Below the pieces are notes generated by a model, which had not been told where the DNA came from, ran no database searches, and saw only the letters and a list, made by a program, of their open reading frames with translations. 64,000 nucleotides of DNA, from the NCBI GenBank assembly GCA_019828565.1, contig JAHDYR010000062.1:607666-671665 (forward strand), given 5' to 3'. Below, one piece after another: positions 1-64,000 of the stretch. The translations under genes were made by a program, and so were the position numbers. The stretch comes from Carpediemonas membranifera BICM. Lineage: Eukaryota > Protista > Fornicata. Each line of letters starts with the position of its first letter. Within the stretch, counting starts at the first letter, position 1.

Positions 1-683
1 ACCGGGTCCGACACGACGCCACCGTAGCGCACCCCAATGGGGCCGGCACCGACACGCCACAGGTCGAGGTAGCTGTCGATGTCCCGCAGTGCTGTTTGAT
101 CAGCTATGGCGACAACTCGGATGGTGGTGCCCTCCAGAGAGGTGGGGCATGGGGTGGAGGCAAGCTTGGTCGTAGGGGCATGCCCTGACACCGTCCAGGC
201 CATATGATGCATTGATAGATCGCCCAGAGTGGTGCTAAGGACTTCTGCGGGGACACCACTGCTGAGAAATGCCCAGACGGCTGCGAACTTGGCCCCGAGT
301 CCGTACAGACCGGTGGTCTCGGCCTCAGGGTCAATGTCGTTCCCCTTTGTGCTGGTAAATAGTTTCCCGAGGAGAGAAGGCATTTCCTGCGCTGGAATAC
401 CGTGGCCGCTGTCTGAGATGGTCATGGTCACCAGCACGGGGTCACAGTGAAGGAAATCAACATGCGACGAGGATAATGGGGATGCTAGCAGGTTTTGAAT
501 TGCCTGCGATGTCTCATACTCGTCATGCTGCTCGATGTTGATCTCAATCATCTTGTTCTCGCATTCTGTTACGGCGTCTATAGCGTTCTCGAAGAGTTCT
601 CGGAATGAAAGGAAGAATGCGCTCCGAAGATCAGTAAAATGACTCAAAAACCATCGAAGCACAGTGTCTTGCGTTTGATTCAT
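1..683 (-). CDS. TOP6B: DNA topoisomerase VI subunit B-like GHKL ATPase (C-terminus runs off the left edge; absent from the ORF track)
   Basis: Manual translation from ATG 683: MNQTQDTVLRW...RELFENAIDA (N-box), ISDSGHGIP (G1), GKLFTSTK, TTGLYGLGAKFAAVWA (G2, cf. Top6B TRGxYGLG), EGTTIRV. No stop before position 1. Confidence 0.75.
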   Translation of the reverse strand, partial: MNQTQDTVLRWFLSHFTDLRSAFFLSFRELFENAIDAVTECENKMIEINIEQHDEYETSQAIQNLLASPLSSSHVDFLHCDPVLVTMTISDSGHGIPAQEMPSLLGKLFTSTKGNDIDPEAETTGLYGLGAKFAAVWAFLSSGVPAEVLSTTLGDLSMHHMAWTVSGHAPTTKLASTPCPTSLEGTTIRVVAIADQTALRDIDSYLDLWRVGAGPIGVRYGGVVSDP

Positions 684-869
684 CGTGCACACAAGTTTCC
701 GGTTTCCGCCCACATATGACATAACCTGCACCTGTAAAATAAGCGCCGAAGAACGGCAGAGCGTGGCAAGACGCGCTGATACTGACGTCGATCGTCTGCT
801 TTGAGTCATTTGATGTAGATTCTCGACTTCTCCAATTCTATCCGGACACGAGAAACGAAGGCCAGTAAC

Positions 870-3800
870 ATGGTTACTTCGGGTCATGAGGCAACTTCAA
901 CCGTGGTTGATGCAATTACAGTCATCGATGAACTAGACTTCAAGTGTTTGAACCCGAGTGGCATCCGCAGCGCACAGAGCAGCCTTCAACGCGTCGAAAA
1001 CTATCTTACGACCGAGAAGGTCACGGCTACACCTGAGATTCACGATCGCCTTGCGGATATATACTCTCGGTATAAGATGCTTGTCGATCGGCTTGCCACT
1101 GATGCCTCATCTCCGCAGCTCACCTCATCCCCGAAGCACCAGCCTGTCCTGGAGCTCTCTGAGTTCGCCTCCAACCAGCTCCTCGCCATACACCTAGCTC
1201 TCGACGTTTCTGCATGCGCTGTTACACTCGCAGACCTCTGTTTCCGCGAGGAGCTCGCCTCGAGTGTCCCCGACGACCTGTGCCACCTCGCTGTGCTTGT
1301 TTTCAGGCACGCACTCACTACCGTGCTTGCCCCTAGTACTAACAAGGATGTGTCTACCTCAAACGCCGTCATTGCAGGTGTCTCATCCCGTGTTGCGCTC
1401 CTCCTTCTCGGCCTTGCCAAAGTCACCCCGGGGATGTCGGAGAGCACCACAGAGACGCTCGCATATAACCTTATGTCAAAGGACACCCTGTTCAGAGGCG
1501 ATGCACCCCTAGCCGACGCCTCCTTCGCCGCCGTCAAGACACTGTGCAGTTTAAGGGAGCATGTACCGACGTTCTCCCTCGAGGACATGGCCCAGCAGCT
1601 GGCACACCAGGTTCCAATGATCGCCCAGGGCACTAAGAAGGGCTCTATCACCCTCCTGCCCCAGGTCAAGGTCCGTCCGCTGTCGTTCCTCGCCCTCGAG
1701 TTGTACACGGCTTCACCGCCCGACACAACCCCCGATACCATCCATGCCCACGTCAAGGAGGTCAACCGGTGTCTCCACACAGTTGTCATGGCGGGCCTCG
1801 CCCATCGGTCCCTCGTGCTCGAGCTGTGCGAGGACCTCGAGGCCATCGTGCTCGTCGGCCCCAGCTTCCCCGGCGCCATTGATGCGCTATCCTGTATCAT
1901 CCAGACGTGTCACGCTGTGGTGAACGCCGCGCTGCAGGGCAAGACTCTCCCCATGGAATCTGGAGACGTGAAGGATGCCCTCAAGACGGCCGTCAGCGCC
2001 ATCAGTCGGGTCGCCCTGTTCATCTGCAGCCAGGGCCCCTCCCTCGATGCTCTCCAGCCGCCCCGCGAGGTTTCAGACGGCACACAGTCCCAGGTGATGG
2101 AGGGGCAGCAGTGCGTCTGCGGCCAGTGGGTCGACACGGACGAGGAGGCCTCCCAGAGTCGACTGAGCATCGTCTGCGATAGATGCGGCCGGCCGATGCA
2201 CGCTGCATGCGTCAAGGCGGGTCAGCCCCCTGTCGCCTGCCTCTACTGCTACCTAGAGGAGCACGACCTCACACCCACCCTGGCCCCATGCGCTGCATTC
2301 ACCGACACGGCCGTCAATGCCGCACGGTCTGTGAGGTACCTCGCCCTTCGAATGAGGCACTGCCAACCCGCCCACTCTGGCGCCATCGAGTTACTGGCAG
2401 CGAGAGCTCTGGACGCGACGGTGCAGGGCGACAGGGAGGCGACCAACCCGAAGCTCGTGCCCCCCAGCGACGCATTTATATTCAGGGATGCCCGCCAGTG
2501 CTCCACATTCAGCCGCAGCCAGGCCTCCCAGCCGGTCGAGGCCCCAACTCCCTTCACCATGACGAAGATGCTTCACAGCGTAGCATGGCGCCACTACCTC
2601 GCAACCCATCCTCTCTTCGCCCGCCAGACCCCCAAGCTAGCTGAGACCCTCCAGAAGCTGCTGCAGCCCTCACGCCAGGACAGCGCCGTGGGCAAGGCGA
2701 CAATCCGCATCGATGTGTTCCGAACCATTAAGGTGATGATCCAGACGGGCATCGCGGGCCAGAGCCAAGACCTCATCCTCATCCTCAACGAATGTCTGAG
2801 AGACGCCGCCGCCACGATCCGGGAGGCCGCGCTCGACCTCATCAGCACACTCGACCTCGGGTTCGTCAACCAGACGGTGTCCATCTCCAACCTGCTCTTC
2901 GATCTGCTGGTGACGGACAAGGCAATCAGCGTCAGGAGGTCTGCCTTCAGCATCGCAGCCAGGGTGGTCAGGGAGCTCCCCAACGAGATGGGCACGTACA
3001 GCCTCATGAACACCCTCCTGACCCACACTACTGACGACGAGGGCGTCCAGCGCCAGCAGCTCATTGAGATCGGCGGCCTCCTCCTCGACGGACCTGATAC
3101 GCCCGTGGCCGTCCTCGAGGTCCTTCAGCGAACCCTCGCTGTGGTCAAACGAGGCTCAGACGACCAGCTCTCGTGGAAGCCCATGGCGACATCCATGTCG
3201 CGTGCCCTCGACCGCTTCCCCAAGACTAAGCGGGAGAGCCCCCATGCCGCGCTAGACAGGATGGTGCGCTGGGCATGCGAGGTCATCGAGGCGTCTTGCG
3301 TCACCAATCCAGACGCCGAGGTCTTCATCGGCAAGGAGACTGAGCTTGTCGGCATCAACCAAAGTGTGGTGGGCAGCCTAGGCATCCTCTATCTGGTATC
3401 GCTGGTCCACCCCGAGTCCGTTCTCCCCGCCGTCGACACCGTGGCCGCCATCATCGCGCCAAAGGACCCCCTCAGCGACGACAAGAGGGCCACGTTCAAG
3501 CGGGTCGACACCCTCCTCGGTCACGCCAGGACTGTCGCACTAGCCATCGCCGCCACCATCGCTCCCACCATCAACTCGCTGGACCAGTCGGGCGATCTCC
3601 TGGACACCCTCACCACACAGGCTCTTCTGCTGTCCGACAGCTGCGCCAGTAGCCTGCTTTACGCTGTCAGCGAGTTCTTCGCCGCCGTCATCCCGCTCCC
3701 CACGGCCCCAGTAGCGGCCCGCCTGTTTTGGCACCGGAACTACATCCACTTCCGTCAGCGGGGCCCTAACCTGCACGGCAACATGCTTGGCATGCGATAC

Positions 3801-5177
3801 CTGTTCCTGGCCTCCCTCCCCTTCGTGTACGCCCCGATTCACCGTTTCCTCGCCCCCACTGAGCTCACAGGAGACGACGAGGCTTCGTTTGACGCGCTTG
3901 ACGACCTCCCCGAGGACAACGGCGACTTCCCGGTGCACCTCGCCCGCCTCATCCTCGACTGCCTGGACACACCCGACCTGACCCGCGGTGAGATCATCAA
4001 CATTCACAGGGCCTTGGCAGCTGTCTCCTTTGCTCTCCCCCCGCAGCACGCCGTTGTCAACCAGGCACGTGGTATCGCGCTGCAGTCCAAGAATGTGGCA
4101 GACGCTTACCCATGGATCAGGGCGTTCTCCATTTACCTTCGAACCTACCGTGCCCGTTTCCTCAGCGGCGGGTCTACCGAGGCTGACAACGATGCCGCCC
4201 ACATGCAGGTCGACATCTACGCCTCCCACCTTCCCCGCCTGTGCCGCGTGGTCGACAACAACGTCCGCCGCGAGGCCATCGTGTCCCTGGTGGAGGCGAC
4301 TCTCCTCGGAGACGTCTTCCCCAGAGTCGCCTTCCCCTCCCTCGCCGTGGCCGAGTCCGATGCTAACATCGCCATCAACGGGCCCGCCAAGGCAGCTGTG
4401 ACTTATCTCCTCGAGAAGCATTCGGAAGAATGTCTCCGGCAATTCCCCAAGGCGTGCCTTATCGCGATCTCGACTCCAACAGCCAACTTCAACCTGTTGT
4501 ACAAGCGGTGTCGGCCCACCGCCAACACTATCGCCGCCATTAAGGAGCGGAGAGCGATGCTGCTGTCCTGCCTAAGGGTACCGATGGTAAGCGGCATCGA
4601 CCCCAACGCCGCCGCCGTCTATGCGGGCAGGGTGTGTCGCGTGCTGTGTGCAATGCATCTGGAGACGACAGATGAGGTCCTCGTGTTGATTGATGCAGTC
4701 AATCGCGAGGTCATACCGGTGGTTGATGCCACCATATCTCCGATATTCAAGAGAGATTCAATCGACTGGTCAGATCCTGCTGTTGTCTCGCGTGTCAACA
4801 AGGTCATGTTCGCGGGCTTCCTTCTGTTGCTCCAAAGAATGCTCCGGGAGAAGTACCACATCACCAAAGAGAAGCTCGCCGCCTACGACCCGTCCGCTGA
4901 GAAGGCGACGGCGGCCAAGCTCGGCATGGTTGACATGGCTCCTTTGACGGCATTCGGCGAGGTTATCAAGACTGGTGATATCTCGGCGATCGGCACGAGG
5001 GTCCATGAGATCCTCAACGCCGATGACAACGTCTACCTCTCGGCCGTGTTCAAGAAGCAGAAGCAGACGAAGGCTCGGGCTAAAACTGCGATGAAGCGGA
5101 AGGCCGTCGAGAGGGTGCAGCCCAAGAGAGGGAAGCGGGCCAATAACGGCGACAGCGACAGCGACTACGTGGAGTAG
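870..5177 (+). CDS. SCC2: Cohesin loader Scc2/NIPBL with an internal PHD finger
   Basis: 1435 aa. HEAT motifs LRDAAATIREAALDLI and DKAISVRRSAF, VFPRVAFPSLAVAESD (Scc2 VHPxxCxPxLIALETD-like), and Nipped-B C-terminal-like LLLQRMLREKYHITKEKLAAYDPS. C4HC3 finger at 2112-2249. Confidence 0.85.
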   Translation: MVTSGHEATSTVVDAITVIDELDFKCLNPSGIRSAQSSLQRVENYLTTEKVTATPEIHDRLADIYSRYKMLVDRLATDASSPQLTSSPKHQPVLELSEFASNQLLAIHLALDVSACAVTLADLCFREELASSVPDDLCHLAVLVFRHALTTVLAPSTNKDVSTSNAVIAGVSSRVALLLLGLAKVTPGMSESTTETLAYNLMSKDTLFRGDAPLADASFAAVKTLCSLREHVPTFSLEDMAQQLAHQVPMIAQGTKKGSITLLPQVKVRPLSFLALELYTASPPDTTPDTIHAHVKEVNRCLHTVVMAGLAHRSLVLELCEDLEAIVLVGPSFPGAIDALSCIIQTCHAVVNAALQGKTLPMESGDVKDALKTAVSAISRVALFICSQGPSLDALQPPREVSDGTQSQVMEGQQCVCGQWVDTDEEASQSRLSIVCDRCGRPMHAACVKAGQPPVACLYCYLEEHDLTPTLAPCAAFTDTAVNAARSVRYLALRMRHCQPAHSGAIELLAARALDATVQGDREATNPKLVPPSDAFIFRDARQCSTFSRSQASQPVEAPTPFTMTKMLHSVAWRHYLATHPLFARQTPKLAETLQKLLQPSRQDSAVGKATIRIDVFRTIKVMIQTGIAGQSQDLILILNECLRDAAATIREAALDLISTLDLGFVNQTVSISNLLFDLLVTDKAISVRRSAFSIAARVVRELPNEMGTYSLMNTLLTHTTDDEGVQRQQLIEIGGLLLDGPDTPVAVLEVLQRTLAVVKRGSDDQLSWKPMATSMSRALDRFPKTKRESPHAALDRMVRWACEVIEASCVTNPDAEVFIGKETELVGINQSVVGSLGILYLVSLVHPESVLPAVDTVAAIIAPKDPLSDDKRATFKRVDTLLGHARTVALAIAATIAPTINSLDQSGDLLDTLTTQALLLSDSCASSLLYAVSEFFAAVIPLPTAPVAARLFWHRNYIHFRQRGPNLHGNMLGMRYLFLASLPFVYAPIHRFLAPTELTGDDEASFDALDDLPEDNGDFPVHLARLILDCLDTPDLTRGEIINIHRALAAVSFALPPQHAVVNQARGIALQSKNVADAYPWIRAFSIYLRTYRARFLSGGSTEADNDAAHMQVDIYASHLPRLCRVVDNNVRREAIVSLVEATLLGDVFPRVAFPSLAVAESDANIAINGPAKAAVTYLLEKHSEECLRQFPKACLIAISTPTANFNLLYKRCRPTANTIAAIKERRAMLLSCLRVPMVSGIDPNAAAVYAGRVCRVLCAMHLETTDEVLVLIDAVNREVIPVVDATISPIFKRDSIDWSDPAVVSRVNKVMFAGFLLLLQRMLREKYHITKEKLAAYDPSAEKATAAKLGMVDMAPLTAFGEVIKTGDISAIGTRVHEILNADDNVYLSAVFKKQKQTKARAKTAMKRKAVERVQPKRGKRANNGDSDSDYVE

Positions 5178-5229
5178 AGTTGTAAACATGTGTGTGCACT
5201 TCTATAAACATTTACGTGTCGCAACGGCC

Positions 5230-5931
5230 TTAGTTGACACGGGTGTGTGTCAGATGGGACAGAGCGCGTGTCGCACTGATCATGGTCTGCGAGAGCTTCT
5301 CATAGTACTTGCCGGCGGCAGTGACCATCAGCAGGCCAGAAAGGCGGAGGTGGATGTTGTGGAATATGACTCTGGTCTGGCTGGATCGGACGTATGTCGA
5401 GAGGTAGAAGTAGACCATCGCCATAAGACGAAGGAGAAGAGCAGGGAAGCCCACAGCCCCCTTGAAGAAGCGGAAGGTAAGTTCGAACGGGACAAGGAGC
5501 TCCAGGACGGCCATGACCCATGGGATGTAGGTGTCCATGACGGTGCGGACGGGGGTTGTGAAGGAAAGCCGGGCAACGGCTGGGAAGACACGGCATGCGA
5601 TGTCGACGATGTTGTAGAGCTGGAGAACAGATATGCTGATGAGGAAGGCGACGCTGACACCGCGGAGGAGGATGGCCATCATTGCGTACTGCATAGATCC
5701 GTCGAAAAAGATGGTCATGATCTCCAGTTGAGTCTTGGGGATCTTTGAGAAGGTCAGTAGAAGGCTGATGGCGAAGGAAATCACAGTGAATACGACGTGA
5801 GCCACGTGAATTGCGGGTTTCTCAGTTGTCTTCGTGACGATGATCAGGAAGATGAGAAGAGCGAGGGTGTTGGTCGCAAGAAGAACTTTGGGGAGGATCT
5901 CGGCTTTAATCTTAGCCATCTGCATCGCCAT
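5230..5931 (-). CDS. TMEM33/Pom33-family ER/nuclear-envelope membrane protein
   Basis: 233 aa, multiple hydrophobic segments. DGSMQY and C-terminal YLSTYVRSSQTRVIFHNIHLRL resemble the TMEM33/Pom33 family. Confidence 0.6.
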   Translation of the reverse strand: MAMQMAKIKAEILPKVLLATNTLALLIFLIIVTKTTEKPAIHVAHVVFTVISFAISLLLTFSKIPKTQLEIMTIFFDGSMQYAMMAILLRGVSVAFLISISVLQLYNIVDIACRVFPAVARLSFTTPVRTVMDTYIPWVMAVLELLVPFELTFRFFKGAVGFPALLLRLMAMVYFYLSTYVRSSQTRVIFHNIHLRLSGLLMVTAAGKYYEKLSQTMISATRALSHLTHTRVN

Positions 5932-5955
5932 GTGGTATTGTCGTGCGAGAAATTT

Positions 5956-6005
5956 TGTAGCACGACATAAACTGCATCCTGTCTTTTAGTTCACACAGTG
6001 CCACA
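5956..6005 (+). repeat. 5' LTR, family A (50 bp)
   Basis: tgtagcacgac...cagtgccaca, identical to 15204-15253. Confidence 0.95.
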
Positions 6006-6030
6006 GAAGCTTCTACAGCATCAAGAAAAC

Positions 6031-7576
6031 ATGGACAAGACTATTGAGCCGCCCAACACTGCGGATATCGCAAAATGGGCCGCTTGGGGCGATGCAATTC
6101 AGACGCAAGCCCAAACGAAGAAGAAACCCACGCCCCTGAGAGGACACCTCACTGGCGCTGGCGAGAAGGTTATACACACCATATATAGACCCAACGTGCC
6201 CTATATCACGCTCAAGGGCACCGAGCTGAAACATCAATCCGGTCCTCAGAAGTTCCTCCAACGGCTGGGTGACGAAATTGAGGAGTTCCTCTCCAAGCCT
6301 CTCACGACCACGTCAGCAGATACACGACACACTCAGTCACAAATAGAGAATCTACAGGCCCTCATCGCCATGTCGGAAGAGGACGAGACCCTCAAGGACG
6401 AAGTGGGACCCATGAAGGCGGAACTCAGAACCCTACGGATGGAGCTCCGTCAGAAGCTCAAGACCGCCAACGCCTCCTCCTCCACTAACACGACTAATAT
6501 GACACTCTCCCAGGCCATCTGCAGACAAGTACAAAACTTCATGCAGTGGTTCCGCTTGAGTGCAAGCATTGGAGATGAGAAGTGCAAAGCCGCACTCAGG
6601 GCACTGTCCCGCCCTGGTCCACGCAGGACGCGCCAGGAGGCGCTCTCAGCAATCCTCACCTACCTGGCCGAGTTCGAGCGACTTTATACGCTCCTATACC
6701 CTCCTGACGACTCAGATGAGACACCACAACTATCCACGGACTTGTGCATCGAGATCAAAACGATCCTTGTCCACGCCATGGATCACCTCGACGCCAGGAG
6801 CCTGGAGCAGCTCCTAGGCACGTCCGATCATCGCATCCACAGGGCGAGTGAAAGCGTCAGCACCCTCATCAACGCCATGCGCGATAACGCGATTCTCGCT
6901 AAGGAGAAGGCGGAGTTTATCGAGCCCCTATACACATTTGATCATGCCAGACCGACAGCCGCCGAGGCGAGGAAGCCCGGCCAGGGCCCAGTCCAGCCCG
7001 CTGGCTCGTCCGGCAAGTCATGCGCGTTCCACCTGAGCAAGACGCACACCACGGCGGACTGTACCGTCTGTAAGCAGCTGACCGACAAGACCGTCCAGAA
7101 CCCGGACGTTACCGATGCCCAGTTGCTCTCTCATTATGCCACCTGCCATAAGCACGGGAAGAAACCTTACGGCCCGGCCAAGGCGCTATTCGATAAGCGC
7201 AAGCTGAAGGAGCCGGCCTATGGGACTGCCGCCGCGACCGTCAAGCGTGCCCCGCGGCCCGGCAAGGTTTCCTTCATCCCTGACGATCAAGTCGAGCCCC
7301 TCATGACCGACATGCCCGAGAGCACCATGGTCTATCAGGCTCTCATGCAAGCCGAATCCAAGGGCAAGGCCATCGTCGTGCGCCTGGACACGGCGAACGA
7401 GCAGTTCCCGATCCTCATGCGCCCCGACGCGGCGGAGTACCTTGGCCTTACAGTCACGCCCGAGCGCGGCGACGTCAATGGTTGGAAGGCTGTCCATGGA
7501 GAATACGTGGGCACCACACGCTTCACGCCGATCATCTCGCAGCCCTATTTCGACATACCCGTCCGCGCTGCCGAGC
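6031..7576 (+). CDS. Family A gag plus N-terminal half of aspartic protease (interrupted)
   Basis: ATG 25 nt after the LTR; Cys/His knuckle CAFHLSKTHTTADC; RLDTA protease-like motif. Joins in frame to 12235 (gag-c|cc-ctc = E-P-L) once the 7577-12234 insert is removed. Confidence 0.8.
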
Positions 7577-7686
7577 GACCTCGTTGACGTCCATGATCAT
7601 CTCCCATCTGCGCCACCTTGTTGCTGTCAGTGGAAGGCAGTTGTCTCTCAGCAGGCTCTCGGTGTGCTGTATGGATCTCCACAGGG
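7577..7686 (-). other. 110-bp captured fragment of DIRS-3 recombinase DNA (copy of 48837-48946)
   Basis: Reverse complement of the sequence directly downstream of the 3' LTR of the family B copy at 44286-48836. Confidence 0.9.
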
Positions 7687-10600
7687 TGTGCTGGGACGTT
7701 GAACGATTTACTTAAACTGCGGGGAAGAAGAGGGAGTGGACCGCGTCACATCCTGCCTCCCTAAGCTTGAGCTTATGCTTCTTGAGATAGTCGCGGGCAA
7801 CGGCAACGTGTCGCAGGTTGGAGGCCGGCTCCCACGTGGGCTCGTCATACCCGACCCACTGGGTCAGTAGTTCGAGCGTGCCGTTCTTACGGCGGTGCTT
7901 CTTGATATCTTCGACTTCGTACGACTGGTCGTCCGAGGCGGCCAGGGCCTTGAGGCGCTGAAGGCCGCTGCGTGTCTTGAAACGGATGAGCTGGTCCCGG
8001 TGGGCCACGAATGGCTCACCCTCGAACAGGTCTACGAGGCGGACTGCGTGGTTGTCTAGGATTGCGAGGATCTTAAAGGGGCCCTTGAAGCCGTGCAGCT
8101 TAGGTGTCTTGGTTCTGTTGAGAAGGGCCAGGTCACCCGCATGGAAGGGGGTGTCTTCGCGGTCGGCGTTGCGCTTACTCAGGCGCTTTTCGACGGTTGA
8201 CTTCTGTCTCTCGGCCGCCCTAGAGGCAAGCTTATCGAGATGGCCTCGAAGTTGTTTGACGTAGATGGCAGCCGTTGAAATAGGTGTGTCTGGTGTGGAG
8301 GCTGTGGCGTTGATGATCTTTGCGACGGTGGCGCTTGGGTCCATGTGGTCGCCGTACAGCATTGCGTGCGGGGTGATACCGGTCGCTGAGCAGATGGTGG
8401 TGTTGAGGAGGAGTTGAACGACAGGCAAGAGGGTGCTCCAATTGTCGAACTTGTCAAACTGCAGCGCCAGGCATCGCACCAGCTTCATCACTTCCGCGTT
8501 GCGGCGCTCTACTAGGCCGTTTGACTGCGGATGGTATGGAAGTGTGAACTGTTGGGTAATCTCGGCGTTCTCGAGGAGTGTCTGGACGATCTTGCCGGTG
8601 TACTCTGGGCCATTGTCTGACTTGACGAAGAGTGGGGTACCATGACGGGTGATGACCTGGGTCCAGATAGCGTTGGCGGCGGCGTCAGCCGTGTTCTCCT
8701 GAGTGGCTGCGAGCTCGGTGTAACGCGAGAACATGTCAACCATGACGGTTATGTAGCGTGCGCCGTATGCGTCAGAGGGGATCGGGCCAATTGTGTCTAC
8801 GGCGACAGTGTGGAAAGGTTTGTAAACTGCCGTCGTCTGCATCGTCGCTTCCGCAAAGTTCCGTAGGCGGGCCTTCTGACACTCGTCACACTCGGCTATG
8901 AACTCTTCGATGTCAGCCTCACAGCCTGACCAAGTGTATCCCTCTCGCTTGAGTCGGGACAAGGTGGCAGCGACGCCATGGTGGCCGCGATGGGCGATTG
9001 TCATGAGCTCCCGGCGGAGTGGTAAGCACTTCTCTTTCGGTATGACTACTAAGCCGTCCTTGCGGCGGAGGCCGTCAGCGTCCGGCGTGATGTTGCTGGT
9101 TGTCGGGTCCGTGCTCTGGTGTTTGGCGAGCTGTTCCGTGTACCGGGGTCTGTTGTGATTTTGAGCGCGGCAACGGGGACAGGGACGTGGCCACAACGGC
9201 TGAGGGCATCCGCAACGGTGTTATGTTGGCCTGGGACATGCTCAATGTCGAACCGGAAGTCTGCTAGGGTGAGTCTCCAACGATTAATCTTATCGTTCAT
9301 GGATGACTTATACAGCATATAGATGAGGTTGCTGTGGTCAGTGCGGAGCTTGAAGTGCTTGAGTCTGAGGAGCTGGGTCAAGCTGGGGTGCGTCAGGCAG
9401 AACACAATCGCGAAGAGCTCTTGTTCGCAGGTCGCCCAGCGTGACTGGGTTGCGTTAAAGGTGTGTGAGTAGTACGCTAAGACCTGAGTTGAGTCATCTT
9501 TCACTTGCCACAGCACACCGCCCGCTCCAACGTTCGAGGCGTCGGTCTCCAGGATCCAGTCGGCGGCTGGGTCTGGGTGGGCGATGTATAGGTCGTCTGT
9601 GAAGAGTGCCTTGAGCTCGATGAAGGCCTTCTCTCGCTCCTCCGTCCAGTCCCATGGACAGTCCTTCTGGAGGAGGTCGGTGAGAGGCTTCATAAGCTCA
9701 TGACGGTGATGTGTTGTAAACGAGGCGAGGAACTGAAACTGTCCCAGGACAGTTCGCAGCTCATGCACGTTGGTGGGGGAGGGAGGTCTCGCAAGGCCTG
9801 TGTGCGCTTGGGGTCCACATGTATGCCCTCCTGGTCGACTATGAAGCCAACCATGACGGCTCGCTTAGTCCCGAACACGCATTTCGGGGCGCTAAAGCGA
9901 AGGTTTGCGAGGTCTGCCTTCTCGAAGAGGGCCCTGAGGAGACGGAGGAAGTCATCGTCGTCCTTCGCGTAGAGGAAGATGTCGTCAATGTAAGGGTTGA
10001 TGCCCTTGTAGAGGTGGGGTGCTAAGAGCGTCTCTATCTCGCGTTGGAAATGGCTTGGGGCATTGCAGAGGCCAAAGGGCATGCGTTTGAACTCTTCATA
10101 AACGCCAGGCGCTGTGAAGGCTGTCTTGGGTGTGTCTTGGTGTGACATGGCGACCTGCCAGTAGCCTGACGTGAGGTCTAAGCAGGCGAAGCGGCCGCAG
10201 CCGGAGGCGAGGTGTAGTAGGTCACGCATGTTCGGGATGGGGTGGTGGTCGGGTACCGTCCAAGAGTTCAGCTTGGTGTAGTCTATGCAGAGGCGATAGG
10301 CTTCACCCTTAGCAACGAGTACGATTGGGCTGGCGTATGGGCCTTCTGAAGGCTGAGTGATGCCATCGAGGCGTAGCTTCTCGACGTAGGGTAGGAGCCA
10401 CTCGAGCTTGTCCGGGTGTATGTTCCGGGGTCGCATGCGGATGGGAGGAGCGTTCTCATAGAGCTTGATGCTCATAGGGGCGAATGAGCAAGGCTCCTTG
10501 GCGATGACCGGGTCAAAGAGGTGATCATACTGTCGGAGGATGGCGTGGAGCTCCGCTGTATGCTCTGGCGTGGATAGCTCTAAGACCTCGCATGCACTGC

Positions 10601-12234
10601 TGAAAGGATCGCCGACGGGTGTAGGGGTTACGGCGTTGACCTCAGCGTCGAGGTAGCGGTGTTGGGGGAGTCCGTCCGTCGCATCATCGGGACGTGTGTC
10701 CGGGACGAGGGGAATGTAGAGTCCGCGGTCAGAAAGGTACCCAAGCTTCCTGAGCGTGTCGCAGCCGATGAGGACACCTGTGTGACGGTCCATCAGGTAC
10801 AACACCAGGTCGTTGACGATAACCTTGCCAGATGTGCTGGGGAGTGTTACGCGGGCTTTGACGTAGTGAGTGATGAGAACCTCTTGTTGTGTGGCGGTAT
10901 GGACGGTAAATGGCTTCTCTGCGGCGTGCTCTTCCATTTTCAGGCGGTTTGCGATCGAACGTGAAACAATGGTGACCGCGGAGCCGCTATCGATGGTGAG
11001 TTGTTGCTCTTGCTCATTAATAGAGCCCGAAACCGTGAAAGCTGCGCCGTAATTGCAACTTTCGTTCTGAACCTCGTTGCAATCGACGTTGTTGACTTGG
11101 CGTGAGTTGTGAAGTTGAGAGCGATCGCGCAGGTGCATGTGGCCGGCGCGGCGCTCCCCTGAGGTGCCTGAGTGGGGCGTGGGTCTATTTTCGGCGTTGT
11201 TGGGGGTCGGCTTGGGCGGCGCCGTGGAGGCGCCGGATGAGTTTCCGCCAGCGGCTTGGGCGCCTGAACTGGCGGGGGCATGGGCTTGGGTGTTCCTTTG
11301 GCCTGCCCTGCCGGTGTTGTGGGCACGCTGGGGGCAGTCCGACTTCCAATGCCACTTGCCGCAGGAGCATGGGCCTGGGGGGCCTCTAGGCGGGCGAGTG
11401 GCGGGCGTCTTGGTGACGGGGGCGCTGACGGAGAGCGTTGAGAGATTCTCGATGATGTCTCCGTGCTCCTCCTTTGCGTCGATGGCGTCGATGAGCCTGG
11501 ATCGGGTCGTTGAGAGTAGCTTCTCGAACCCGTGGCGGCGGCCTTGCAGCTGCCAGTCGCGTTCGACGGCGGTGGACAGAGATCTAGGGCGAAGGGCCTT
11601 GAAGAAGAGCTTCATAATGATCTTATCAAGACCACGGTGGGCGCTCGGAGTCTGAGTGGGCGGCGGGTTCTTGCTTTCGGGTTCTGGGTTGTCCTGACGC
11701 TCATTCTGGCCTTGCAGTGTGGCATTAAGGGCCTGAATGTCGGGGTCACTCTCTGAATCGCTTTCTTCAGCGTCGTCGGTGTCAGAGAGGAGCTTCTGGG
11801 CATGGGAGCGCCATTCGCGGAACTCGGCGATGAGTTTGGAGACTCCTTCGAGGGTGGAGATTTTGGTATCCTGCTGAAGAGCCTCAATAGCGCGGATGGT
11901 GGCGGCTAATGTACGGGGGCGACAAACACGGTTGATGAGGTCCAAAAGTTCGTCGTCGGATGAAGTTTCCAGGTTCTCTACACCAGAGGTGAAACGGAGG
12001 TGTTCGATTTGGTTAAGAGTGAGGCACTGGAGAACTGTGGGGCTGTTTTGAGCCGTGGTGTAGTGGGTTTTGAAGAACCTGAATTGTCTGGTGAAGCTTT
12101 GGGCTTCTTGGAGAGTAAACTGATTCAGTCTAGGTTGCGGTTGGATCAACATTAGTTCAGCAGTGATCACTGTGCTGGGACGTTGAACGATTTACTTAAA
12201 CTGCGGGGAAGAAGAGGGAGTGGACCGCGTCACA
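7687..12234 (-). mobile_element. Ty3/gypsy chromodomain LTR retrotransposon, family B copy 1 (64-bp LTRs)
   Basis: 64-bp LTRs at 7687-7750 and 12171-12234. Gag knuckle CSCGKWHWKSDC, protease IDSGS, RT YIDD, RNase H TDAS/ADALSR, integrase HHCC + DDE, chromodomain YEVEDIKKHR...QWVGY. Confidence 0.95.
7712..12152 (-). CDS. Family B gag-pol (three reading segments; frameshifts near 9780 and 9145)
   Basis: ORFs 9690-12170, 9049-9768 and 7712-9196 carry consecutive domains. Both shifts lie in C/G homopolymer runs. The stop codon lies inside the 3' LTR. Confidence 0.85.
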
Positions 12235-15179
12235 CCCTCGCGGCTTATATCGTAGAGGACCTACCTGTCGCTGTGCTATACGGCACCGTTGCCCTCCGCG
12301 CAGTGGGTATGGACTTCCTCAAGAACAACCGGGCCAAGCCCGAGTCGACCCCATCCATGACGAAAGATCCTACGGACTTCCGCTCATTGTTCAACCTCTT
12401 CATCAGGTCACCCGGAGAGTCAACCCCGACACTCCCAACTATATACGATGAGAACCTCGGCTCGCTCGCCGAGCAGTTCCATGCGCTCGTGGTAGAGTAC
12501 GCCGACATCTTCGGCCCGTTCGACGAGCAAGGCTCCGATCTGCCACCCTTTGAGATACACCTCAAGCCCGACGTCCTCCCCTCCCAGGTTCTACGCCCGA
12601 TCAGAAATAAGGCGCAGAAGGACGCCATGCGGCTCTTCATTGATGACATGCTGGCCAAGAACATCATCTCGGCAACGACCGACACCCTCGACTGGCTGTC
12701 GCCCGTATTTATGGTGGACAAGCCGTCCGCTACACCCCCGTTCCGGCCCGTGTTAGATTACCGAGCCCTCAATGACGCTACGCGCCCTGAGATTTACACC
12801 ATGCCCACAGCAGATGAACTGTTCGAGCAATGCAGAGGTGCCGAGGTTTTTGCCTCATTCGACCTCACCGCTGGCTTTCACCAGCTCGTTATGGACCCAG
12901 ACTCAGCCAAACTGACAGGCTTCGAGTTCGACGACGTCCGTTATATCTTTAACAGGCTTCCGTTCGGTGTCACCAACGGCCCCATGGCGTTCCAGAAACG
13001 CATTGACGACCTACGCCGCCAGTATAAGCTCCCATGCCTGGCGTTTGTAGACGATATACTGTGCTTCGCTGGCTCTGTCCAGCAGCTCCTCGATGTCCTC
13101 CGCGAGCTATTCCCTGTCCTCCAGCAGCACCGCATACGCCTCTCTGGTCGGAAATCGCACATCGGACTGAAGGAGATCGTCTATCTGGGTTGCCTCGTCA
13201 GCGGCACCGGTGTCCGCATCGACCCTGCCCGCGTCGAGAGCATACATAAGCTCAGCACCCCTCGCACTGCCAAGATGGCCCATCACATTGTCGGCATCTT
13301 CGGCTTTGTGAGGAGGCACATCCCAGATTTCATCCGCCTCGCCGCACCGCTCGAAGCACTGAAGAACGGTGAGACCGTCGAGCCGGAGCAGCTCGAGTGG
13401 GCTATGACCAGCCTCAAGCAAGCTGTCGCCAGACAGATCGAGCTGACGCACTTCGACCCCAACAGCCGCGTGGACCTCTATACTGACGCCTCAACCACCG
13501 GCATTGGCGCAGTGCTTATGCAGGGCGACCGCCCTCTCGCGTTCTACTCCAGGCGCTTCGACAAGCAACAACAGGTCTGGAAGATCGTCGAACAGGAGAT
13601 GTTTGCGGTATACTCTGCCCTTGAGCGCTTCCGCTCACTACTGATCGGGACCGAGACGATACTGCACACCGACAACAGCTGCCTCGTACAGATGGTTAGC
13701 TCGGATACGCCCAAGGTGATACGCTGGGCTCTTGAGATCGCACGGTTCCCGGTCACCGAGACCGTCCACGTACCGGGCGACATGAACACCGCCGCTGACG
13801 GGCTGAGCCGCCTGCCGTTCGTAATGTCCGTCATCGCCACATCGGGTCTCACTGACACGCAGAAGCGCGAGCGCTTCCTCATGGTGCACCATCGACACCA
13901 CGCCGGACTCGAGACCACCCTCGCCCTCCTCGAGAAGGCAGGTCTCCTCTGGGCAAGCGCCAGGACCGATGTCGACAAGATGATCAAGAGGTGTGTGACC
14001 TGCCAACGAGACCGAGCGACGCCGAACGTGGCTTACAACCCGGGCCATCTCCCGCCTGCCCGTCCACTCGCCACCTTATACATCGACACAGTGGGACCGA
14101 TCGACCGACCGGACAACGGTTATCGGTACATCATGACGTGCATTGATAGCGCGACTCATCTGACTCACCTGATCCCACTCAAGACTTTAGATGCGCGGTC
14201 CACCATCCGAGCAATTCGCTCGCAGATCATCGCACGATGGGCCTGCCCAGATACCATTGTTACCGACAGTGGAACACAATTCTGCAACGCGGAGTTCGAC
14301 CATTTCTGCGCAACATTCGGGATCATACACCATAACACGACGCCCGAGCGCCACGAGGGTAATGCACTCGTTGAGCGAACGAACAGAGAGGTGAATAAGC
14401 ACCTCCGCATCTCACTATCCTCTTTGCCTGACTGCTCCCGCGCAGGCTGGCGTTCAGCTATGATACAGGCTGAAATCAACATTAACGCCACGCCATCCAG
14501 AGTTTTAGGCGGTGCAACGCCTCGTGAAGCTGCACTCGCTGCTGCACTCGCCTACCACCAAGTTAAGAATGCCGAGCCTTCGACTCGCACTGCCATAACC
14601 GATGAAACCATGAAGAACGCTGCGGAAGTACTCGGTAAGCTCCAGGAGTTCCAACTCCGTCAGAAGGGGGTGAAAGACCAGTACTATCCCTCCGCTCGCT
14701 TCACCAGCCTGCCTCTGGGGAGCTGGGTGCTCGTCAAGCGCGACAAGCCCATCTCCAGACTGCAGTACACTATGAGAGGCCCTTACTACGTTCAAGGCAA
14801 CGGTGAGGAGCCCGATTCCTATGTCCTCGTCAATCCTGTCACCAGGAAGACCATTATCCGTTTCGCCGACCGCTTGGCCAAGCTGCCCAACACGGGCCCG
14901 ACGCTGACGATGGCCGAGGCGGCCAGAGCGTTCACCGCTGACAGCAACTGGAAGGTTGTCGACCATGTGGTCCAGTACAGACTGGATTCTCAGACCAACG
15001 AGCCTATCGTTACGGTGAACTGGCTTGGCTTCGAGCACGATGAAGACTCAGAGCTCGCCTTCTCCGACTGTATGACACTTGATGCCCTGCTTAAGTATCG
15101 AGACCAGCATCCTCAATTCGATCGCGCCTGTAAGCGATTCGAAGCTACCACGCGCAACCATCCGCGCCCCCGCCGCTAA
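12235..15179 (+). CDS. Family A pol (protease C-half, RT, RNase H, integrase, chromodomain)
   Basis: RPVLDYRALN, FDLTAGFHQ, LPFG, FVDD, TDAS, ADGLSR, HH..CVTC, IDTVGP, TDSGTQF, ERTNR; chromo-like VDHVVQYR...VNWLGF. Confidence 0.92.
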
Positions 15180-15203
15180 TGATGTGCCGGCTCTAGGGGG
15201 GAA

Positions 15204-15253
15204 TGTAGCACGACATAAACTGCATCCTGTCTTTTAGTTCACACAGTGCCACA
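15204..15253 (+). repeat. 3' LTR, family A (50 bp)
   Basis: Identical to 5956-6005; preceded by the PPT and followed by TSD AATTT. Confidence 0.95.
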
Positions 15254-15394
15254 AATTTGCGGCCGGTTAGCCTGCTCGAAGCTTGTCAGCTTAATGCTGC
15301 AGACAATGGATACCGCCTGACCATCATTGAGCGGCGTGCATTGGCAATGACACCAAAAAAAGAACAAGAACACGTGTACCGAGCGCTTTACCGG

Positions 15395-17596
15395 TCACCG
15401 AGACCCATCCTTTTCCCTGACAAAGTCATCAGCGGCCAACCGATCAACTGCCGTCATCTCTATGGTGATCTTGCTGCTTGCTGGGGCCATGCGGTCAGTC
15501 TCTTTCTGAACCTCCTCATCAACCCCCGCAGTGTACAGGTCAGGCTGAGTCTGGTCAGCCTCGTCGCCCCACTCGAGGGTCTGGACGTCTCTCTTGGTCT
15601 GAACAGCGTCTCTGATGGTCGCCTCGGTGCCGTAGTCGCCCTCATACTCGAACCAGTCGTCCCAGAAGCCCGTGGGATCTTCTGAGGGGTTGACGTGCTT
15701 TGAAACAGCCAACAGCACAGTCCTGCCGCCATTGGAATCTCCTCTGGCGGCGAGAAGGTGCGCCAGTGCCAGGGCAAGTCGGGGCAGATCCTTCCTTGGC
15801 GTGTTAGACCTGTTGACGGCGGCCAAGAGCACCTCGCAGGACTGGACCGCGTCCGTCCACAGCAACATAGCACCGGCCAGCAGGGCAACGTCGGCGATCA
15901 GGGGAGCTGGCGTCTTGCGTCCAATAGCGGCCATGGCCTCTCCAGCCCGCCGTCTAAGCCCATGCCGCTTCTCGAACTCCGCTGCCATAAAGTGCACGAT
16001 AGGAGCGTGTTTGGGTGGTGCTGTGGACGCCGCTTGGTCCAGCACCATCCGGACCCGCTCGTGGTCGAAAGACGGGCACCGCGACAGGGCTTGCACATAA
16101 GCTTTGATCACATCATTCTTGGCGGGGTACTGCACCGCGGCCACAGCCCTGCTCCAGATCTTGAAAACACGGCCCCAGTCGGCCTGCTCCTCCTCAAAGC
16201 GGGCGTACGAGAAGAAGGTCAGGGGTGCTGGCTCCGCTTCCATGGCAGCCTCGAACGCCGCTCTGACGTCACTGGCAGCCCGCCTATCGTCTATGAAGAG
16301 GGTGTACGTCAAGTCGCAGTGCAGCGCGTGCAGCCTGCCGTCGGCGACCAGGCGGGGAGCAAGGTCCAGCAAGGCCCTCTCTGGATCCACCCCAGACAGG
16401 AGCTGAAGCTCAGCACGGGCAGCGACGAGGGCGACGTAGTCCTCGGTCTGAAGTCCCCCGCGGTCAAGGCCAAACTGCATCAGCTCAAGCGACTCCTCGC
16501 GAGTCATGATTCGTGTTGCTTCCTTGAATAGCTGAACAACGCCTGCGGTATTAGGGTCAACAACCTCTATGGCGTCCTTGATGCACTGGGCTGGATCGGG
16601 CGAGACCTGGACCTTCCCGACCCAGAGGGCGACGCTGTTGGGGTTTTGGTTCAGTCGAACGGCGTACAACATGGCGGGCGCCTGCTCAATGACCTGCTGC
16701 AGTACTCTGAGACCATATTCGTCGATAATCGATGGGTCATGGGCTTCTGCCTCGGTTTGGAGTCGTGTAAGCTCCATATCTCCGAAATAGTCGAATATCG
16801 TGGCAAAATCTGAGACTGTCGACACGGTTTTGAATGCATCGAGACACACCTCGCGCGCCCGGGCGAAGCTTCCCGAATTCTTGTGATACTGGGCCAGGGA
16901 CACAACAATTGGCCCCGCCCCGGTCGGGAACCGACGGATCACATCAGCAGCAAACCCATCGACGTCCAAATCTCCTGCAGCATCCGGGTGAGCGGCTACT
17001 GTCTCCATGATCTCCGTGATAAAGTCAAATCGAGTCCGGCCAGACTCCGGTCGGAATTCAGGGTCCTCCAGGGCTGTATGGATGGCAGAAACAGCCTCTG
17101 GCCAGTGCTCTGCCCTCAATAGATACTGAATGAGGTGTTCGCGGTGTCCTGGGTCGAATAGGAGGTGTCTGTTGAGGACAGAGAGGGCCGTGCGGCCGGG
17201 CACGAATGACTGTGTGGCAAAGGCGATATACAACGGCCAGATACGGTAGTGAAGCGTCAGCGGGAGCTGCTTCAGAGCTTTGTCGAAGGTCTTTCGGGTC
17301 TTAGAGACCCTCATTTGCGATGTGAGGTATTCGAGGTAATCCTCCCAAAGCCTCGGCATCGTCTTCAGCGGAATCAAGGCTCGTTCATATACTACACACA
17401 TTTCAATAACCGCTCGTTCCCGTTGCTCTGGCTCTACAGAGTCTGTATATGCCCTTCTCTCATGAATATATGCGTACCACATCTTGTAGGAACGTGGAAT
17501 GTGCAAAACAGCCTCTTCGTAGATAGAAAACCGATCACTCGATAGTGCATCACGTGCAAGGCTCAATTCGCTCGTCCAATGCTCGAGTGTGTCCAT
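15395..17596 (-). CDS. SYF1: Pre-mRNA splicing factor Syf1/XAB2 (HAT/TPR repeats)
   Basis: YEEAVLHIPRSYKMWYAY, YERALIPLKTMPRLWEDY, TRKTFDKALKQLPLTLHYRIWPLY, LNQNPNSVALW and FWDDWFEYEGDYGTEAT match Syf1 signatures. Confidence 0.9.
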   Translation of the reverse strand: MDTLEHWTSELSLARDALSSDRFSIYEEAVLHIPRSYKMWYAYIHERRAYTDSVEPEQRERAVIEMCVVYERALIPLKTMPRLWEDYLEYLTSQMRVSKTRKTFDKALKQLPLTLHYRIWPLYIAFATQSFVPGRTALSVLNRHLLFDPGHREHLIQYLLRAEHWPEAVSAIHTALEDPEFRPESGRTRFDFITEIMETVAAHPDAAGDLDVDGFAADVIRRFPTGAGPIVVSLAQYHKNSGSFARAREVCLDAFKTVSTVSDFATIFDYFGDMELTRLQTEAEAHDPSIIDEYGLRVLQQVIEQAPAMLYAVRLNQNPNSVALWVGKVQVSPDPAQCIKDAIEVVDPNTAGVVQLFKEATRIMTREESLELMQFGLDRGGLQTEDYVALVAARAELQLLSGVDPERALLDLAPRLVADGRLHALHCDLTYTLFIDDRRAASDVRAAFEAAMEAEPAPLTFFSYARFEEEQADWGRVFKIWSRAVAAVQYPAKNDVIKAYVQALSRCPSFDHERVRMVLDQAASTAPPKHAPIVHFMAAEFEKRHGLRRRAGEAMAAIGRKTPAPLIADVALLAGAMLLWTDAVQSCEVLLAAVNRSNTPRKDLPRLALALAHLLAARGDSNGGRTVLLAVSKHVNPSEDPTGFWDDWFEYEGDYGTEATIRDAVQTKRDVQTLEWGDEADQTQPDLYTAGVDEEVQKETDRMAPASSKITIEMTAVDRLAADDFVREKDGSR

Positions 17597-17671
17597 CAAT
17601 TCTTCCCATGCTCACCATACATGAAATGTAAAGGCCTCAAACAGTCGTCTCTCTACAACAACGCTATTTAC

Positions 17672-18562
17672 TCAACGGCGGCGGGTCTCACGCTGGCGAG
17701 GCTCAACAATAACAACCTTCTTCGTCCCCTCGATGCGGTGCTCACCGCACATGTGGTGGGCCTCCTCAACGGTGGCGAAACTAGCGAAGGCTGTGTTGCC
17801 ATTGACCTTGGTCAGCTCAAATGCCTCATGTGTGTTGTTGATCTTCTTGAATTCGGTCTCGAGGTCAACAACCTCTCCGGGGCCGGCAAGGCGGACAAAT
17901 ACCTGCCGGGCAAATGTCTCGTCGTCAATGGCGCCACGGAAAACTGAACGAGGTTTTCCACGGACACCAGCAACCTTGCGCTCAGGCTTTCTTTCAGTGG
18001 GCTTGGGAGTATCCTCTTTCTTCTCGCGCTTAGGCTCTCTCTTCTGCTCCTTCCTCTCAGCCTTAGGCTCCGCCTTCACGGCTTCAGCAGCAGTGACGGG
18101 CTCCTTAACCTCAGCGGGCTCAGCAACGGGCTGTGAGGCGGGAGGGGCGATGGGGTGAACCATGAGGCGGCGCACGTGGTGCTTGATCCAGTAAACCTGG
18201 CCATCATTATGGAGAACAAAGAACTCACTGAAAGGAATGGGAGGAGCAACCTCATCGGCAGGGACAGTGTAGTGGCCAGTGATCATGAGGGTGACGATGG
18301 AATTGTCGGGGGCATTAGAATATGCGTCAATGGTCATAAGAACAGCCGCGCAGGATGAAGGGAAGCGGTAATCACGAGCATTACACACTTCAGACTGGTC
18401 ACAGCCCTGAACAACGATTGCGGGCTCGGCGGAAAGCTCGCCAACAATAATGGTTGATTGAGGGCGGTAGAAGCGGAAGCAATCATCTCTCCGTTCATTC
18501 ACATACGCATAGTACCAGTACGAGAATGCACGTCCAATATCATACGGGCTAACTGAAGCCAT
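17672..18562 (-). CDS. NTF2-domain + RRM protein (G3BP/Bre5/Rasputin-like)
   Basis: N-terminal IGRAFSYWYY..RFY..FSEFFVL..YWIKHHVRR (NTF2-like), charged linker, RRM (RQVFVR, TAFASFATVEEA, VIVEPR). Confidence 0.75.
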   Translation of the reverse strand: MASVSPYDIGRAFSYWYYAYVNERRDDCFRFYRPQSTIIVGELSAEPAIVVQGCDQSEVCNARDYRFPSSCAAVLMTIDAYSNAPDNSIVTLMITGHYTVPADEVAPPIPFSEFFVLHNDGQVYWIKHHVRRLMVHPIAPPASQPVAEPAEVKEPVTAAEAVKAEPKAERKEQKREPKREKKEDTPKPTERKPERKVAGVRGKPRSVFRGAIDDETFARQVFVRLAGPGEVVDLETEFKKINNTHEAFELTKVNGNTAFASFATVEEAHHMCGEHRIEGTKKVVIVEPRQRETRRR

Positions 18563-19242
18563 TGTACGTCAATTCGTTGCGTCCTCTGCTGCACTTTTTT
18601 CTGCAAAATGATGTTGAAAAAAATGTGGGAACGAATCACGGTCGAAGATTGAGCGAGCAATGATTTCCGACGCGGGATAGCTTCAGTAGACCTACTTCCT
18701 GACACGCAAAAATGAAAATGGATCACATATCAGAATGGGTGGAGATGCTCACACTCACCCCCAATAACTGGCTGGCAGTGGCGGCAGTGAGTGGAACACT
18801 CTTCATCTTCGACCTCAAGACTGGAACTCCGACGCTGCTCCACCGCACAGGCCGGCCAATCCGCTCGCCAGCAACTCGTTTGAAGGCTTTTCCGGACTCT
18901 CTCGACCCCACCGCTTTGACGACATCTCGCTGTCGTTCCTAGTTCGTTCCCAGAAGAAGGGTCTGATGTTGGCCCTCGCTCCTGTTCGAGTCCGGTGATG
19001 ACTGAGACACGCCATCATGACTCTCAGACTCGGGCCGAAGAGGTCCTCAACGTTACTGAGCGAGGTGCTCCACGCTTTTGAAAGATCACACTGACATTCT
19101 CAAGTCTTTCTGCTGGCTGAGACGTCGTTGAACATTTGCGCATATGGAATTCTATCCGCATTTCTCATGAATTCCATTTACCCAAGCATGGACTTTGAGC
19201 CCTCTCCTGTCGCCAAATCCGGATTTACGTGATACATACCCA

Positions 19243-22200
19243 TCAGTCCGCATGCACGTATATACTGTTCTCCTCGAAGTACGCGTCGCTTATCAGGTCC
19301 ACAAACTCGTTTCTGGCGTCCTCCGTCACATGGTCGCTGTATCTCGGGATGACTGCGCGACCGTCGACAAAACTACTCATATCAAGAACACAACCGCCGA
19401 CCAGACGCTCTGTGCCCTCCTCAGGCTCGCACAGGCCCTCGAACTCATCGCTCGGAACGGGGTCGGCTCTGTATCTGATTACGATGACGCGCTGGGACCG
19501 CTGAATCTCACCCGGCATGACAATAGTGTCGCTGTGACCGTCATTAGCCACAGCAACGCTGACCTCGCAGTCAGGGTCACCCTGGGGTTGAGTGAATTTG
19601 ATGTAATCAACTTCCTCCTCCTCCCCATCGCCAACGTCGAGCTGCGTCTCGGCCGACCCCTGGGTGAGTTGCTGCAGGAATCGCGAGACCGTTGTTGCCG
19701 GGTTGTACATGATCTTACCGATGGCCTCGAGCTGCTCGGAGGACGCCGACGGGCCTGGGCGGGGTACTGAGGCGAAGATCAGGGCAAGCAGGGCGTGGGC
19801 GGCGCGGTAGGCGAGGGGAATCGCCGTTGTCGCTGCAGCATGCAGGGCGGGGGAGAGGGGGGCGAGGCCTCCGTTCGCCACGGCAGCAAGGAGGTAGAAC
19901 AGGCCGGGCTGAGTACCGCTGTCCTCCGCCGCAGCCCAACCCGCGCCCACAGCTCGGGCCACAAGGTCCGTCTGGTCGAGCGGGACTGACAGGGCAAGGC
20001 CGCCGTCCTCGAGGGCACTCGCAATGACGGCGCAGATGGTGGCGGCACCGATTTGGACACCGCCGCCCATAGCATCTGAGACAAAGTGGTAGAGCCGGAT
20101 GACAACCCGGAGTGGAAGGTCCCATTTCGTCGCGAGAGACCCGACTGGAGACAGACCTAAAACTGCACGTTCATTGACCGAGTCAAGATGAAGCATGCAG
20201 GGCACGGTGTCGAGCCCGAGGTGGCCGTATTTCGGCGTCTTGAGGGACCGCATCGTGTTGACGAGGGCGGCGGTGAGGATACCGCGGACTGCGTTGGAGT
20301 TGTCTCTGTTGGTGCGAGTCACCCCAATATGGTAGAATGTTGGGTTCTCTTGGAGTCTGTCGCGGAGGTAGGAGCGGGCGACAACGTGCTCGACGAAGCT
20401 GGCGGTGATGCGGTCGAGAGCCTTGTCTTCGTCGCGCTGGGCATCTTGGCCTGATGATTGGATAGATTCGATCAGATCTCTGGATATGGAAGCGCTTAGG
20501 ACACCAAAGTATACCCAGCGTGGGATTAGATCTTGCATATCTGGGATATTCGGATCGAATCTCGACTCAGTCAAAGACTTCCGTTCCCGCACGAATGCGT
20601 CATGATACGCATGCCTCGCCGTAACAGTGACAACGAGCGCCTGCCCAGCCCCGCACACAAGTCTGCTCAGCACGTCAGGCCCGACTGGGGGCTCGGCGTC
20701 CTCGATGTCGACGACCACAGTCATGGCCGGGTCTACCGCAGTGGGGTGGGCGGTGATTGGGATGAACTCGGCCATGTCCAGGAGGTCGGGCCTCATTGCC
20801 GAGAGATTACGGCGGATGAGCCGCTCGACTCTGGGAGAAGTCACGCAGATTACGACTCCGCCTGACTCCGGGGTCGACTTGGCGATGAGTCTGCATGCGA
20901 GTGCGGCCCTTGTGCCGAGGTATGGGGCGCTAACCGGGGTCACTCTGACCTCCCCGACGTTTGCCTTCTCAGGCTGGGTGTGGAACGGGATGATGGTGTC
21001 AGATCCCCACTCCTTCATCACCCAAGTTGCCAGGTACGGCGTCGTGGCGTTCGCCATGGCCGTAGCGACTATCCTGGGTCCGTTGTCCGTGTCGTGGTTA
21101 GCTACATATGCCTTGAGCCTGATGATGAGGTCCTCGTACGCTGCTGAGAGCTGGTCGAGGTCTGCGAGCAGGAACAGTGCGGAGTGGGTCAGATCGAGTT
21201 GGGGGTACCCGGTCCTGAATTTGATAGGGTCGACCGTGGCATGGCCCACGGCCTGGGGGGTGCCCACGGCGATGACGGGGAGCGGCGAGATCCGAGTGAG
21301 GTGGACGTCAAGTTCTGGATCACCGGAAAGAGTCACGACTGTGAACTTGCCGGAACAGACGATAGAGAGTGCTGCTGCGTGAACGCGGGCACTTGTCAAG
21401 TTCCCGGCGGTCACGATTGCCCTAACATGACCAGGCATAGCCGAGATTGCGTCGTCGACATCAACAGAGCGCATAAGGCCGCAGACCGCGAGACACGCCG
21501 CTTGGACCGCCCCGCGGGGCCTACATGCGATAAACACACTACTCTCCGGCGCCTTCAAGTCAGCCAGAGTCGATGTTACAACAGGCGAGTCGGCCTTGCC
21601 CACCAATAGCGCAGGTACAGCAGCAGTGACCTCGGGTTCGAGCGGGGAGTAGAGAGCAGAGTTTTCTCGGATGTCAACGCCTGGTGGGACGAGGGCTTGC
21701 AGGACGGACCTGTACTGTGGCTTGGGGGCGACAGCGAGGGGGGTGGCGGCCGAGTCGATGCGGGGGGCAACGGCGTCGCGGCATGACAAAATGGTCGAAG
21801 TGTCACAATAGGGCCAGCGTTCGGGCAGGATACAAACTGACACAGACCTCTCTGGATTGTGACGGACGGTGACAGACAGTTCAGCCTCCTCCTGGCCGGA
21901 TGGAATCACAACAGAGGTGGAGCCGAGGATCGTGCGGCCGTCAGCAGTGTTGATGAGGACGGTAAAGACGATACCGTTGCCATGAATGGCAGAATCCCAC
22001 TCAAAGATCTCGGGGAGGCAGATATAACCGGATATGCGAATAATCGAATCGGAAATTGTATACACCACTGAATCAACAATAGTGGGCACAGGCAGCCGTC
22101 TTAGGGCCACCCCGATATCCGGACTCACCCCGCGTGCTGTCAGTTGGTCAACGTGGGCCCTAAACCCGTCCTCTCCGGCCACCGCAGCGGTCGCCCAGTC

Positions 22201-25017
22201 GTGGTGCGGGGGCAGGTTTGCTAAGGAGCTCCGTTCGACCCCCAGCCTTGCCCAGGGCGGTATGACCCACCACTCCCTCAGCTCTACTGCCCTAGCGAGT
22301 GTGAGCAGGACCCTGGAAGTCTCGGCGAGAGCCTTGGTCACGGCCAGCGCGGCCATTGCCCTGAAGAGACGGGCGGCCGACTGGGCGATATACACAGTAT
22401 CTGCGGCCAACTCGGGGACACTGGTCGCGCGGCTGATATATAGCTGGAGTAGCATGGAGATCTTGCCCGCGTTGGTCGACCGGTCGGCGGGCAGGTCCGT
22501 ATCCCGCATAGGAATGGGAGCTTTCTTCCGGAGATCGCGGATCCGCGCCATCTCATCGACACGCACGGGGAGTTGGGCGAACTCACTTGCGCGGCTAAAG
22601 AGAGAGATGATGTCATGCTCCATGGAGGAGGAAGCACAGCGGTCCAGGCCTTCGAGAAAGGTGTCGACCGTGGAGTGGGTCAGGTAGTACTGGGACGCGA
22701 TACCGCCAATAGCGGTCGACTCTAGGGTTGAGTCAGATTTTGTGATAAATTTGAGCGATACGAGTCTATCAACAACAGACTGAGCGATCGACTCCAGCAA
22801 CAGAGCTCTACGCCCGGCCATGCGCTCGCCCTCATCCTCCAGCTCCTCCACCCGGGCCATTTCCTCGCCCCTGCCGAAACTGGCGATGATCTCGGCGCAG
22901 CGATAGCGTTCCCACGCCGCCAGGGCACGAACGGTAAAGTATGTATACCCGAGCCATTCGACAACGTCCTCGACTGATGATACCGTACCTGAGGCGACCT
23001 CGGCGTTCACAGCGTCCACCACACGTCTGAGGAGCTGGCTCTCGACAGCCATGCTGGCATTCATCACACGCACGTAGCTCTGCATCTTGGACTGCATGCT
23101 GAGTATGACGCCCACGGCCGGGGCCTGGCCGACTGTCCTAAACTGCGGCCGGCCAGCACGGCCGATCATCTGAAGAATGTCCATGGTCGAGAGGTCTGTG
23201 AACTTGCCGTGCTCAGGCGAGTACACGTCGGTGCCCTTGATCACGACAGCGTCCGCCGGGAGGTTAACTCCCCAGGCCAGGGTTGACGTCGAGACGAGCA
23301 CTTTAAGGCTTGTGGGTTTGGCGAACCAATCCTCGACAAAGCGGCGGTCCTCCTTGCACATTCCTGCATGATGCACCGCGACGCCCTGTGGCATGAGTCC
23401 CTTGAGCGTCTCGAACCTGACCTCCTCCGCATCCACCGTCTCTCTGCCGAGCGAGCCCGTGGTCAGCTCGGCCTCGAGCTTGGCGAGCTGTGCAGCGATA
23501 AACTTGGCGGTGGACTCGGTCTCCTTGCGTGCATGGACGAATACGAGGACGGAGCTGTACTGGTTCCGCATCTCCACGCTGTTGTCCGACACCCGCGTGA
23601 GCAGGCCCCTCAGTCTGAACCAAAGCAGGTCGTTCAGATTCCTGTGCTTCTTGAGCGGCTTGCCCGCATACGGGTTGGCTTCTATGATGTTCGTGCTCTG
23701 GTCCTCGAGCCCGAAGAACTCTTGGGTAAGGGGCACAGGCCGCCGCTCGGGGGGGACGAAGACGACGTGCGAGTGCTGCTTGGGTCGGGGGATGCCGAGG
23801 AAAGACGCCACGTCCACGCGGTTCGGGAGGGTAGCGCTCAGCCCAACCAGCCGCACGTCTCTGGCGGTGGCGCGGGGGCCGTGGACCTCTCGCCGCAGTT
23901 TAGCGACGATGGCCTCGAGGACGGGGCCCCTGGTGTCGTGCAGGAGGTGGATCTCGTCAATGATCACCAACTTGATCGCATCGATGAATGTGCTGATTCC
24001 CACATTTCGCAGGATAATGTCGAACTTTTCCGGAGTGATGACGACGAGATTAGTCGCGGTGAGCTCGCGGGAAGAGAGCGAATAGTCGCCACTGAGCTCG
24101 TTCACTACTATGCGCGGGTCAATCTTGGTCAGCTGGCCCCTAAACTCTCGCACCATCTCGCTTACGAGAGATTTCATCGGTGCGACATAAACTGCTTTGA
24201 ATAAATCAAAAGGTGCGTTGGCAGAGCATGTCTCCATGGACTGTTGGAGGAGCTGCAGGATAGCGAGCATCGCACAGTTCGTCTTACCCGACCCAGTGGG
24301 GGCGCAGACGAGCATGGGGTCGGCAGTCTCGAATGCGGGGTGGTAGGCCCTGCTCTGCACTGGGTTGAGGGTGAACTCGGCGTCTTCTGCGTCAGCCTCG
24401 GTCTCACCCTTGATAAATGCTTGTACGAACGTTCGGGGGAAGTCAGGGTGCTCGTGGAGCTTGATGAGAGTAGTCTGGTCCTCCGTGGCGGCTGTCGGGG
24501 TGCTCGCCACTCGGCGCCAGACTCGGACGGCCTTACCTTCGCGTACAACAGAGGGAACTGTTACTAGCTCGCCTCTCTCGCTCGGGTCGGCGGCGAGCCC
24601 TCGAGCGGCGGAGATCACGTCGATGTCGGCGGGGATGAATGATTCCAGCGGGGTTACACTCTCGGGGATCAGTGGCTCGTCCATGTCAGAGCCGCTTTCG
24701 AGCTCGTCATCGCTGTCCGCGGTCTGAATCTCCCTTGTTGCAGCTTTGGCGGCACGAATGGCGGAGTGAACAATCGTTAGCAGACGGAGATACTCCTCTT
24801 CGTCGCGGGATGAGCTTATCAGAGCCCGATCCTGGTCCCCGAAGTCTTTCTTGTACTTCTTACGGACGTGCGCGATGTCGAGGTCCGGTTTGTCGCCCTC
24901 CTTGGCGAAAAAACGTTCCATCTCAGTGCGAATGGCACCATCGTCAAACTCAGCGGGGGATTTGCGCTTTATGAAGCCAATGAGCTGATCCCACGCGTTC
25001 GACAACAGGTCCGTCAT
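19243..25017 (-). CDS. BRR2: U5 snRNP 200-kDa Ski2-like helicase Brr2 (second helicase cassette highly degenerate)
   Basis: APTGSGKT, DEIH, LSAT, HHAG, TSTLAWGVNLPA, QMIGRAGRPQF, Sec63-like region, C-terminal ISDAYF. ATG 25017 is preferred over the GTG at 25134. ASCC3/Slh1 is less likely because the second cassette lacks Walker motifs. Confidence 0.82.
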   Translation of the reverse strand: MTDLLSNAWDQLIGFIKRKSPAEFDDGAIRTEMERFFAKEGDKPDLDIAHVRKKYKKDFGDQDRALISSSRDEEEYLRLLTIVHSAIRAAKAATREIQTADSDDELESGSDMDEPLIPESVTPLESFIPADIDVISAARGLAADPSERGELVTVPSVVREGKAVRVWRRVASTPTAATEDQTTLIKLHEHPDFPRTFVQAFIKGETEADAEDAEFTLNPVQSRAYHPAFETADPMLVCAPTGSGKTNCAMLAILQLLQQSMETCSANAPFDLFKAVYVAPMKSLVSEMVREFRGQLTKIDPRIVVNELSGDYSLSSRELTATNLVVITPEKFDIILRNVGISTFIDAIKLVIIDEIHLLHDTRGPVLEAIVAKLRREVHGPRATARDVRLVGLSATLPNRVDVASFLGIPRPKQHSHVVFVPPERRPVPLTQEFFGLEDQSTNIIEANPYAGKPLKKHRNLNDLLWFRLRGLLTRVSDNSVEMRNQYSSVLVFVHARKETESTAKFIAAQLAKLEAELTTGSLGRETVDAEEVRFETLKGLMPQGVAVHHAGMCKEDRRFVEDWFAKPTSLKVLVSTSTLAWGVNLPADAVVIKGTDVYSPEHGKFTDLSTMDILQMIGRAGRPQFRTVGQAPAVGVILSMQSKMQSYVRVMNASMAVESQLLRRVVDAVNAEVASGTVSSVEDVVEWLGYTYFTVRALAAWERYRCAEIIASFGRGEEMARVEELEDEGERMAGRRALLLESIAQSVVDRLVSLKFITKSDSTLESTAIGGIASQYYLTHSTVDTFLEGLDRCASSSMEHDIISLFSRASEFAQLPVRVDEMARIRDLRKKAPIPMRDTDLPADRSTNAGKISMLLQLYISRATSVPELAADTVYIAQSAARLFRAMAALAVTKALAETSRVLLTLARAVELREWWVIPPWARLGVERSSLANLPPHHDWATAAVAGEDGFRAHVDQLTARGVSPDIGVALRRLPVPTIVDSVVYTISDSIIRISGYICLPEIFEWDSAIHGNGIVFTVLINTADGRTILGSTSVVIPSGQEEAELSVTVRHNPERSVSVCILPERWPYCDTSTILSCRDAVAPRIDSAATPLAVAPKPQYRSVLQALVPPGVDIRENSALYSPLEPEVTAAVPALLVGKADSPVVTSTLADLKAPESSVFIACRPRGAVQAACLAVCGLMRSVDVDDAISAMPGHVRAIVTAGNLTSARVHAAALSIVCSGKFTVVTLSGDPELDVHLTRISPLPVIAVGTPQAVGHATVDPIKFRTGYPQLDLTHSALFLLADLDQLSAAYEDLIIRLKAYVANHDTDNGPRIVATAMANATTPYLATWVMKEWGSDTIIPFHTQPEKANVGEVRVTPVSAPYLGTRAALACRLIAKSTPESGGVVICVTSPRVERLIRRNLSAMRPDLLDMAEFIPITAHPTAVDPAMTVVVDIEDAEPPVGPDVLSRLVCGAGQALVVTVTARHAYHDAFVRERKSLTESRFDPNIPDMQDLIPRWVYFGVLSASISRDLIESIQSSGQDAQRDEDKALDRITASFVEHVVARSYLRDRLQENPTFYHIGVTRTNRDNSNAVRGILTAALVNTMRSLKTPKYGHLGLDTVPCMLHLDSVNERAVLGLSPVGSLATKWDLPLRVVIRLYHFVSDAMGGGVQIGAATICAVIASALEDGGLALSVPLDQTDLVARAVGAGWAAAEDSGTQPGLFYLLAAVANGGLAPLSPALHAAATTAIPLAYRAAHALLALIFASVPRPGPSASSEQLEAIGKIMYNPATTVSRFLQQLTQGSAETQLDVGDGEEEEVDYIKFTQPQGDPDCEVSVAVANDGHSDTIVMPGEIQRSQRVIVIRYRADPVPSDEFEGLCEPEEGTERLVGGCVLDMSSFVDGRAVIPRYSDHVTEDARNEFVDLISDAYFEENSIYVHAD

Positions 25018-25165
25018 GCTGTGGCACTTGAATTCATCAAATGTTCCGCAGGACAAGGCTGGTCTCTGGTAAGCTCTGCGCGTTATCAGGCGTATGTTGT
25101 CGCCCCGTCTTACTCGACATAAATCATGTACCACCGTAAATGTGAAGGGCAGAATTTCGATTACG

Positions 25166-26111
25166 ATGAGCTATAGCTATAAGCCACAAACTCGACCTGC
25201 TGAGCAGCAGATGTCGTCATATAGGGCTGAGAAGTCAGTTACCATTTCTTTTTTCGTTGTTATACAGGCCACAAGGCAGTCTCTTGCATGATCGCCGTGT
25301 CGTCCGCGGCTCTACGTGGGCTGCTCGCAATCTTGTGAACAGACAGCGTGCTGAAGCCGAACAGGAAGGAACTCAGAGCGCTGGTAGCGCGAAAATGAGA
25401 ACTCGCCAAATCCGCTCGTCTGCTCGCAAAGAAGAGACTGAAATGCCTCCAGTGTCTGGCCGCGAGCACATTGACGTGCAGACAGCGCAGTACCTGGAAG
25501 AAATCACGGAACGTGTGATCGAAGAGGACAAGTCGATTGGCACTGACGCCTTTATCGACATTGTGCCCCTCCCCAAATACATCCCCCCGAAGGTCGGCGA
25601 GGACGTCGCCACCCAGATCGAAGAGGGCGAGCTCTTCGACTTCGACGTTGAGGTTGAGGCCATCCTCGAGGTCCTAGTGGGCAAGACTCTCCACCAGGCT
25701 CTCATGGAGGTTCAGGAGGAGGACGAGATGGTCGCCCTCAGACGCCGCCAAGAGGAGGCCGCTGCCCGCCGTGCTGCTGACCTTGCTGAGGTCCACCGTC
25801 TTGAGGAAGAGGAGAAACGCCGCCAGGAGGAGAAGCAGCGTCGCAAGGTTCAGGAGATGGTCCGTCTGCAGGCAGAGCGCGTTGTTGCCCGCAAGGTCGA
25901 GTGCGCGCAGGTCTCGAAGTCCTATGTCGACGGCATCTTCGACTCTGTCATGGGTGCCCTCGAGGCTGAGAACCACTTCTACGACCCTGTCGAGAGGGCG
26001 GTGGAGACCCAGGTACTGCCTTGGCTTATGGCTGAGGCCGCGAAGACTCTCGAGGAGAAGAGGGATCTCGACGCAGAGGTCGACAAACTGATTGCCGCGG
26101 CGTTCGCTTGA
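25166..26111 (+). CDS. RSP3: Flagellar radial spoke protein 3 (exons 25166-25233 and 25268-26111; 34-nt intron)
   Basis: HDRRVVRGSTW, HIDVQTAQYLEEI, PPKVGEDVATQIEEGELFDFDVEVEAILEVLVGKTL. GTCAGT..TACAG intron 25234-25267 keeps the frame (phase 2). Confidence 0.93.
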
Positions 26112-26995
26112 TTGGTATAAATACTTCCATAAGCGGTGGGGTGGGGTCACTGGGCTGTCGGGTGTGCACGCACTTTTTTGCCGTGACTACCACCGATGTC
26201 ACAGTATTGATTTTCCAGAAGCCCCGTGATGGGCAGTGTGACGATACCAGGACCAGGAACAATCGAATACGAGCTCAGCTGTGGAAAGAACAACGTGCAG
26301 GGGCTGCCGTGATTTTCCCACGTCTGCAAAAACCAACCGTTCGCGTTGTGCCGTGTAAGGGCCCAAAAGGATATAAAGACTGTTTACAACTTTCGCAGGA
26401 TAAGGGCACAGCGCTGCCTGGGTTGTTGTCCGCCGGGCGTGGTAGACCCGCGAAGTCACGGCTTCGCTCATGAGCACTGAGGCGAGGGTTCGACACCAAT
26501 GTGCCGAATTTGGGTCGATACATAGTCTAGAGAAATAATGGTCGATTCTTACCCAGTCGGAATCTGCGCACCCTTGCGGCACCTAGCATGGCATGAAGCG
26601 GACAATGGTAAAAGAGTTGTCGCTGGAGGCTTGCCAGCTTCTACGCTTGTTAAGGTAAGTGTACCTGCTCGTCAGGTTAGGCGAGCCAGACTTCGACTTG
26701 TTCAGAGCGTGCCAGGTGTATGGCATAAGGCTGGCGCTACATCGTCAGTAAGGTTACCTCGGGTAACGGGCCCGGAGCGGAGGGCGATGTGATAGCCTCA
26801 CTCCGGGCAAAAGGTGTTTCGCCGGTCAGGCGAGTCACGCAGTTTATGCGGACAGAATGGCGCAAAGTTCGGATCCGCCGGATCCGACGGCACGGTACCA
26901 GTTACGACTGGTATACTCCTTCTCCCTCGGTAAGCGGAGAGGACTTCACGTTTAACTTACACTAGCTTCCTCGTTAACATTGTGTAAATTAAGCG

Positions 26996-29900
26996 AAAGA
27001 AAGAAAGAAAGAAATTTATGGTGCTTGGATTCTGACCCCGGACTGAGCTTGTTTCCCGTTGTCTTGGAGCTGAGTGCCCCGGGGTACTGCCTATTTCCCG
27101 TGGCAAACTGGTCAGCAGCGTTTGCCTTGGGCTTTCGGTGCTACTGTCTTCGCGGAAAGCCGATTCCAATCGCCCCAGAGGCCCTGCGGCCATCTCCGTG
27201 CAAATATGCTTTCCTGTCTCCCTGAAAGTCCGGCAACTATCCGGGGAGCCTGGGGGTCTGTCCTCGGGGCATTGACAGGCAGGATCGTCCTGCAGAACCT
27301 TGACTATGACACTCCTTGCTTCCCTGCAGTCCTTGTAGAGCCGTTCAGCCACGGCACCCTCTCGTCTGTCCGGTTCCCCAATTCCATGCCCCCTCGACTC
27401 TGTTAAGAAGCCTACCCGAAGGCGGGGAAAGTGACTAAGTCCATGCTGTCTACCCCGGTTAGGTGGCGTGGGTCAGGGCATGGGTGGTGTACCCCCAGGC
27501 ACTAGGCCTGGTTGTCCTGTTACCCCTTACAACATTTCGCTTGCACTACATGTCCTTGGTTTCCCATGTCGTTAACAAGGGCGGCAGGGGCACCTGTGCC
27601 CCTCCGACCCCCGTGGCCAGTCCCTGCAGTTTCCTTGGGGTCCCAACGAGTGGTGCAACCATATGAATATGGATTTCCTTGACCTTATCCTTGCTCTGTC
27701 CTTGTTGCATGTCCTTTCTTTCTTATTTCTGGTCTGTCCTTCCTGTTATTTCCTTGCAGTCGTTCCTTCCCTTGCTTTGGTTCCTGGCTACCGGGATACG
27801 TGGGGCCTTTCCTCACTGATCCCAGGAGCTTAGCACCAGCGAGGGTGGTCCATGGCTGATTCCTTGTCCATCCCTTCCCGGTCCTGGAGTCAGGGGTTCA
27901 TGACATGCTTCTATTCCACCTTGAAGCTGTTGTAAACCTTTGCCAGCTCCCGTAGTCCTGCCGTGAGGCCTTCCCAAATGTCCTCCGAGCCCCATATTAT
28001 TAGTTGCTGTAATTCTAGGATGGGTCTTTCCTGGTACCATTCGCCCTGGGGGCCCTGCCTTACTTCCAAGTCCTTAGTTTTGTGCTTCGCTGCTGTCCAC
28101 AGCTTTGTCCAAGCTTCTCCCCTGTCTACTGCCGGGCATTCACAGATTATGTGCGCTGCCGATCCTAGCCTCTGGCCCTCTGCCCACTCCCTGATCATTT
28201 CCTGCTTCCTTGCTGGTCCTGGCTTTTCCCTAATGATCCTGTAGAACAGGCTCACCTCCGACTCCTCCGAGCATAGGGGGCATAGTCTGCTAATTTCTCT
28301 CTTCAGGTCAGCGCCTTGGGCCAGCTCTGTGATGGCTCTCATAGGGCCCTCCCCTCTCTCTGCCGACGATGGGGATGGGCTGACATTGGCTGCAATGGAT
28401 ACAATTCTCTTCCATTCCGCCCTGCTTTTGCCCCTTCCCAGCCTTTCGGTCTACCGTAGGCTTACCTTGCAGACACTTGCTTAATTTCCTTGTCCCCATG
28501 ATTTCCATTAGTCCTAGTGCCGTACGGCTTTTGCACCGCTTCATCCACCCCCTCCTGATCGTTTCCATGCCATAATCCAGTAGCGCTGGTTTAGGGGCTC
28601 CCTCTCTGGTGCCCTCCAGTAGATGCTGCACTCTCTCCCTAGCTTCCCACATAACCGTGCCCCGCCCCCATTCTCTGTTTCTGACTGGTATATCCTGGTC
28701 CCTGTAGTTGACTATCCTTTTGACTGCCAGCCATTCCATGTGTGCCTGGAGGTCCACCCATCCATTCATCAGCCTCATGGCTGCGCCCCCTCCCGGTCCT
28801 GTTCCTGCCATGATTCCCTGCCAGTCATTCCAGATCCTTCTACCTCCCGGTGCGTTCCCCCACACCTCGACTCCGAAGAGGATCCTGGGCCATATATATA
28901 TTTCCAGTAGTAGCCTGCTCGCTAGTGCTGGCATGTTTGCCCTGGTCCACCCTGCCCATCTCACCAGTCTCTTGTACCTTTCGCTCTGCTCCTGTTTCCG
29001 CCTTATGCAGGCCGACATAGGGTCCTTCCCACTTGCGATCCATAATCCCAGGTATCTCGCCTCCTTCTCTGGCAGTAGTGTTACCCCCTCGATCCTGACT
29101 AGGGCTGTTCTGTCCACGCTAATCATTACATTCTTCTGGGCGTTCACCCTCATTTCATGCTCTTTGATTATGTCTACCATTATGTTGGCGACCATCTGGC
29201 TATGCTCCGGTTTGCTCCCTGTGACCGCAGTGTCATCCACAAACATGGTAAGTGCTGCCGGTAGTCGGTCGCTGAGGTGGCTCGTGGTCCTTGGCGGTTC
29301 TCTGATGTCGTACCGTTCTCCCTTGATTTTCTTTCTGGCCAGGTGGGGCCAGTTAGCCATGAACAGCACAAACAGTGTCGGTGCCAGGACGCACCCTTGC
29401 TTAACTCCCCTGTTGGTTCTTTTCCCATGCCTTTGCCCCCTTGACTGATATCCAGGTTTCCTTTATTGTGCCTTGAATTGCCCTGATCAAGTGCTCCTCC
29501 ACCCCCATACCCTGTAGCTTATCCATGAGAATGTCCCTTGGTACCGTGTCATATGCCTTCTCGATGTCCAGAAAGATTGACGTGGTCTCACCCCCCTCCT
29601 GGTGCCGCTGCACAATGTACTGTATCTGCTGGATGACGTCCCTGTCTGACTGGAAACCAGCCTGTTCTCTTGGTATGAACCTTTTCGTTGCTGCTTCCAG
29701 ACGTATCTTGAGCAGTCTACCATAGACCCTGTACAGCAGTGGTGTCAAGGATATTGGTCTATATGATTCCGGCTTGACCCTTGGCTTCCCTGTCTTGTGT
29801 ATGGCCGACACTGTGGCATACTTCCATGCTTTGGGTACGTCGCCCTCCCTGTAGACCCTGTTGATGAGCCTCGTCACTTCCCTAAGGCCTTTCTCATCCA

Positions 29901-31106
29901 GCTCTCTCAGCATGTCTCCAGATGTGAGGTCAGGCCCTGGTGCGGTGTCCCTCCTGATCCTTTTGATTGCGGCTTTGACCTCGCTTTCCTTGAACTCATT
30001 TCCGTCCCTGCCCCTCCATGTCTTCCAGGTGGGTTCCCTGCCTCTGCTGACTCTAGCATACTGTTGCAAGAGGATCTCGCTGATGGCCGCCTTGTCCGTA
30101 GTTATCACTCCGTCCTTGAGGAGGCTCTCCGGCATTCCCTTGTATTGGTTATCACACCACCACCTTCTGATGGCAGCTTCCACTGAGGCCCTTGAGGCCC
30201 TATACCCCCCTTTTGCACTTCTGCTGAGGTCGGTCACCCATTTGGCCCTGCGCTCTCCCCAGTATTTCTCCAGCTCCTCTTTCATCCTTTCCTTCCTGGT
30301 CCTGTTGCCTATTTCTGTCCATGGGGTTCGCTGGAGTTCGCTCCACACTCCGTTCCCGAACACTTTGTCCCTTGCCTTTGCTCCCCTGTTGTTCACTGGG
30401 TCGCCCATGCATGCTCTTATAGTCTCTTCCCATTGGTCCGAGCTCTTGTTCCTGTTCAGCTTTGAGACTGTGACTGGCCCCTCCTTCTTTTTCATGGGCC
30501 AGGTGTGCACCTCGGGTATGGCCAGAGCCACGTCTCGCTCACTTCTGCCATAGTACCGTTGTTCCTTCCATGCTAGTGTGATTCCATTGTGTGCTGAGCC
30601 CCATACCCCGACCTTCTGAGACTCTACCACCTCAATCTCCGCCCCCTGGATTCCTGGTGTTGTCACTGCAAAGTCCGGGGTTGATGTTCCTGATGTGAGC
30701 GTCCCAGACTTGGGTATGATGGCTTTGAGCCTGTGCTTCTCCATCATATCCTTCCACCGGGTGGATCTTTCCATCTGGCCTGGGTCGATGTTCCAGTCTC
30801 CCATAATTATGGCCTCCATGCTCCCTTTCATGTACATGATCTTCTGTATAGTGTCCCTGAATCCATCCTTCTCCTGCTTGCTGTGGCCGGATGGAGGGCC
30901 ATACACGTTGATGACTAGTATGTCCCTGCCGGTTCTCATTATGCTGGCTTGCACTCTTCCCGATAGGCTGTCCGTTATGCCGATGTCCCACTTTGCAGTT
31001 GCGTGTGGGCTCACTATCGTGCCGATGCCTTCCCTTGTTCCCTTCCATCTTGGCGCAGGTTCGTCATTGCCTGCTATGCCTAGTTGTCGGTTGATGCGGT
31101 GCTGAC
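26996..31106 (-). mobile_element. 5'-truncated APE-type non-LTR retrotransposon (LINE)
   Basis: 15-bp TSD TGTGTAAATTAAGCG at 26981-26995 and 31107-31121; (CTTT)n 3' tail; ~0.9-kb 3' UTR; ORF2 begins within the endonuclease domain. Confidence 0.92.
27911..31105 (-). CDS. LINE ORF2: partial APE endonuclease, RT, CCHC (frameshifts near 29420 and 28340)
   Basis: INVYGP, MGDWN, SAH; YRPISLT, QAGF, DIEKAYD, GVKQG, FVDD, YLG; CPLC...HIICEC. Confidence 0.85.
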
Positions 31107-31151
31107 TGTGTAAATTAAGCGCCCCCCCCGTTGGTTAATGAAAAGAATGTC

Positions 31152-31463
31152 TGGGGCTACATCAGCTCTAATGTCACCTTGGGTGACGCCATCCGCAAGA
31201 GACGATCAATCGTTGCGCGGGTGCACTTTAAGCAGGCAGAATGGTAGAAACTTCGGCTCCGCCGACCGTCTCCCGTCTGCCCGCATCGGCCAAGGCCGAT
31301 GTACGGCTCATCCGGTAAGATGAGCACGTTCGACTTACATAGGTTGCCGGAGCGCAGGTAAGTCCCGAATATTTACTTAGGAGACCGGGGTTTCTAAAGT
31401 AAATCTTCTCCCCCCCCCGTTGGATATCAAGCGTAGTATGTGAGAAAGGCTTGCCAGTCAAGC
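31152..31463 (+). mobile_element. Solo terminal module 2 (diverged DIRS-1 relative)
   Basis: Starts TGGGGCTACATC (cf. TGGCGTTACATC); stem GTCACC-TTG-GGTGAC; GCAGAATGGTAGAAA; GGTAAG-loop hairpin; AGTAAAT..C9GTTGG; ends in hairpin GCTTG-CCAGT-CAAGC. Confidence 0.65.
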
Positions 31464-32039
31464 ATGAGGCTAGGATAGCTAGCTTGGTTATCAAGCGGTG
31501 CACTTTAGGGGAGAAGCGCACTTTAGAGTACCACTCGAGCCCATTGGCACCCGGGGTGCTGAGACGCCCGAGAGGGCGCACGGAAACGTGCAGTTTATGG
31601 CATCAGAATTTCGAATGCCCGAAGGCACATCGGGCCTAAAGGAGCCCGAGAAGAATAAATCCTTTACCCCCCTTTGGGAGTATGAGTTAGGTGGCTTCCT
31701 GTCACAGGACCATCACTGGCACCTGCGCGCGCCGATCAATGTGCACTTTAGGTCACACTTCGAAACGCATCGGCAGGTGTCGGAGCCGTTTCGGACCTGA
31801 CCGGATCGCGAGACGAGGATTTACCCGGGTCTGTCATAAGAGCTCGGGGAAGCCACCCGAAGTAAATACTCGCCCCCCCCATTTTGGTTGGATTTAAGAG
31901 GAGGGCTCTCTGTTATTGGCGTTACATCGCGCTGACAGGTTACCTCGGGTAACGGGCCGTGAGCGGAGGGCAATGAGATCGCCTCGCTCCGGCATGGTGA
32001 TGCGCCGACCAGGCGAGCCGCGCAGTTTATGCGGGCAGA

Positions 32040-32567
32040 ATGGTAGAAAATTCGGAACATCCAGATCCGACGGCAACGAGGCTCAATAACCTAGAAGCCT
32101 CAATCGCTACCATCTCGCAACAGCTTGCAAAGCTTAATCCGCCTCCTCCGCCGCCCGAGACCGAGCCGCCGAAGGAATCTCAAATTGATTTCTTCCCTGA
32201 ACAAGATGAAGCGGATATTGACCAAACACTGGCAGAGATGGATGCATACGGCGAGCTTCCGACAAAGAGACCACTTAAGGCGGAAGCAAAGTGGCTTCGC
32301 CGCGTGATGGTGATCGTCAACGCCCTCGACGACGAGCCGCTCAAAGCAAGACTCCTGGTGGAACTCCAAGCACGCCGTACCCTTCTGGACCTCAAGGACG
32401 ACAACTGGTCGGACGCAACCTGCGAACTGTTTCTCGACTTGTTCAACACGTCCCAGACCAAAACCCCCCGTGCCATCTCCTACTGCGCAGCCAAAGCCAG
32501 AGCCAAGGGTAAGAGAAAGGACCAGCCCCAGAACAAAGGGGGGTTTCACAAGAAGCACAAGAAGTAG
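32040..32567 (+). CDS. DIRS-1 ORF1 (gag-like)
   Basis: 175 aa; N-terminal coiled coil, basic C-terminus; starts inside repeat A1. Confidence 0.7.
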   Translation: MVENSEHPDPTATRLNNLEASIATISQQLAKLNPPPPPPETEPPKESQIDFFPEQDEADIDQTLAEMDAYGELPTKRPLKAEAKWLRRVMVIVNALDDEPLKARLLVELQARRTLLDLKDDNWSDATCELFLDLFNTSQTKTPRAISYCAAKARAKGKRKDQPQNKGGFHKKHKK

Positions 32568-32596
32568 CCCTTGCCACAGATGTTCAGTTCCCGTCA

Positions 32597-34616
32597 ATGA
32601 ACAAAAAGTGGCCGGTGTGGGCAAGACTCGGTGCCTCCCCCGAGGTAGTAAGCTGGCTGCGGGATGGCGTCCCTATCCACCTCACCTCTGCGCCCCCTCC
32701 ACCAGAACCGCAAAGGCGAGTGGACCCCCGCCTACTCCCGAAGATCGAAGAGCTAGTCGCCAAGGGCGTCCTCTCCCCGTGCCCGATAGACGAACTGCGT
32801 CACAGCGCACCCCTGTTCGCGGTGTCGAAGGGCAAAGACGATGTCCGCCCCGTGCACGACCTCCGAGCCCTGAACGAGTTGACAGCAGAGCTGAGGGTGT
32901 TTCGTCTGTTCGGCATCAGACGGGCGGTCCGCAATCTGCACAAGAACGACTACATGATCAAGATAGACCTAGCATCGGGATACCACCAACTTGGCGTCGC
33001 CTCGCGAGACTCCCCCCCTCCTAGGCGTGGTCCTACCGGACGGCCGCGCATTCAGGTACAACACACTCGGCTTCGCATGGACAGCGGCGCCGTACGTGTT
33101 CCAGAGCACGACCATACAGCTTGCAAAGATCATCGCACACAGGTTCGGGGTGACCATCGCGGTCTATCTCGACGACTTCTTAGTGTCCCATGCCTCCCCA
33201 TCGTACCTAGCTTCGGTCACCCCGCAGATCATCGACCTCATGCTATCGCTGGGGGCGATACCGGGCCTCAACAAGTGCGTCCTCACGCCGACCCAGCAGG
33301 TAGACTACCTAGGTGTCCACATAGACACCGCAAGCGAGTCCCTAAGAATCTCAAAAGACAAGGCCGAGACCTACACGGCCACGATCGCCAAGGCCCTCCG
33401 GGTCGGGTCCATCACAGCTTCAGACTGGCAGAAGCTCCTAGGCCGTCTGTCATTCTTCGCAGGGACCACACAGTTCGCCCGCCTCGCACTCAGACCACTG
33501 CAGGCCACCCCTACAACGGAGACCGTCCACCTCTCCAGCCAAATCCGCAGGCAGCTGGCGGCGTGGCAAGTCCTCCTCCGCGATCGCCCACCCAAGAGGT
33601 TCGCCGAAGCAAGAGCGGACTGGGAAATACGCGATACGCTCCAGATTTCTGTCACCTCAGACGCATCAACGTCCGGCTGGGGAGCATGCCTGTTCAATGG
33701 GGAGAAGGGAGCGGCATCACAGGGTGCCTTCCCCCCCTCATCTCAAGGGGGAACACATTGGCGTCAAGGAGCTCTTCGCGATCGCTCAGGCGATCAATCT
33801 CGTGCCCCAGCAGGAGTCACGCTCCTCTCTCACAGTCTTTGCCGACAACTCAGCTGCCATCAGCTGGGTAAACAGACGGGGATCGCCGAACCTCCCCCAG
33901 CCGCACACCAGATCCTACAGGACATCTACAACACGGCAGAAACCAAGCGCCTCGACGTCCACTGCTTCCATATTGCCGGACACCTGAATGTCCAGGCGGA
34001 CAGGCTCTCCAGGTTCGCCAAGCTCGACTGGTCGTCACCCCGAGAAGTCTTGGAAACCATCATGCGCAAGTGGGGGCCGGTCGAGATCGACGTCACAGCA
34101 CGCCCCGACAAGGTTCTGGCCTTACCAGGCTTTGCAGAAATAGCCTGGTCAATCCACGACAACGGCTTCCAGATGGACTGGAGGGGAGTCAGGATTTATA
34201 TAGCTCCTCCTATAGCCCTTCTTGGAGTGACGTGTCGTCGCCTCCAGACAATACGCGCCTCGACCCAGACTGGGAACCCTCGACACTGGAGATCAGCGGC
34301 GATAGTCCTGTGCCCGGACCTCAACTCGCCCGAGGTCCGAGCCATCAAACGTTTGACACCCCTCAAGTTGTACCTCAGAGTCCAGGCGAAACACCTCCTG
34401 CAGTCCGAGCTAGCCTGGACAGCGACAGACAAGGGCAAGATCCGCTTCGTGGCGCTTATCCTGAGGACCCGTTCCAAGCCCTCCTCGCTGACGACCGACT
34501 ATCACATTTCAGAAACGAATCGTCGCGCCGCACAGCAGCGGGCTGGGTCGCCAAATTCCTCCAATCCCGCAACGCGAGCCACTCACACGCGCAACAGCTC
34601 AAAGAGTTCCTTCTGA
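32597..34616 (+). CDS. DIRS-1 RT-RNase H-methyltransferase-like polyprotein (frameshifted in C runs)
   Basis: RPVHDLRALN, IDLASGYHQ, LGFAWTAAP, YLDD, YLG, SDAS, ADRLSR, then LDWSSP..WGPVEID..NGFQMDW..IAPPI. Confidence 0.88.
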
Positions 34617-35374
34617 CCGAGGGTACCACGTCGGGCCCACAGTCGATACACAGGAAAGGCTACTGGATTTGCGAGGCCGCCCCACTCGTGTCTGACTGGC
34701 GCCCCCCGATCGCTGCCAAGCAGATAATCGCCGCCGCCCGGAACGTCGCCTCTGTAGAAGGCCTGACCGGGGGTGCGAAGCCTGTCACGTCCGCGAGAGT
34801 CCGCAGGGTCATAGACAGACGTCGGAAGTCACCCCAAGCCTTCCAGGCCGCCCTCTTTTCTGCTCTCTGCTTTATCACCGTGAGTAGAGGCGCAGAGATC
34901 TTTGGGCTCAGACGAAGAGACGTCGAGTTCGACGCTGATGGCAATGCCCTCCTTCTGTTCGCGAGAACTAAGACTGCCACAGGCGTCCGCAAGCTGGTAC
35001 CAAACCAATCGTGGGCCCGCTTTAACCCAGCAAGGGCCCTGAAGGCATGGGTCCCCACGGCAACGCGCCGCGACGACGACCTCATCTGGCGGGCGATCAC
35101 CTCAACCGGTGGTATTTCACTATCGAAGCCGCTACCGGCGTCAACCCTCCGCCACTGGATCCACCAGGCGTACGGCACCGACATTTCGTGGCACTCATTC
35201 CGCAAGGGCGCCACCACGGAGTTGGCGGTAGCCCACACGAGTACCGAAGTCCTCCTGTCCATGGGGACGTGGGCCTCCACGAAAAGCATGCTGAGATATA
35301 TGGGCAACGGGGTCCGCACACACCCGGGGGTCCAGGGACACCTGGCCTCCATCCTTCTCCAACCACCACTTTAA
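34070..35374 (+). CDS. DIRS-1 tyrosine recombinase
   Basis: Catalytic set SRGAE(R), RTKT(K), HSFRKG(HxxR), GTW(W), LRY(Y). Confidence 0.92.
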   Translation: MGAGRDRRHSTPRQGSGLTRLCRNSLVNPRQRLPDGLEGSQDLYSSSYSPSWSDVSSPPDNTRLDPDWEPSTLEISGDSPVPGPQLARGPSHQTFDTPQVVPQSPGETPPAVRASLDSDRQGQDPLRGAYPEDPFQALLADDRLSHFRNESSRRTAAGWVAKFLQSRNASHSHAQQLKEFLLTEGTTSGPQSIHRKGYWICEAAPLVSDWRPPIAAKQIIAAARNVASVEGLTGGAKPVTSARVRRVIDRRRKSPQAFQAALFSALCFITVSRGAEIFGLRRRDVEFDADGNALLLFARTKTATGVRKLVPNQSWARFNPARALKAWVPTATRRDDDLIWRAITSTGGISLSKPLPASTLRHWIHQAYGTDISWHSFRKGATTELAVAHTSTEVLLSMGTWASTKSMLRYMGNGVRTHPGVQGHLASILLQPPL

Positions 35375-35948
35375 ATCTCTGACGGGAGCTAGTGGCTGGG
35401 AGAGCTAGGTAGGGTGGGGCTGACACGCGTTACAACGGCAGATGTAAGCCACAACAGACATTCTTTGACGCGGTCTCTCAAGGAGACGGTCGGTTTGGGC
35501 TCGCAAGCGTGCCTGCAAGCCATTCCACTATGCTCGTTGCCGGTGGGATATCCCCGTTGGGTAGAGCAAGTATGTCTAGAGGCTAGGACAGCTAGCTGGC
35601 GTTACATCGCGCTGACAGGTTACCTCGGGTAACGGGCCGTGAGCGGAGGGCAATGAGATCGCCTCGCTCCGGCATGGTGATGCGCCGACCAGGCGAGCCG
35701 CGCAGTTTATGCGGGCAGAATGGTAGAAAATTCGGAACATCCAGATCCGACGGCACGATACTGGTCAAGACCGGTATATCCGCCCAGTAGGTAAGCTGGC
35801 CGGAGTCCCCTGATCGTTTACACTAGCTCTCTTCTTTAATAAACGATCGCCCCCCCCGTTGGGTAGAGCAAGTATGTCTAGAGGCTAGGACAGCTAGCAG
35901 AGCCACACTTTGTGGAAGCCTAGTCTAGCAGACCATGATCCCAAAGCC

Positions 35949-35954
35949 AAAAAA
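35949..35954 (-). terminator. Pol III oligo-T terminator of tRNA-Asp
   Basis: TTTTTT 1 nt after the discriminator base on the minus strand. Confidence 0.8.
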
Positions 35955-35955
35955 G

Positions 35956-36028
35956 CTCGATCACCGGGACTTGAACCCGGGTCTCCGCGGTGACAGCGCG
36001 ATATACTAACCACCTATACTATGATCGA
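35956..36028 (-). tRNA. tRNA-Asp (GTC)
   Basis: TCGATCA/TGATCGA acceptor stem, discriminator G, D-arm TAGTATAGGTGGTTAGTAT, anticodon loop CT-GTC-AC, T-arm CCGGG-TTCAAGT-CCCGG. Confidence 0.95.
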
Positions 36029-36221
36029 ATGCATACCGTCGTAGACGCGATGCGTAAGTACGCCTCGGGGCGTGGTACAGGCCCAGATGGACTACCGGCC
36101 ATCTGGTACAAATATTCGAGAGAGATCGAATATTGACCAAATATTCGAATCAAATCTACGGTCCAGTTCAGACCAATTTTACCAAGGGGTTAAAACCCCA
36201 TTCCCCGGTAGTTCCGAGAAG

Positions 36222-36740
36222 ATGGGCGACGCACAGCCCCCCGTGACACTGGAGAGCCTGGAGGCCCTGGTGCGGTCACAGGCTGCTACAATAGCATCAC
36301 TGAGCGAGAATCTTGACGATGTCCGCACGAATGCTGAGGATGTACGCAAACCCACCAAAATCCCAGCAGTGCTCAAAGAATTCCAACACCTGCGCGCCCT
36401 ACACGGAGAAATCAAGTCAATCCTGGCTGACCCCAGCAAGGAGACGATTGCTGACATAACCACAGCCATTAATCTTGCCGTTGAAAAGCGCCTCGAGTTC
36501 CTCCGAGTCCTCGACTCTGCCAACGAAGAAGCGGCCGCCTACTTTATCGTCACCGCCGAGGACATATCCAACGTCAAGGACCTCGTCAAGGTCGCCGCCA
36601 AGGCCAAGAAGGCCATCCCTGCCACGCGGGCTCACACATCACACCGGTTCGCCAAGCGTCCCTTCCGAAACCACGGATACAACAACCACAGATTCCAGAA
36701 AGCCTCGGGCAACCGCAATGCGGCCCCGGGGCAGCAGTAG
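36222..36740 (+). CDS. DIRS-2 ORF1 (gag-like)
   Basis: PPVTLESL..KEFQHLR..KRLEFLR, homologous to DIRS-3 ORF1 (PPVTMESL..KEYDHLR..RRLEFLR). Confidence 0.75.
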   Translation: MGDAQPPVTLESLEALVRSQAATIASLSENLDDVRTNAEDVRKPTKIPAVLKEFQHLRALHGEIKSILADPSKETIADITTAINLAVEKRLEFLRVLDSANEEAAAYFIVTAEDISNVKDLVKVAAKAKKAIPATRAHTSHRFAKRPFRNHGYNNHRFQKASGNRNAAPGQQ

Positions 36741-36793
36741 TTGCCCAAGTGAGGTTATGCCATCCTCAGATATAAAAAGGCACCGTCTACGTT

Positions 36794-38817
36794 TTGAATA
36801 CAGAGAAGAATGTCACAAGAGCAAGCAAGAAGCGAAACAAGCCAGGATACATGGCACCTATCGTCCGACGCTCAGCCCGTCTCTGGTCCAGGTCAACGGA
36901 CACACGTGGTTGGCTCAATGAGTCGAGCGTGGAAAGAGTGGGGAGGCCATGGGGGCCAGCACGAGTGTCGTGGACTTACTCCGGCAGGGGAGTCCCAGTA
37001 CAGGACGGGCAGACGACGAACTCGTCGCCCAACGGGTCACAGGGCCCGATCACAGACACAATCAACGAGCTAATGGAGCTGCAAGCAGTGGAGCAGTGTG
37101 CACCGACAGAGGTAGCGCAAGTCTGCCCAATCTTCATGACGCTGAAGAAGAACCACATAGACTGGCGCCTCATCCACGACCTGAGGCCGGTGAACTGGTA
37201 CCAGACAACCAGGCGATTCCGACTGAAGGGATTGACCGAGATAGCGAACGCACTGACCAAGGGGGCGTGGCTCGCCAGCGTGGACCTGAAGAGCGGATAT
37301 TACCAAGTCCTGGTCGAACAGACGGGTCGGAAATGGCTAGGCTTCCAGCACGAAGGGAACACGTACCGCTGGAACGCGCTTCCTTTCGGCCTCAACACGG
37401 CCCCGGAAGCATTTCAATCGATCACGGCGCAGGCGGCGAAGATCATCCGCCGAGAGCTCTCTCACAGTGTTCGTCTACCTAGACGACCTGTTGTTCGCCG
37501 ACCCATCACAGCAAGAGCTAGCACGAAAGATGCCCGAAGTCCTGAAGATAATGGAGCGGCTAGGAATGATAATCTCGAGAAACAAGTGCGTTCTTACACC
37601 GACACGACGAATCGAGTACCTGGGAATAGTTATCGATACGCGCAAGAACACAATGTCTCTTCCGAACGACAAGCGCGTGGAGCTGAGAAGAATGATCGAT
37701 CAGGTGCTCAAAGAACGAAGAACAACGAAGATAGAACTCCAGCGACTCATTGGCAAACTCCTTTTCGCCAGATTCGCAGTAGGAGCAAGAACGCTTCCTC
37801 GACTGAGAGAACTCCAGTTAATGGTGACTGCGCCGAGTCAGCGATTTACGAGAGCCTCCATGCCCCGAGACGCCCGCACAGACCTCAGATGGTGGGCGCG
37901 TGTGATCGCGACAGACCCGCAGTACGCAATGCAGGGGTCACCGCGACCGGAGATCAGGGTCGAGACAGACGCCTCGGACGTAGCTTACGGCGCGACAATA
38001 TGGACAGACAGCGAGAGGATGGAGATCCAGGGCCGGTTCAAGCAGTCATTCATACACAAGTCGATCAACTGCAAAGAGACGAGGGCCATAACCACGGCGC
38101 TGCGACACTGGGCACATGTGATCCGAGACAGAGATGTCCTGATCGCGGGAGACAACACCTCGTCACTCGCGTGGGTTGCGAAGAGTTCGACGAAGGCCCC
38201 AGCCCACATTCGCCGGGAGATCGCCGACCTACACGACTTCCTGCATGCCAACGGTTGCCGCTTGAGAGTCAAACATATCGCAGGTGTATTCAACACAACG
38301 GCCGATGCTCTGTCGAGGTACAAGAAGCTCGATTGGGCCATGCCAGCGGCTCCTGCTGGCAGCTGCGATAGAGAGGTGGGGAGCAGTGGACCGAGCGCTG
38401 TTCGCGGCCGAAAGGTTCTTACCCCAGGACTACGACTACTGCAGAGACGCGTTCACAGCGAACTGGACAGAGTGCCGGTCAGTGGCGGTCCCCCCGGTGG
38501 CCATGCTCGACCGAGTGGCCGAACGACTGGAGGCAATCGTAGACCAACGAGAAGAGAGACATCCCAGTCAACAACAGTCAGGAATCCTAGTTATCGCCCC
38601 AGTCAGGCAGACGAACATCGACTTGCGCCTTATCCGAGTCGCACAGGAGACAGTCAACGCATCGCTACCAGCCCACTGGTGGGCAGACACGGAGTTGGCG
38701 GTACTGTTCGAGGGCAAGACACACATTCCCTTCAGGGCGTACTGGGTCCCGGTGATGACGTCAGCCTCGGAATCTTCCTATCAGCATCAGCAGTGCAAGC
38801 GCGACACCGAGCACTAA
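36794..38817 (+). CDS. DIRS-2 RT-RNase H-MT-like polyprotein (several frameshifts)
   Basis: RLIHDLRPVN, VDLKSGYYQ, LPFGLNTAP, YLDD, TDAS, ADALSR, LDW..WGAVD..DAFTANW..VPPV. Confidence 0.88.
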
Positions 38818-39958
38818 GAGCCGCAGGCGTGACACCCGACAGAACCAGAACGCAGATAATATGGTCCCGGGCTAGCCGTCCTAAGAACGAGGACGTCGAG
38901 AGAAAGGTCGCGTCCAGCCCGCTCCTGCTCCGCCTCGAGAAGGTGACGCGTGATCGAATTGCAACAGAGACCGCAAAGTTCACATTCTTCCGCAACATGA
39001 CCAGAGAACCAGATGACTCGGACTTCGAGGCCTACCTCGGATAAAATGACGACCCGGCACCAACCCCACGGGAAGCTGCATGGGAGATCGTACGACAAGC
39101 CCACGAGAAAAATCCATGACCAGAAGTGGGTGCAAGAGTTCGAGGAGGTGGCAATCGCGGGGGATGATGACGACACACTGCTATGGTTCATTATAGGGGA
39201 GGTGCCCTTCCTCGCCAAAGACTCACTGCTAACGAAGGAGGCAAACATCAGAGATGGAATGACCGCATTGGGCGAACCCATAGAATGCCCACCACTCCAC
39301 CGGGCCCTGATCAAGGCTTGTGGCAGATTGGCTGGAAGGTGCCCAACGTCAAGCCAGCGTCGAACAGGGGAAAGCATGGCCAATAGCCAGGGAGACCCTG
39401 TCACAGGCCGCGGTGCAAGCAGGCAAGAGCGCCACACCAGCATTGACTCAAGCAATAGCTTTCGGGCTGGTCGGGTTCGCGACAATATCTCGGTCGGGGG
39501 AGATACGGGGGCTCTCAACATCAGACGTCGAACGACACGGCAGGGACATCACCATCACCATACGACGCTCCAAGACATCGGATGAACCCATGCTAAAGCT
39601 GGTCCCTAACGTCCCCGGAGACGACAACCCGGCAGACTGGCTTGCGAGACATATGGAAAACCTCCCAGATGAAGGACCCCTGTGGCGCTCATTCGAGGCC
39701 AGGGACGCGCTGATCAAGGACAACAGGTCCTCCCTGATGAACAGAGACCACCCTTGGAGAAGATGGGAGATGTCCATGGACCTAGAGGAGGTGCTGCGCG
39801 CGTCGGGCCACTCATTCCGGAGAGGAGGCGCAGTCCACATGATGAAGCTAGGTGTAGCCCCAGCAGTGATCCAAGCAATCGGGGGCTGGAAACAGCTCGA
39901 CTCGATGCAGACCTACGTCAGTGAAGCCGTGCGCCTCTCCACGAGCGCTTGGGTGTAG
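38760..39958 (+). CDS. DIRS-2 tyrosine recombinase (frameshifted N-terminal part; start approximate)
   Basis: SRSGEI, RSKT, HSFRRG, GGW, QTY in ORF 39320-39958; upstream frames match the DIRS-3 YR N-terminus. Confidence 0.88.
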
Positions 39959-40879
39959 AAGGACGAGAAAGACGGATAATACATAGAATATGATTGCATA
40001 AGGCCCCATTAGACTGTACAATAGGCCATGTAAGAGTTAAAGATATGATAGAGAGCAGAAGAGAAGGCGGGAGAAAGGAGAAACCGCAGCAGATTGTCAC
40101 TAATGGTTAATAAGATCGATATATCGAAGACTATCGAAGAATTGGCCGGAGAGAGTGAGAAAATGCCGGCGAATGGAAATGGCCAAAACCGCGCACAAAG
40201 AATGACTCAGACTGTGAAAATATGTGCCTGAGAGATGGGCATCAATGGCATGCTTGGAGGCACAGGAGACCAGAGAAATAATTTCTGAAGAGAAAATTTT
40301 TATTATATGATAGCGGGATACATCAATTGGAGACTTCGACCGTAGTCGACTGCAAGTCGGCATACCGTCGTAGACGCGATGCGTAAGTACGCCTCGGGGC
40401 GTGGTACAGGCCCAGATGGACTACCGGCCATCTGGTACAAATATTCGAGAGAGATCGAATATTGACCAAATATTCGAATCAAATCTACGGTCCAGTTCAG
40501 ACCAATTTTACCAAGGGGTTAAAACCCCATTCCCCGGTAGTTCCGAGAAGATGGGCGACGCACAGCCCCCCGTGACACTGGAGAGCCTGGAGGTCAGAGC
40601 ATGTTTCCCATCAATCTCGGGTATAAATTTGATTAGATCAATTGGAGACTTCGACCGTAGTCGACTGCAAGTCGGCATATCATCGATATGTAAGCTATCA
40701 CGCCTCGGGCGTGGCTCACGCCCTGACACTGCTGGGTCAGGGTGTGTCAGAACAGGATTCCGGGGACACGAGAAAGATGGCCAAAATATTTAGAAAATCT
40801 CGAAAGATATGATTGTGGATACGGTCTTGATCCGTCCCGATCGCGAGCAGATCGTATCCCTCCAGCAGAAACCGTGAGG

Positions 40880-41419
40880 ATGGCCGAAGGCGACACGGAT
40901 AACGCTGATCCGCCGCCTGTCACCATGGAGAGCCTTGCTGAGCTCATACAACAGCAGCAGAACGTCATTACGGCACTCCGTTCGGAGGTTTCATCGGTTA
41001 AGGACAGTACACGGGACCCGAGACGCCCGTCTCGGATAGGAGCCGTTGCTAAGGAGTACGACCACCTCCGCGAGACACTTGCCGACATCAGAGGTATCCT
41101 CAACAACCCGGAGATGACGCGCGTCAACCAGATCGAAGCCGCGATCGAGGCGGTCTTCGAGCGCAGACTCGAGTTCCTACGGCTATATGACAGCCACTCC
41201 GACACCGCTGCGCACTACTTCATGGCTATTTCGAGAGAAGAACGAGACGCGCAACGCTTCGTAGTGCTGGCCGCCAAGGCGGCCAAGGCCACCCCACCGC
41301 CTCCTCGACCCAAGCGGTTCCAGAGAGGCTTCGGCGGCTTCAGCCGCAACTCTCCCCGCTTCAACAACAACAACCGTCGTGCCCCGGCAACCGACCTCGG
41401 ACCGGGGCGGGCCCAGTAG
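40880..41419 (+). CDS. DIRS-3 ORF1 (gag-like)
   Basis: Homologous to DIRS-2 ORF1; ATG lies inside repeat A1. Confidence 0.75.
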   Translation: MAEGDTDNADPPPVTMESLAELIQQQQNVITALRSEVSSVKDSTRDPRRPSRIGAVAKEYDHLRETLADIRGILNNPEMTRVNQIEAAIEAVFERRLEFLRLYDSHSDTAAHYFMAISREERDAQRFVVLAAKAAKATPPPPRPKRFQRGFGGFSRNSPRFNNNNRRAPATDLGPGRAQ

Positions 41420-41482
41420 AGGCCAGAGAAGGGTTAAGCCTGAACCCGATGACTATAAAAGGCTCGATATACTTCGAAGAGT

Positions 41483-43582
41483 TTGTTTGCAATGGAAAGA
41501 GAAGAAGCACAAGAAGATCAGCAAGACACCTCCACCCAGTGTATACAGGGGCTGACGGGCTCGATGAGCCGTCGGTGGATGAGGTGGGAGGCCCTCGGGG
41601 CCAGCAGGGAGGTGGTGCAACTGTTACGAGAGGGAGTGAAGGTCACCCCGGCAGCACCGGCGCTCAATGCGCACCTCCAGAAGGAGACAGACACGATGAA
41701 GGCTCTACTAGAGGAGCTACTGCAACAGAAAGCAATAGAGAAGGGCGAGGCGACGACAATATGCCCCCTGTTTACATTAGAGAAGAAGATCGCAGGCAGC
41801 TACCGTCTGATACACGACCTGAGACCGGTCAATGCATACCAAGAGGACCTAACATTCAGGCTGAGGGGCCTAGCAGAGATACAGCATGGCGTTCCGAGAA
41901 ACTCGTGGGGAATAACATTGGACATGAAGTCCGGGTACTACCAGCTCCTAGTGGAGGAGAACTCACGACAGGAACTCGGATTCTCGTTCGAGGGAGAACA
42001 ATACAGATGGAGAGGACTCCCTTTCGGCCTCTCAACGGCGCCACGGCAGTTTCAGTCGGTTACGTCACAGATGGCGAAGATCTTGCGCTCACTTCTCGAA
42101 GGACTGATAATATACGTGTATCTGGACGATCTGCTCATAATCAGTCGCTCGAGAGAGTCGTTGAGCGCCCAGGTCCCACGGATCTTAGAGATCTTGGACT
42201 CACTTGGAGTCGTCCTATCGAGAGAGAAGTGCCACTTGACCCCGTCCCAGAGGGTAACTTACTTGGGCGTGATAGTCGACTTGCGCGAGATGACGATGTC
42301 GCTGCCAGAGGAGAAGAGGGCTCAGTACAGCAGTCTCATAGCCAACCTGCAACTCAAGAGACACACAAAGCGGGACCTTCAGACCCTTCACGGAAAGCTA
42401 CTCTTCTGCCGGTTCGCACTAGGGACGCGGGCACTTGTCCGGCTCAGAGAGCTGCAGGTCAGGATCGCTGGCTGCGACGACCGAGTGCGGTACCCAAAGT
42501 CCAGCCTGCCCCAGGACCTACGAACGGACCTGCGGTGGTGGGCCAGACAGCTATCATCCGATCCGGCATGGTACTTCGGCCCAAGAGGCCAGGTACTTCG
42601 TATGGAGACCGACGCGTCGGACTATGCGTTCGGCGCGACGCTGTTTGTAGAAGACACGTCCCTCAACATCCAGGGCAGGTTCTCAGAGGCACAATGCTCC
42701 AAGAGCATCAACGCGAAGGAGCTATGGGCAATGGAGGAAGGCCTGCGGAGATGGACGAGCGACATTCAGGAGAGGGACCTACTCCTAGCCGGGGACAACA
42801 CATCAGCGCTTTCATGGGTCCTGAAGTCAAGCACCAGAGCTCCCCGACACATCAGAAGGACGATTGTGAAGCTTCACGACTACTTGTTCGAGATTGGCTG
42901 CAGGATAAGAACCAAGCACATTCCAGGGAGATACAACACGACTGCCGACGGGCTGTCCAGGTACCGGAAGCTGGACTGGAACTCACCCGCGGCGATGCTC
43001 CAGAGCGCGCTGGAACGATGGGGGTCAGTAGACCGATCACTCTTCTGCGCGGAGAGATTCCTGCCGGAGGACCACGACTTCCAGACGGACGCATTTACAT
43101 GCAATTGGTCAGAGATGAGGTCATTGGCGGTCCCACCAGTCAGCCTACTGGACAAGGTCATCGCCAGGGCGGAGGAGATCGCCACGTCAGACGAGACGCA
43201 CCCCGCACTGCAGCAGAGAGGCCTATTAGTCATCGCACCACAACGCAGGACGAACTCCAACGCCAGACTGGCAGCCATAGCACAGGACTGGTTCGAGGCA
43301 GCGTTCCCGACCAGCTGGTGGGCCCACACGGAGATAGGGAGCCTCTTCACAGGCAAGCAGAGAGCGACGTTCATAGCCTACTGGATCCCGATCGCCACAG
43401 AGACCTCGTCCTCACAGCCGGGGGAGTCCTGCAACAGAGAGCGAGAGAACGTATCGCCAGCGGAAGACAGGAGGAGCACAGGTGGCGAAGAAGCCCCAGA
43501 GAGTTCGAGACAGGCCTCAGAGATCAGATACTCGGAGCAGCACTCATCAGGGACCGGGAACGGAGCACCCGAGAGCGCATAG
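41483..43582 (+). CDS. DIRS-3 RT-RNase H-MT-like polyprotein (intact)
   Basis: YRLIHDLRPVN, LDMKSGYYQ, LPFGLSTAP, YLDD, TDAS, ADGLSR, LDWNSP..WGSVD..DAFTCNW..VPPV. Confidence 0.92.
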   Translation: MFAMEREEAQEDQQDTSTQCIQGLTGSMSRRWMRWEALGASREVVQLLREGVKVTPAAPALNAHLQKETDTMKALLEELLQQKAIEKGEATTICPLFTLEKKIAGSYRLIHDLRPVNAYQEDLTFRLRGLAEIQHGVPRNSWGITLDMKSGYYQLLVEENSRQELGFSFEGEQYRWRGLPFGLSTAPRQFQSVTSQMAKILRSLLEGLIIYVYLDDLLIISRSRESLSAQVPRILEILDSLGVVLSREKCHLTPSQRVTYLGVIVDLREMTMSLPEEKRAQYSSLIANLQLKRHTKRDLQTLHGKLLFCRFALGTRALVRLRELQVRIAGCDDRVRYPKSSLPQDLRTDLRWWARQLSSDPAWYFGPRGQVLRMETDASDYAFGATLFVEDTSLNIQGRFSEAQCSKSINAKELWAMEEGLRRWTSDIQERDLLLAGDNTSALSWVLKSSTRAPRHIRRTIVKLHDYLFEIGCRIRTKHIPGRYNTTADGLSRYRKLDWNSPAAMLQSALERWGSVDRSLFCAERFLPEDHDFQTDAFTCNWSEMRSLAVPPVSLLDKVIARAEEIATSDETHPALQQRGLLVIAPQRRTNSNARLAAIAQDWFEAAFPTSWWAHTEIGSLFTGKQRATFIAYWIPIATETSSSQPGESCNRERENVSPAEDRRSTGGEEAPESSRQASEIRYSEQHSSGTGNGAPESA

Positions 43583-44285
43583 CCGTGGAGACGGCAAAGT
43601 ACATCAGTTTTGCAGAACGTATGATGGAGGAAGAGGAGGAAGCTGGAGAGAACAGAGACACGGTAGGAGCAAGGGCAGAAACAGCCGTTTTCCTGGGCGA
43701 GATGGCACAACGCATTAGGGACGCAGACTGGAGAGCAGAAGTCGAAGAGATCGCACAGATGGCGCCTGATGACGACTACCTCCTACACTACATGATACAA
43801 GAGATCCCTTTCATTGCCAAGGACACATTCCTCGTCAAGGAAGCAAATATCAGGACTGGCCTAGAGTCGATCAACCATGGTCTGGAGAGCTCACCCATCC
43901 ACAGGGCTCTTATACGCGCGTGTGCAAGAATGGCCGGCAAATGCGAGCTCACTGTGGGTCGTAAGACTGGAAAGGCATACCCGGTGACAGTCGAGCAGCT
44001 GAAGAGAGCAGCAGCCGCGGCGCGCAAGACCAAGTCACCGGCGCTCACGCAGGCAGTAGCCTTCGGACTGACGTGCTTCTCCACCGTCAGCAGATCAGGG
44101 GAGATAATGAGCTTACTCACGACCGACGTTCGGCGGGTGAGAGAGGGCTACGAGATCACTATTCGAAGATCCAAGACCAGGGATGAGCCCATGGTGAAGC
44201 TGATCCCACTACTAGCAGCAGGAGGCTTAAGCCCAGCCAAGTGGCTGAGAGCACACCTCAACGACATTCAGACGGAAGGACCCCT

Positions 44286-47200
44286 TGTGACGCGGTCCAC
44301 TCCCTCTTCTTCCCCGCAGTTTAAGTAAATCGTTCAACGTCCCAGCACAGTGATCACTGCTGAACTAATGTTGATCCAACCGCAACCTAGACTGAATCAG
44401 TTTACTCTCCAAGAAGCCCAAAGCTTCACCAGACAATTCAGGTTCTACAAAACCCACTACACCACGGCTCAAAACAGCCCCACAGTTCTCCAGTGCCTCA
44501 CTCTTAACCAAATCGAACACCTCCGTTTCACCTCTGGTGTAGAGAACCTGGAAACTTCATCCGACGACGAACTTTTGGACCTCATCAACCGTGTTTGTCG
44601 CCCCCGTACATTAGCCGCCACCATCCGCGCTATTGAGGCTCTTCAGCAGGATACCAAAATCTCCACCCTCGAAGGAGTCTCCAAACTCATCGCCGAGTTC
44701 CGCGAATGGCGCTCCCATGCCCAGAAGCTCCTCTCTGACACCGACGACGCTGAAGAAAGCGATTCAGAGAGTGACCCCGACATTCAGGCCCTTAATGCCA
44801 CACTGCAAGGCCAGAATGAGCGTCAGGACAACCCAGAACCCGAAAGCAAGAACCCGCCGCCCACTCAGACTCCGAGCGCCCACCGTGGTCTTGATAAGAT
44901 CATTACGAAGCTCTTCTTCAAGGCCCTTCGCCCTAGATCTCTGTCCACCGCCGTCGAACGCGACTGGCAGCTGCAAGGCCGCCGCCACGGGTTCGAGAAG
45001 CTACTCTCAACGACCCGATCCAGGCTCATCGACGCCATCGACGCAAAGGAGGAGCACGGAGACATCATCGAGAATCTCTCAACGCTCTCCGTCAGCGCCC
45101 CCGTCACCAAGACGCCCGCCACTCGCCCGCCTAGAGGCCCCCCAGGCCCATGCTCCTGCGGCAAGTGGCATTGGAAGTCGGACTGCCCCCAGCGTGCCCA
45201 CAACACCGGCAGGGCAGGCCAAAGGAACACCCAAGCCCATGCCCCCGCCAGTTCAGGCGCCCAAGCCGCTGGCGGAAACTCATCCGGCGCCTCCACGGCG
45301 CCGCCCATAAGCCGACCCCCAACAACGCCGAAAATAGACCCACGCCCCACTCAGGCACCTCAGGGGAGCGCCGCGCCGGCCACATGCACCTGCGCGATCG
45401 CTCTCAACTTCACAACTCACGCCAAGTCAACAACGTCGATTGCAACGAGGTTCAGAACGAAAGTTGCAATTACGGCGCAGCTTTCACGGTTTCGGGCTCT
45501 ATTAATGAGCAAGAGCAACAACTCACCATCGATAGCGGCTCCGCGGTCACCATTGTTTCACGTTCGATCGCAAACCGCCTGAAAATGGAAGAGCACGCCG
45601 CAGAGAAGCCATTTACCGTCCATACCGCCACACAACAAGAGGTTCTCATCACTCACTACGTCAAAGCCCGCGTAACACTCCCCAGCACATCTGGCAAGGT
45701 TATCGTCAACGACCTGGTGTTGTACCTGATGGACCGTCACACAGGTGTCCTCATCGGCTGCGACACGCTCAGGAAGCTTGGGTACCTTTCTGACCGCGGA
45801 CTCTACATTCCCCTCGTCCCGGACACACGTCCCGATGATGCGACGGACGGACTCCCCCAACACCGCTACCTCGACGCTGAGGTCAACGCCGTAACCCCTA
45901 CACCCGTCGGCGATCCTTTCAGCAGTGCATGCGAGGTCTTAGAGCTATCCACGCCAGAGCATACAGCGGAGCTCCACGCCATCCTCCGACAGTATGATCA
46001 CCTCTTTGACCCGGTCATCGCCAAGGAGCCTTGCTCATTCGCCCCTATGAGCATCAAGCTCTATGAGAACGCTCCTCCCATCCGCATGCGACCCCGGAAC
46101 ATACACCCGGACAAGCTCGAGTGGCTCCTACCCTACGTCGAGAAGCTACGCCTCGATGGCATCACTCAGCCTTCAGAAGGCCCATACGCCAGCCCAATCG
46201 TACTCGTTGCTAAGGGTGAAGCCTATCGCCTCTGCATAGACTACACCAAGCTGAACTCTTGGACGGTACCCGACCACCACCCCATCCCGAACATGCGTGA
46301 CCTACTACACCTCGCCTCCGGCTGCGGCCGCTTCGCCTGCTTAGACCTCACGTCAGGCTACTGGCAGGTCGCCATGTCACACCAAGACACACCCAAGACA
46401 GCCTTCACAGCGCCTGGCGTTTATGAAGAGTTCAAACGCATGCCCTTTGGCCTCTGCAATGCCCCAAGCCATTTCCAACGCGAGATAGAGACGCTCTTAG
46501 CACCCCACCTCTACAAGGGCATCAACCCTTACATTGACGACATCTTCCTCTACGCGAAGGACGACGATGACTTCCTCCGTCTCCTCAGGGCCCTCTTCGA
46601 GAAGGCAGACCTCGCAAACCTTCGCTTTAGCGCCCCGAAATGCGTGTTCGGGACTAAGCGAGCCGTCATGGTTGGCTTCATAGTCGACCAGGAGGGCATA
46701 CATGTGGACCCCAAGCGCACACAGGCCTTGCGAGACCTCCCCTCCCCCACCAACGTGCATGAGCTGCGAACTGTCCTGGGACAGTTTCAGTTCCTCGCCT
46801 CGTTTACAACACATCACCGTCATGAGCTTATGAAGCCTCTCACCGACCTCCTCCAGAAGGACTGTCCATGGGACTGGACGGAGGAGCGAGAGAAGGCCTT
46901 CATCGAGCTCAAGGCACTCTTCACAGACGACCTATACATCGCCCACCCAGACCCAGCCGCCGACTGGATCCTGGAGACCGACGCCTCGAACGTTGGAGCG
47001 GGCGGTGTGCTGTGGCAAGTGAAAGATGACTCAACTCAGGTCTTAGCGTACTACTCACACACCTTTAACGCAACCCAGTCACGCTGGGCGACCTGCGAAC
47101 AAGAGCTCTTCGCGATTGTGTTCTGCCTGACGCACCCCAGCTTGACCCAGCTCCTCAGACTCAAGCACTTCAAGCTCCGCACTGACCACAGCAACCTCAT

Positions 47201-48836
47201 CTATATGCTGTATAAGTCATCCATGAACGATAAGATTAATCGTTGGAGACTCACCCTAGCAGACTTCCGGTTCGACATTGAGCATGTCCCAGGCCAACAT
47301 AACACCGTTGCGGATGCCCTCAGCCGTTGTGGCCACGTCCCTGTCCCCGTTGCCGCGCTCAAAATCACAACAGACCCCGGTACACGGAACAGCTCGCCAA
47401 ACACCAGAGCACGGACCCGACAACCAGCAACATCACGCCGGACGCTGACGGCCTCCGCCGCAAGGACGGCTTAGTAGTCATACCGAAAGAGAAGTGCTTA
47501 CCACTCCGCCGGGAGCTCATGACAATCGCCCATCGCGGCCACCATGGCGTCGCTGCCACCTTGTCCCGACTCAAGCGAGAGGGATACACTTGGTCAGGCT
47601 GTGAGGCTGACATCGAAGCGTTCATAGCCGAGTGTGACGAGTGTCAGAAGGCCCGCCTACGGAACTTTGCGGAAGCGACGATGCAGACGACGGCAGTTTA
47701 CAAACCTTTCCACACTGTCGCCGTAGACACAATTGGCCCGATCCCCTCTGACGCATACGGCGCACGCTACATAACCGTCATGGTTGACATGTTCTCGCGT
47801 TACACCGAGCTCGCAGCCACTCAGGAGAACACGGCTGACGCCGCCGCCAACGCTATCTGGACCCAGGTCATCACCCGTCATGGTACCCCACTCTTCGTCA
47901 AGTCAGACAATGGCCCAGAGTACACCGGCAAGATCGTCCAGACACTCCTCGAGAACGCCGAGATTACCCAACAGTTCACACTTCCATACCATCCGCAGTC
48001 AAACGGCCTAGTAGAGCGCCGCAACGCGGAAGTGATGAAGCTGGTGCGATGCCTGGCGCTGCAGTTTGACAAGTTCGACAATTGGAGCACCCTCTTGCCT
48101 GTCGTTCAACTCCTCCTCAACACCACCATCTGCTCAGCGACCGGTATCACCCCGCACGCAATGCTGTACGGCGACCACATGGACCCAAGCGCCACCGTCG
48201 CAAAGATCATCAACGCCACAGCCTCCACACCAGACACACCTATTTCAACGGCTGCCATCTACGTCAAACAACTTCGAGGCCATCTCGATAAGCTTGCCTC
48301 TAGGGCGGCCGAGAGACAGAAGTCAACCGTCGAAAAGCGCCTGAGTAAGCGCAACGCCGACCGCGAAGACACCCCCTTCCATGCGGGTGACCTGGCCCTT
48401 CTCAACAGAACCAAGACACCTAAGCTGCACGGCTTCAAGGGCCCCTTTAAGATCCTCGCAATCCTAGACAACCACGCAGTCCGCCTCGTAGACCTGTTCG
48501 AGGGTGAGCCATTCGTGGCCCACCGGGACCAGCTCATCCGTTTCAAGACACGCAGCGGCCTTCAGCGCCTCAAGGCCCTGGCCGCCTCGGACGACCAGTC
48601 GTACGAAGTCGAAGATATCAAGAAGCACCGCCGTAAGAACGGCACGCTCGAACTACTGACCCAGTGGGTCGGGTATGACGAGCCCACGTGGGAGCCGGCC
48701 TCCAACCTGCGACACGTTGCCGTTGCCCGCGACTATCTCAAGAAGCATAAGCTCAAGCTTAGGGAGGCAGGATGTGACGCGGTCCACTCCCTCTTCTTCC
48801 CCGCAGTTTAAGTAAATCGTTCAACGTCCCAGCACA
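44286..48836 (+). mobile_element. Ty3/gypsy chromodomain LTR retrotransposon, family B copy 2
   Basis: 64-bp LTRs 44286-44349 and 48773-48836; 4-bp TSD CCCT (44282-44285, 48837-48840); PPT AGGGAGGCAGGA at 48761-48772; near-identical inverted copy of 7687-12234. Confidence 0.95.
44368..48811 (+). CDS. Family B copy 2 gag-pol (frameshifts near 45308 and 47378)
   Basis: ORFs 44350-45582, 45150-47474 and 47327-48811; same domains as copy 1. Confidence 0.85.
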
Positions 48837-49731
48837 CCCTGTGGAGATCCATACAGCACACCGAGAGCCTGCTGAGAGACAACTGCCTTCCACTGACAGC
48901 AACAAGGTGGCGCAGATGGGAGATGATCATGGACGTCAACGAGGTCTTCAAGGCAACAGGACACAGCTTCAGACGTGGAGCCGTCGTTCACATGATCGAT
49001 GAAGGGCGTTCCCCATGTGGTTCAATGGGTGTTGAACTTTTACTGAGGAGAAGACTCGACACAAGGGTGTCGAGGAGAAACTCCTTGACTATTAAATATA
49101 ACGTAAATCTGTGTAACTTTGGGTAGGACCCACAACACTGCCCCTCCATGCCTGGTATAGGCATGACAGAGAGACTTGACGTCAGCATTTCACCAAAGGC
49201 CTGGACGGTGCCACCCGACCGCCAACGGTGACTCATAGGGCTGGCAACCCCATGGCCTGAGTGCTTTCGCATCTAGCTGAACGAAATCAAAATGATGGTA
49301 TCATGATCTAACTGCGGTACCGCTATGTGAGCTCTGTTTCAAAAATGGTGAAACGTGACGGAGAGGCTTACCACTGCCCCTCCACGGCCTTCCTAGGCCG
49401 TCTTCACAAACCTTATACGTGTTATATGCCATTCCATGTAATTCGAAGGCCAAGAACGATTGCTCTAGCAAACACTGCCAATGCTGAGCCCTTATCGCTC
49501 ATAATCACACAGACGCCGAAAAACGTACTTAGAAGCTCCAATTCGGCTCCGTTGAGGAGTTCTGAGGCTTCTAATTTTCTGCGTCCAACTGTACTTGAAT
49601 AACAACATCAAACTGACCGGAAGGAGCACTAGGAAGCTCCTAATGCCTTATTACCGACAATAAATGCATGCTTGAAGACTAAGATGACCTTGTTAGTTGT
49701 TCCTTCGACCGTTTCCGAGAAATGTGCAGGA

Positions 49732-50838
49732 TATGTCGCCGTCAACTCATTTGATGTCGGACAACACAGCCGTAGAGGCCGTTCTGAAGGAAATTCGTGC
49801 CAAAATCACCGAACTTGGTGATGACGATCTGGCTAGGCCACTTATTGTTGCCCATACGTCCGTTTGTCGTTCCCTTCGCGCTCAGAAGTATCGTGGACGC
49901 AAGCGCATGGTCACCGACAATCTGTAAGTAACAAACATCAACCGTGAGGTTATATAGTCACCGCGTGCAAGCCTCAGAACGCATCACTCGCACCCTGACG
50001 ATGACGACTCTGATGCCCCACGACATCAAGGCCGAGGTTGCCCGACGCCTGGAAGGTTACACCAACTCCATCGAGCTGCCGCTCCAGCGAATCTTTGACG
50101 CTATTGAGCAAGGTCGTCTGAACGACGCAGCCGTAGTGCAGGACGTGAAGCTGACCCAGCAGGTCTTGGCTCTCGTGGCTCACTGCCAGGTCGCGCTTGC
50201 CGGTGTGAGGGCCCACCTCAAGCTCGGCAAGAAGCGCTTGACCGATGGCGACATCGTGTCGGCCGCGATCCGGGGCCGCGACATCACGCTGGGTGGGTCT
50301 TCACCCGGTAATGGTCACTACTCTGCAGCTCTCGTGGCGGCTGTGCGGACTGCCGGCGGGGTCAAGTCGGACACTACAGCGCGCGGATATCTTAACCGCC
50401 TGTTGGTCCTCGTCCTCGCACCGGACTACTTCCGTGTCGCTGTCTACGGCATCAGCCGGCGCATCCCGGCTCCCAACGACTTCTGGGCAACCCTGGTCAG
50501 CCGCTTGTGCCACGACGGCTACCTGCCCGCCATTGGCGATGAGGCTCACTGGGGAGCCGCTTCAGGTCTCTGATCCGGACCGCTACTACACTGTCACGTG
50601 CGTAGTCCGTCACGAGTATCTGAAGACGACTTGTGGTCCCGGGTCTTTTGTGTTGATCCTGCAGTATGACGGATACTCGGGACTCAGCATCGTGTCCCTC
50701 AACGCTGATCTCTGCCTTGTCCGGTGTGTGCGAGAGTACTTGGCTGAGAACGCCCTTGAGCGCCACGCTGACCCGACTTGGTTGGTCGAGCTGACGGACA
50801 CGGAGGAGACGGAAGACGAGGAATCTAGCTCTGAATAA
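49732..50838 (+). CDS. Antisense accessory gene of family C: probable 34-nt intron and C-terminal chromodomain-like segment
   Basis: GTAAGT..TATAG intron 49924-49957 joins ORF 49697-49927 in frame to ORF 49944-50573. A 1-nt shift in GGGG (~50551) would join to YYTVTCVVRH..LILQYDGY..VREYL. Confidence 0.5.
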
Positions 50839-50880
50839 ATCGTTTGTTCCTCGAGGATACAGCTTCGATGTTGAGAAGTT

Positions 50881-53800
50881 TTACAGACCGTCACGCTTGG
50901 CTTGGTCAGACTTCAAATATGTATCGAGGGCTTCCAAATCTTTGACGTGCGAATAAGGTTCGAATGAAGCCTCTGAATCCTCGAATCCGACCCAGTGTAC
51001 GAGGTACTCGCGCCTTGACTTGGGGCCCGAGCCTCTAGAGCGTGAGATGCGCTCGACATGCCACTCATCGACGGAAGCGGCTGCGAGGTCATAGATCTGT
51101 TGCTCCGAGAGCTTGCCTGGGTCAAATCTTCGCACACGTGCCGCGTCTACCTTGATAGTTGGACCGTCCGCTGACTGACTGAGGTCTTGGACCTCATATG
51201 CGACGACAACACCATCACGTTTGACGGCTGCGACACGCCTCATGGGGCCGCGCCAGCCCGGGGCTAGCTTGCTCGGTGGTCTTGGGTAGTATTTGACCAG
51301 CACGAAACGGCTCAATATCTCGCTTCTCGATGAGGTTGCCTTTGCGAGAGCGTCTTCGCGCATGGCTCTAATCCTTGCTTTGGCGAGTTGGATGGCGGCA
51401 TCGGCTGCGGCTAGCTTCGACTGTGGCGGACCAGCCGAGGCGGCATCCGTGATATAGATCGATGACGGTATTGATAAATTGGCGCCAAACATGATCTCGG
51501 CCGGAGTCAACCGGGTCGGGATCCTGGGCATTGAGTTGACCAAGAATTGGGCGACTGGTAGGTGTGCTACCCAATCGTTATTCCTTAACTCCAGCTTCCT
51601 GGCTCTGAGGATGCGTTCGACCTCCTTGTTCGCGCGTTCGACGACACCGTTGCTCTGGGGATGGTATGCTGTCGTTATGTGGACGTCGAACCCCATCTCT
51701 TCGGAGAGGCGTTTGAACAGAGCGTTTTTGAACTCTGAGCCCCCATCCGATTGGACGACTTCGGGGCATCCGTATCGTAGAATCCAGGTGTTGACCAATG
51801 CGTTGGCTGCGTCTTTGGCTGAGGTGCTGTTGACCGGGACTAGCTCTGTCCAGCGGGAGCACATGTCGATCATTACTGTCACGTAGGACAGGCCGTTGAC
51901 CGTCGGTAGCGGACCCATGGTGTCAATGGCCACACGCCGGAACGGGAGGTCTACAGCTGTATGCAGGCCGTCGGGCGTATCAACAGGAGGGCGGGCCAAG
52001 ACTTGGCACTCTGGACACGCGGTAATCACGTCGTCTACGACTTGACGGGAGACAGACAAACCGTCGGCCCTAAGTTGCTCGGTTGTCATCCGGCGAGACA
52101 GATGAGCTCCTGCTGTGAGATGAGCGCGGGATACCTGATCCCTCGACGCCTGTTGCATGGAGAATACTCTCGAGAGACCGTCGGCTCCACCGTTGTCCAG
52201 ACCGGCGATGTGCTGTAGGGTGAAATCTAAATCGGCGATCGAATCAGCCCACCGGCGGACCTTGGCGTTGGTGGACCGGTACATATAGAGTAGGTTCCGG
52301 TGATCCGTGAGAATAGTAAAGCTCTCCCAGCACAGGAACTTGCGCCATCGTTGTAACGCTGCGACGATAGCGTAGGCTTCTTTCTCACCGGTACACCAGC
52401 GTGACTGGACGTCGTTGAACGCACGCGACATATAGCAAACTGGTCGGCCCTCTTGGAGTAAGACTGCTCCGTACCCGACATCGGATGCGTCAGTCATGAC
52501 AGTGTGAGGCTTAGTCGCGTCGAACATGGCTAGAGCGTCGGCCGAACATAAAGCTTGTTTCAGATCGTCCAGCGACTTCTGAAGAACGTCTCGAGGGGGT
52601 CTGCCGACCGGACATGGCGTCTAGCAGAGGCTTAGCTCGGACCGCGAAGTTGGGTATGTAATCGCGGAAATAGTTGAGGAATCCGTTGAGACCCTGCATG
52701 CCCTTCGTGGATGAAGACAGCTTGAGGTTCGCGATATCTTCGGTCCGCTGGGGTGAGATCTTCACGCTGCCTTGGGATATGATCCACCCGAGGAACTCGA
52801 CCTCTTGCCGACCGAACTGGCACTTATCTCGGCCGAGCTGAAGGTTAAGCTTGTCAACGCGTTGCATGACTTTTTCGAGGTTTCCCAGGTACTCGTCCTC
52901 ATCCGCACCCATGACGATGATGTCATCAATGTATATGACACAGGCGGAGCCCACCAGACCCTTGAACCCGTCTTCCATCGCCCTCTGGAAGTACGCTCCG
53001 GCGTTACGTAAGCCGAAGGGCATCCGTGTATATTGGTATTGACCAAAAACAGTACGGAAGGCGGTTAGGTGACGGCACCGTTCAGAAAGAGGGATCTGAT
53101 GGTATCCTGCTGACAAGTCTAGGGTAGCGAACACAGACTTTCCGGACAGTTGAGTGAGAACTTCGTCTATGCGAGGGATGGGGTAGTCGAATGGTTCCGT
53201 TAGTTGATTGATCTCGCGGAAGTCGACGACAAAACGCGTCTTTCCCCCCTTCTTTGGAACTATGATGGTAGGGCTCGCGTATTGAGACTGGCATGCCTCG
53301 ATGTAGCGCTTTGCCAGGAGCGTATTAATGTGCTCTTGAATGATCGGGACTTTCGGCGGGGGAACATAGTACGGCCGAATGTGTACGACTCTGTCGCCCT
53401 TGAGGACCAAATCATACGGTTCGAGCCGGCTTGGCTCGGTACGGTCCACGAATGTCCGGGCGTAACGCTTGAGGATGTCGGCCTGCCTCTGAGAAAAGGA
53501 AGAGGACATGGCTCTGGCTTGCGCGACGTACTTCTCGAATGTAGGTGGTTCGTCGCTGGCTGCGAGCTCGCTGGTAGGCTCAGACAACGAAGGGAGAAGG
53601 CCGATCTCCACCATCTGAGGGTAACCCAGGCATACATCGAAAGCGGTCGACAGGACGTAGGCCTTAATAGTGATAGAGCATCCGCGCGGAGTGAATGGCG
53701 AGGGCGCTAAGACGAGGCGGAAGGATACCTGACCATCGGCCTCTCTGACGCCGCCCACTGTCTCGATAAGTGTCTTCTCGTGTGAGATCCACTTCACTGC

Positions 53801-54817
53801 CTTGCCGTGGCAGAGCTTGGGGTCAATGGTTGCGCAGTCAGCGCCCGAGTCGAACAGGACGGACACGACTTGCTTAAGAATGCTAGCCTTGACGGAGGGG
53901 AGGACACTCTGACGGGAACCGAGAGAAAACACACAACGAGCTGAATTTACCTCAGAACGGCAGAATTCAGCTCGGTGGCCCGGCTTCTGGCACTTGGAAC
54001 AGGTTGTCTTCGGAGCAGGGCATCGGCGAGCGGAGTGACCGACCTTACCGCAGTTGAAGCACACGAATGGCTTCTTCTCGTGCTTGGGCTTGTCGATCGG
54101 CTTGCCTTTTGAGGGGGCTACGTTCGTGCGGTCAGGCTCGCGTCGATGAGGGTTCTTCGGACCGCTCCCCGTGTGCCGTGTATGGGAGGGCGTGGTGTTG
54201 GTACGCTGTGAGTCGGAGACCCCCGCAGCGCCGAAGGAAGCGATCATCTCCTTGGACTCCTTGAGGTCGCGTGACATGACGAGGACATCAGCCATTGCGT
54301 CCTTGAGATCCTTGCGCTCCGTTGATTCTCTGACTCGATACATGATGCGACTGTTGTTGGGGAACTTGAAGCAGCGGCTGTACGTCTCCTTCAAGACGTC
54401 CTCGGGATCTTCGGGTTGAACGAGCTTCAAGAGCAGATTGAATCGGCGGTTCACTCGAGCAACCTCATCAGGCTCGAAGGACTTGGCGGGGACTCGGAAG
54501 AGCTGTAGACGCATGCTCGGGCGAGAAGGTCGAAGGGCAGCACCGAGGCGCTTGAGGACTCGTTCATCTTGGGCTGCGACACGACGTTTCTTACGGAGCT
54601 TCGCGGAGAGCAGGAGAGGAGTGTCTTCAACCTCTTCGTCGTCGTTAAGGCCTGCTAGCTCTGCTATGCTAGGCTCGATGAGGTCAATAACATCATCGCG
54701 GCCGCCTAAGGCGCGATGATCGTGGAGGTTATCCGCAAAGTCCAAAAGAGCGTCCATGGAGGACTTCTTCAGGAGAGGCGGATTCTTCTTCAGGCTTCTG
54801 TAAGTTTCCGTACCCAT
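50881..54817 (-). CDS. Family C gag-pol (one frameshift near 52590)
   Basis: Two CCHC knuckles (CFNCGKVGHSARRC, CSKCQKPGHRAEFC), FDSGA, YIDD, TDAS, ADGLSR, integrase, chromodomain WHVERI..YLVHWVGF. Confidence 0.92.
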
Positions 54818-55619
54818 ATGTTTTGGTAGTACTAGTACTGTGGTTCAATGGGTGTTGAACTTTTACTGAGGAGAAGACTCGACACAAGGGTGTCGAGGAG
54901 AAACTCCTTGACTATTAAATATAACGTAAATCTGTGTAACTTTGGGTAGGACCCACAACACCCATTGATTATTCAGGCACTAGGAGGCTGGAAGTCGATC
55001 GATTCGGTGAATAGATACTGTGAAGAGGCCATTCGAATCTCACAGCATGCTCTGCAGAGAAGAACATAGAATATAGGACATAAGAGAGCATTGTAGCGAT
55101 AAAGGGAGATGAAACGGAACGAGGGGAGAAGAAACAGGCAAGAGTTAGAGAAATGGATGTTTCTCGGATTCGGAACAGGAATTACATATGCCACGTATAA
55201 CCGGCACAGAAGGTCATAAGTGCAGTAGAGGAAGGCTCAGGGGTACCATCGCAAGGTTAGATGGCGGGATGCATCAATTTGGAATAGTCGATTATCGTCG
55301 ACCAAATGGTCGGCATATCATCGATATGTAAGCTATCACGCCTCGGGCGTGGCTCACGCCCTGACACTGCTGGGTCAGGGTGTGTCAGAACAGGATTCCG
55401 GGGACACGAGAAAGATGGCCAAAATATTTAGAAAATCTCGAAAGATATGATTGTGGATACGGTCTTGATCCGTCCCGATCGCGAGCAGATCGTATCCCTC
55501 CAGCAGAAACCGTGAGGATGGCCGAAGGCGACACGGATGACGGGCCAAGGCCGCCAAACGGAATATAAATTTGATCTAATCAATTTGGAATAGTCGATTA
55601 TCGTCGACCAAATGGTCGT

Positions 55620-57700
55620 TACGTGGGACGGTGGGGGAGAATCCGAGCGCCCTGGCGCGAGAATTCGGAACTACTCTCGGCGTCAGGTGACGCGTGTGTG
55701 GCGGGCTTGGGCGCGGGCAGTGTGTGGCTGGGTGGTGCAGTGTGAAACCCGATCGGAGTTGGAGCCAGTGTCGGTTATGAGCGTGGGAAGGGAATCGAGG
55801 CCCAGACTGCAACGTTGCCGTTCCAGTGGGCGAGGGCGACATCGCGGCGGAGGGTGGCGGTCGCGCCTTCGGCCGCAGATGCCGGCGAGCGATGCGATCC
55901 AGCAGGGGCGCTCCTTCTTCGCGCCGCTGGTCTTCGTAACGGCCGTCTCGCCGTAGATTGACGAGATGGCTGGGAGGACCGTCACGCGGTAGTCACGGTA
56001 ATGGCGTGTCTTGTCCGAGTACGCACTCGACCGGTAGTTGGTGACGCGCAGGTCGACGACGGTGGGCATGGCGTTTGGCGGGGTGATGAGCAGGTCGGCA
56101 GGGATATCGGCGTTCGGGTTGATGCGTCGACAAGCTCGACAGCCGGGAAGAGGTTTTGCTCTTTGTGGACGGGGACGCGGCGGAGGAGGGTGAGAGTGGC
56201 ATCGCGCATGTCGTCGTGGCGGCGCTTGCGGAGACGGGAGGTTCTGGCAGCCGAGCAGATGCTCAGTATCAGGGTGGGGCTTGCTACACATGGGGCATTG
56301 GGGCAGGTCGCCGGTGTTGAAGGCAGGCAGGCCGACCTGGCGCTTGGCAAGGGCCTGGAAGGTGGCACCAGGTGGGAGCTCCGCATCGGCATGGAGGGGG
56401 TAGGGGATCGTGAAGATGAGGGGGTGAAGGTCGGGGAGTGGCTGCTCCCCCAGCTGAGCCGCGGCTTGCTGCCGCAGAAGTTTGGTTAAGTAAGGTAAGG
56501 TAAGGTAAGGTAAGGTAAGGGTTGGGCTTGTCCTTGACCTCTTTGACTGATTTGGGCCAGTCCTTGCACTGGACAGCGAAGGCGGAGGGATCTCATTGGC
56601 AGTTTGATCAGCAATGGCTGCCGAGGTTGGCGGAGTGCCATACTGCGCTTGGGAGTGCGAGACCGAGGCCGGCGCGCCACATGACGTGCGCTCTAGCCTC
56701 GTGATGATGCGGGACAGGGTGGGATGTGATCGCGCTACCTTAAAGCGTCGGCTAGGCGCGTGGGATGGCGGCACAGCTCGCAGTAAGTGGTTCAGCATGG
56801 GCAGAATGCACGTGCGGAGGCCGTACTGCGCGGCGTTGGGGCCTTCAGTCCAGTCGTCCAGCAGTGGGCGGCAAGGCGACTGCTGACCTTGCTGGCTAGG
56901 ACCTCCCACTTGGCCTGGATGAAGCTGTCTGCACCCAGGGGGATCTTGAGCGTCTTCGTTGGGCCGGACCAGATGGTTTTGGCGCTGTTCAGTGTCATTC
57001 CAGCTACCCGCTGCTGCGACCGCAGTGGCAACAGTGGGCTCCAGAGTGCTAGGTAAATTGCCAATTGCGATAGGTCGTCTATAAGGTAAGGCGAGGTAGG
57101 CGAGCCAGGTGATGAACTTACGGCGTAGTTGGACCAGGATCGGCATCAAGGCCAGTGAAAAGGCGAGGGAGACGGGATAGCCTTGCTAGATGCCTTCGTC
57201 GGATGAGAAGGTGCTAAGGTAGTGGTGGCATGGAGTTTCCCGCTCTGTGGAGATAGCGACGACGGGGGCTCTCTTCGACGAACGAAGCGGCGGCGGTTTG
57301 TCCTTCGGAGGGCGCGCATTTTGGCGATCCTCGGCGCCGAGGCCGTATTGGTCAACGAAGATCTTGTCCTTGACCAGGCGGTCGCGGACGCCCTTCTTGA
57401 TGCGGCCGGCGATGCGGCGGAGGGACTCGCCGATGGCGATGGGGCGGACTTCTCACGCACGGGGACGAGTTATGGCGTGGGCGGTAAGGTCGATTGCTAA
57501 GGGCGGGTGTCGATTGCTCGCCGTTGACGATATCTTGGATTTGGGGCAGGAGGGCGGGTGAGTTGTTGTTTCTGGCTCAGGCCTTCAAGTGGAGGAAGGA
57601 TAAGGTACCTTACCGGACGGGATTGCTGGATTGCGCGCTTGATATGTCGCTGTTGGCACTTCGATGTGAGGGGGGTTCTGGCCTATATCAAGGGGGCGAA
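55620..57700 (-). mobile_element. Decayed RLE-type (CRE-like) non-LTR retrotransposon; boundaries approximate
   Basis: Fragments VRPIAIGESLRRIAG..DQYGLG (RT), CPMCSKPHPDTEHLLGC, RRHDDMRD and PADLLI..VVDLRVT (restriction-like endonuclease); many frameshifts. Confidence 0.75.
56487..56520 (+). repeat. (TAAGG)6 tract
   Basis: taag followed by six perfect taagg units. Confidence 0.95.
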
Positions 57701-58098
57701 CAGTGGTAAGAGGGATGTGAACTTACTGTTGATCTCGTCGTTCGTCAGTGTGGTCTCAGTTGCGGTGAGACACTGCAGCTTTGCGTAGAAACCTTTCTGG
57801 CATTACAAGTGCTCTCTTGGCTGCGTTGACGCGTTGGGGTGGCGGAGGGCGTACCATGGCGTAGGTAGTGATTGCTGGGTCGGTTCGCAGAGTCACAGAG
57901 ATGGTTGATCAGTGGCGCATAATGTAAGGTCTCTTCCAGTCCAGTCCGGACGCGTAATTGCGAAGAACGTACGTTGGTAAGGTGGTTCTGCAAGTGTAAA
58001 TGAAAGACTGGTAAGGGGGTTACCTTTCAGTGCACAGCACGGAGCCACAGAGCCACTGGATCGGAATCAAGGCACTCCATTGATCCCTCAGTCAGCCA

Positions 58099-58142
58099 TA
58101 AGGTAAGGTAAGGTAACCTTACCTTACCTTACCTTACCTTAC
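58099..58142. repeat. Head-to-head (TAAGG)3-TAA-(CCTTA)5 inverted microsatellite
   Basis: Read directly from the sequence. Confidence 0.95.
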
Positions 58143-59013
58143 AGAGAGGTTTGTGACATTGTGCCGTGTTGACGTTCGAGTTCCAGGCCTCGTTCGTCAT
58201 GGCTTACATAGGATACATTGGATACTTCGACCAGAACACGTTGTTTTCACTCTGGCCGAGGTACTGCACTCATTGTGGGCCACATTCATAGTCGCAGGAA
58301 GAGGATGCTATGCTAGATTTTCTGCACACGCAACATCGATACCCTTAGAGTTCCAGGGGGCTTGTTATGCACCAAGTAGGGCATCACCGTAGCAGTAGAC
58401 AGCCACTACGCTTCGACGCATTCAAGCGCAGTCGACCATCAATCCCCGACCCGATGGTGCCAACATCCCCGCCTTCGACAGGACTATTAAAGCAATTAAG
58501 ACCATCCCAGGGGCCAAGGTCCGTGCAGCCATCTTAGTAGTCCCTCCTCGTCAGTTAACTGTCAGATAGATTATACTTAACTGGATCATCAAGCCCAGCA
58601 AATCCCTGATCTGGGGGGACCTCTAACTGGTAATTTAATCACTTGGTATGTTACAGACGGTTGACCGAGACCAACCAACAACTCCTCCAGGAGGACCTCG
58701 CACAGGAGAGGCCGCTCCCCCAGTACAGGGCCCTCCAGGGATGAGAATGTAGTAGTGGAGTGTCTTGTCCGGATCAGTCTCCGGTGGTTCGCCCCTGGTG
58801 GGGCTGTCGCAGATCCATGTCATTAGAGCTACTGCTAGGGCCTGTCTGGCCTCGTTGAGCGTGGAAAGTACTGACTGGCTGGATAAATGAGGTCCGACGC
58901 GATGAATAGCGCGGATAGTCTCTCCAAGCTACATCCGTCGGACGTTAGACATACATGAGATTTTCTATACCGCCTTATGTCATGAAGACAAGTGAATGAA
59001 CATCTGTTGTGAT

Positions 59014-60545
59014 TTAATGGGAAAAGAGAGCGTCCAGCATAGCAAGCTGAAGGGCGCGAGTCTCCTTGATAGCCGCATCGTCGCTGCTCCTAGGGGCGTA
59101 CATCGACGCACAGTGGGCGTGGCCCTGGGTCTGGTGAACGACACAGTTCTGGCAGTACTTGAGCGGCTCAAGGACGCCGAGGTTGTGCCAGGGGTCCTCC
59201 GAGTTTGTCAGGAAGGCGATGTTGGAGGAGACAATGATACGGGCGCCGTAGTGGATATTCGTCTCGGCAATGCGCGCGGCAAGGTTGGTTACGTCAATAC
59301 CAAAGGCGTCCTTGCAGAGCTGGTGGTAGTAGGTCAGCGTGATGGAGCCAGAAGGCAGCAGCTGCGAGGAGAGAGCAGAGGACGGCTGGAAGTACCCGAA
59401 TGCGTCGTTGCAAGTCTGCCAGGTCCAGCTCTGGCCCGCGTCACCGGGAGTGTGAGTCTTGAGCTCGGCGACGTCGTCAGCGTACGAGGCGTCGACAGGG
59501 CCCATGAACTCGTTGAGCTCGGCAAAGAGGGTGTGAAGCTGAGTAGTACCCTTGGCAGCAGCGGCCTCGAGCTGGGCGCACATGTCGATCACGGTGAGCC
59601 CAGTGGCCCAGTCCTTGTCGTACTGGACAGTGTTGGCAACGACGCCAGTCATGGCGCTCATGAAGCTGCTGTAGTCGAGGGCGGACATCTGGGCCCAGCC
59701 CATCTTGGGGGAGAGGTTCTCGGGCAGAGTGCAGGATTGGCCCTTGGTCGAGTAGCACTTGGCGGCCTCGTCAAAGATCGACTTGACGACAGCGGAGCAG
59801 GTGGGGCCGAGGGTGGCCTGGGTGGTCATGAAGTACTGCGTGAAGTTGTCCAGGGCAAGCACGGGGGCGGACTCGGAGAGGGCGGCCTTGAAGATGTGGG
59901 GATACTTCATGCGGAGCCAGGCAGAGAGATTGCCGGAGTAGGAACCACCGACAGAAACCCACTCAGAGCCGGCGAACTTAGGGAACTTGCGGGGGAACTC
60001 AGATGCGAAGACTGCGAAGTCTTCGAGGGCCTGGGCGGAAGAAAGGAGGGCGAGCTTGTCAGTGGTGATGCGGGTAAAGGGCTGGGACTCACCATAGAAG
60101 CGGTGTTCGACGGAAACGACGGCACCGTTGTATCTCTCGGCGATGTTGTTGATCCAGAAGAAGCCGGCCACCTCTAGGGCGGAGGCAGGACCCTCACCGC
60201 CGCAGAGGAGGAAGATGGGACCGCCGGGCTGGTACATGGTGTCGTTGACCCAGAAGCGCTGTTTGAACGTGGCGCGGGCGCTGCGGTCGACGAAATGGTC
60301 GACGTACTGTGTGAGGAAGACGATGGCATGCTGAGTTCTGAGAATTCGAAGAAAGAGTATCAGACAAAGGCATAAGAGCTACAAACCTGGTCAAAGTACT
60401 GAACAGGGGCGGCGGCATCGAAGAACATGCCATCCTCCTGCTGCTTCTTGATCATCTCGTTGTGGGCAGAAAGGTGACTGGGACGTGCGCCGAAAACGAC
60501 TGCAAGCATGCATTGAAGAACTAAAAGAGTAACGAGAAGCTTCAT
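59014..60545 (-). CDS. Secreted/lysosomal serine peptidase, family S28 (exons 60387-60545 and 59014-60306)
   Basis: Signal peptide MKLLVTLLVL. An 80-nt phase-0 GT..CAG intron (60307-60386) gives YFDQ|YVDHF..TFKQRFWVND. Motifs GGEG, EHRFYGES, QALEDFA, GGSYSG, WTWQTC, DPW, HCASM. Confidence 0.93.
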
Positions 60546-60973
60546 AATGCCCTGGTTGATTTGAGCGGCAAGCTAGGTCTCGTCGATTTGTGCAGCTTTC
60601 TTTTTGGATCGTCTCATCAAGATGACTAATCATACCTCTTCGACAAGTGAGCGATTCTGCAGTGTGATAGCTCATGTGCAGTCTCCCGGGATAGCCCGTG
60701 AGGACTGGCCTCTTCAGGTGGAGTTGACCCCATATGTCAGTGCCACCTGAGTGGGATGGCAGATGTCTGCTGTTGCAACTACATTTGCTCGGGCGGGCTC
60801 CCGTGATGATATATTGTCGATATGACATGTCAACCCTCTCCAGGAAGGTTTGTGACACGGGTGTATCATTTCCTCAGTGAACGGGCGGCTCTCAACAAGC
60901 CTTGCTGGCCTTAATAGGACTCGTCCTGCTCGAGTACTGGTGATTGACGCCAAGCATCTCCAATGGCAATCAA

Positions 60974-63900
60974 ATGATGCGCATAATGGACGACGGTTCA
61001 GCACGCCGCACACAGCCGTTTGTGGAGCTTGAACCTGCGCTCGTCCGATTATTGTCGTCAGATTGCAAGGTCCGCATCAGTGCATGGCGTGAGACCTTCT
61101 GCAAGCACCGTCCTCAGGACTTCATCCCTCAGGACACGATGGCACTGTACATGAAGGCGCTTCCCCTCACTATCGAGATGCTGACGAAGCAGTTCCTCCA
61201 CGAGGGTGTCCTGTTCGCCTCCACGAGGTTCTACCGCTCGGTTTGCCAGGGCCATACCCACTTTACCCGCAAGCTCTCCTCCCCCCAGCTCCCCAGGGCG
61301 GTCCGGGCAGAGACTGAGGAGTATCTGACCCGCCTATCTCTCTTTATGCAGCGTCTCATCGACACGCTGAGCTACCTCCTCTCAGACGCCATAACGGCTA
61401 TTGAGGACAATATCGCTCAGGGAATAGACCCTAATCCGGCCTCCAGCATCTACCAAGCCGCTGTAGGGTCGTGCCAGCTGATCCAACACTTCTCTGAGGC
61501 AGTGCACGCCATGTCCCACTTCCCGACGTATCTGTTCCTCCGCCAGAACGCCAAGACCACCGTCCGAACGGCATTGGCCGGCATCCCGAGCCTCTCAGCT
61601 GACCCTGTCGGTGTCCATTCCCGTGGCCGCGAGAAGACGGAGCGGCTGGTGTCTGCACTCGGATTCCACGTCAGGTCGACCTGCCCGAGCGTCAGACAGC
61701 TCGCCGACAACCCTGTGATGCTGGCAGCTCCGCCGGACCATCCGATGAGGGCATCCGACGACATTTACCAGGGCACTGCCCGGTTCCCAGTGCAGATTAG
61801 GGCGCTACACTTCGTACCGGTGCTGACATCGCTGCTGCACGCTCAGCGACTCCCTGACAAGAGACTGGCGGCAGCGATCATGGCAGCAACCCTGTCACTG
61901 CCCCCCAAGTGCACGCCAGGCGTCATCCCATCTGACACACTCAAGACGGTCGTAGCCGATATCACTGGAATTGATAGCGCATTACCAAGGATTGCTGGGA
62001 CCGCTGCAGCTCAGCTGACCGCTCTCCTGCTGACAATCAGCGCCGGGTACGTGTTAGACCCTATTGCGGTCCTCGGATCGCTCGCTGATTCACTCAATCT
62101 CACAGTAGATCTCGACGATACGGACCCGACCACCCCACAACCGCTCATCAACGCCCTTCACAGTGCACTGGTGACATCCGTGGTCAAGGGCGTCGGGGTC
62201 CTCGTCGACGATCCCACCTCAGGCCCCATCTATGGCCGCGTGCTGACGCTGCTCCACCTCATCGACGTCTACGGCATGACAGGACCGTCCCGGCCCCTTC
62301 TGTCCGAGCTCTTCGCAGCCCGCTGCCGCCAGCTGTTCGACACGGCCCGGTCGATGCCGTCGACCTATGTGTATGCCCCTACGTCCATTGAGTCCCAGTC
62401 GGAGCTGCTGGAGACGGGTCTAGCCACCCATGGCGACAGAGACGGCGATGACTTGGACCATAGCCAGTTCCTCGGGCTTTGGGCATCGGTACGGGCCGCA
62501 TACATGGCCGTGGTCTCGGCGCAGTGGTCACAATACGCCGGGATGTCACCAGCAGACCTCATGGAGTGTATCCCACCCTTACTAGAGGCCTGCCGGGACT
62601 CATTCCACCCCGCCCTCGTCGACACGCTCGCTAGGGCGGCGGGTGACTTCGTGTTCGGCGTTCTGGCACATGCAGGTATCGAGGAGACGGCCGTCCACGA
62701 GGAGCGGCAGATGAAACGGAAGAGAGTGAATAAGACCCTCACTGACGCCCACCTCAATGCCTTCAGGACCCCCAGCAGCCGTGACGTCCGCCTCCATGGC
62801 CAGACAGGGTCGGATGCGGGGACCGCACCCCGGCTACACTCTGAGACAAGGACATTGAGCCGGGCCAGCAGCACGGCGTCGATGATAGAGGCCGTCAAGC
62901 CCATCCTGGCGTCCCGTAAGGCTGTGAGGGACCTCGTCCACACAGCCCTGCTCGCTGTCATCGGCGGGGCCACGTACAGCGGCAAGAGGGGCGGGGGAAT
63001 CCCCATAGCAATGGCCCAGATCATATCGGCCGAATTCAGGGCGGTGAGTGCCGGGTTTGGCAAGGCGGTGCCGGTGTCATGGGGGCAGCTGTCTCTCAGG
63101 GACCAGTCGCAGTACTGCGCGGACACGTATCCGATCACATTCTCACTGTGGCGTTGGCTGGAGCACTTTATGCCCGCTGATGTCCGCTCGACCCCGCTGC
63201 CCCAGCCGGTGAAGTGGGACACGGACATGGCCCCGCCTCAGGGCATCGACTGCAACGCCGCGACAGTCACTCTGCTGAATATGGCGGAGACAGCGCTGCA
63301 GAACGCTGATCTGAGGGTGATGCTCACTCCCTTCCACGAGCGGCTTCTGCTGCTGGCCCTGCAGACGTCTGGACATCCGTCCTTCATCCTCAGAAACGCT
63401 GCATGCTCGGCGTTGAAGTGGATATCGCCCCAGATCCTGTATCCCGGCATCACATTCCCTGCCATGGAGAAGCGCTGGCCGTGGTTTACCAAGGAGGCCC
63501 TGACCGCGCTGAGGACGTGCCCGGTTGGGTTCACGCCCGTCGCTGCGCTGCTTCTGCTGGGGACGCTCAGCCGGCACACCTCAGCGCCGACGGACTCGCA
63601 CGTGCCGACGGACATGACCATTGACCTCCTGGCCCACCCCCGCATTCATATCAGATCCCTGACCGCGAAGGCCCTCCCAGCCCTGCTGACAACCTCCCAA
63701 TGGGCCGTCCTACTGCAGCAGATGGCCCGGTCGCTGAGGGTGGCATGCCCCCGCAACGCCCTGCATGGGAGCATCCTCACTGGCATCAGTGCACTGGGCG
63801 AGACCAAGGTCATCGAGGCCGCGCTGCCCAGACTCTACCCGATGCTGCCCGGCATCATCGCACTCGGCATCGACTCGGCCTGCCCAGTGGTCACCCCTGC

Positions 63901-64000
63901 AGCACTGACCCTCGCCCTGAAGGCGTTGGTCAAGGGAAAACCCACACCTGAGACTGTGAACGCCGTTGTCAAGGTTGTGGTCGAGCGGCTCTCCAAGCAC
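60974..64000 (+). CDS. THADA/Trm732-like HEAT-repeat protein (open to the right edge; start uncertain; absent from the ORF track)
   Basis: Frame open from 60944 onward. WASVRAA, KRGGGIP (cf. RRSAGIP), FILRNAA (cf. WAVRNS), HPRIHIRSLTAKAL and NALHGSIL (cf. NxxHGxLL) occur in THADA order. Confidence 0.6.
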   Translation, partial: MMRIMDDGSARRTQPFVELEPALVRLLSSDCKVRISAWRETFCKHRPQDFIPQDTMALYMKALPLTIEMLTKQFLHEGVLFASTRFYRSVCQGHTHFTRKLSSPQLPRAVRAETEEYLTRLSLFMQRLIDTLSYLLSDAITAIEDNIAQGIDPNPASSIYQAAVGSCQLIQHFSEAVHAMSHFPTYLFLRQNAKTTVRTALAGIPSLSADPVGVHSRGREKTERLVSALGFHVRSTCPSVRQLADNPVMLAAPPDHPMRASDDIYQGTARFPVQIRALHFVPVLTSLLHAQRLPDKRLAAAIMAATLSLPPKCTPGVIPSDTLKTVVADITGIDSALPRIAGTAAAQLTALLLTISAGYVLDPIAVLGSLADSLNLTVDLDDTDPTTPQPLINALHSALVTSVVKGVGVLVDDPTSGPIYGRVLTLLHLIDVYGMTGPSRPLLSELFAARCRQLFDTARSMPSTYVYAPTSIESQSELLETGLATHGDRDGDDLDHSQFLGLWASVRAAYMAVVSAQWSQYAGMSPADLMECIPPLLEACRDSFHPALVDTLARAAGDFVFGVLAHAGIEETAVHEERQMKRKRVNKTLTDAHLNAFRTPSSRDVRLHGQTGSDAGTAPRLHSETRTLSRASSTASMIEAVKPILASRKAVRDLVHTALLAVIGGATYSGKRGGGIPIAMAQIISAEFRAVSAGFGKAVPVSWGQLSLRDQSQYCADTYPITFSLWRWLEHFMPADVRSTPLPQPVKWDTDMAPPQGIDCNAATVTLLNMAETALQNADLRVMLTPFHERLLLLALQTSGHPSFILRNAACSALKWISPQILYPGITFPAMEKRWPWFTKEALTALRTCPVGFTPVAALLLLGTLSRHTSAPTDSHVPTDMTIDLLAHPRIHIRSLTAKALPALLTTSQWAVLLQQMARSLRVACPRNALHGSILTGISALGETKVIEAALPRLYPMLPGIIALGIDSACPVVTPAALTLALKALVKGKPTPETVNAVVKVVVERLSKH

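Follow-up and report, generated by a model that had tools for sequence, protein, structure and literature searches.

A tRNA-Asp gene of Carpediemonas membranifera flanked by stacked tyrosine-recombinase retrotransposons, and the probable role of tRNA-gene homing

How seven mobile elements came to be piled up in a single orientation around one host gene is the question raised by a 28.9 kb island of DIRS-order units in Carpediemonas membranifera, in which one tRNA-Asp gene is loaded on both sides. The island was analysed within a stretch of 64,000 nucleotides (C54:607666-671665), referred to here as the window. The original prediction had read it as a self-targeting, integron-like array, in which each new circle used the terminus of a previous element as its attachment site and the tRNA gene served as anchor.

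Anatomy of the island

The co-oriented pile around tRNA-Asp is borne out in the assembled sequence, and all the predicted junctions are present. Six units had been counted; the predicted solo3 consists of two nested units (solo3 and solo4), and the window therefore holds seven recombinase-element units, all on the plus strand (Table 1). On the left side, solo1 is where it had been placed, except that it starts one base later than the proposed 26731. The B repeat of solo1 is split by solo2 at 31151/31152 and 31463/31464, and the next unit begins directly after solo1 (31483/31484), both as predicted. DIRS-1 does split a B repeat at CTGTTAT/AGAGCC, and the host of this insertion is solo4, nested in solo3, rather than solo3 itself. 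The same B repeat is unbroken in L014 and L016, and the start (TCCTGTCACAGGACC..) and end (..CACTTTGTGGA) of the solo4 family recur in L014, L016 and L024. The coding content of DIRS-1 comprises ORF1, RT, a weak Dam-like stretch and a YR open reading frame at 34070-35374.

The proposed tRNA anchor was found on the minus strand, and identical copies of this tRNA-Asp are present in L008 and L048. On its other side, DIRS-2 and DIRS-3 are fused head-to-tail at GTCG/GCATA (40674/40675), as had been noted, and the identical junction occurs again at C11:353703/4 (L013). A LINE in solo1, with a 15-bp target duplication (26981-26995 and 31107-31121), and two chromoviruses in DIRS-3, the first with 64-bp LTRs and a 4-bp target duplication, are later insertions unrelated to the DIRS-order stack. 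A further 110-nt piece of DIRS-3 is carried elsewhere in the window by one chromovirus copy, so segmental duplication does occur.

Table 1. Features of the island, in window coordinates.
Feature	Position	Strand	Remarks
solo1 left part (A repeat and X region), DIRS-1-related A-X-B unit	26732..26995	+	A repeat 80% identical to DIRS-1 A
LINE (APE endonuclease and RT) within solo1	26996..31106	-	Pfam Exo_endo_phos_2, RVT_1; outside the system
solo1 B repeat, left 30 nt	31122..31151	+	intact B of solo1 family visible in L033
solo2, complete A-X-B unit within solo1 B, 20 nt from B end	31152..31463	+	
solo1 B repeat, right 20 nt	31464..31483	+	intact family B in L033
solo3 left part, begins 1 base past solo1 end	31484..31696	+	intact family B end in L038, L009
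solo4 left part, within solo3 B, 13 nt from its end	31697..31916	+	
DIRS-1, full length, 18 nt inside solo4 B	31917..35898	+	Pfam RVT_1, Phage_integrase
DIRS-1 repeats	A1 31917-32075, B1 35552-35596, A2 35597-35755, X 35756-35853, B2 35854-35898		
solo4 B remnant, 18 nt	35899..35916	+	
solo3 B remnant, 13 nt	35917..35929	+	
Native 3' flank of tRNA-Asp, 25 nt, T run included	35930..35954		
tRNA-Asp(GTC), intact, anchor of both stacks	35955..36028	-	ARAGORN; Rfam RF00005, 59 bits
Native dinucleotide AT, tRNA 5' end to DIRS-2	36029..36030		cf. empty paralogous site L048
DIRS-2, full length: ORF1, RT, RNase H, YR	36031..40674	+	
DIRS-2 repeats	A1 36031-36264, B1 40319-40359, A2 40360-40593, X 40594-40633, B2 40634-40674		
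DIRS-3 whole span, interrupted by two chromoviruses	40675-55618	+	
DIRS-3 left part (A1, ORF1, RT/RNase H, YR start)	40675..44285	+	
Ty3/gypsy chromovirus inside DIRS-3 recombinase gene	44286..48836	+	Pfam; boundaries from comparison with intact DIRS-3 in L010; outside the system
DIRS-3 middle piece	48837..49015	+	99% identical to L010 6464-6648
Second chromovirus in DIRS-3, 123-bp LTRs	49016..54961	-	boundaries good to few bases; outside the system
DIRS-3 right part (B1 55273-55312, A2 55313-55542, X, B2 end 55618)	54962..55618	+	
Native upstream flank of tRNA-Asp (TTACGTGGGA..)	55619..55720		directly beside tRNA and AT in empty paralogue

Element class and insertion site

DIRS-1, DIRS-2 and DIRS-3 carry RVT_1 and RT_RNaseH domains (Pfam); the recombinase was identified as Pfam Phage_integrase, and that of DIRS-1 keeps the residues aligned with Cre R173, K201, H289, R292, W315 and Y324; a DDE integrase (rve domain) was sought inside these three elements using Pfam and none was detected. 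Split direct repeats in the order A1..B1A2..B2, a PAT-like trait, are present, and the internal B1-A2 junction equals B2 joined to A1, that is, a copy of the circle junction, which is a trait of the DIRS order. Inverted repeat pairs were not found within 24000-58000, the termini being direct repeats, which excludes the DIRS1-like group, characterised by inverted terminal repeats plus an internal complementary region. A Dam-like methyltransferase domain between RNase H and YR is a further PAT-like trait; the Dam-like stretch of DIRS-1 scored below the cut-off (Pfam Dam, E = 0.016); P0002, a relative 59% identical, carries a precomputed PF05869 (Dam-like), and Pfam detected no such domain in DIRS-2 or DIRS-3.

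Judged by domains and repeat layout, the elements are tyrosine-recombinase retrotransposons of the DIRS order and probably PAT-like. PAT, Kangaroo and Prt1 are elements of the PAT-like kind (Poulter & Goodwin 2005, as cited in PMC7192593). The Carpediemonas elements resemble them in coding for ORF1, RT, RNase H and, in place of a DDE integrase, a Cre-like tyrosine recombinase, in split direct repeats with an internal copy of the joined termini, in the lack of target duplication and possibly in a Dam-like methyltransferase stretch. Unlike PAT-like elements, those of Carpediemonas have a unique X segment of 40-98 nt between A2 and B2 and are strictly tied to tRNA genes, a habit found reported for no member.

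The insertion point could be read from an empty site. Upstream of the paralogous tRNA-Asp in L048 the sequence runs tRNA, AT, TTAC..; in the window DIRS-2 and DIRS-3 stand exactly between AT and TTAC, and in C56 DIRS-2 occupies the same point. Comparison of the empty and filled tRNA-Asp sites revealed no target duplication, no loss and no core common to the element, and two tRNA-Tyr paralogues hold DIRS-2 at cut points 1 nt apart, again with no duplication. The B repeat that hosts DIRS-1 likewise reads on unbroken from one side of the element to the other. Integration joins the B-end/A-start junction of the element cleanly to the target, without duplication or a core common to both. At phage-type sites the crossover lies inside the tRNA gene, within a core common to the element, and the gene is restored. 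Phage-type integration was ruled out here, since the elements insert either 1-3 nt upstream of the gene or 16-70 nt downstream of it and have no core in common with the target.

Placement at tRNA genes and origin of the stack

A genome-wide sample was examined, in which 63 of 497 tRNA candidates were scored and about 270 kb of genome was read. At about 30 sites, elements of three related families, DIRS-2, DIRS-3 and DIRS-4, begin 1-3 nt before the mature 5' end of a tRNA, with the element 5' end against the tRNA and always pointing away. A scan for 'A-start, 8-10 nt, tRNA A-box start' returned 47 matches (30 tRNA 5' ends, 11 of the elements' own internal junctions and 6 B ends of relatives) versus 0 for the reversed control. 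The identity of the tRNA was confirmed using ARAGORN or Rfam at 20 upstream sites, and among the isoacceptors with upstream insertions are Asp, Tyr, Met, Thr, Ser, Lys, Cys, Gly and Pro.

On the downstream side, DIRS-1 and the older solo families related to it are inserted about 16-70 nt beyond the tRNA 3' end. Of the 19 DIRS-1 right ends in the sample, 15 were found 20-68 nt past a tRNA 3' end, at 15 different genes and all convergent, with the 3' end facing the tRNA; two further right ends lie downstream of tRNAs in L037 and L048. No relative is present at the junction for 10 of these 15 right ends and for most DIRS-2/3/4 left ends. The other 4 of the 19, together with a few DIRS-2/3 left ends, are inside relatives, with a tRNA absent within 1.5 kb or flanks unknown. 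Where an insertion lies in a relative, its position is not fixed: the distances to the end of the interrupted element are 13, 15, 16, 18, 20, 32 and about 50 nt, and the insertions are within about 70 nt of the tRNA. The distance from DIRS-1 to the tRNA is 20-43 nt in native DNA versus 41-68 nt where a relative's B end is present, so that a pull from the relative's end is possible. Among tRNA genes chosen for an insertion on one side, 7 of 9 and 5 of 15 in the sample were also occupied on the other, and the coordinate lists placed no element at 5S or U6 candidates (a small sample). Most independent copies sampled lie at a set distance from tRNAs of many kinds in a fixed orientation, as in the functional class of tRNA-gene-targeted retrotransposons (Ty3, DGLT-A, TRE5/TRE3, NLTR-A).

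The island is very probably a single tRNA-Asp gene loaded on both sides by tRNA-homing tyrosine-recombinase retrotransposons. Each new copy would enter at a tRNA-defined spot and push older copies outwards; repeated entry would give exact head-to-tail fusions resembling the circle junction on the upstream side, and, on the downstream side, insertion into the B repeat that forms the final few dozen bases of the element already in place. All units would share one orientation because the tRNA sets it. Repeated insertion at such a spot would account for fusions, end-insertions and common orientation without self-attraction, and attraction between elements need not be the main cause of the stack. 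The age order fits stacking: the repeat copies of the tRNA-proximal DIRS-1 and DIRS-2 are 100% identical, the distal DIRS-3 has one repeat mismatch and two nested LTR elements, and the distal solos are diverged. A reverse-transcribed circle closed at its B-A junction would be recombined by the element's Cre-like recombinase, and solos (A-X-B) may derive from recombination between A1 and A2. We lean slightly towards the view that RNA polymerase III machinery at the tRNA gene, rather than DNA homology, positions the recombinase or a partner protein. It is somewhat more probable than not that position-specific, sequence-independent integration at polymerase III genes evolved in a tyrosine-recombinase retrotransposon lineage, with sister families using two docking points, the tRNA start and a zone past the terminator. 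If integration is sequence-independent, the Cre-like enzyme would join the circle junction to DNA without a common core, presumably via a protein tether or a hairpin at the element end.

A less likely though serious alternative is that the recombinase, or some other protein of the element, directly reads conserved sequence of the tRNA gene (A box or acceptor region), in the manner of a phage integrase and with no polymerase III factors. Tyrosine recombinases are readers of DNA sequence and the prokaryotic ones often use tRNA genes, which favours it, as do the cuts made 1-3 nt from the mature 5' end in many different isoacceptors and the lack of elements at the few 5S and U6 candidates. Phage-type sites, however, lie inside the gene with a common core, whereas the tRNA genes of Carpediemonas stay intact and have no core in common with the element, and the downstream families span a 50-nt range in unrelated flank, which resembles tethering at a distance as in Dictyostelium TRE3.

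The self-targeting originally proposed, in which the B-A junction of the circle recombines with termini or internal junctions of relatives, the array grows like cassettes and the tRNA is a chance first landing, is improbable. Every unit in the window does abut or interrupt the end of a relative, head-to-tail joints to a relative's B end occur at the 6 pattern matches, in the window and in C11, and insertion into the internal B1-A2 junction would yield the tandem A-int-B-A-int-B-A-X-B dimers present in DIRS-1, DIRS-2 and DIRS-3; Dictyostelium DIRS-1 is reported to prefer its own copies as insertion sites (PMC5006619, citing Cappello 1984). Against this, about 30 insertions upstream of tRNAs and at least 10 downstream are in native flank, with a relative absent from the junction (the empty site in L048 is likewise plain tRNA flank), the insertion points in relatives range from 13 to about 50 nt inside the end and have no motif in common with the circle junction, and the stack order is not fixed, DIRS-2 being proximal in the window, C16 and C6 and DIRS-3 in C63 and C68. 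Self-insertion of the Dictyostelium DIRS-1 type was ruled out as the main mode, most copies in the sample being in native tRNA flank. Because tandem dimers with one common A repeat exist in all three families, which a simple stacking rule does not predict, self-targeting or homologous insertion is possible as a minor route. The predicted anatomy, co-orientation and tRNA anchor are thus retained; integron-like attachment to a relative's terminus is unneeded and fits poorly genome-wide.

An origin of the arrays by homologous recombination, unequal crossing-over, segmental duplication or repeat mis-assembly rather than targeted integration is very improbable: copies 99-100% identical make both recombination and mis-assembly possible, the 110-nt duplication is an instance and the junctions were read from the assembly, but each locus has flanks of its own at some 30 distinct tRNA genes, paralogous sites are offset by 1-2 nt at the junction, and the solos of the window are diverged, unique sequence that an assembler would not join wrongly.

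Comparison with known systems

Targeting of tRNA genes is a textbook convergent safe-site choice of retrotransposons. It has been documented for the DDE-integrase elements Ty1, Ty3, DGLT-A and Skipper-2 and the target-primed TRE and NLTR elements (PMC5911963, PMC5006619), and the papers searched contain no report of a tRNA-targeted tyrosine-recombinase retrotransposon. Ty3 of Saccharomyces cerevisiae inserts at the polymerase III start site of tRNA genes, whereas the insertions of NLTR-A in Dictyostelium purpureum are 2-6 bp ahead of the mature tRNA coding sequence (PMC5911963, Table 1). Like these, the Carpediemonas elements lie within a few bases of the tRNA gene start at many isoacceptors, with tRNA flanks as safe sites in a compact genome; Ty3 and NLTR-A integrate by means of a DDE integrase or target-primed reverse transcription, with duplication of the target, whereas the Carpediemonas elements use a tyrosine recombinase in a fixed orientation and duplicate nothing. 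With insertion sites some tens of bases past the tRNA, DIRS-1 and the solo families resemble Dictyostelium TRE3 and Skipper-2 (PMC5006619, PMC5911963), which are of other classes (L1-type and chromovirus) with other enzymes.

The centromeric clusters of Dictyostelium DIRS-1 (PMC5006619, PMC7192593) share the nested or stacked relatives and the circle-junction integration model; unlike them, the Carpediemonas clusters are small, dispersed and tRNA-anchored, with most copies in native tRNA flank. Integron arrays are similar in their tyrosine recombinase, in the apparent entry of new units at one end by a fixed anchor and in short hairpin-forming ends, and differ in that the Carpediemonas arrays are without a platform integrase gene or attI, the anchor being a host tRNA gene and the units autonomous retroelements and solos. 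An integron-like platform was ruled out, as tRNA-Asp is the only host gene in the island and the recombinases are carried by the inserted elements.

The specificity of DIRS-order recombinases is without experimental study (PMC7192593). Tyrosine-recombinase elements at tRNAs would represent a third, mechanistically unrelated integration chemistry, one that normally needs identity between partner sites and here attains 1-3-nt precision on unrelated flanks. If the sequence-independent reading is true, the DIRS order would here gain its first members that target tRNA genes, and a natural case of host transcription factors redirecting a site-specific recombinase. It would bear on the aiming of a Cre-like enzyme without DNA homology in recombinase engineering, on how DIRS-order elements integrate at all and, given the double-sided occupancy, on what the load of its tRNA genes implies for the host.

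Anatomy and classification of the elements

Element anatomy was derived from repeat finding, self-BLAST, and direct reading of the window, and junctions were read from the assembly sequence alone; all results refer to one assembly of one strain (24.2 Mb in 69 contigs). Three elements in the window (contig C54:607666-671665) are full length; their direct repeats are split and follow the order A1..B1A2-X-B2, where A and B are end repeats and X is the segment between A2 and B2. DIRS-1, DIRS-2, and DIRS-3 each encode a reverse transcriptase (RT), an RNase H-type domain, and a Phage_integrase domain, with protein identities of about 50% between DIRS-2 and DIRS-3 and about 28% between DIRS-1 and either. 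The alignment of the DIRS-1 recombinase with Cre spans R173, K201, H289/R292, W315, and Y324; the recombinase active site is conserved, and each element contains a copy of the circle junction (B|A, the joined termini). Proteins annotated in Carpediemonas membranifera include homologues of the DIRS-1 recombinase ORF. A 959-aa ORF of DIRS-3 (41449-44328) gave no Pfam match and was rejected as the RT frame, being mostly an alternative frame to the real one at 41483-43582.

Features of the island and of related copies on other contigs (C)
Feature	Coordinates	Remarks
solo1	26732-31483	split by a LINE (15-bp target duplication) and by solo2
solo2	31152-31463	inside solo1
solo3	31484-31696 plus 35917-35929	
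solo4	31697-31916 plus 35899-35916	
DIRS-1	31917-35898	A 159 nt, B 45 nt, X 98 nt
tRNA-Asp(GTC)	35955-36028	minus strand; sole host gene in the island
DIRS-2	36031-40674	A 234 nt, B 41 nt, X 40 nt
DIRS-3	40675-55618	broken by two Ty3/gypsy chromoviruses
Chromoviruses in DIRS-3	44286-48836 and about 49016-54961	edges set against the intact DIRS-3 copy in locus L010
Terminal hairpins	40645-40674, 55589-55618, 35869-35898, 31434-31463	
Shared-A tandem dimers or trimers	C36:210508-218163, C6:1107792-1113683, C9:358459-363095, C26:192158-201048, C6:513856-522496, C68:674657-688467	
DIRS-2 micro-remnants	L006:6164-6232; L008, between tRNA-Asp and DIRS-2; C8:27797-27824	

All junctions described for the six units of the original prediction were found, with four solo units rather than three left of DIRS-1. 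Solo2 splits the B repeat of solo1 20 nt from its end, the unbroken B of this family being present in locus L033 of the same assembly, and solo3 begins at the base directly after the end of solo1. DIRS-1 does split a B repeat, 18 nt from its end, but the host is solo4 and not solo3; uninterrupted solo4-family B repeats were found in L014 and L016. DIRS-2 and DIRS-3 abut without an intervening base, as predicted, and this fusion recurs at C11:353703/4 (L013).

Other elements were recorded in and around the island. The LINE inserted in solo1 (26996-31106, minus strand) encodes an APE endonuclease and RT and has an (AAAG)n-type tail. The chromovirus with 64-bp LTRs has a second copy at 7577-12238, inverted relative to that at 44286-48946 and ending in an identical 110-nt stretch of DIRS-3; because it carries this stretch, the second copy is not an independent clean insertion and arose either by segmental duplication or when exactly the same position in DIRS-3 was hit twice. 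Immediately left of the island lies an uninterrupted 1963-aa ORF (19243-25134, minus strand).

Domains and structure assign the elements to the DIRS order, and on the same grounds the nearest group is probably PAT-like, with which they share split direct repeats; a probable, weak Dam-like stretch was seen in DIRS-1. Reviews of tRNA-targeted retrotransposons name LTR and non-LTR elements only and describe DIRS-1 of Dictyostelium as self-targeting (PMC5911963, PMC5006619); a full-text literature search turned up no tyrosine-recombinase retrotransposon described as targeting tRNA genes. A related element in another assembly (L051:1-260; GCA_002919055.1, contig PPCM01003992.1) has a recombinase fragment 45% identical and, left of the full copy, a stack of short units with C runs that resemble the B ends described above; its contig stops before any tRNA position.

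Insertion sites at tRNA genes

Searches of the genome with each element returned dozens of copies, 98-100% identical. In the first 20 loci, ARAGORN predicted tRNA genes at a distance of 1-3 nt from the A1 start of DIRS-2 in eight cases besides the window (Tyr twice, Met, Thr, Ser, Lys, Cys, and Asp, the last behind a micro-remnant), and a ninth, Gly, was legible in the sequence of L018; in every case the tRNA was on the strand opposite to DIRS-2. An Rfam tRNA search, in which 63 of 497 candidates were scored, gave coordinates for further tRNA-adjacent sites of DIRS-2, DIRS-3, and the related DIRS-4, and was supplemented by a junction pattern in which 8-10 free bases separate the shared A start from the beginning of the tRNA A box. 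The pattern matched 47 sites and its reversed control none. These sites comprised 30 tRNA 5' ends, 11 of the elements' own B|A junctions, and six B ends of relatives, at which the next element starts after 0-1 nt. The spacer between element and tRNA in these upstream families is 1, 2, or 3 nt, where chance would yield about 0.001 such sites given some 45 independent left ends and as many as 500 tRNA genes. Flanks were read in 50 loci, and several left ends (C63:637043, C47:7356, C6:1424108, C30:33079, C1:689688, C63:708105, and others) are unclassified.

DIRS-1 and the solo families occupy the other end of the gene. Right ends of DIRS-1 lie 20-68 nt past a tRNA 3' end in 15 of the 19 copies fetched with flanks, all convergent with the tRNA and at 15 different genes (Arg and Ala, three each; Asp, Thr, Ile, Leu, Gly, Met, Val, and Pro), with two additional cases, at 50 nt from tRNA-Glu in L037 and at 41 nt from tRNA-Asp in L048. 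The other four of the 19 right ends fall within relatives, and no tRNA was seen in the adjoining 1.5 kb. The older solo families, where they are the first occupant, lie 20-25 nt from the tRNA 3' end (L009, L014, L016, L033, and the window).

Locus L048 carries a tRNA-Asp identical to that of the window, with an empty upstream site reading tRNA, AT, TTAC. In the window DIRS-2 and DIRS-3 lie exactly between AT and TTAC, and on C56 a single DIRS-2 does so; between filled and empty sites no base was gained by duplication and none was lost. This comparison revealed no core common to the target and the GTCG|GCATA junction, and no shared core or trinucleotide was found at the sampled junctions. At two tRNA-Tyr paralogues the cut points of DIRS-2 are 1 nt apart, again without duplication. 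Insertion is precise and free of duplication, and its position and orientation are fixed by the tRNA. A check for enrichment of relatives' termini and tRNA genes was proposed with the original prediction; both occur among the flanks of the sampled copies, most of which border native tRNA flank rather than a relative.

A further retroelement family, "E" (L017:1550-4501; also L001, L004, L015, and L026), starts TGGCAAGGCCAGCGG and in its visible part, the loci ending early, encodes a gag-like ORF, RVT_1, and a weak RNase H. Its 5' end lies upstream of genes for tRNA-Tyr, Thr, Cys, and Leu, at a distance of 1-3 nt, and at four loci DIRS-2 was later inserted between it and the tRNA.

Proposed integration mechanism

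We infer that a circle closed at B|A recombines into the target and that the polymerase III machinery places the integration complex. Upstream families would be guided by TFIIIB or the start site, in the manner of Ty3, and downstream families by TFIIIC or the terminating polymerase, in the manner of TRE3. The main alternative is direct recognition of tRNA-gene DNA. Five 5S rRNA genes, probably inside rDNA units, lie at C23:8851-47168 with about 9.5-kb spacing, and the element coordinate lists contain no recombinase element near these or near one weak U6 candidate, a result that speaks neither for nor against targeting of polymerase III genes in general. Every family ends in a hairpin (5-bp stem, 4-5-nt loop) flush with the 3' terminus; individually the hairpins are weak (z -1.2 to -2.5), but their stems covary, with a different sequence in each family.

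Growth of the array

Self-directed insertion into relatives, proposed originally as the process that builds the array, is a possible minor route but probably not the cause of the array. Several observations still favour it to some degree. Tandem dimers with one common A repeat occur in all three families and would result if an A-int-B circle entered an internal B1|A2 junction, but homologous recombination would equally yield them. Six DIRS-1 copies consist of A-int-B only and end at B1, and in micro-remnants beside tRNAs the first 12-16 nt of A are fused to the terminal 30-56 nt of the element (the B end); those of DIRS-2 may be footprints of excision or deletion. DIRS-1 also lies somewhat farther from the tRNA where a relative's end is present (41-68 nt, versus 20-43 nt without). 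However, insertion points within relatives lie at varying distances from the end (13, 15, 16, 18, 20, 32, and about 50 nt), and this variability argues against attachment at a fixed site of the relative. The idea that cDNA recombines with the tRNA gene through its tRNA primer was rejected because native flank separates element and tRNA and more than 13 isoacceptors are used.

In the stacking model, each new copy would enter at a spot defined by the tRNA and displace older copies outwards, and the units are co-oriented because the tRNA sets orientation. Upstream, two insertions at the same base would produce the exact B2|A1 fusion seen in the window and on C11; the 1-nt spacers at C63:16148 and C16:555866 would reflect a one-base offset. 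On the downstream side the target would span about 50 nt, so that a new copy would tend to land in the B repeat that ends its predecessor. Reading outwards from the tRNA in the window, beyond 25 nt of native flank, solo1 would have inserted first, at 25 nt, and solo3 later at the same base; solo4 would have entered at 38 nt and DIRS-1 at 56 nt, with solo2 at 45 nt if it is older than solo3. In L016:2422-9548 (C35:137421-144547), a deleted derivative of DIRS-2, whose units join position 4598 to 1198, forms a tandem array with tRNA-Tyr as its anchor. In the window, the tRNA-proximal DIRS-1 and DIRS-2 have repeats identical within each element, the distal DIRS-3 has one repeat mismatch and two nested LTR elements, and the solos are about 80% diverged, an age order that fits outward displacement.
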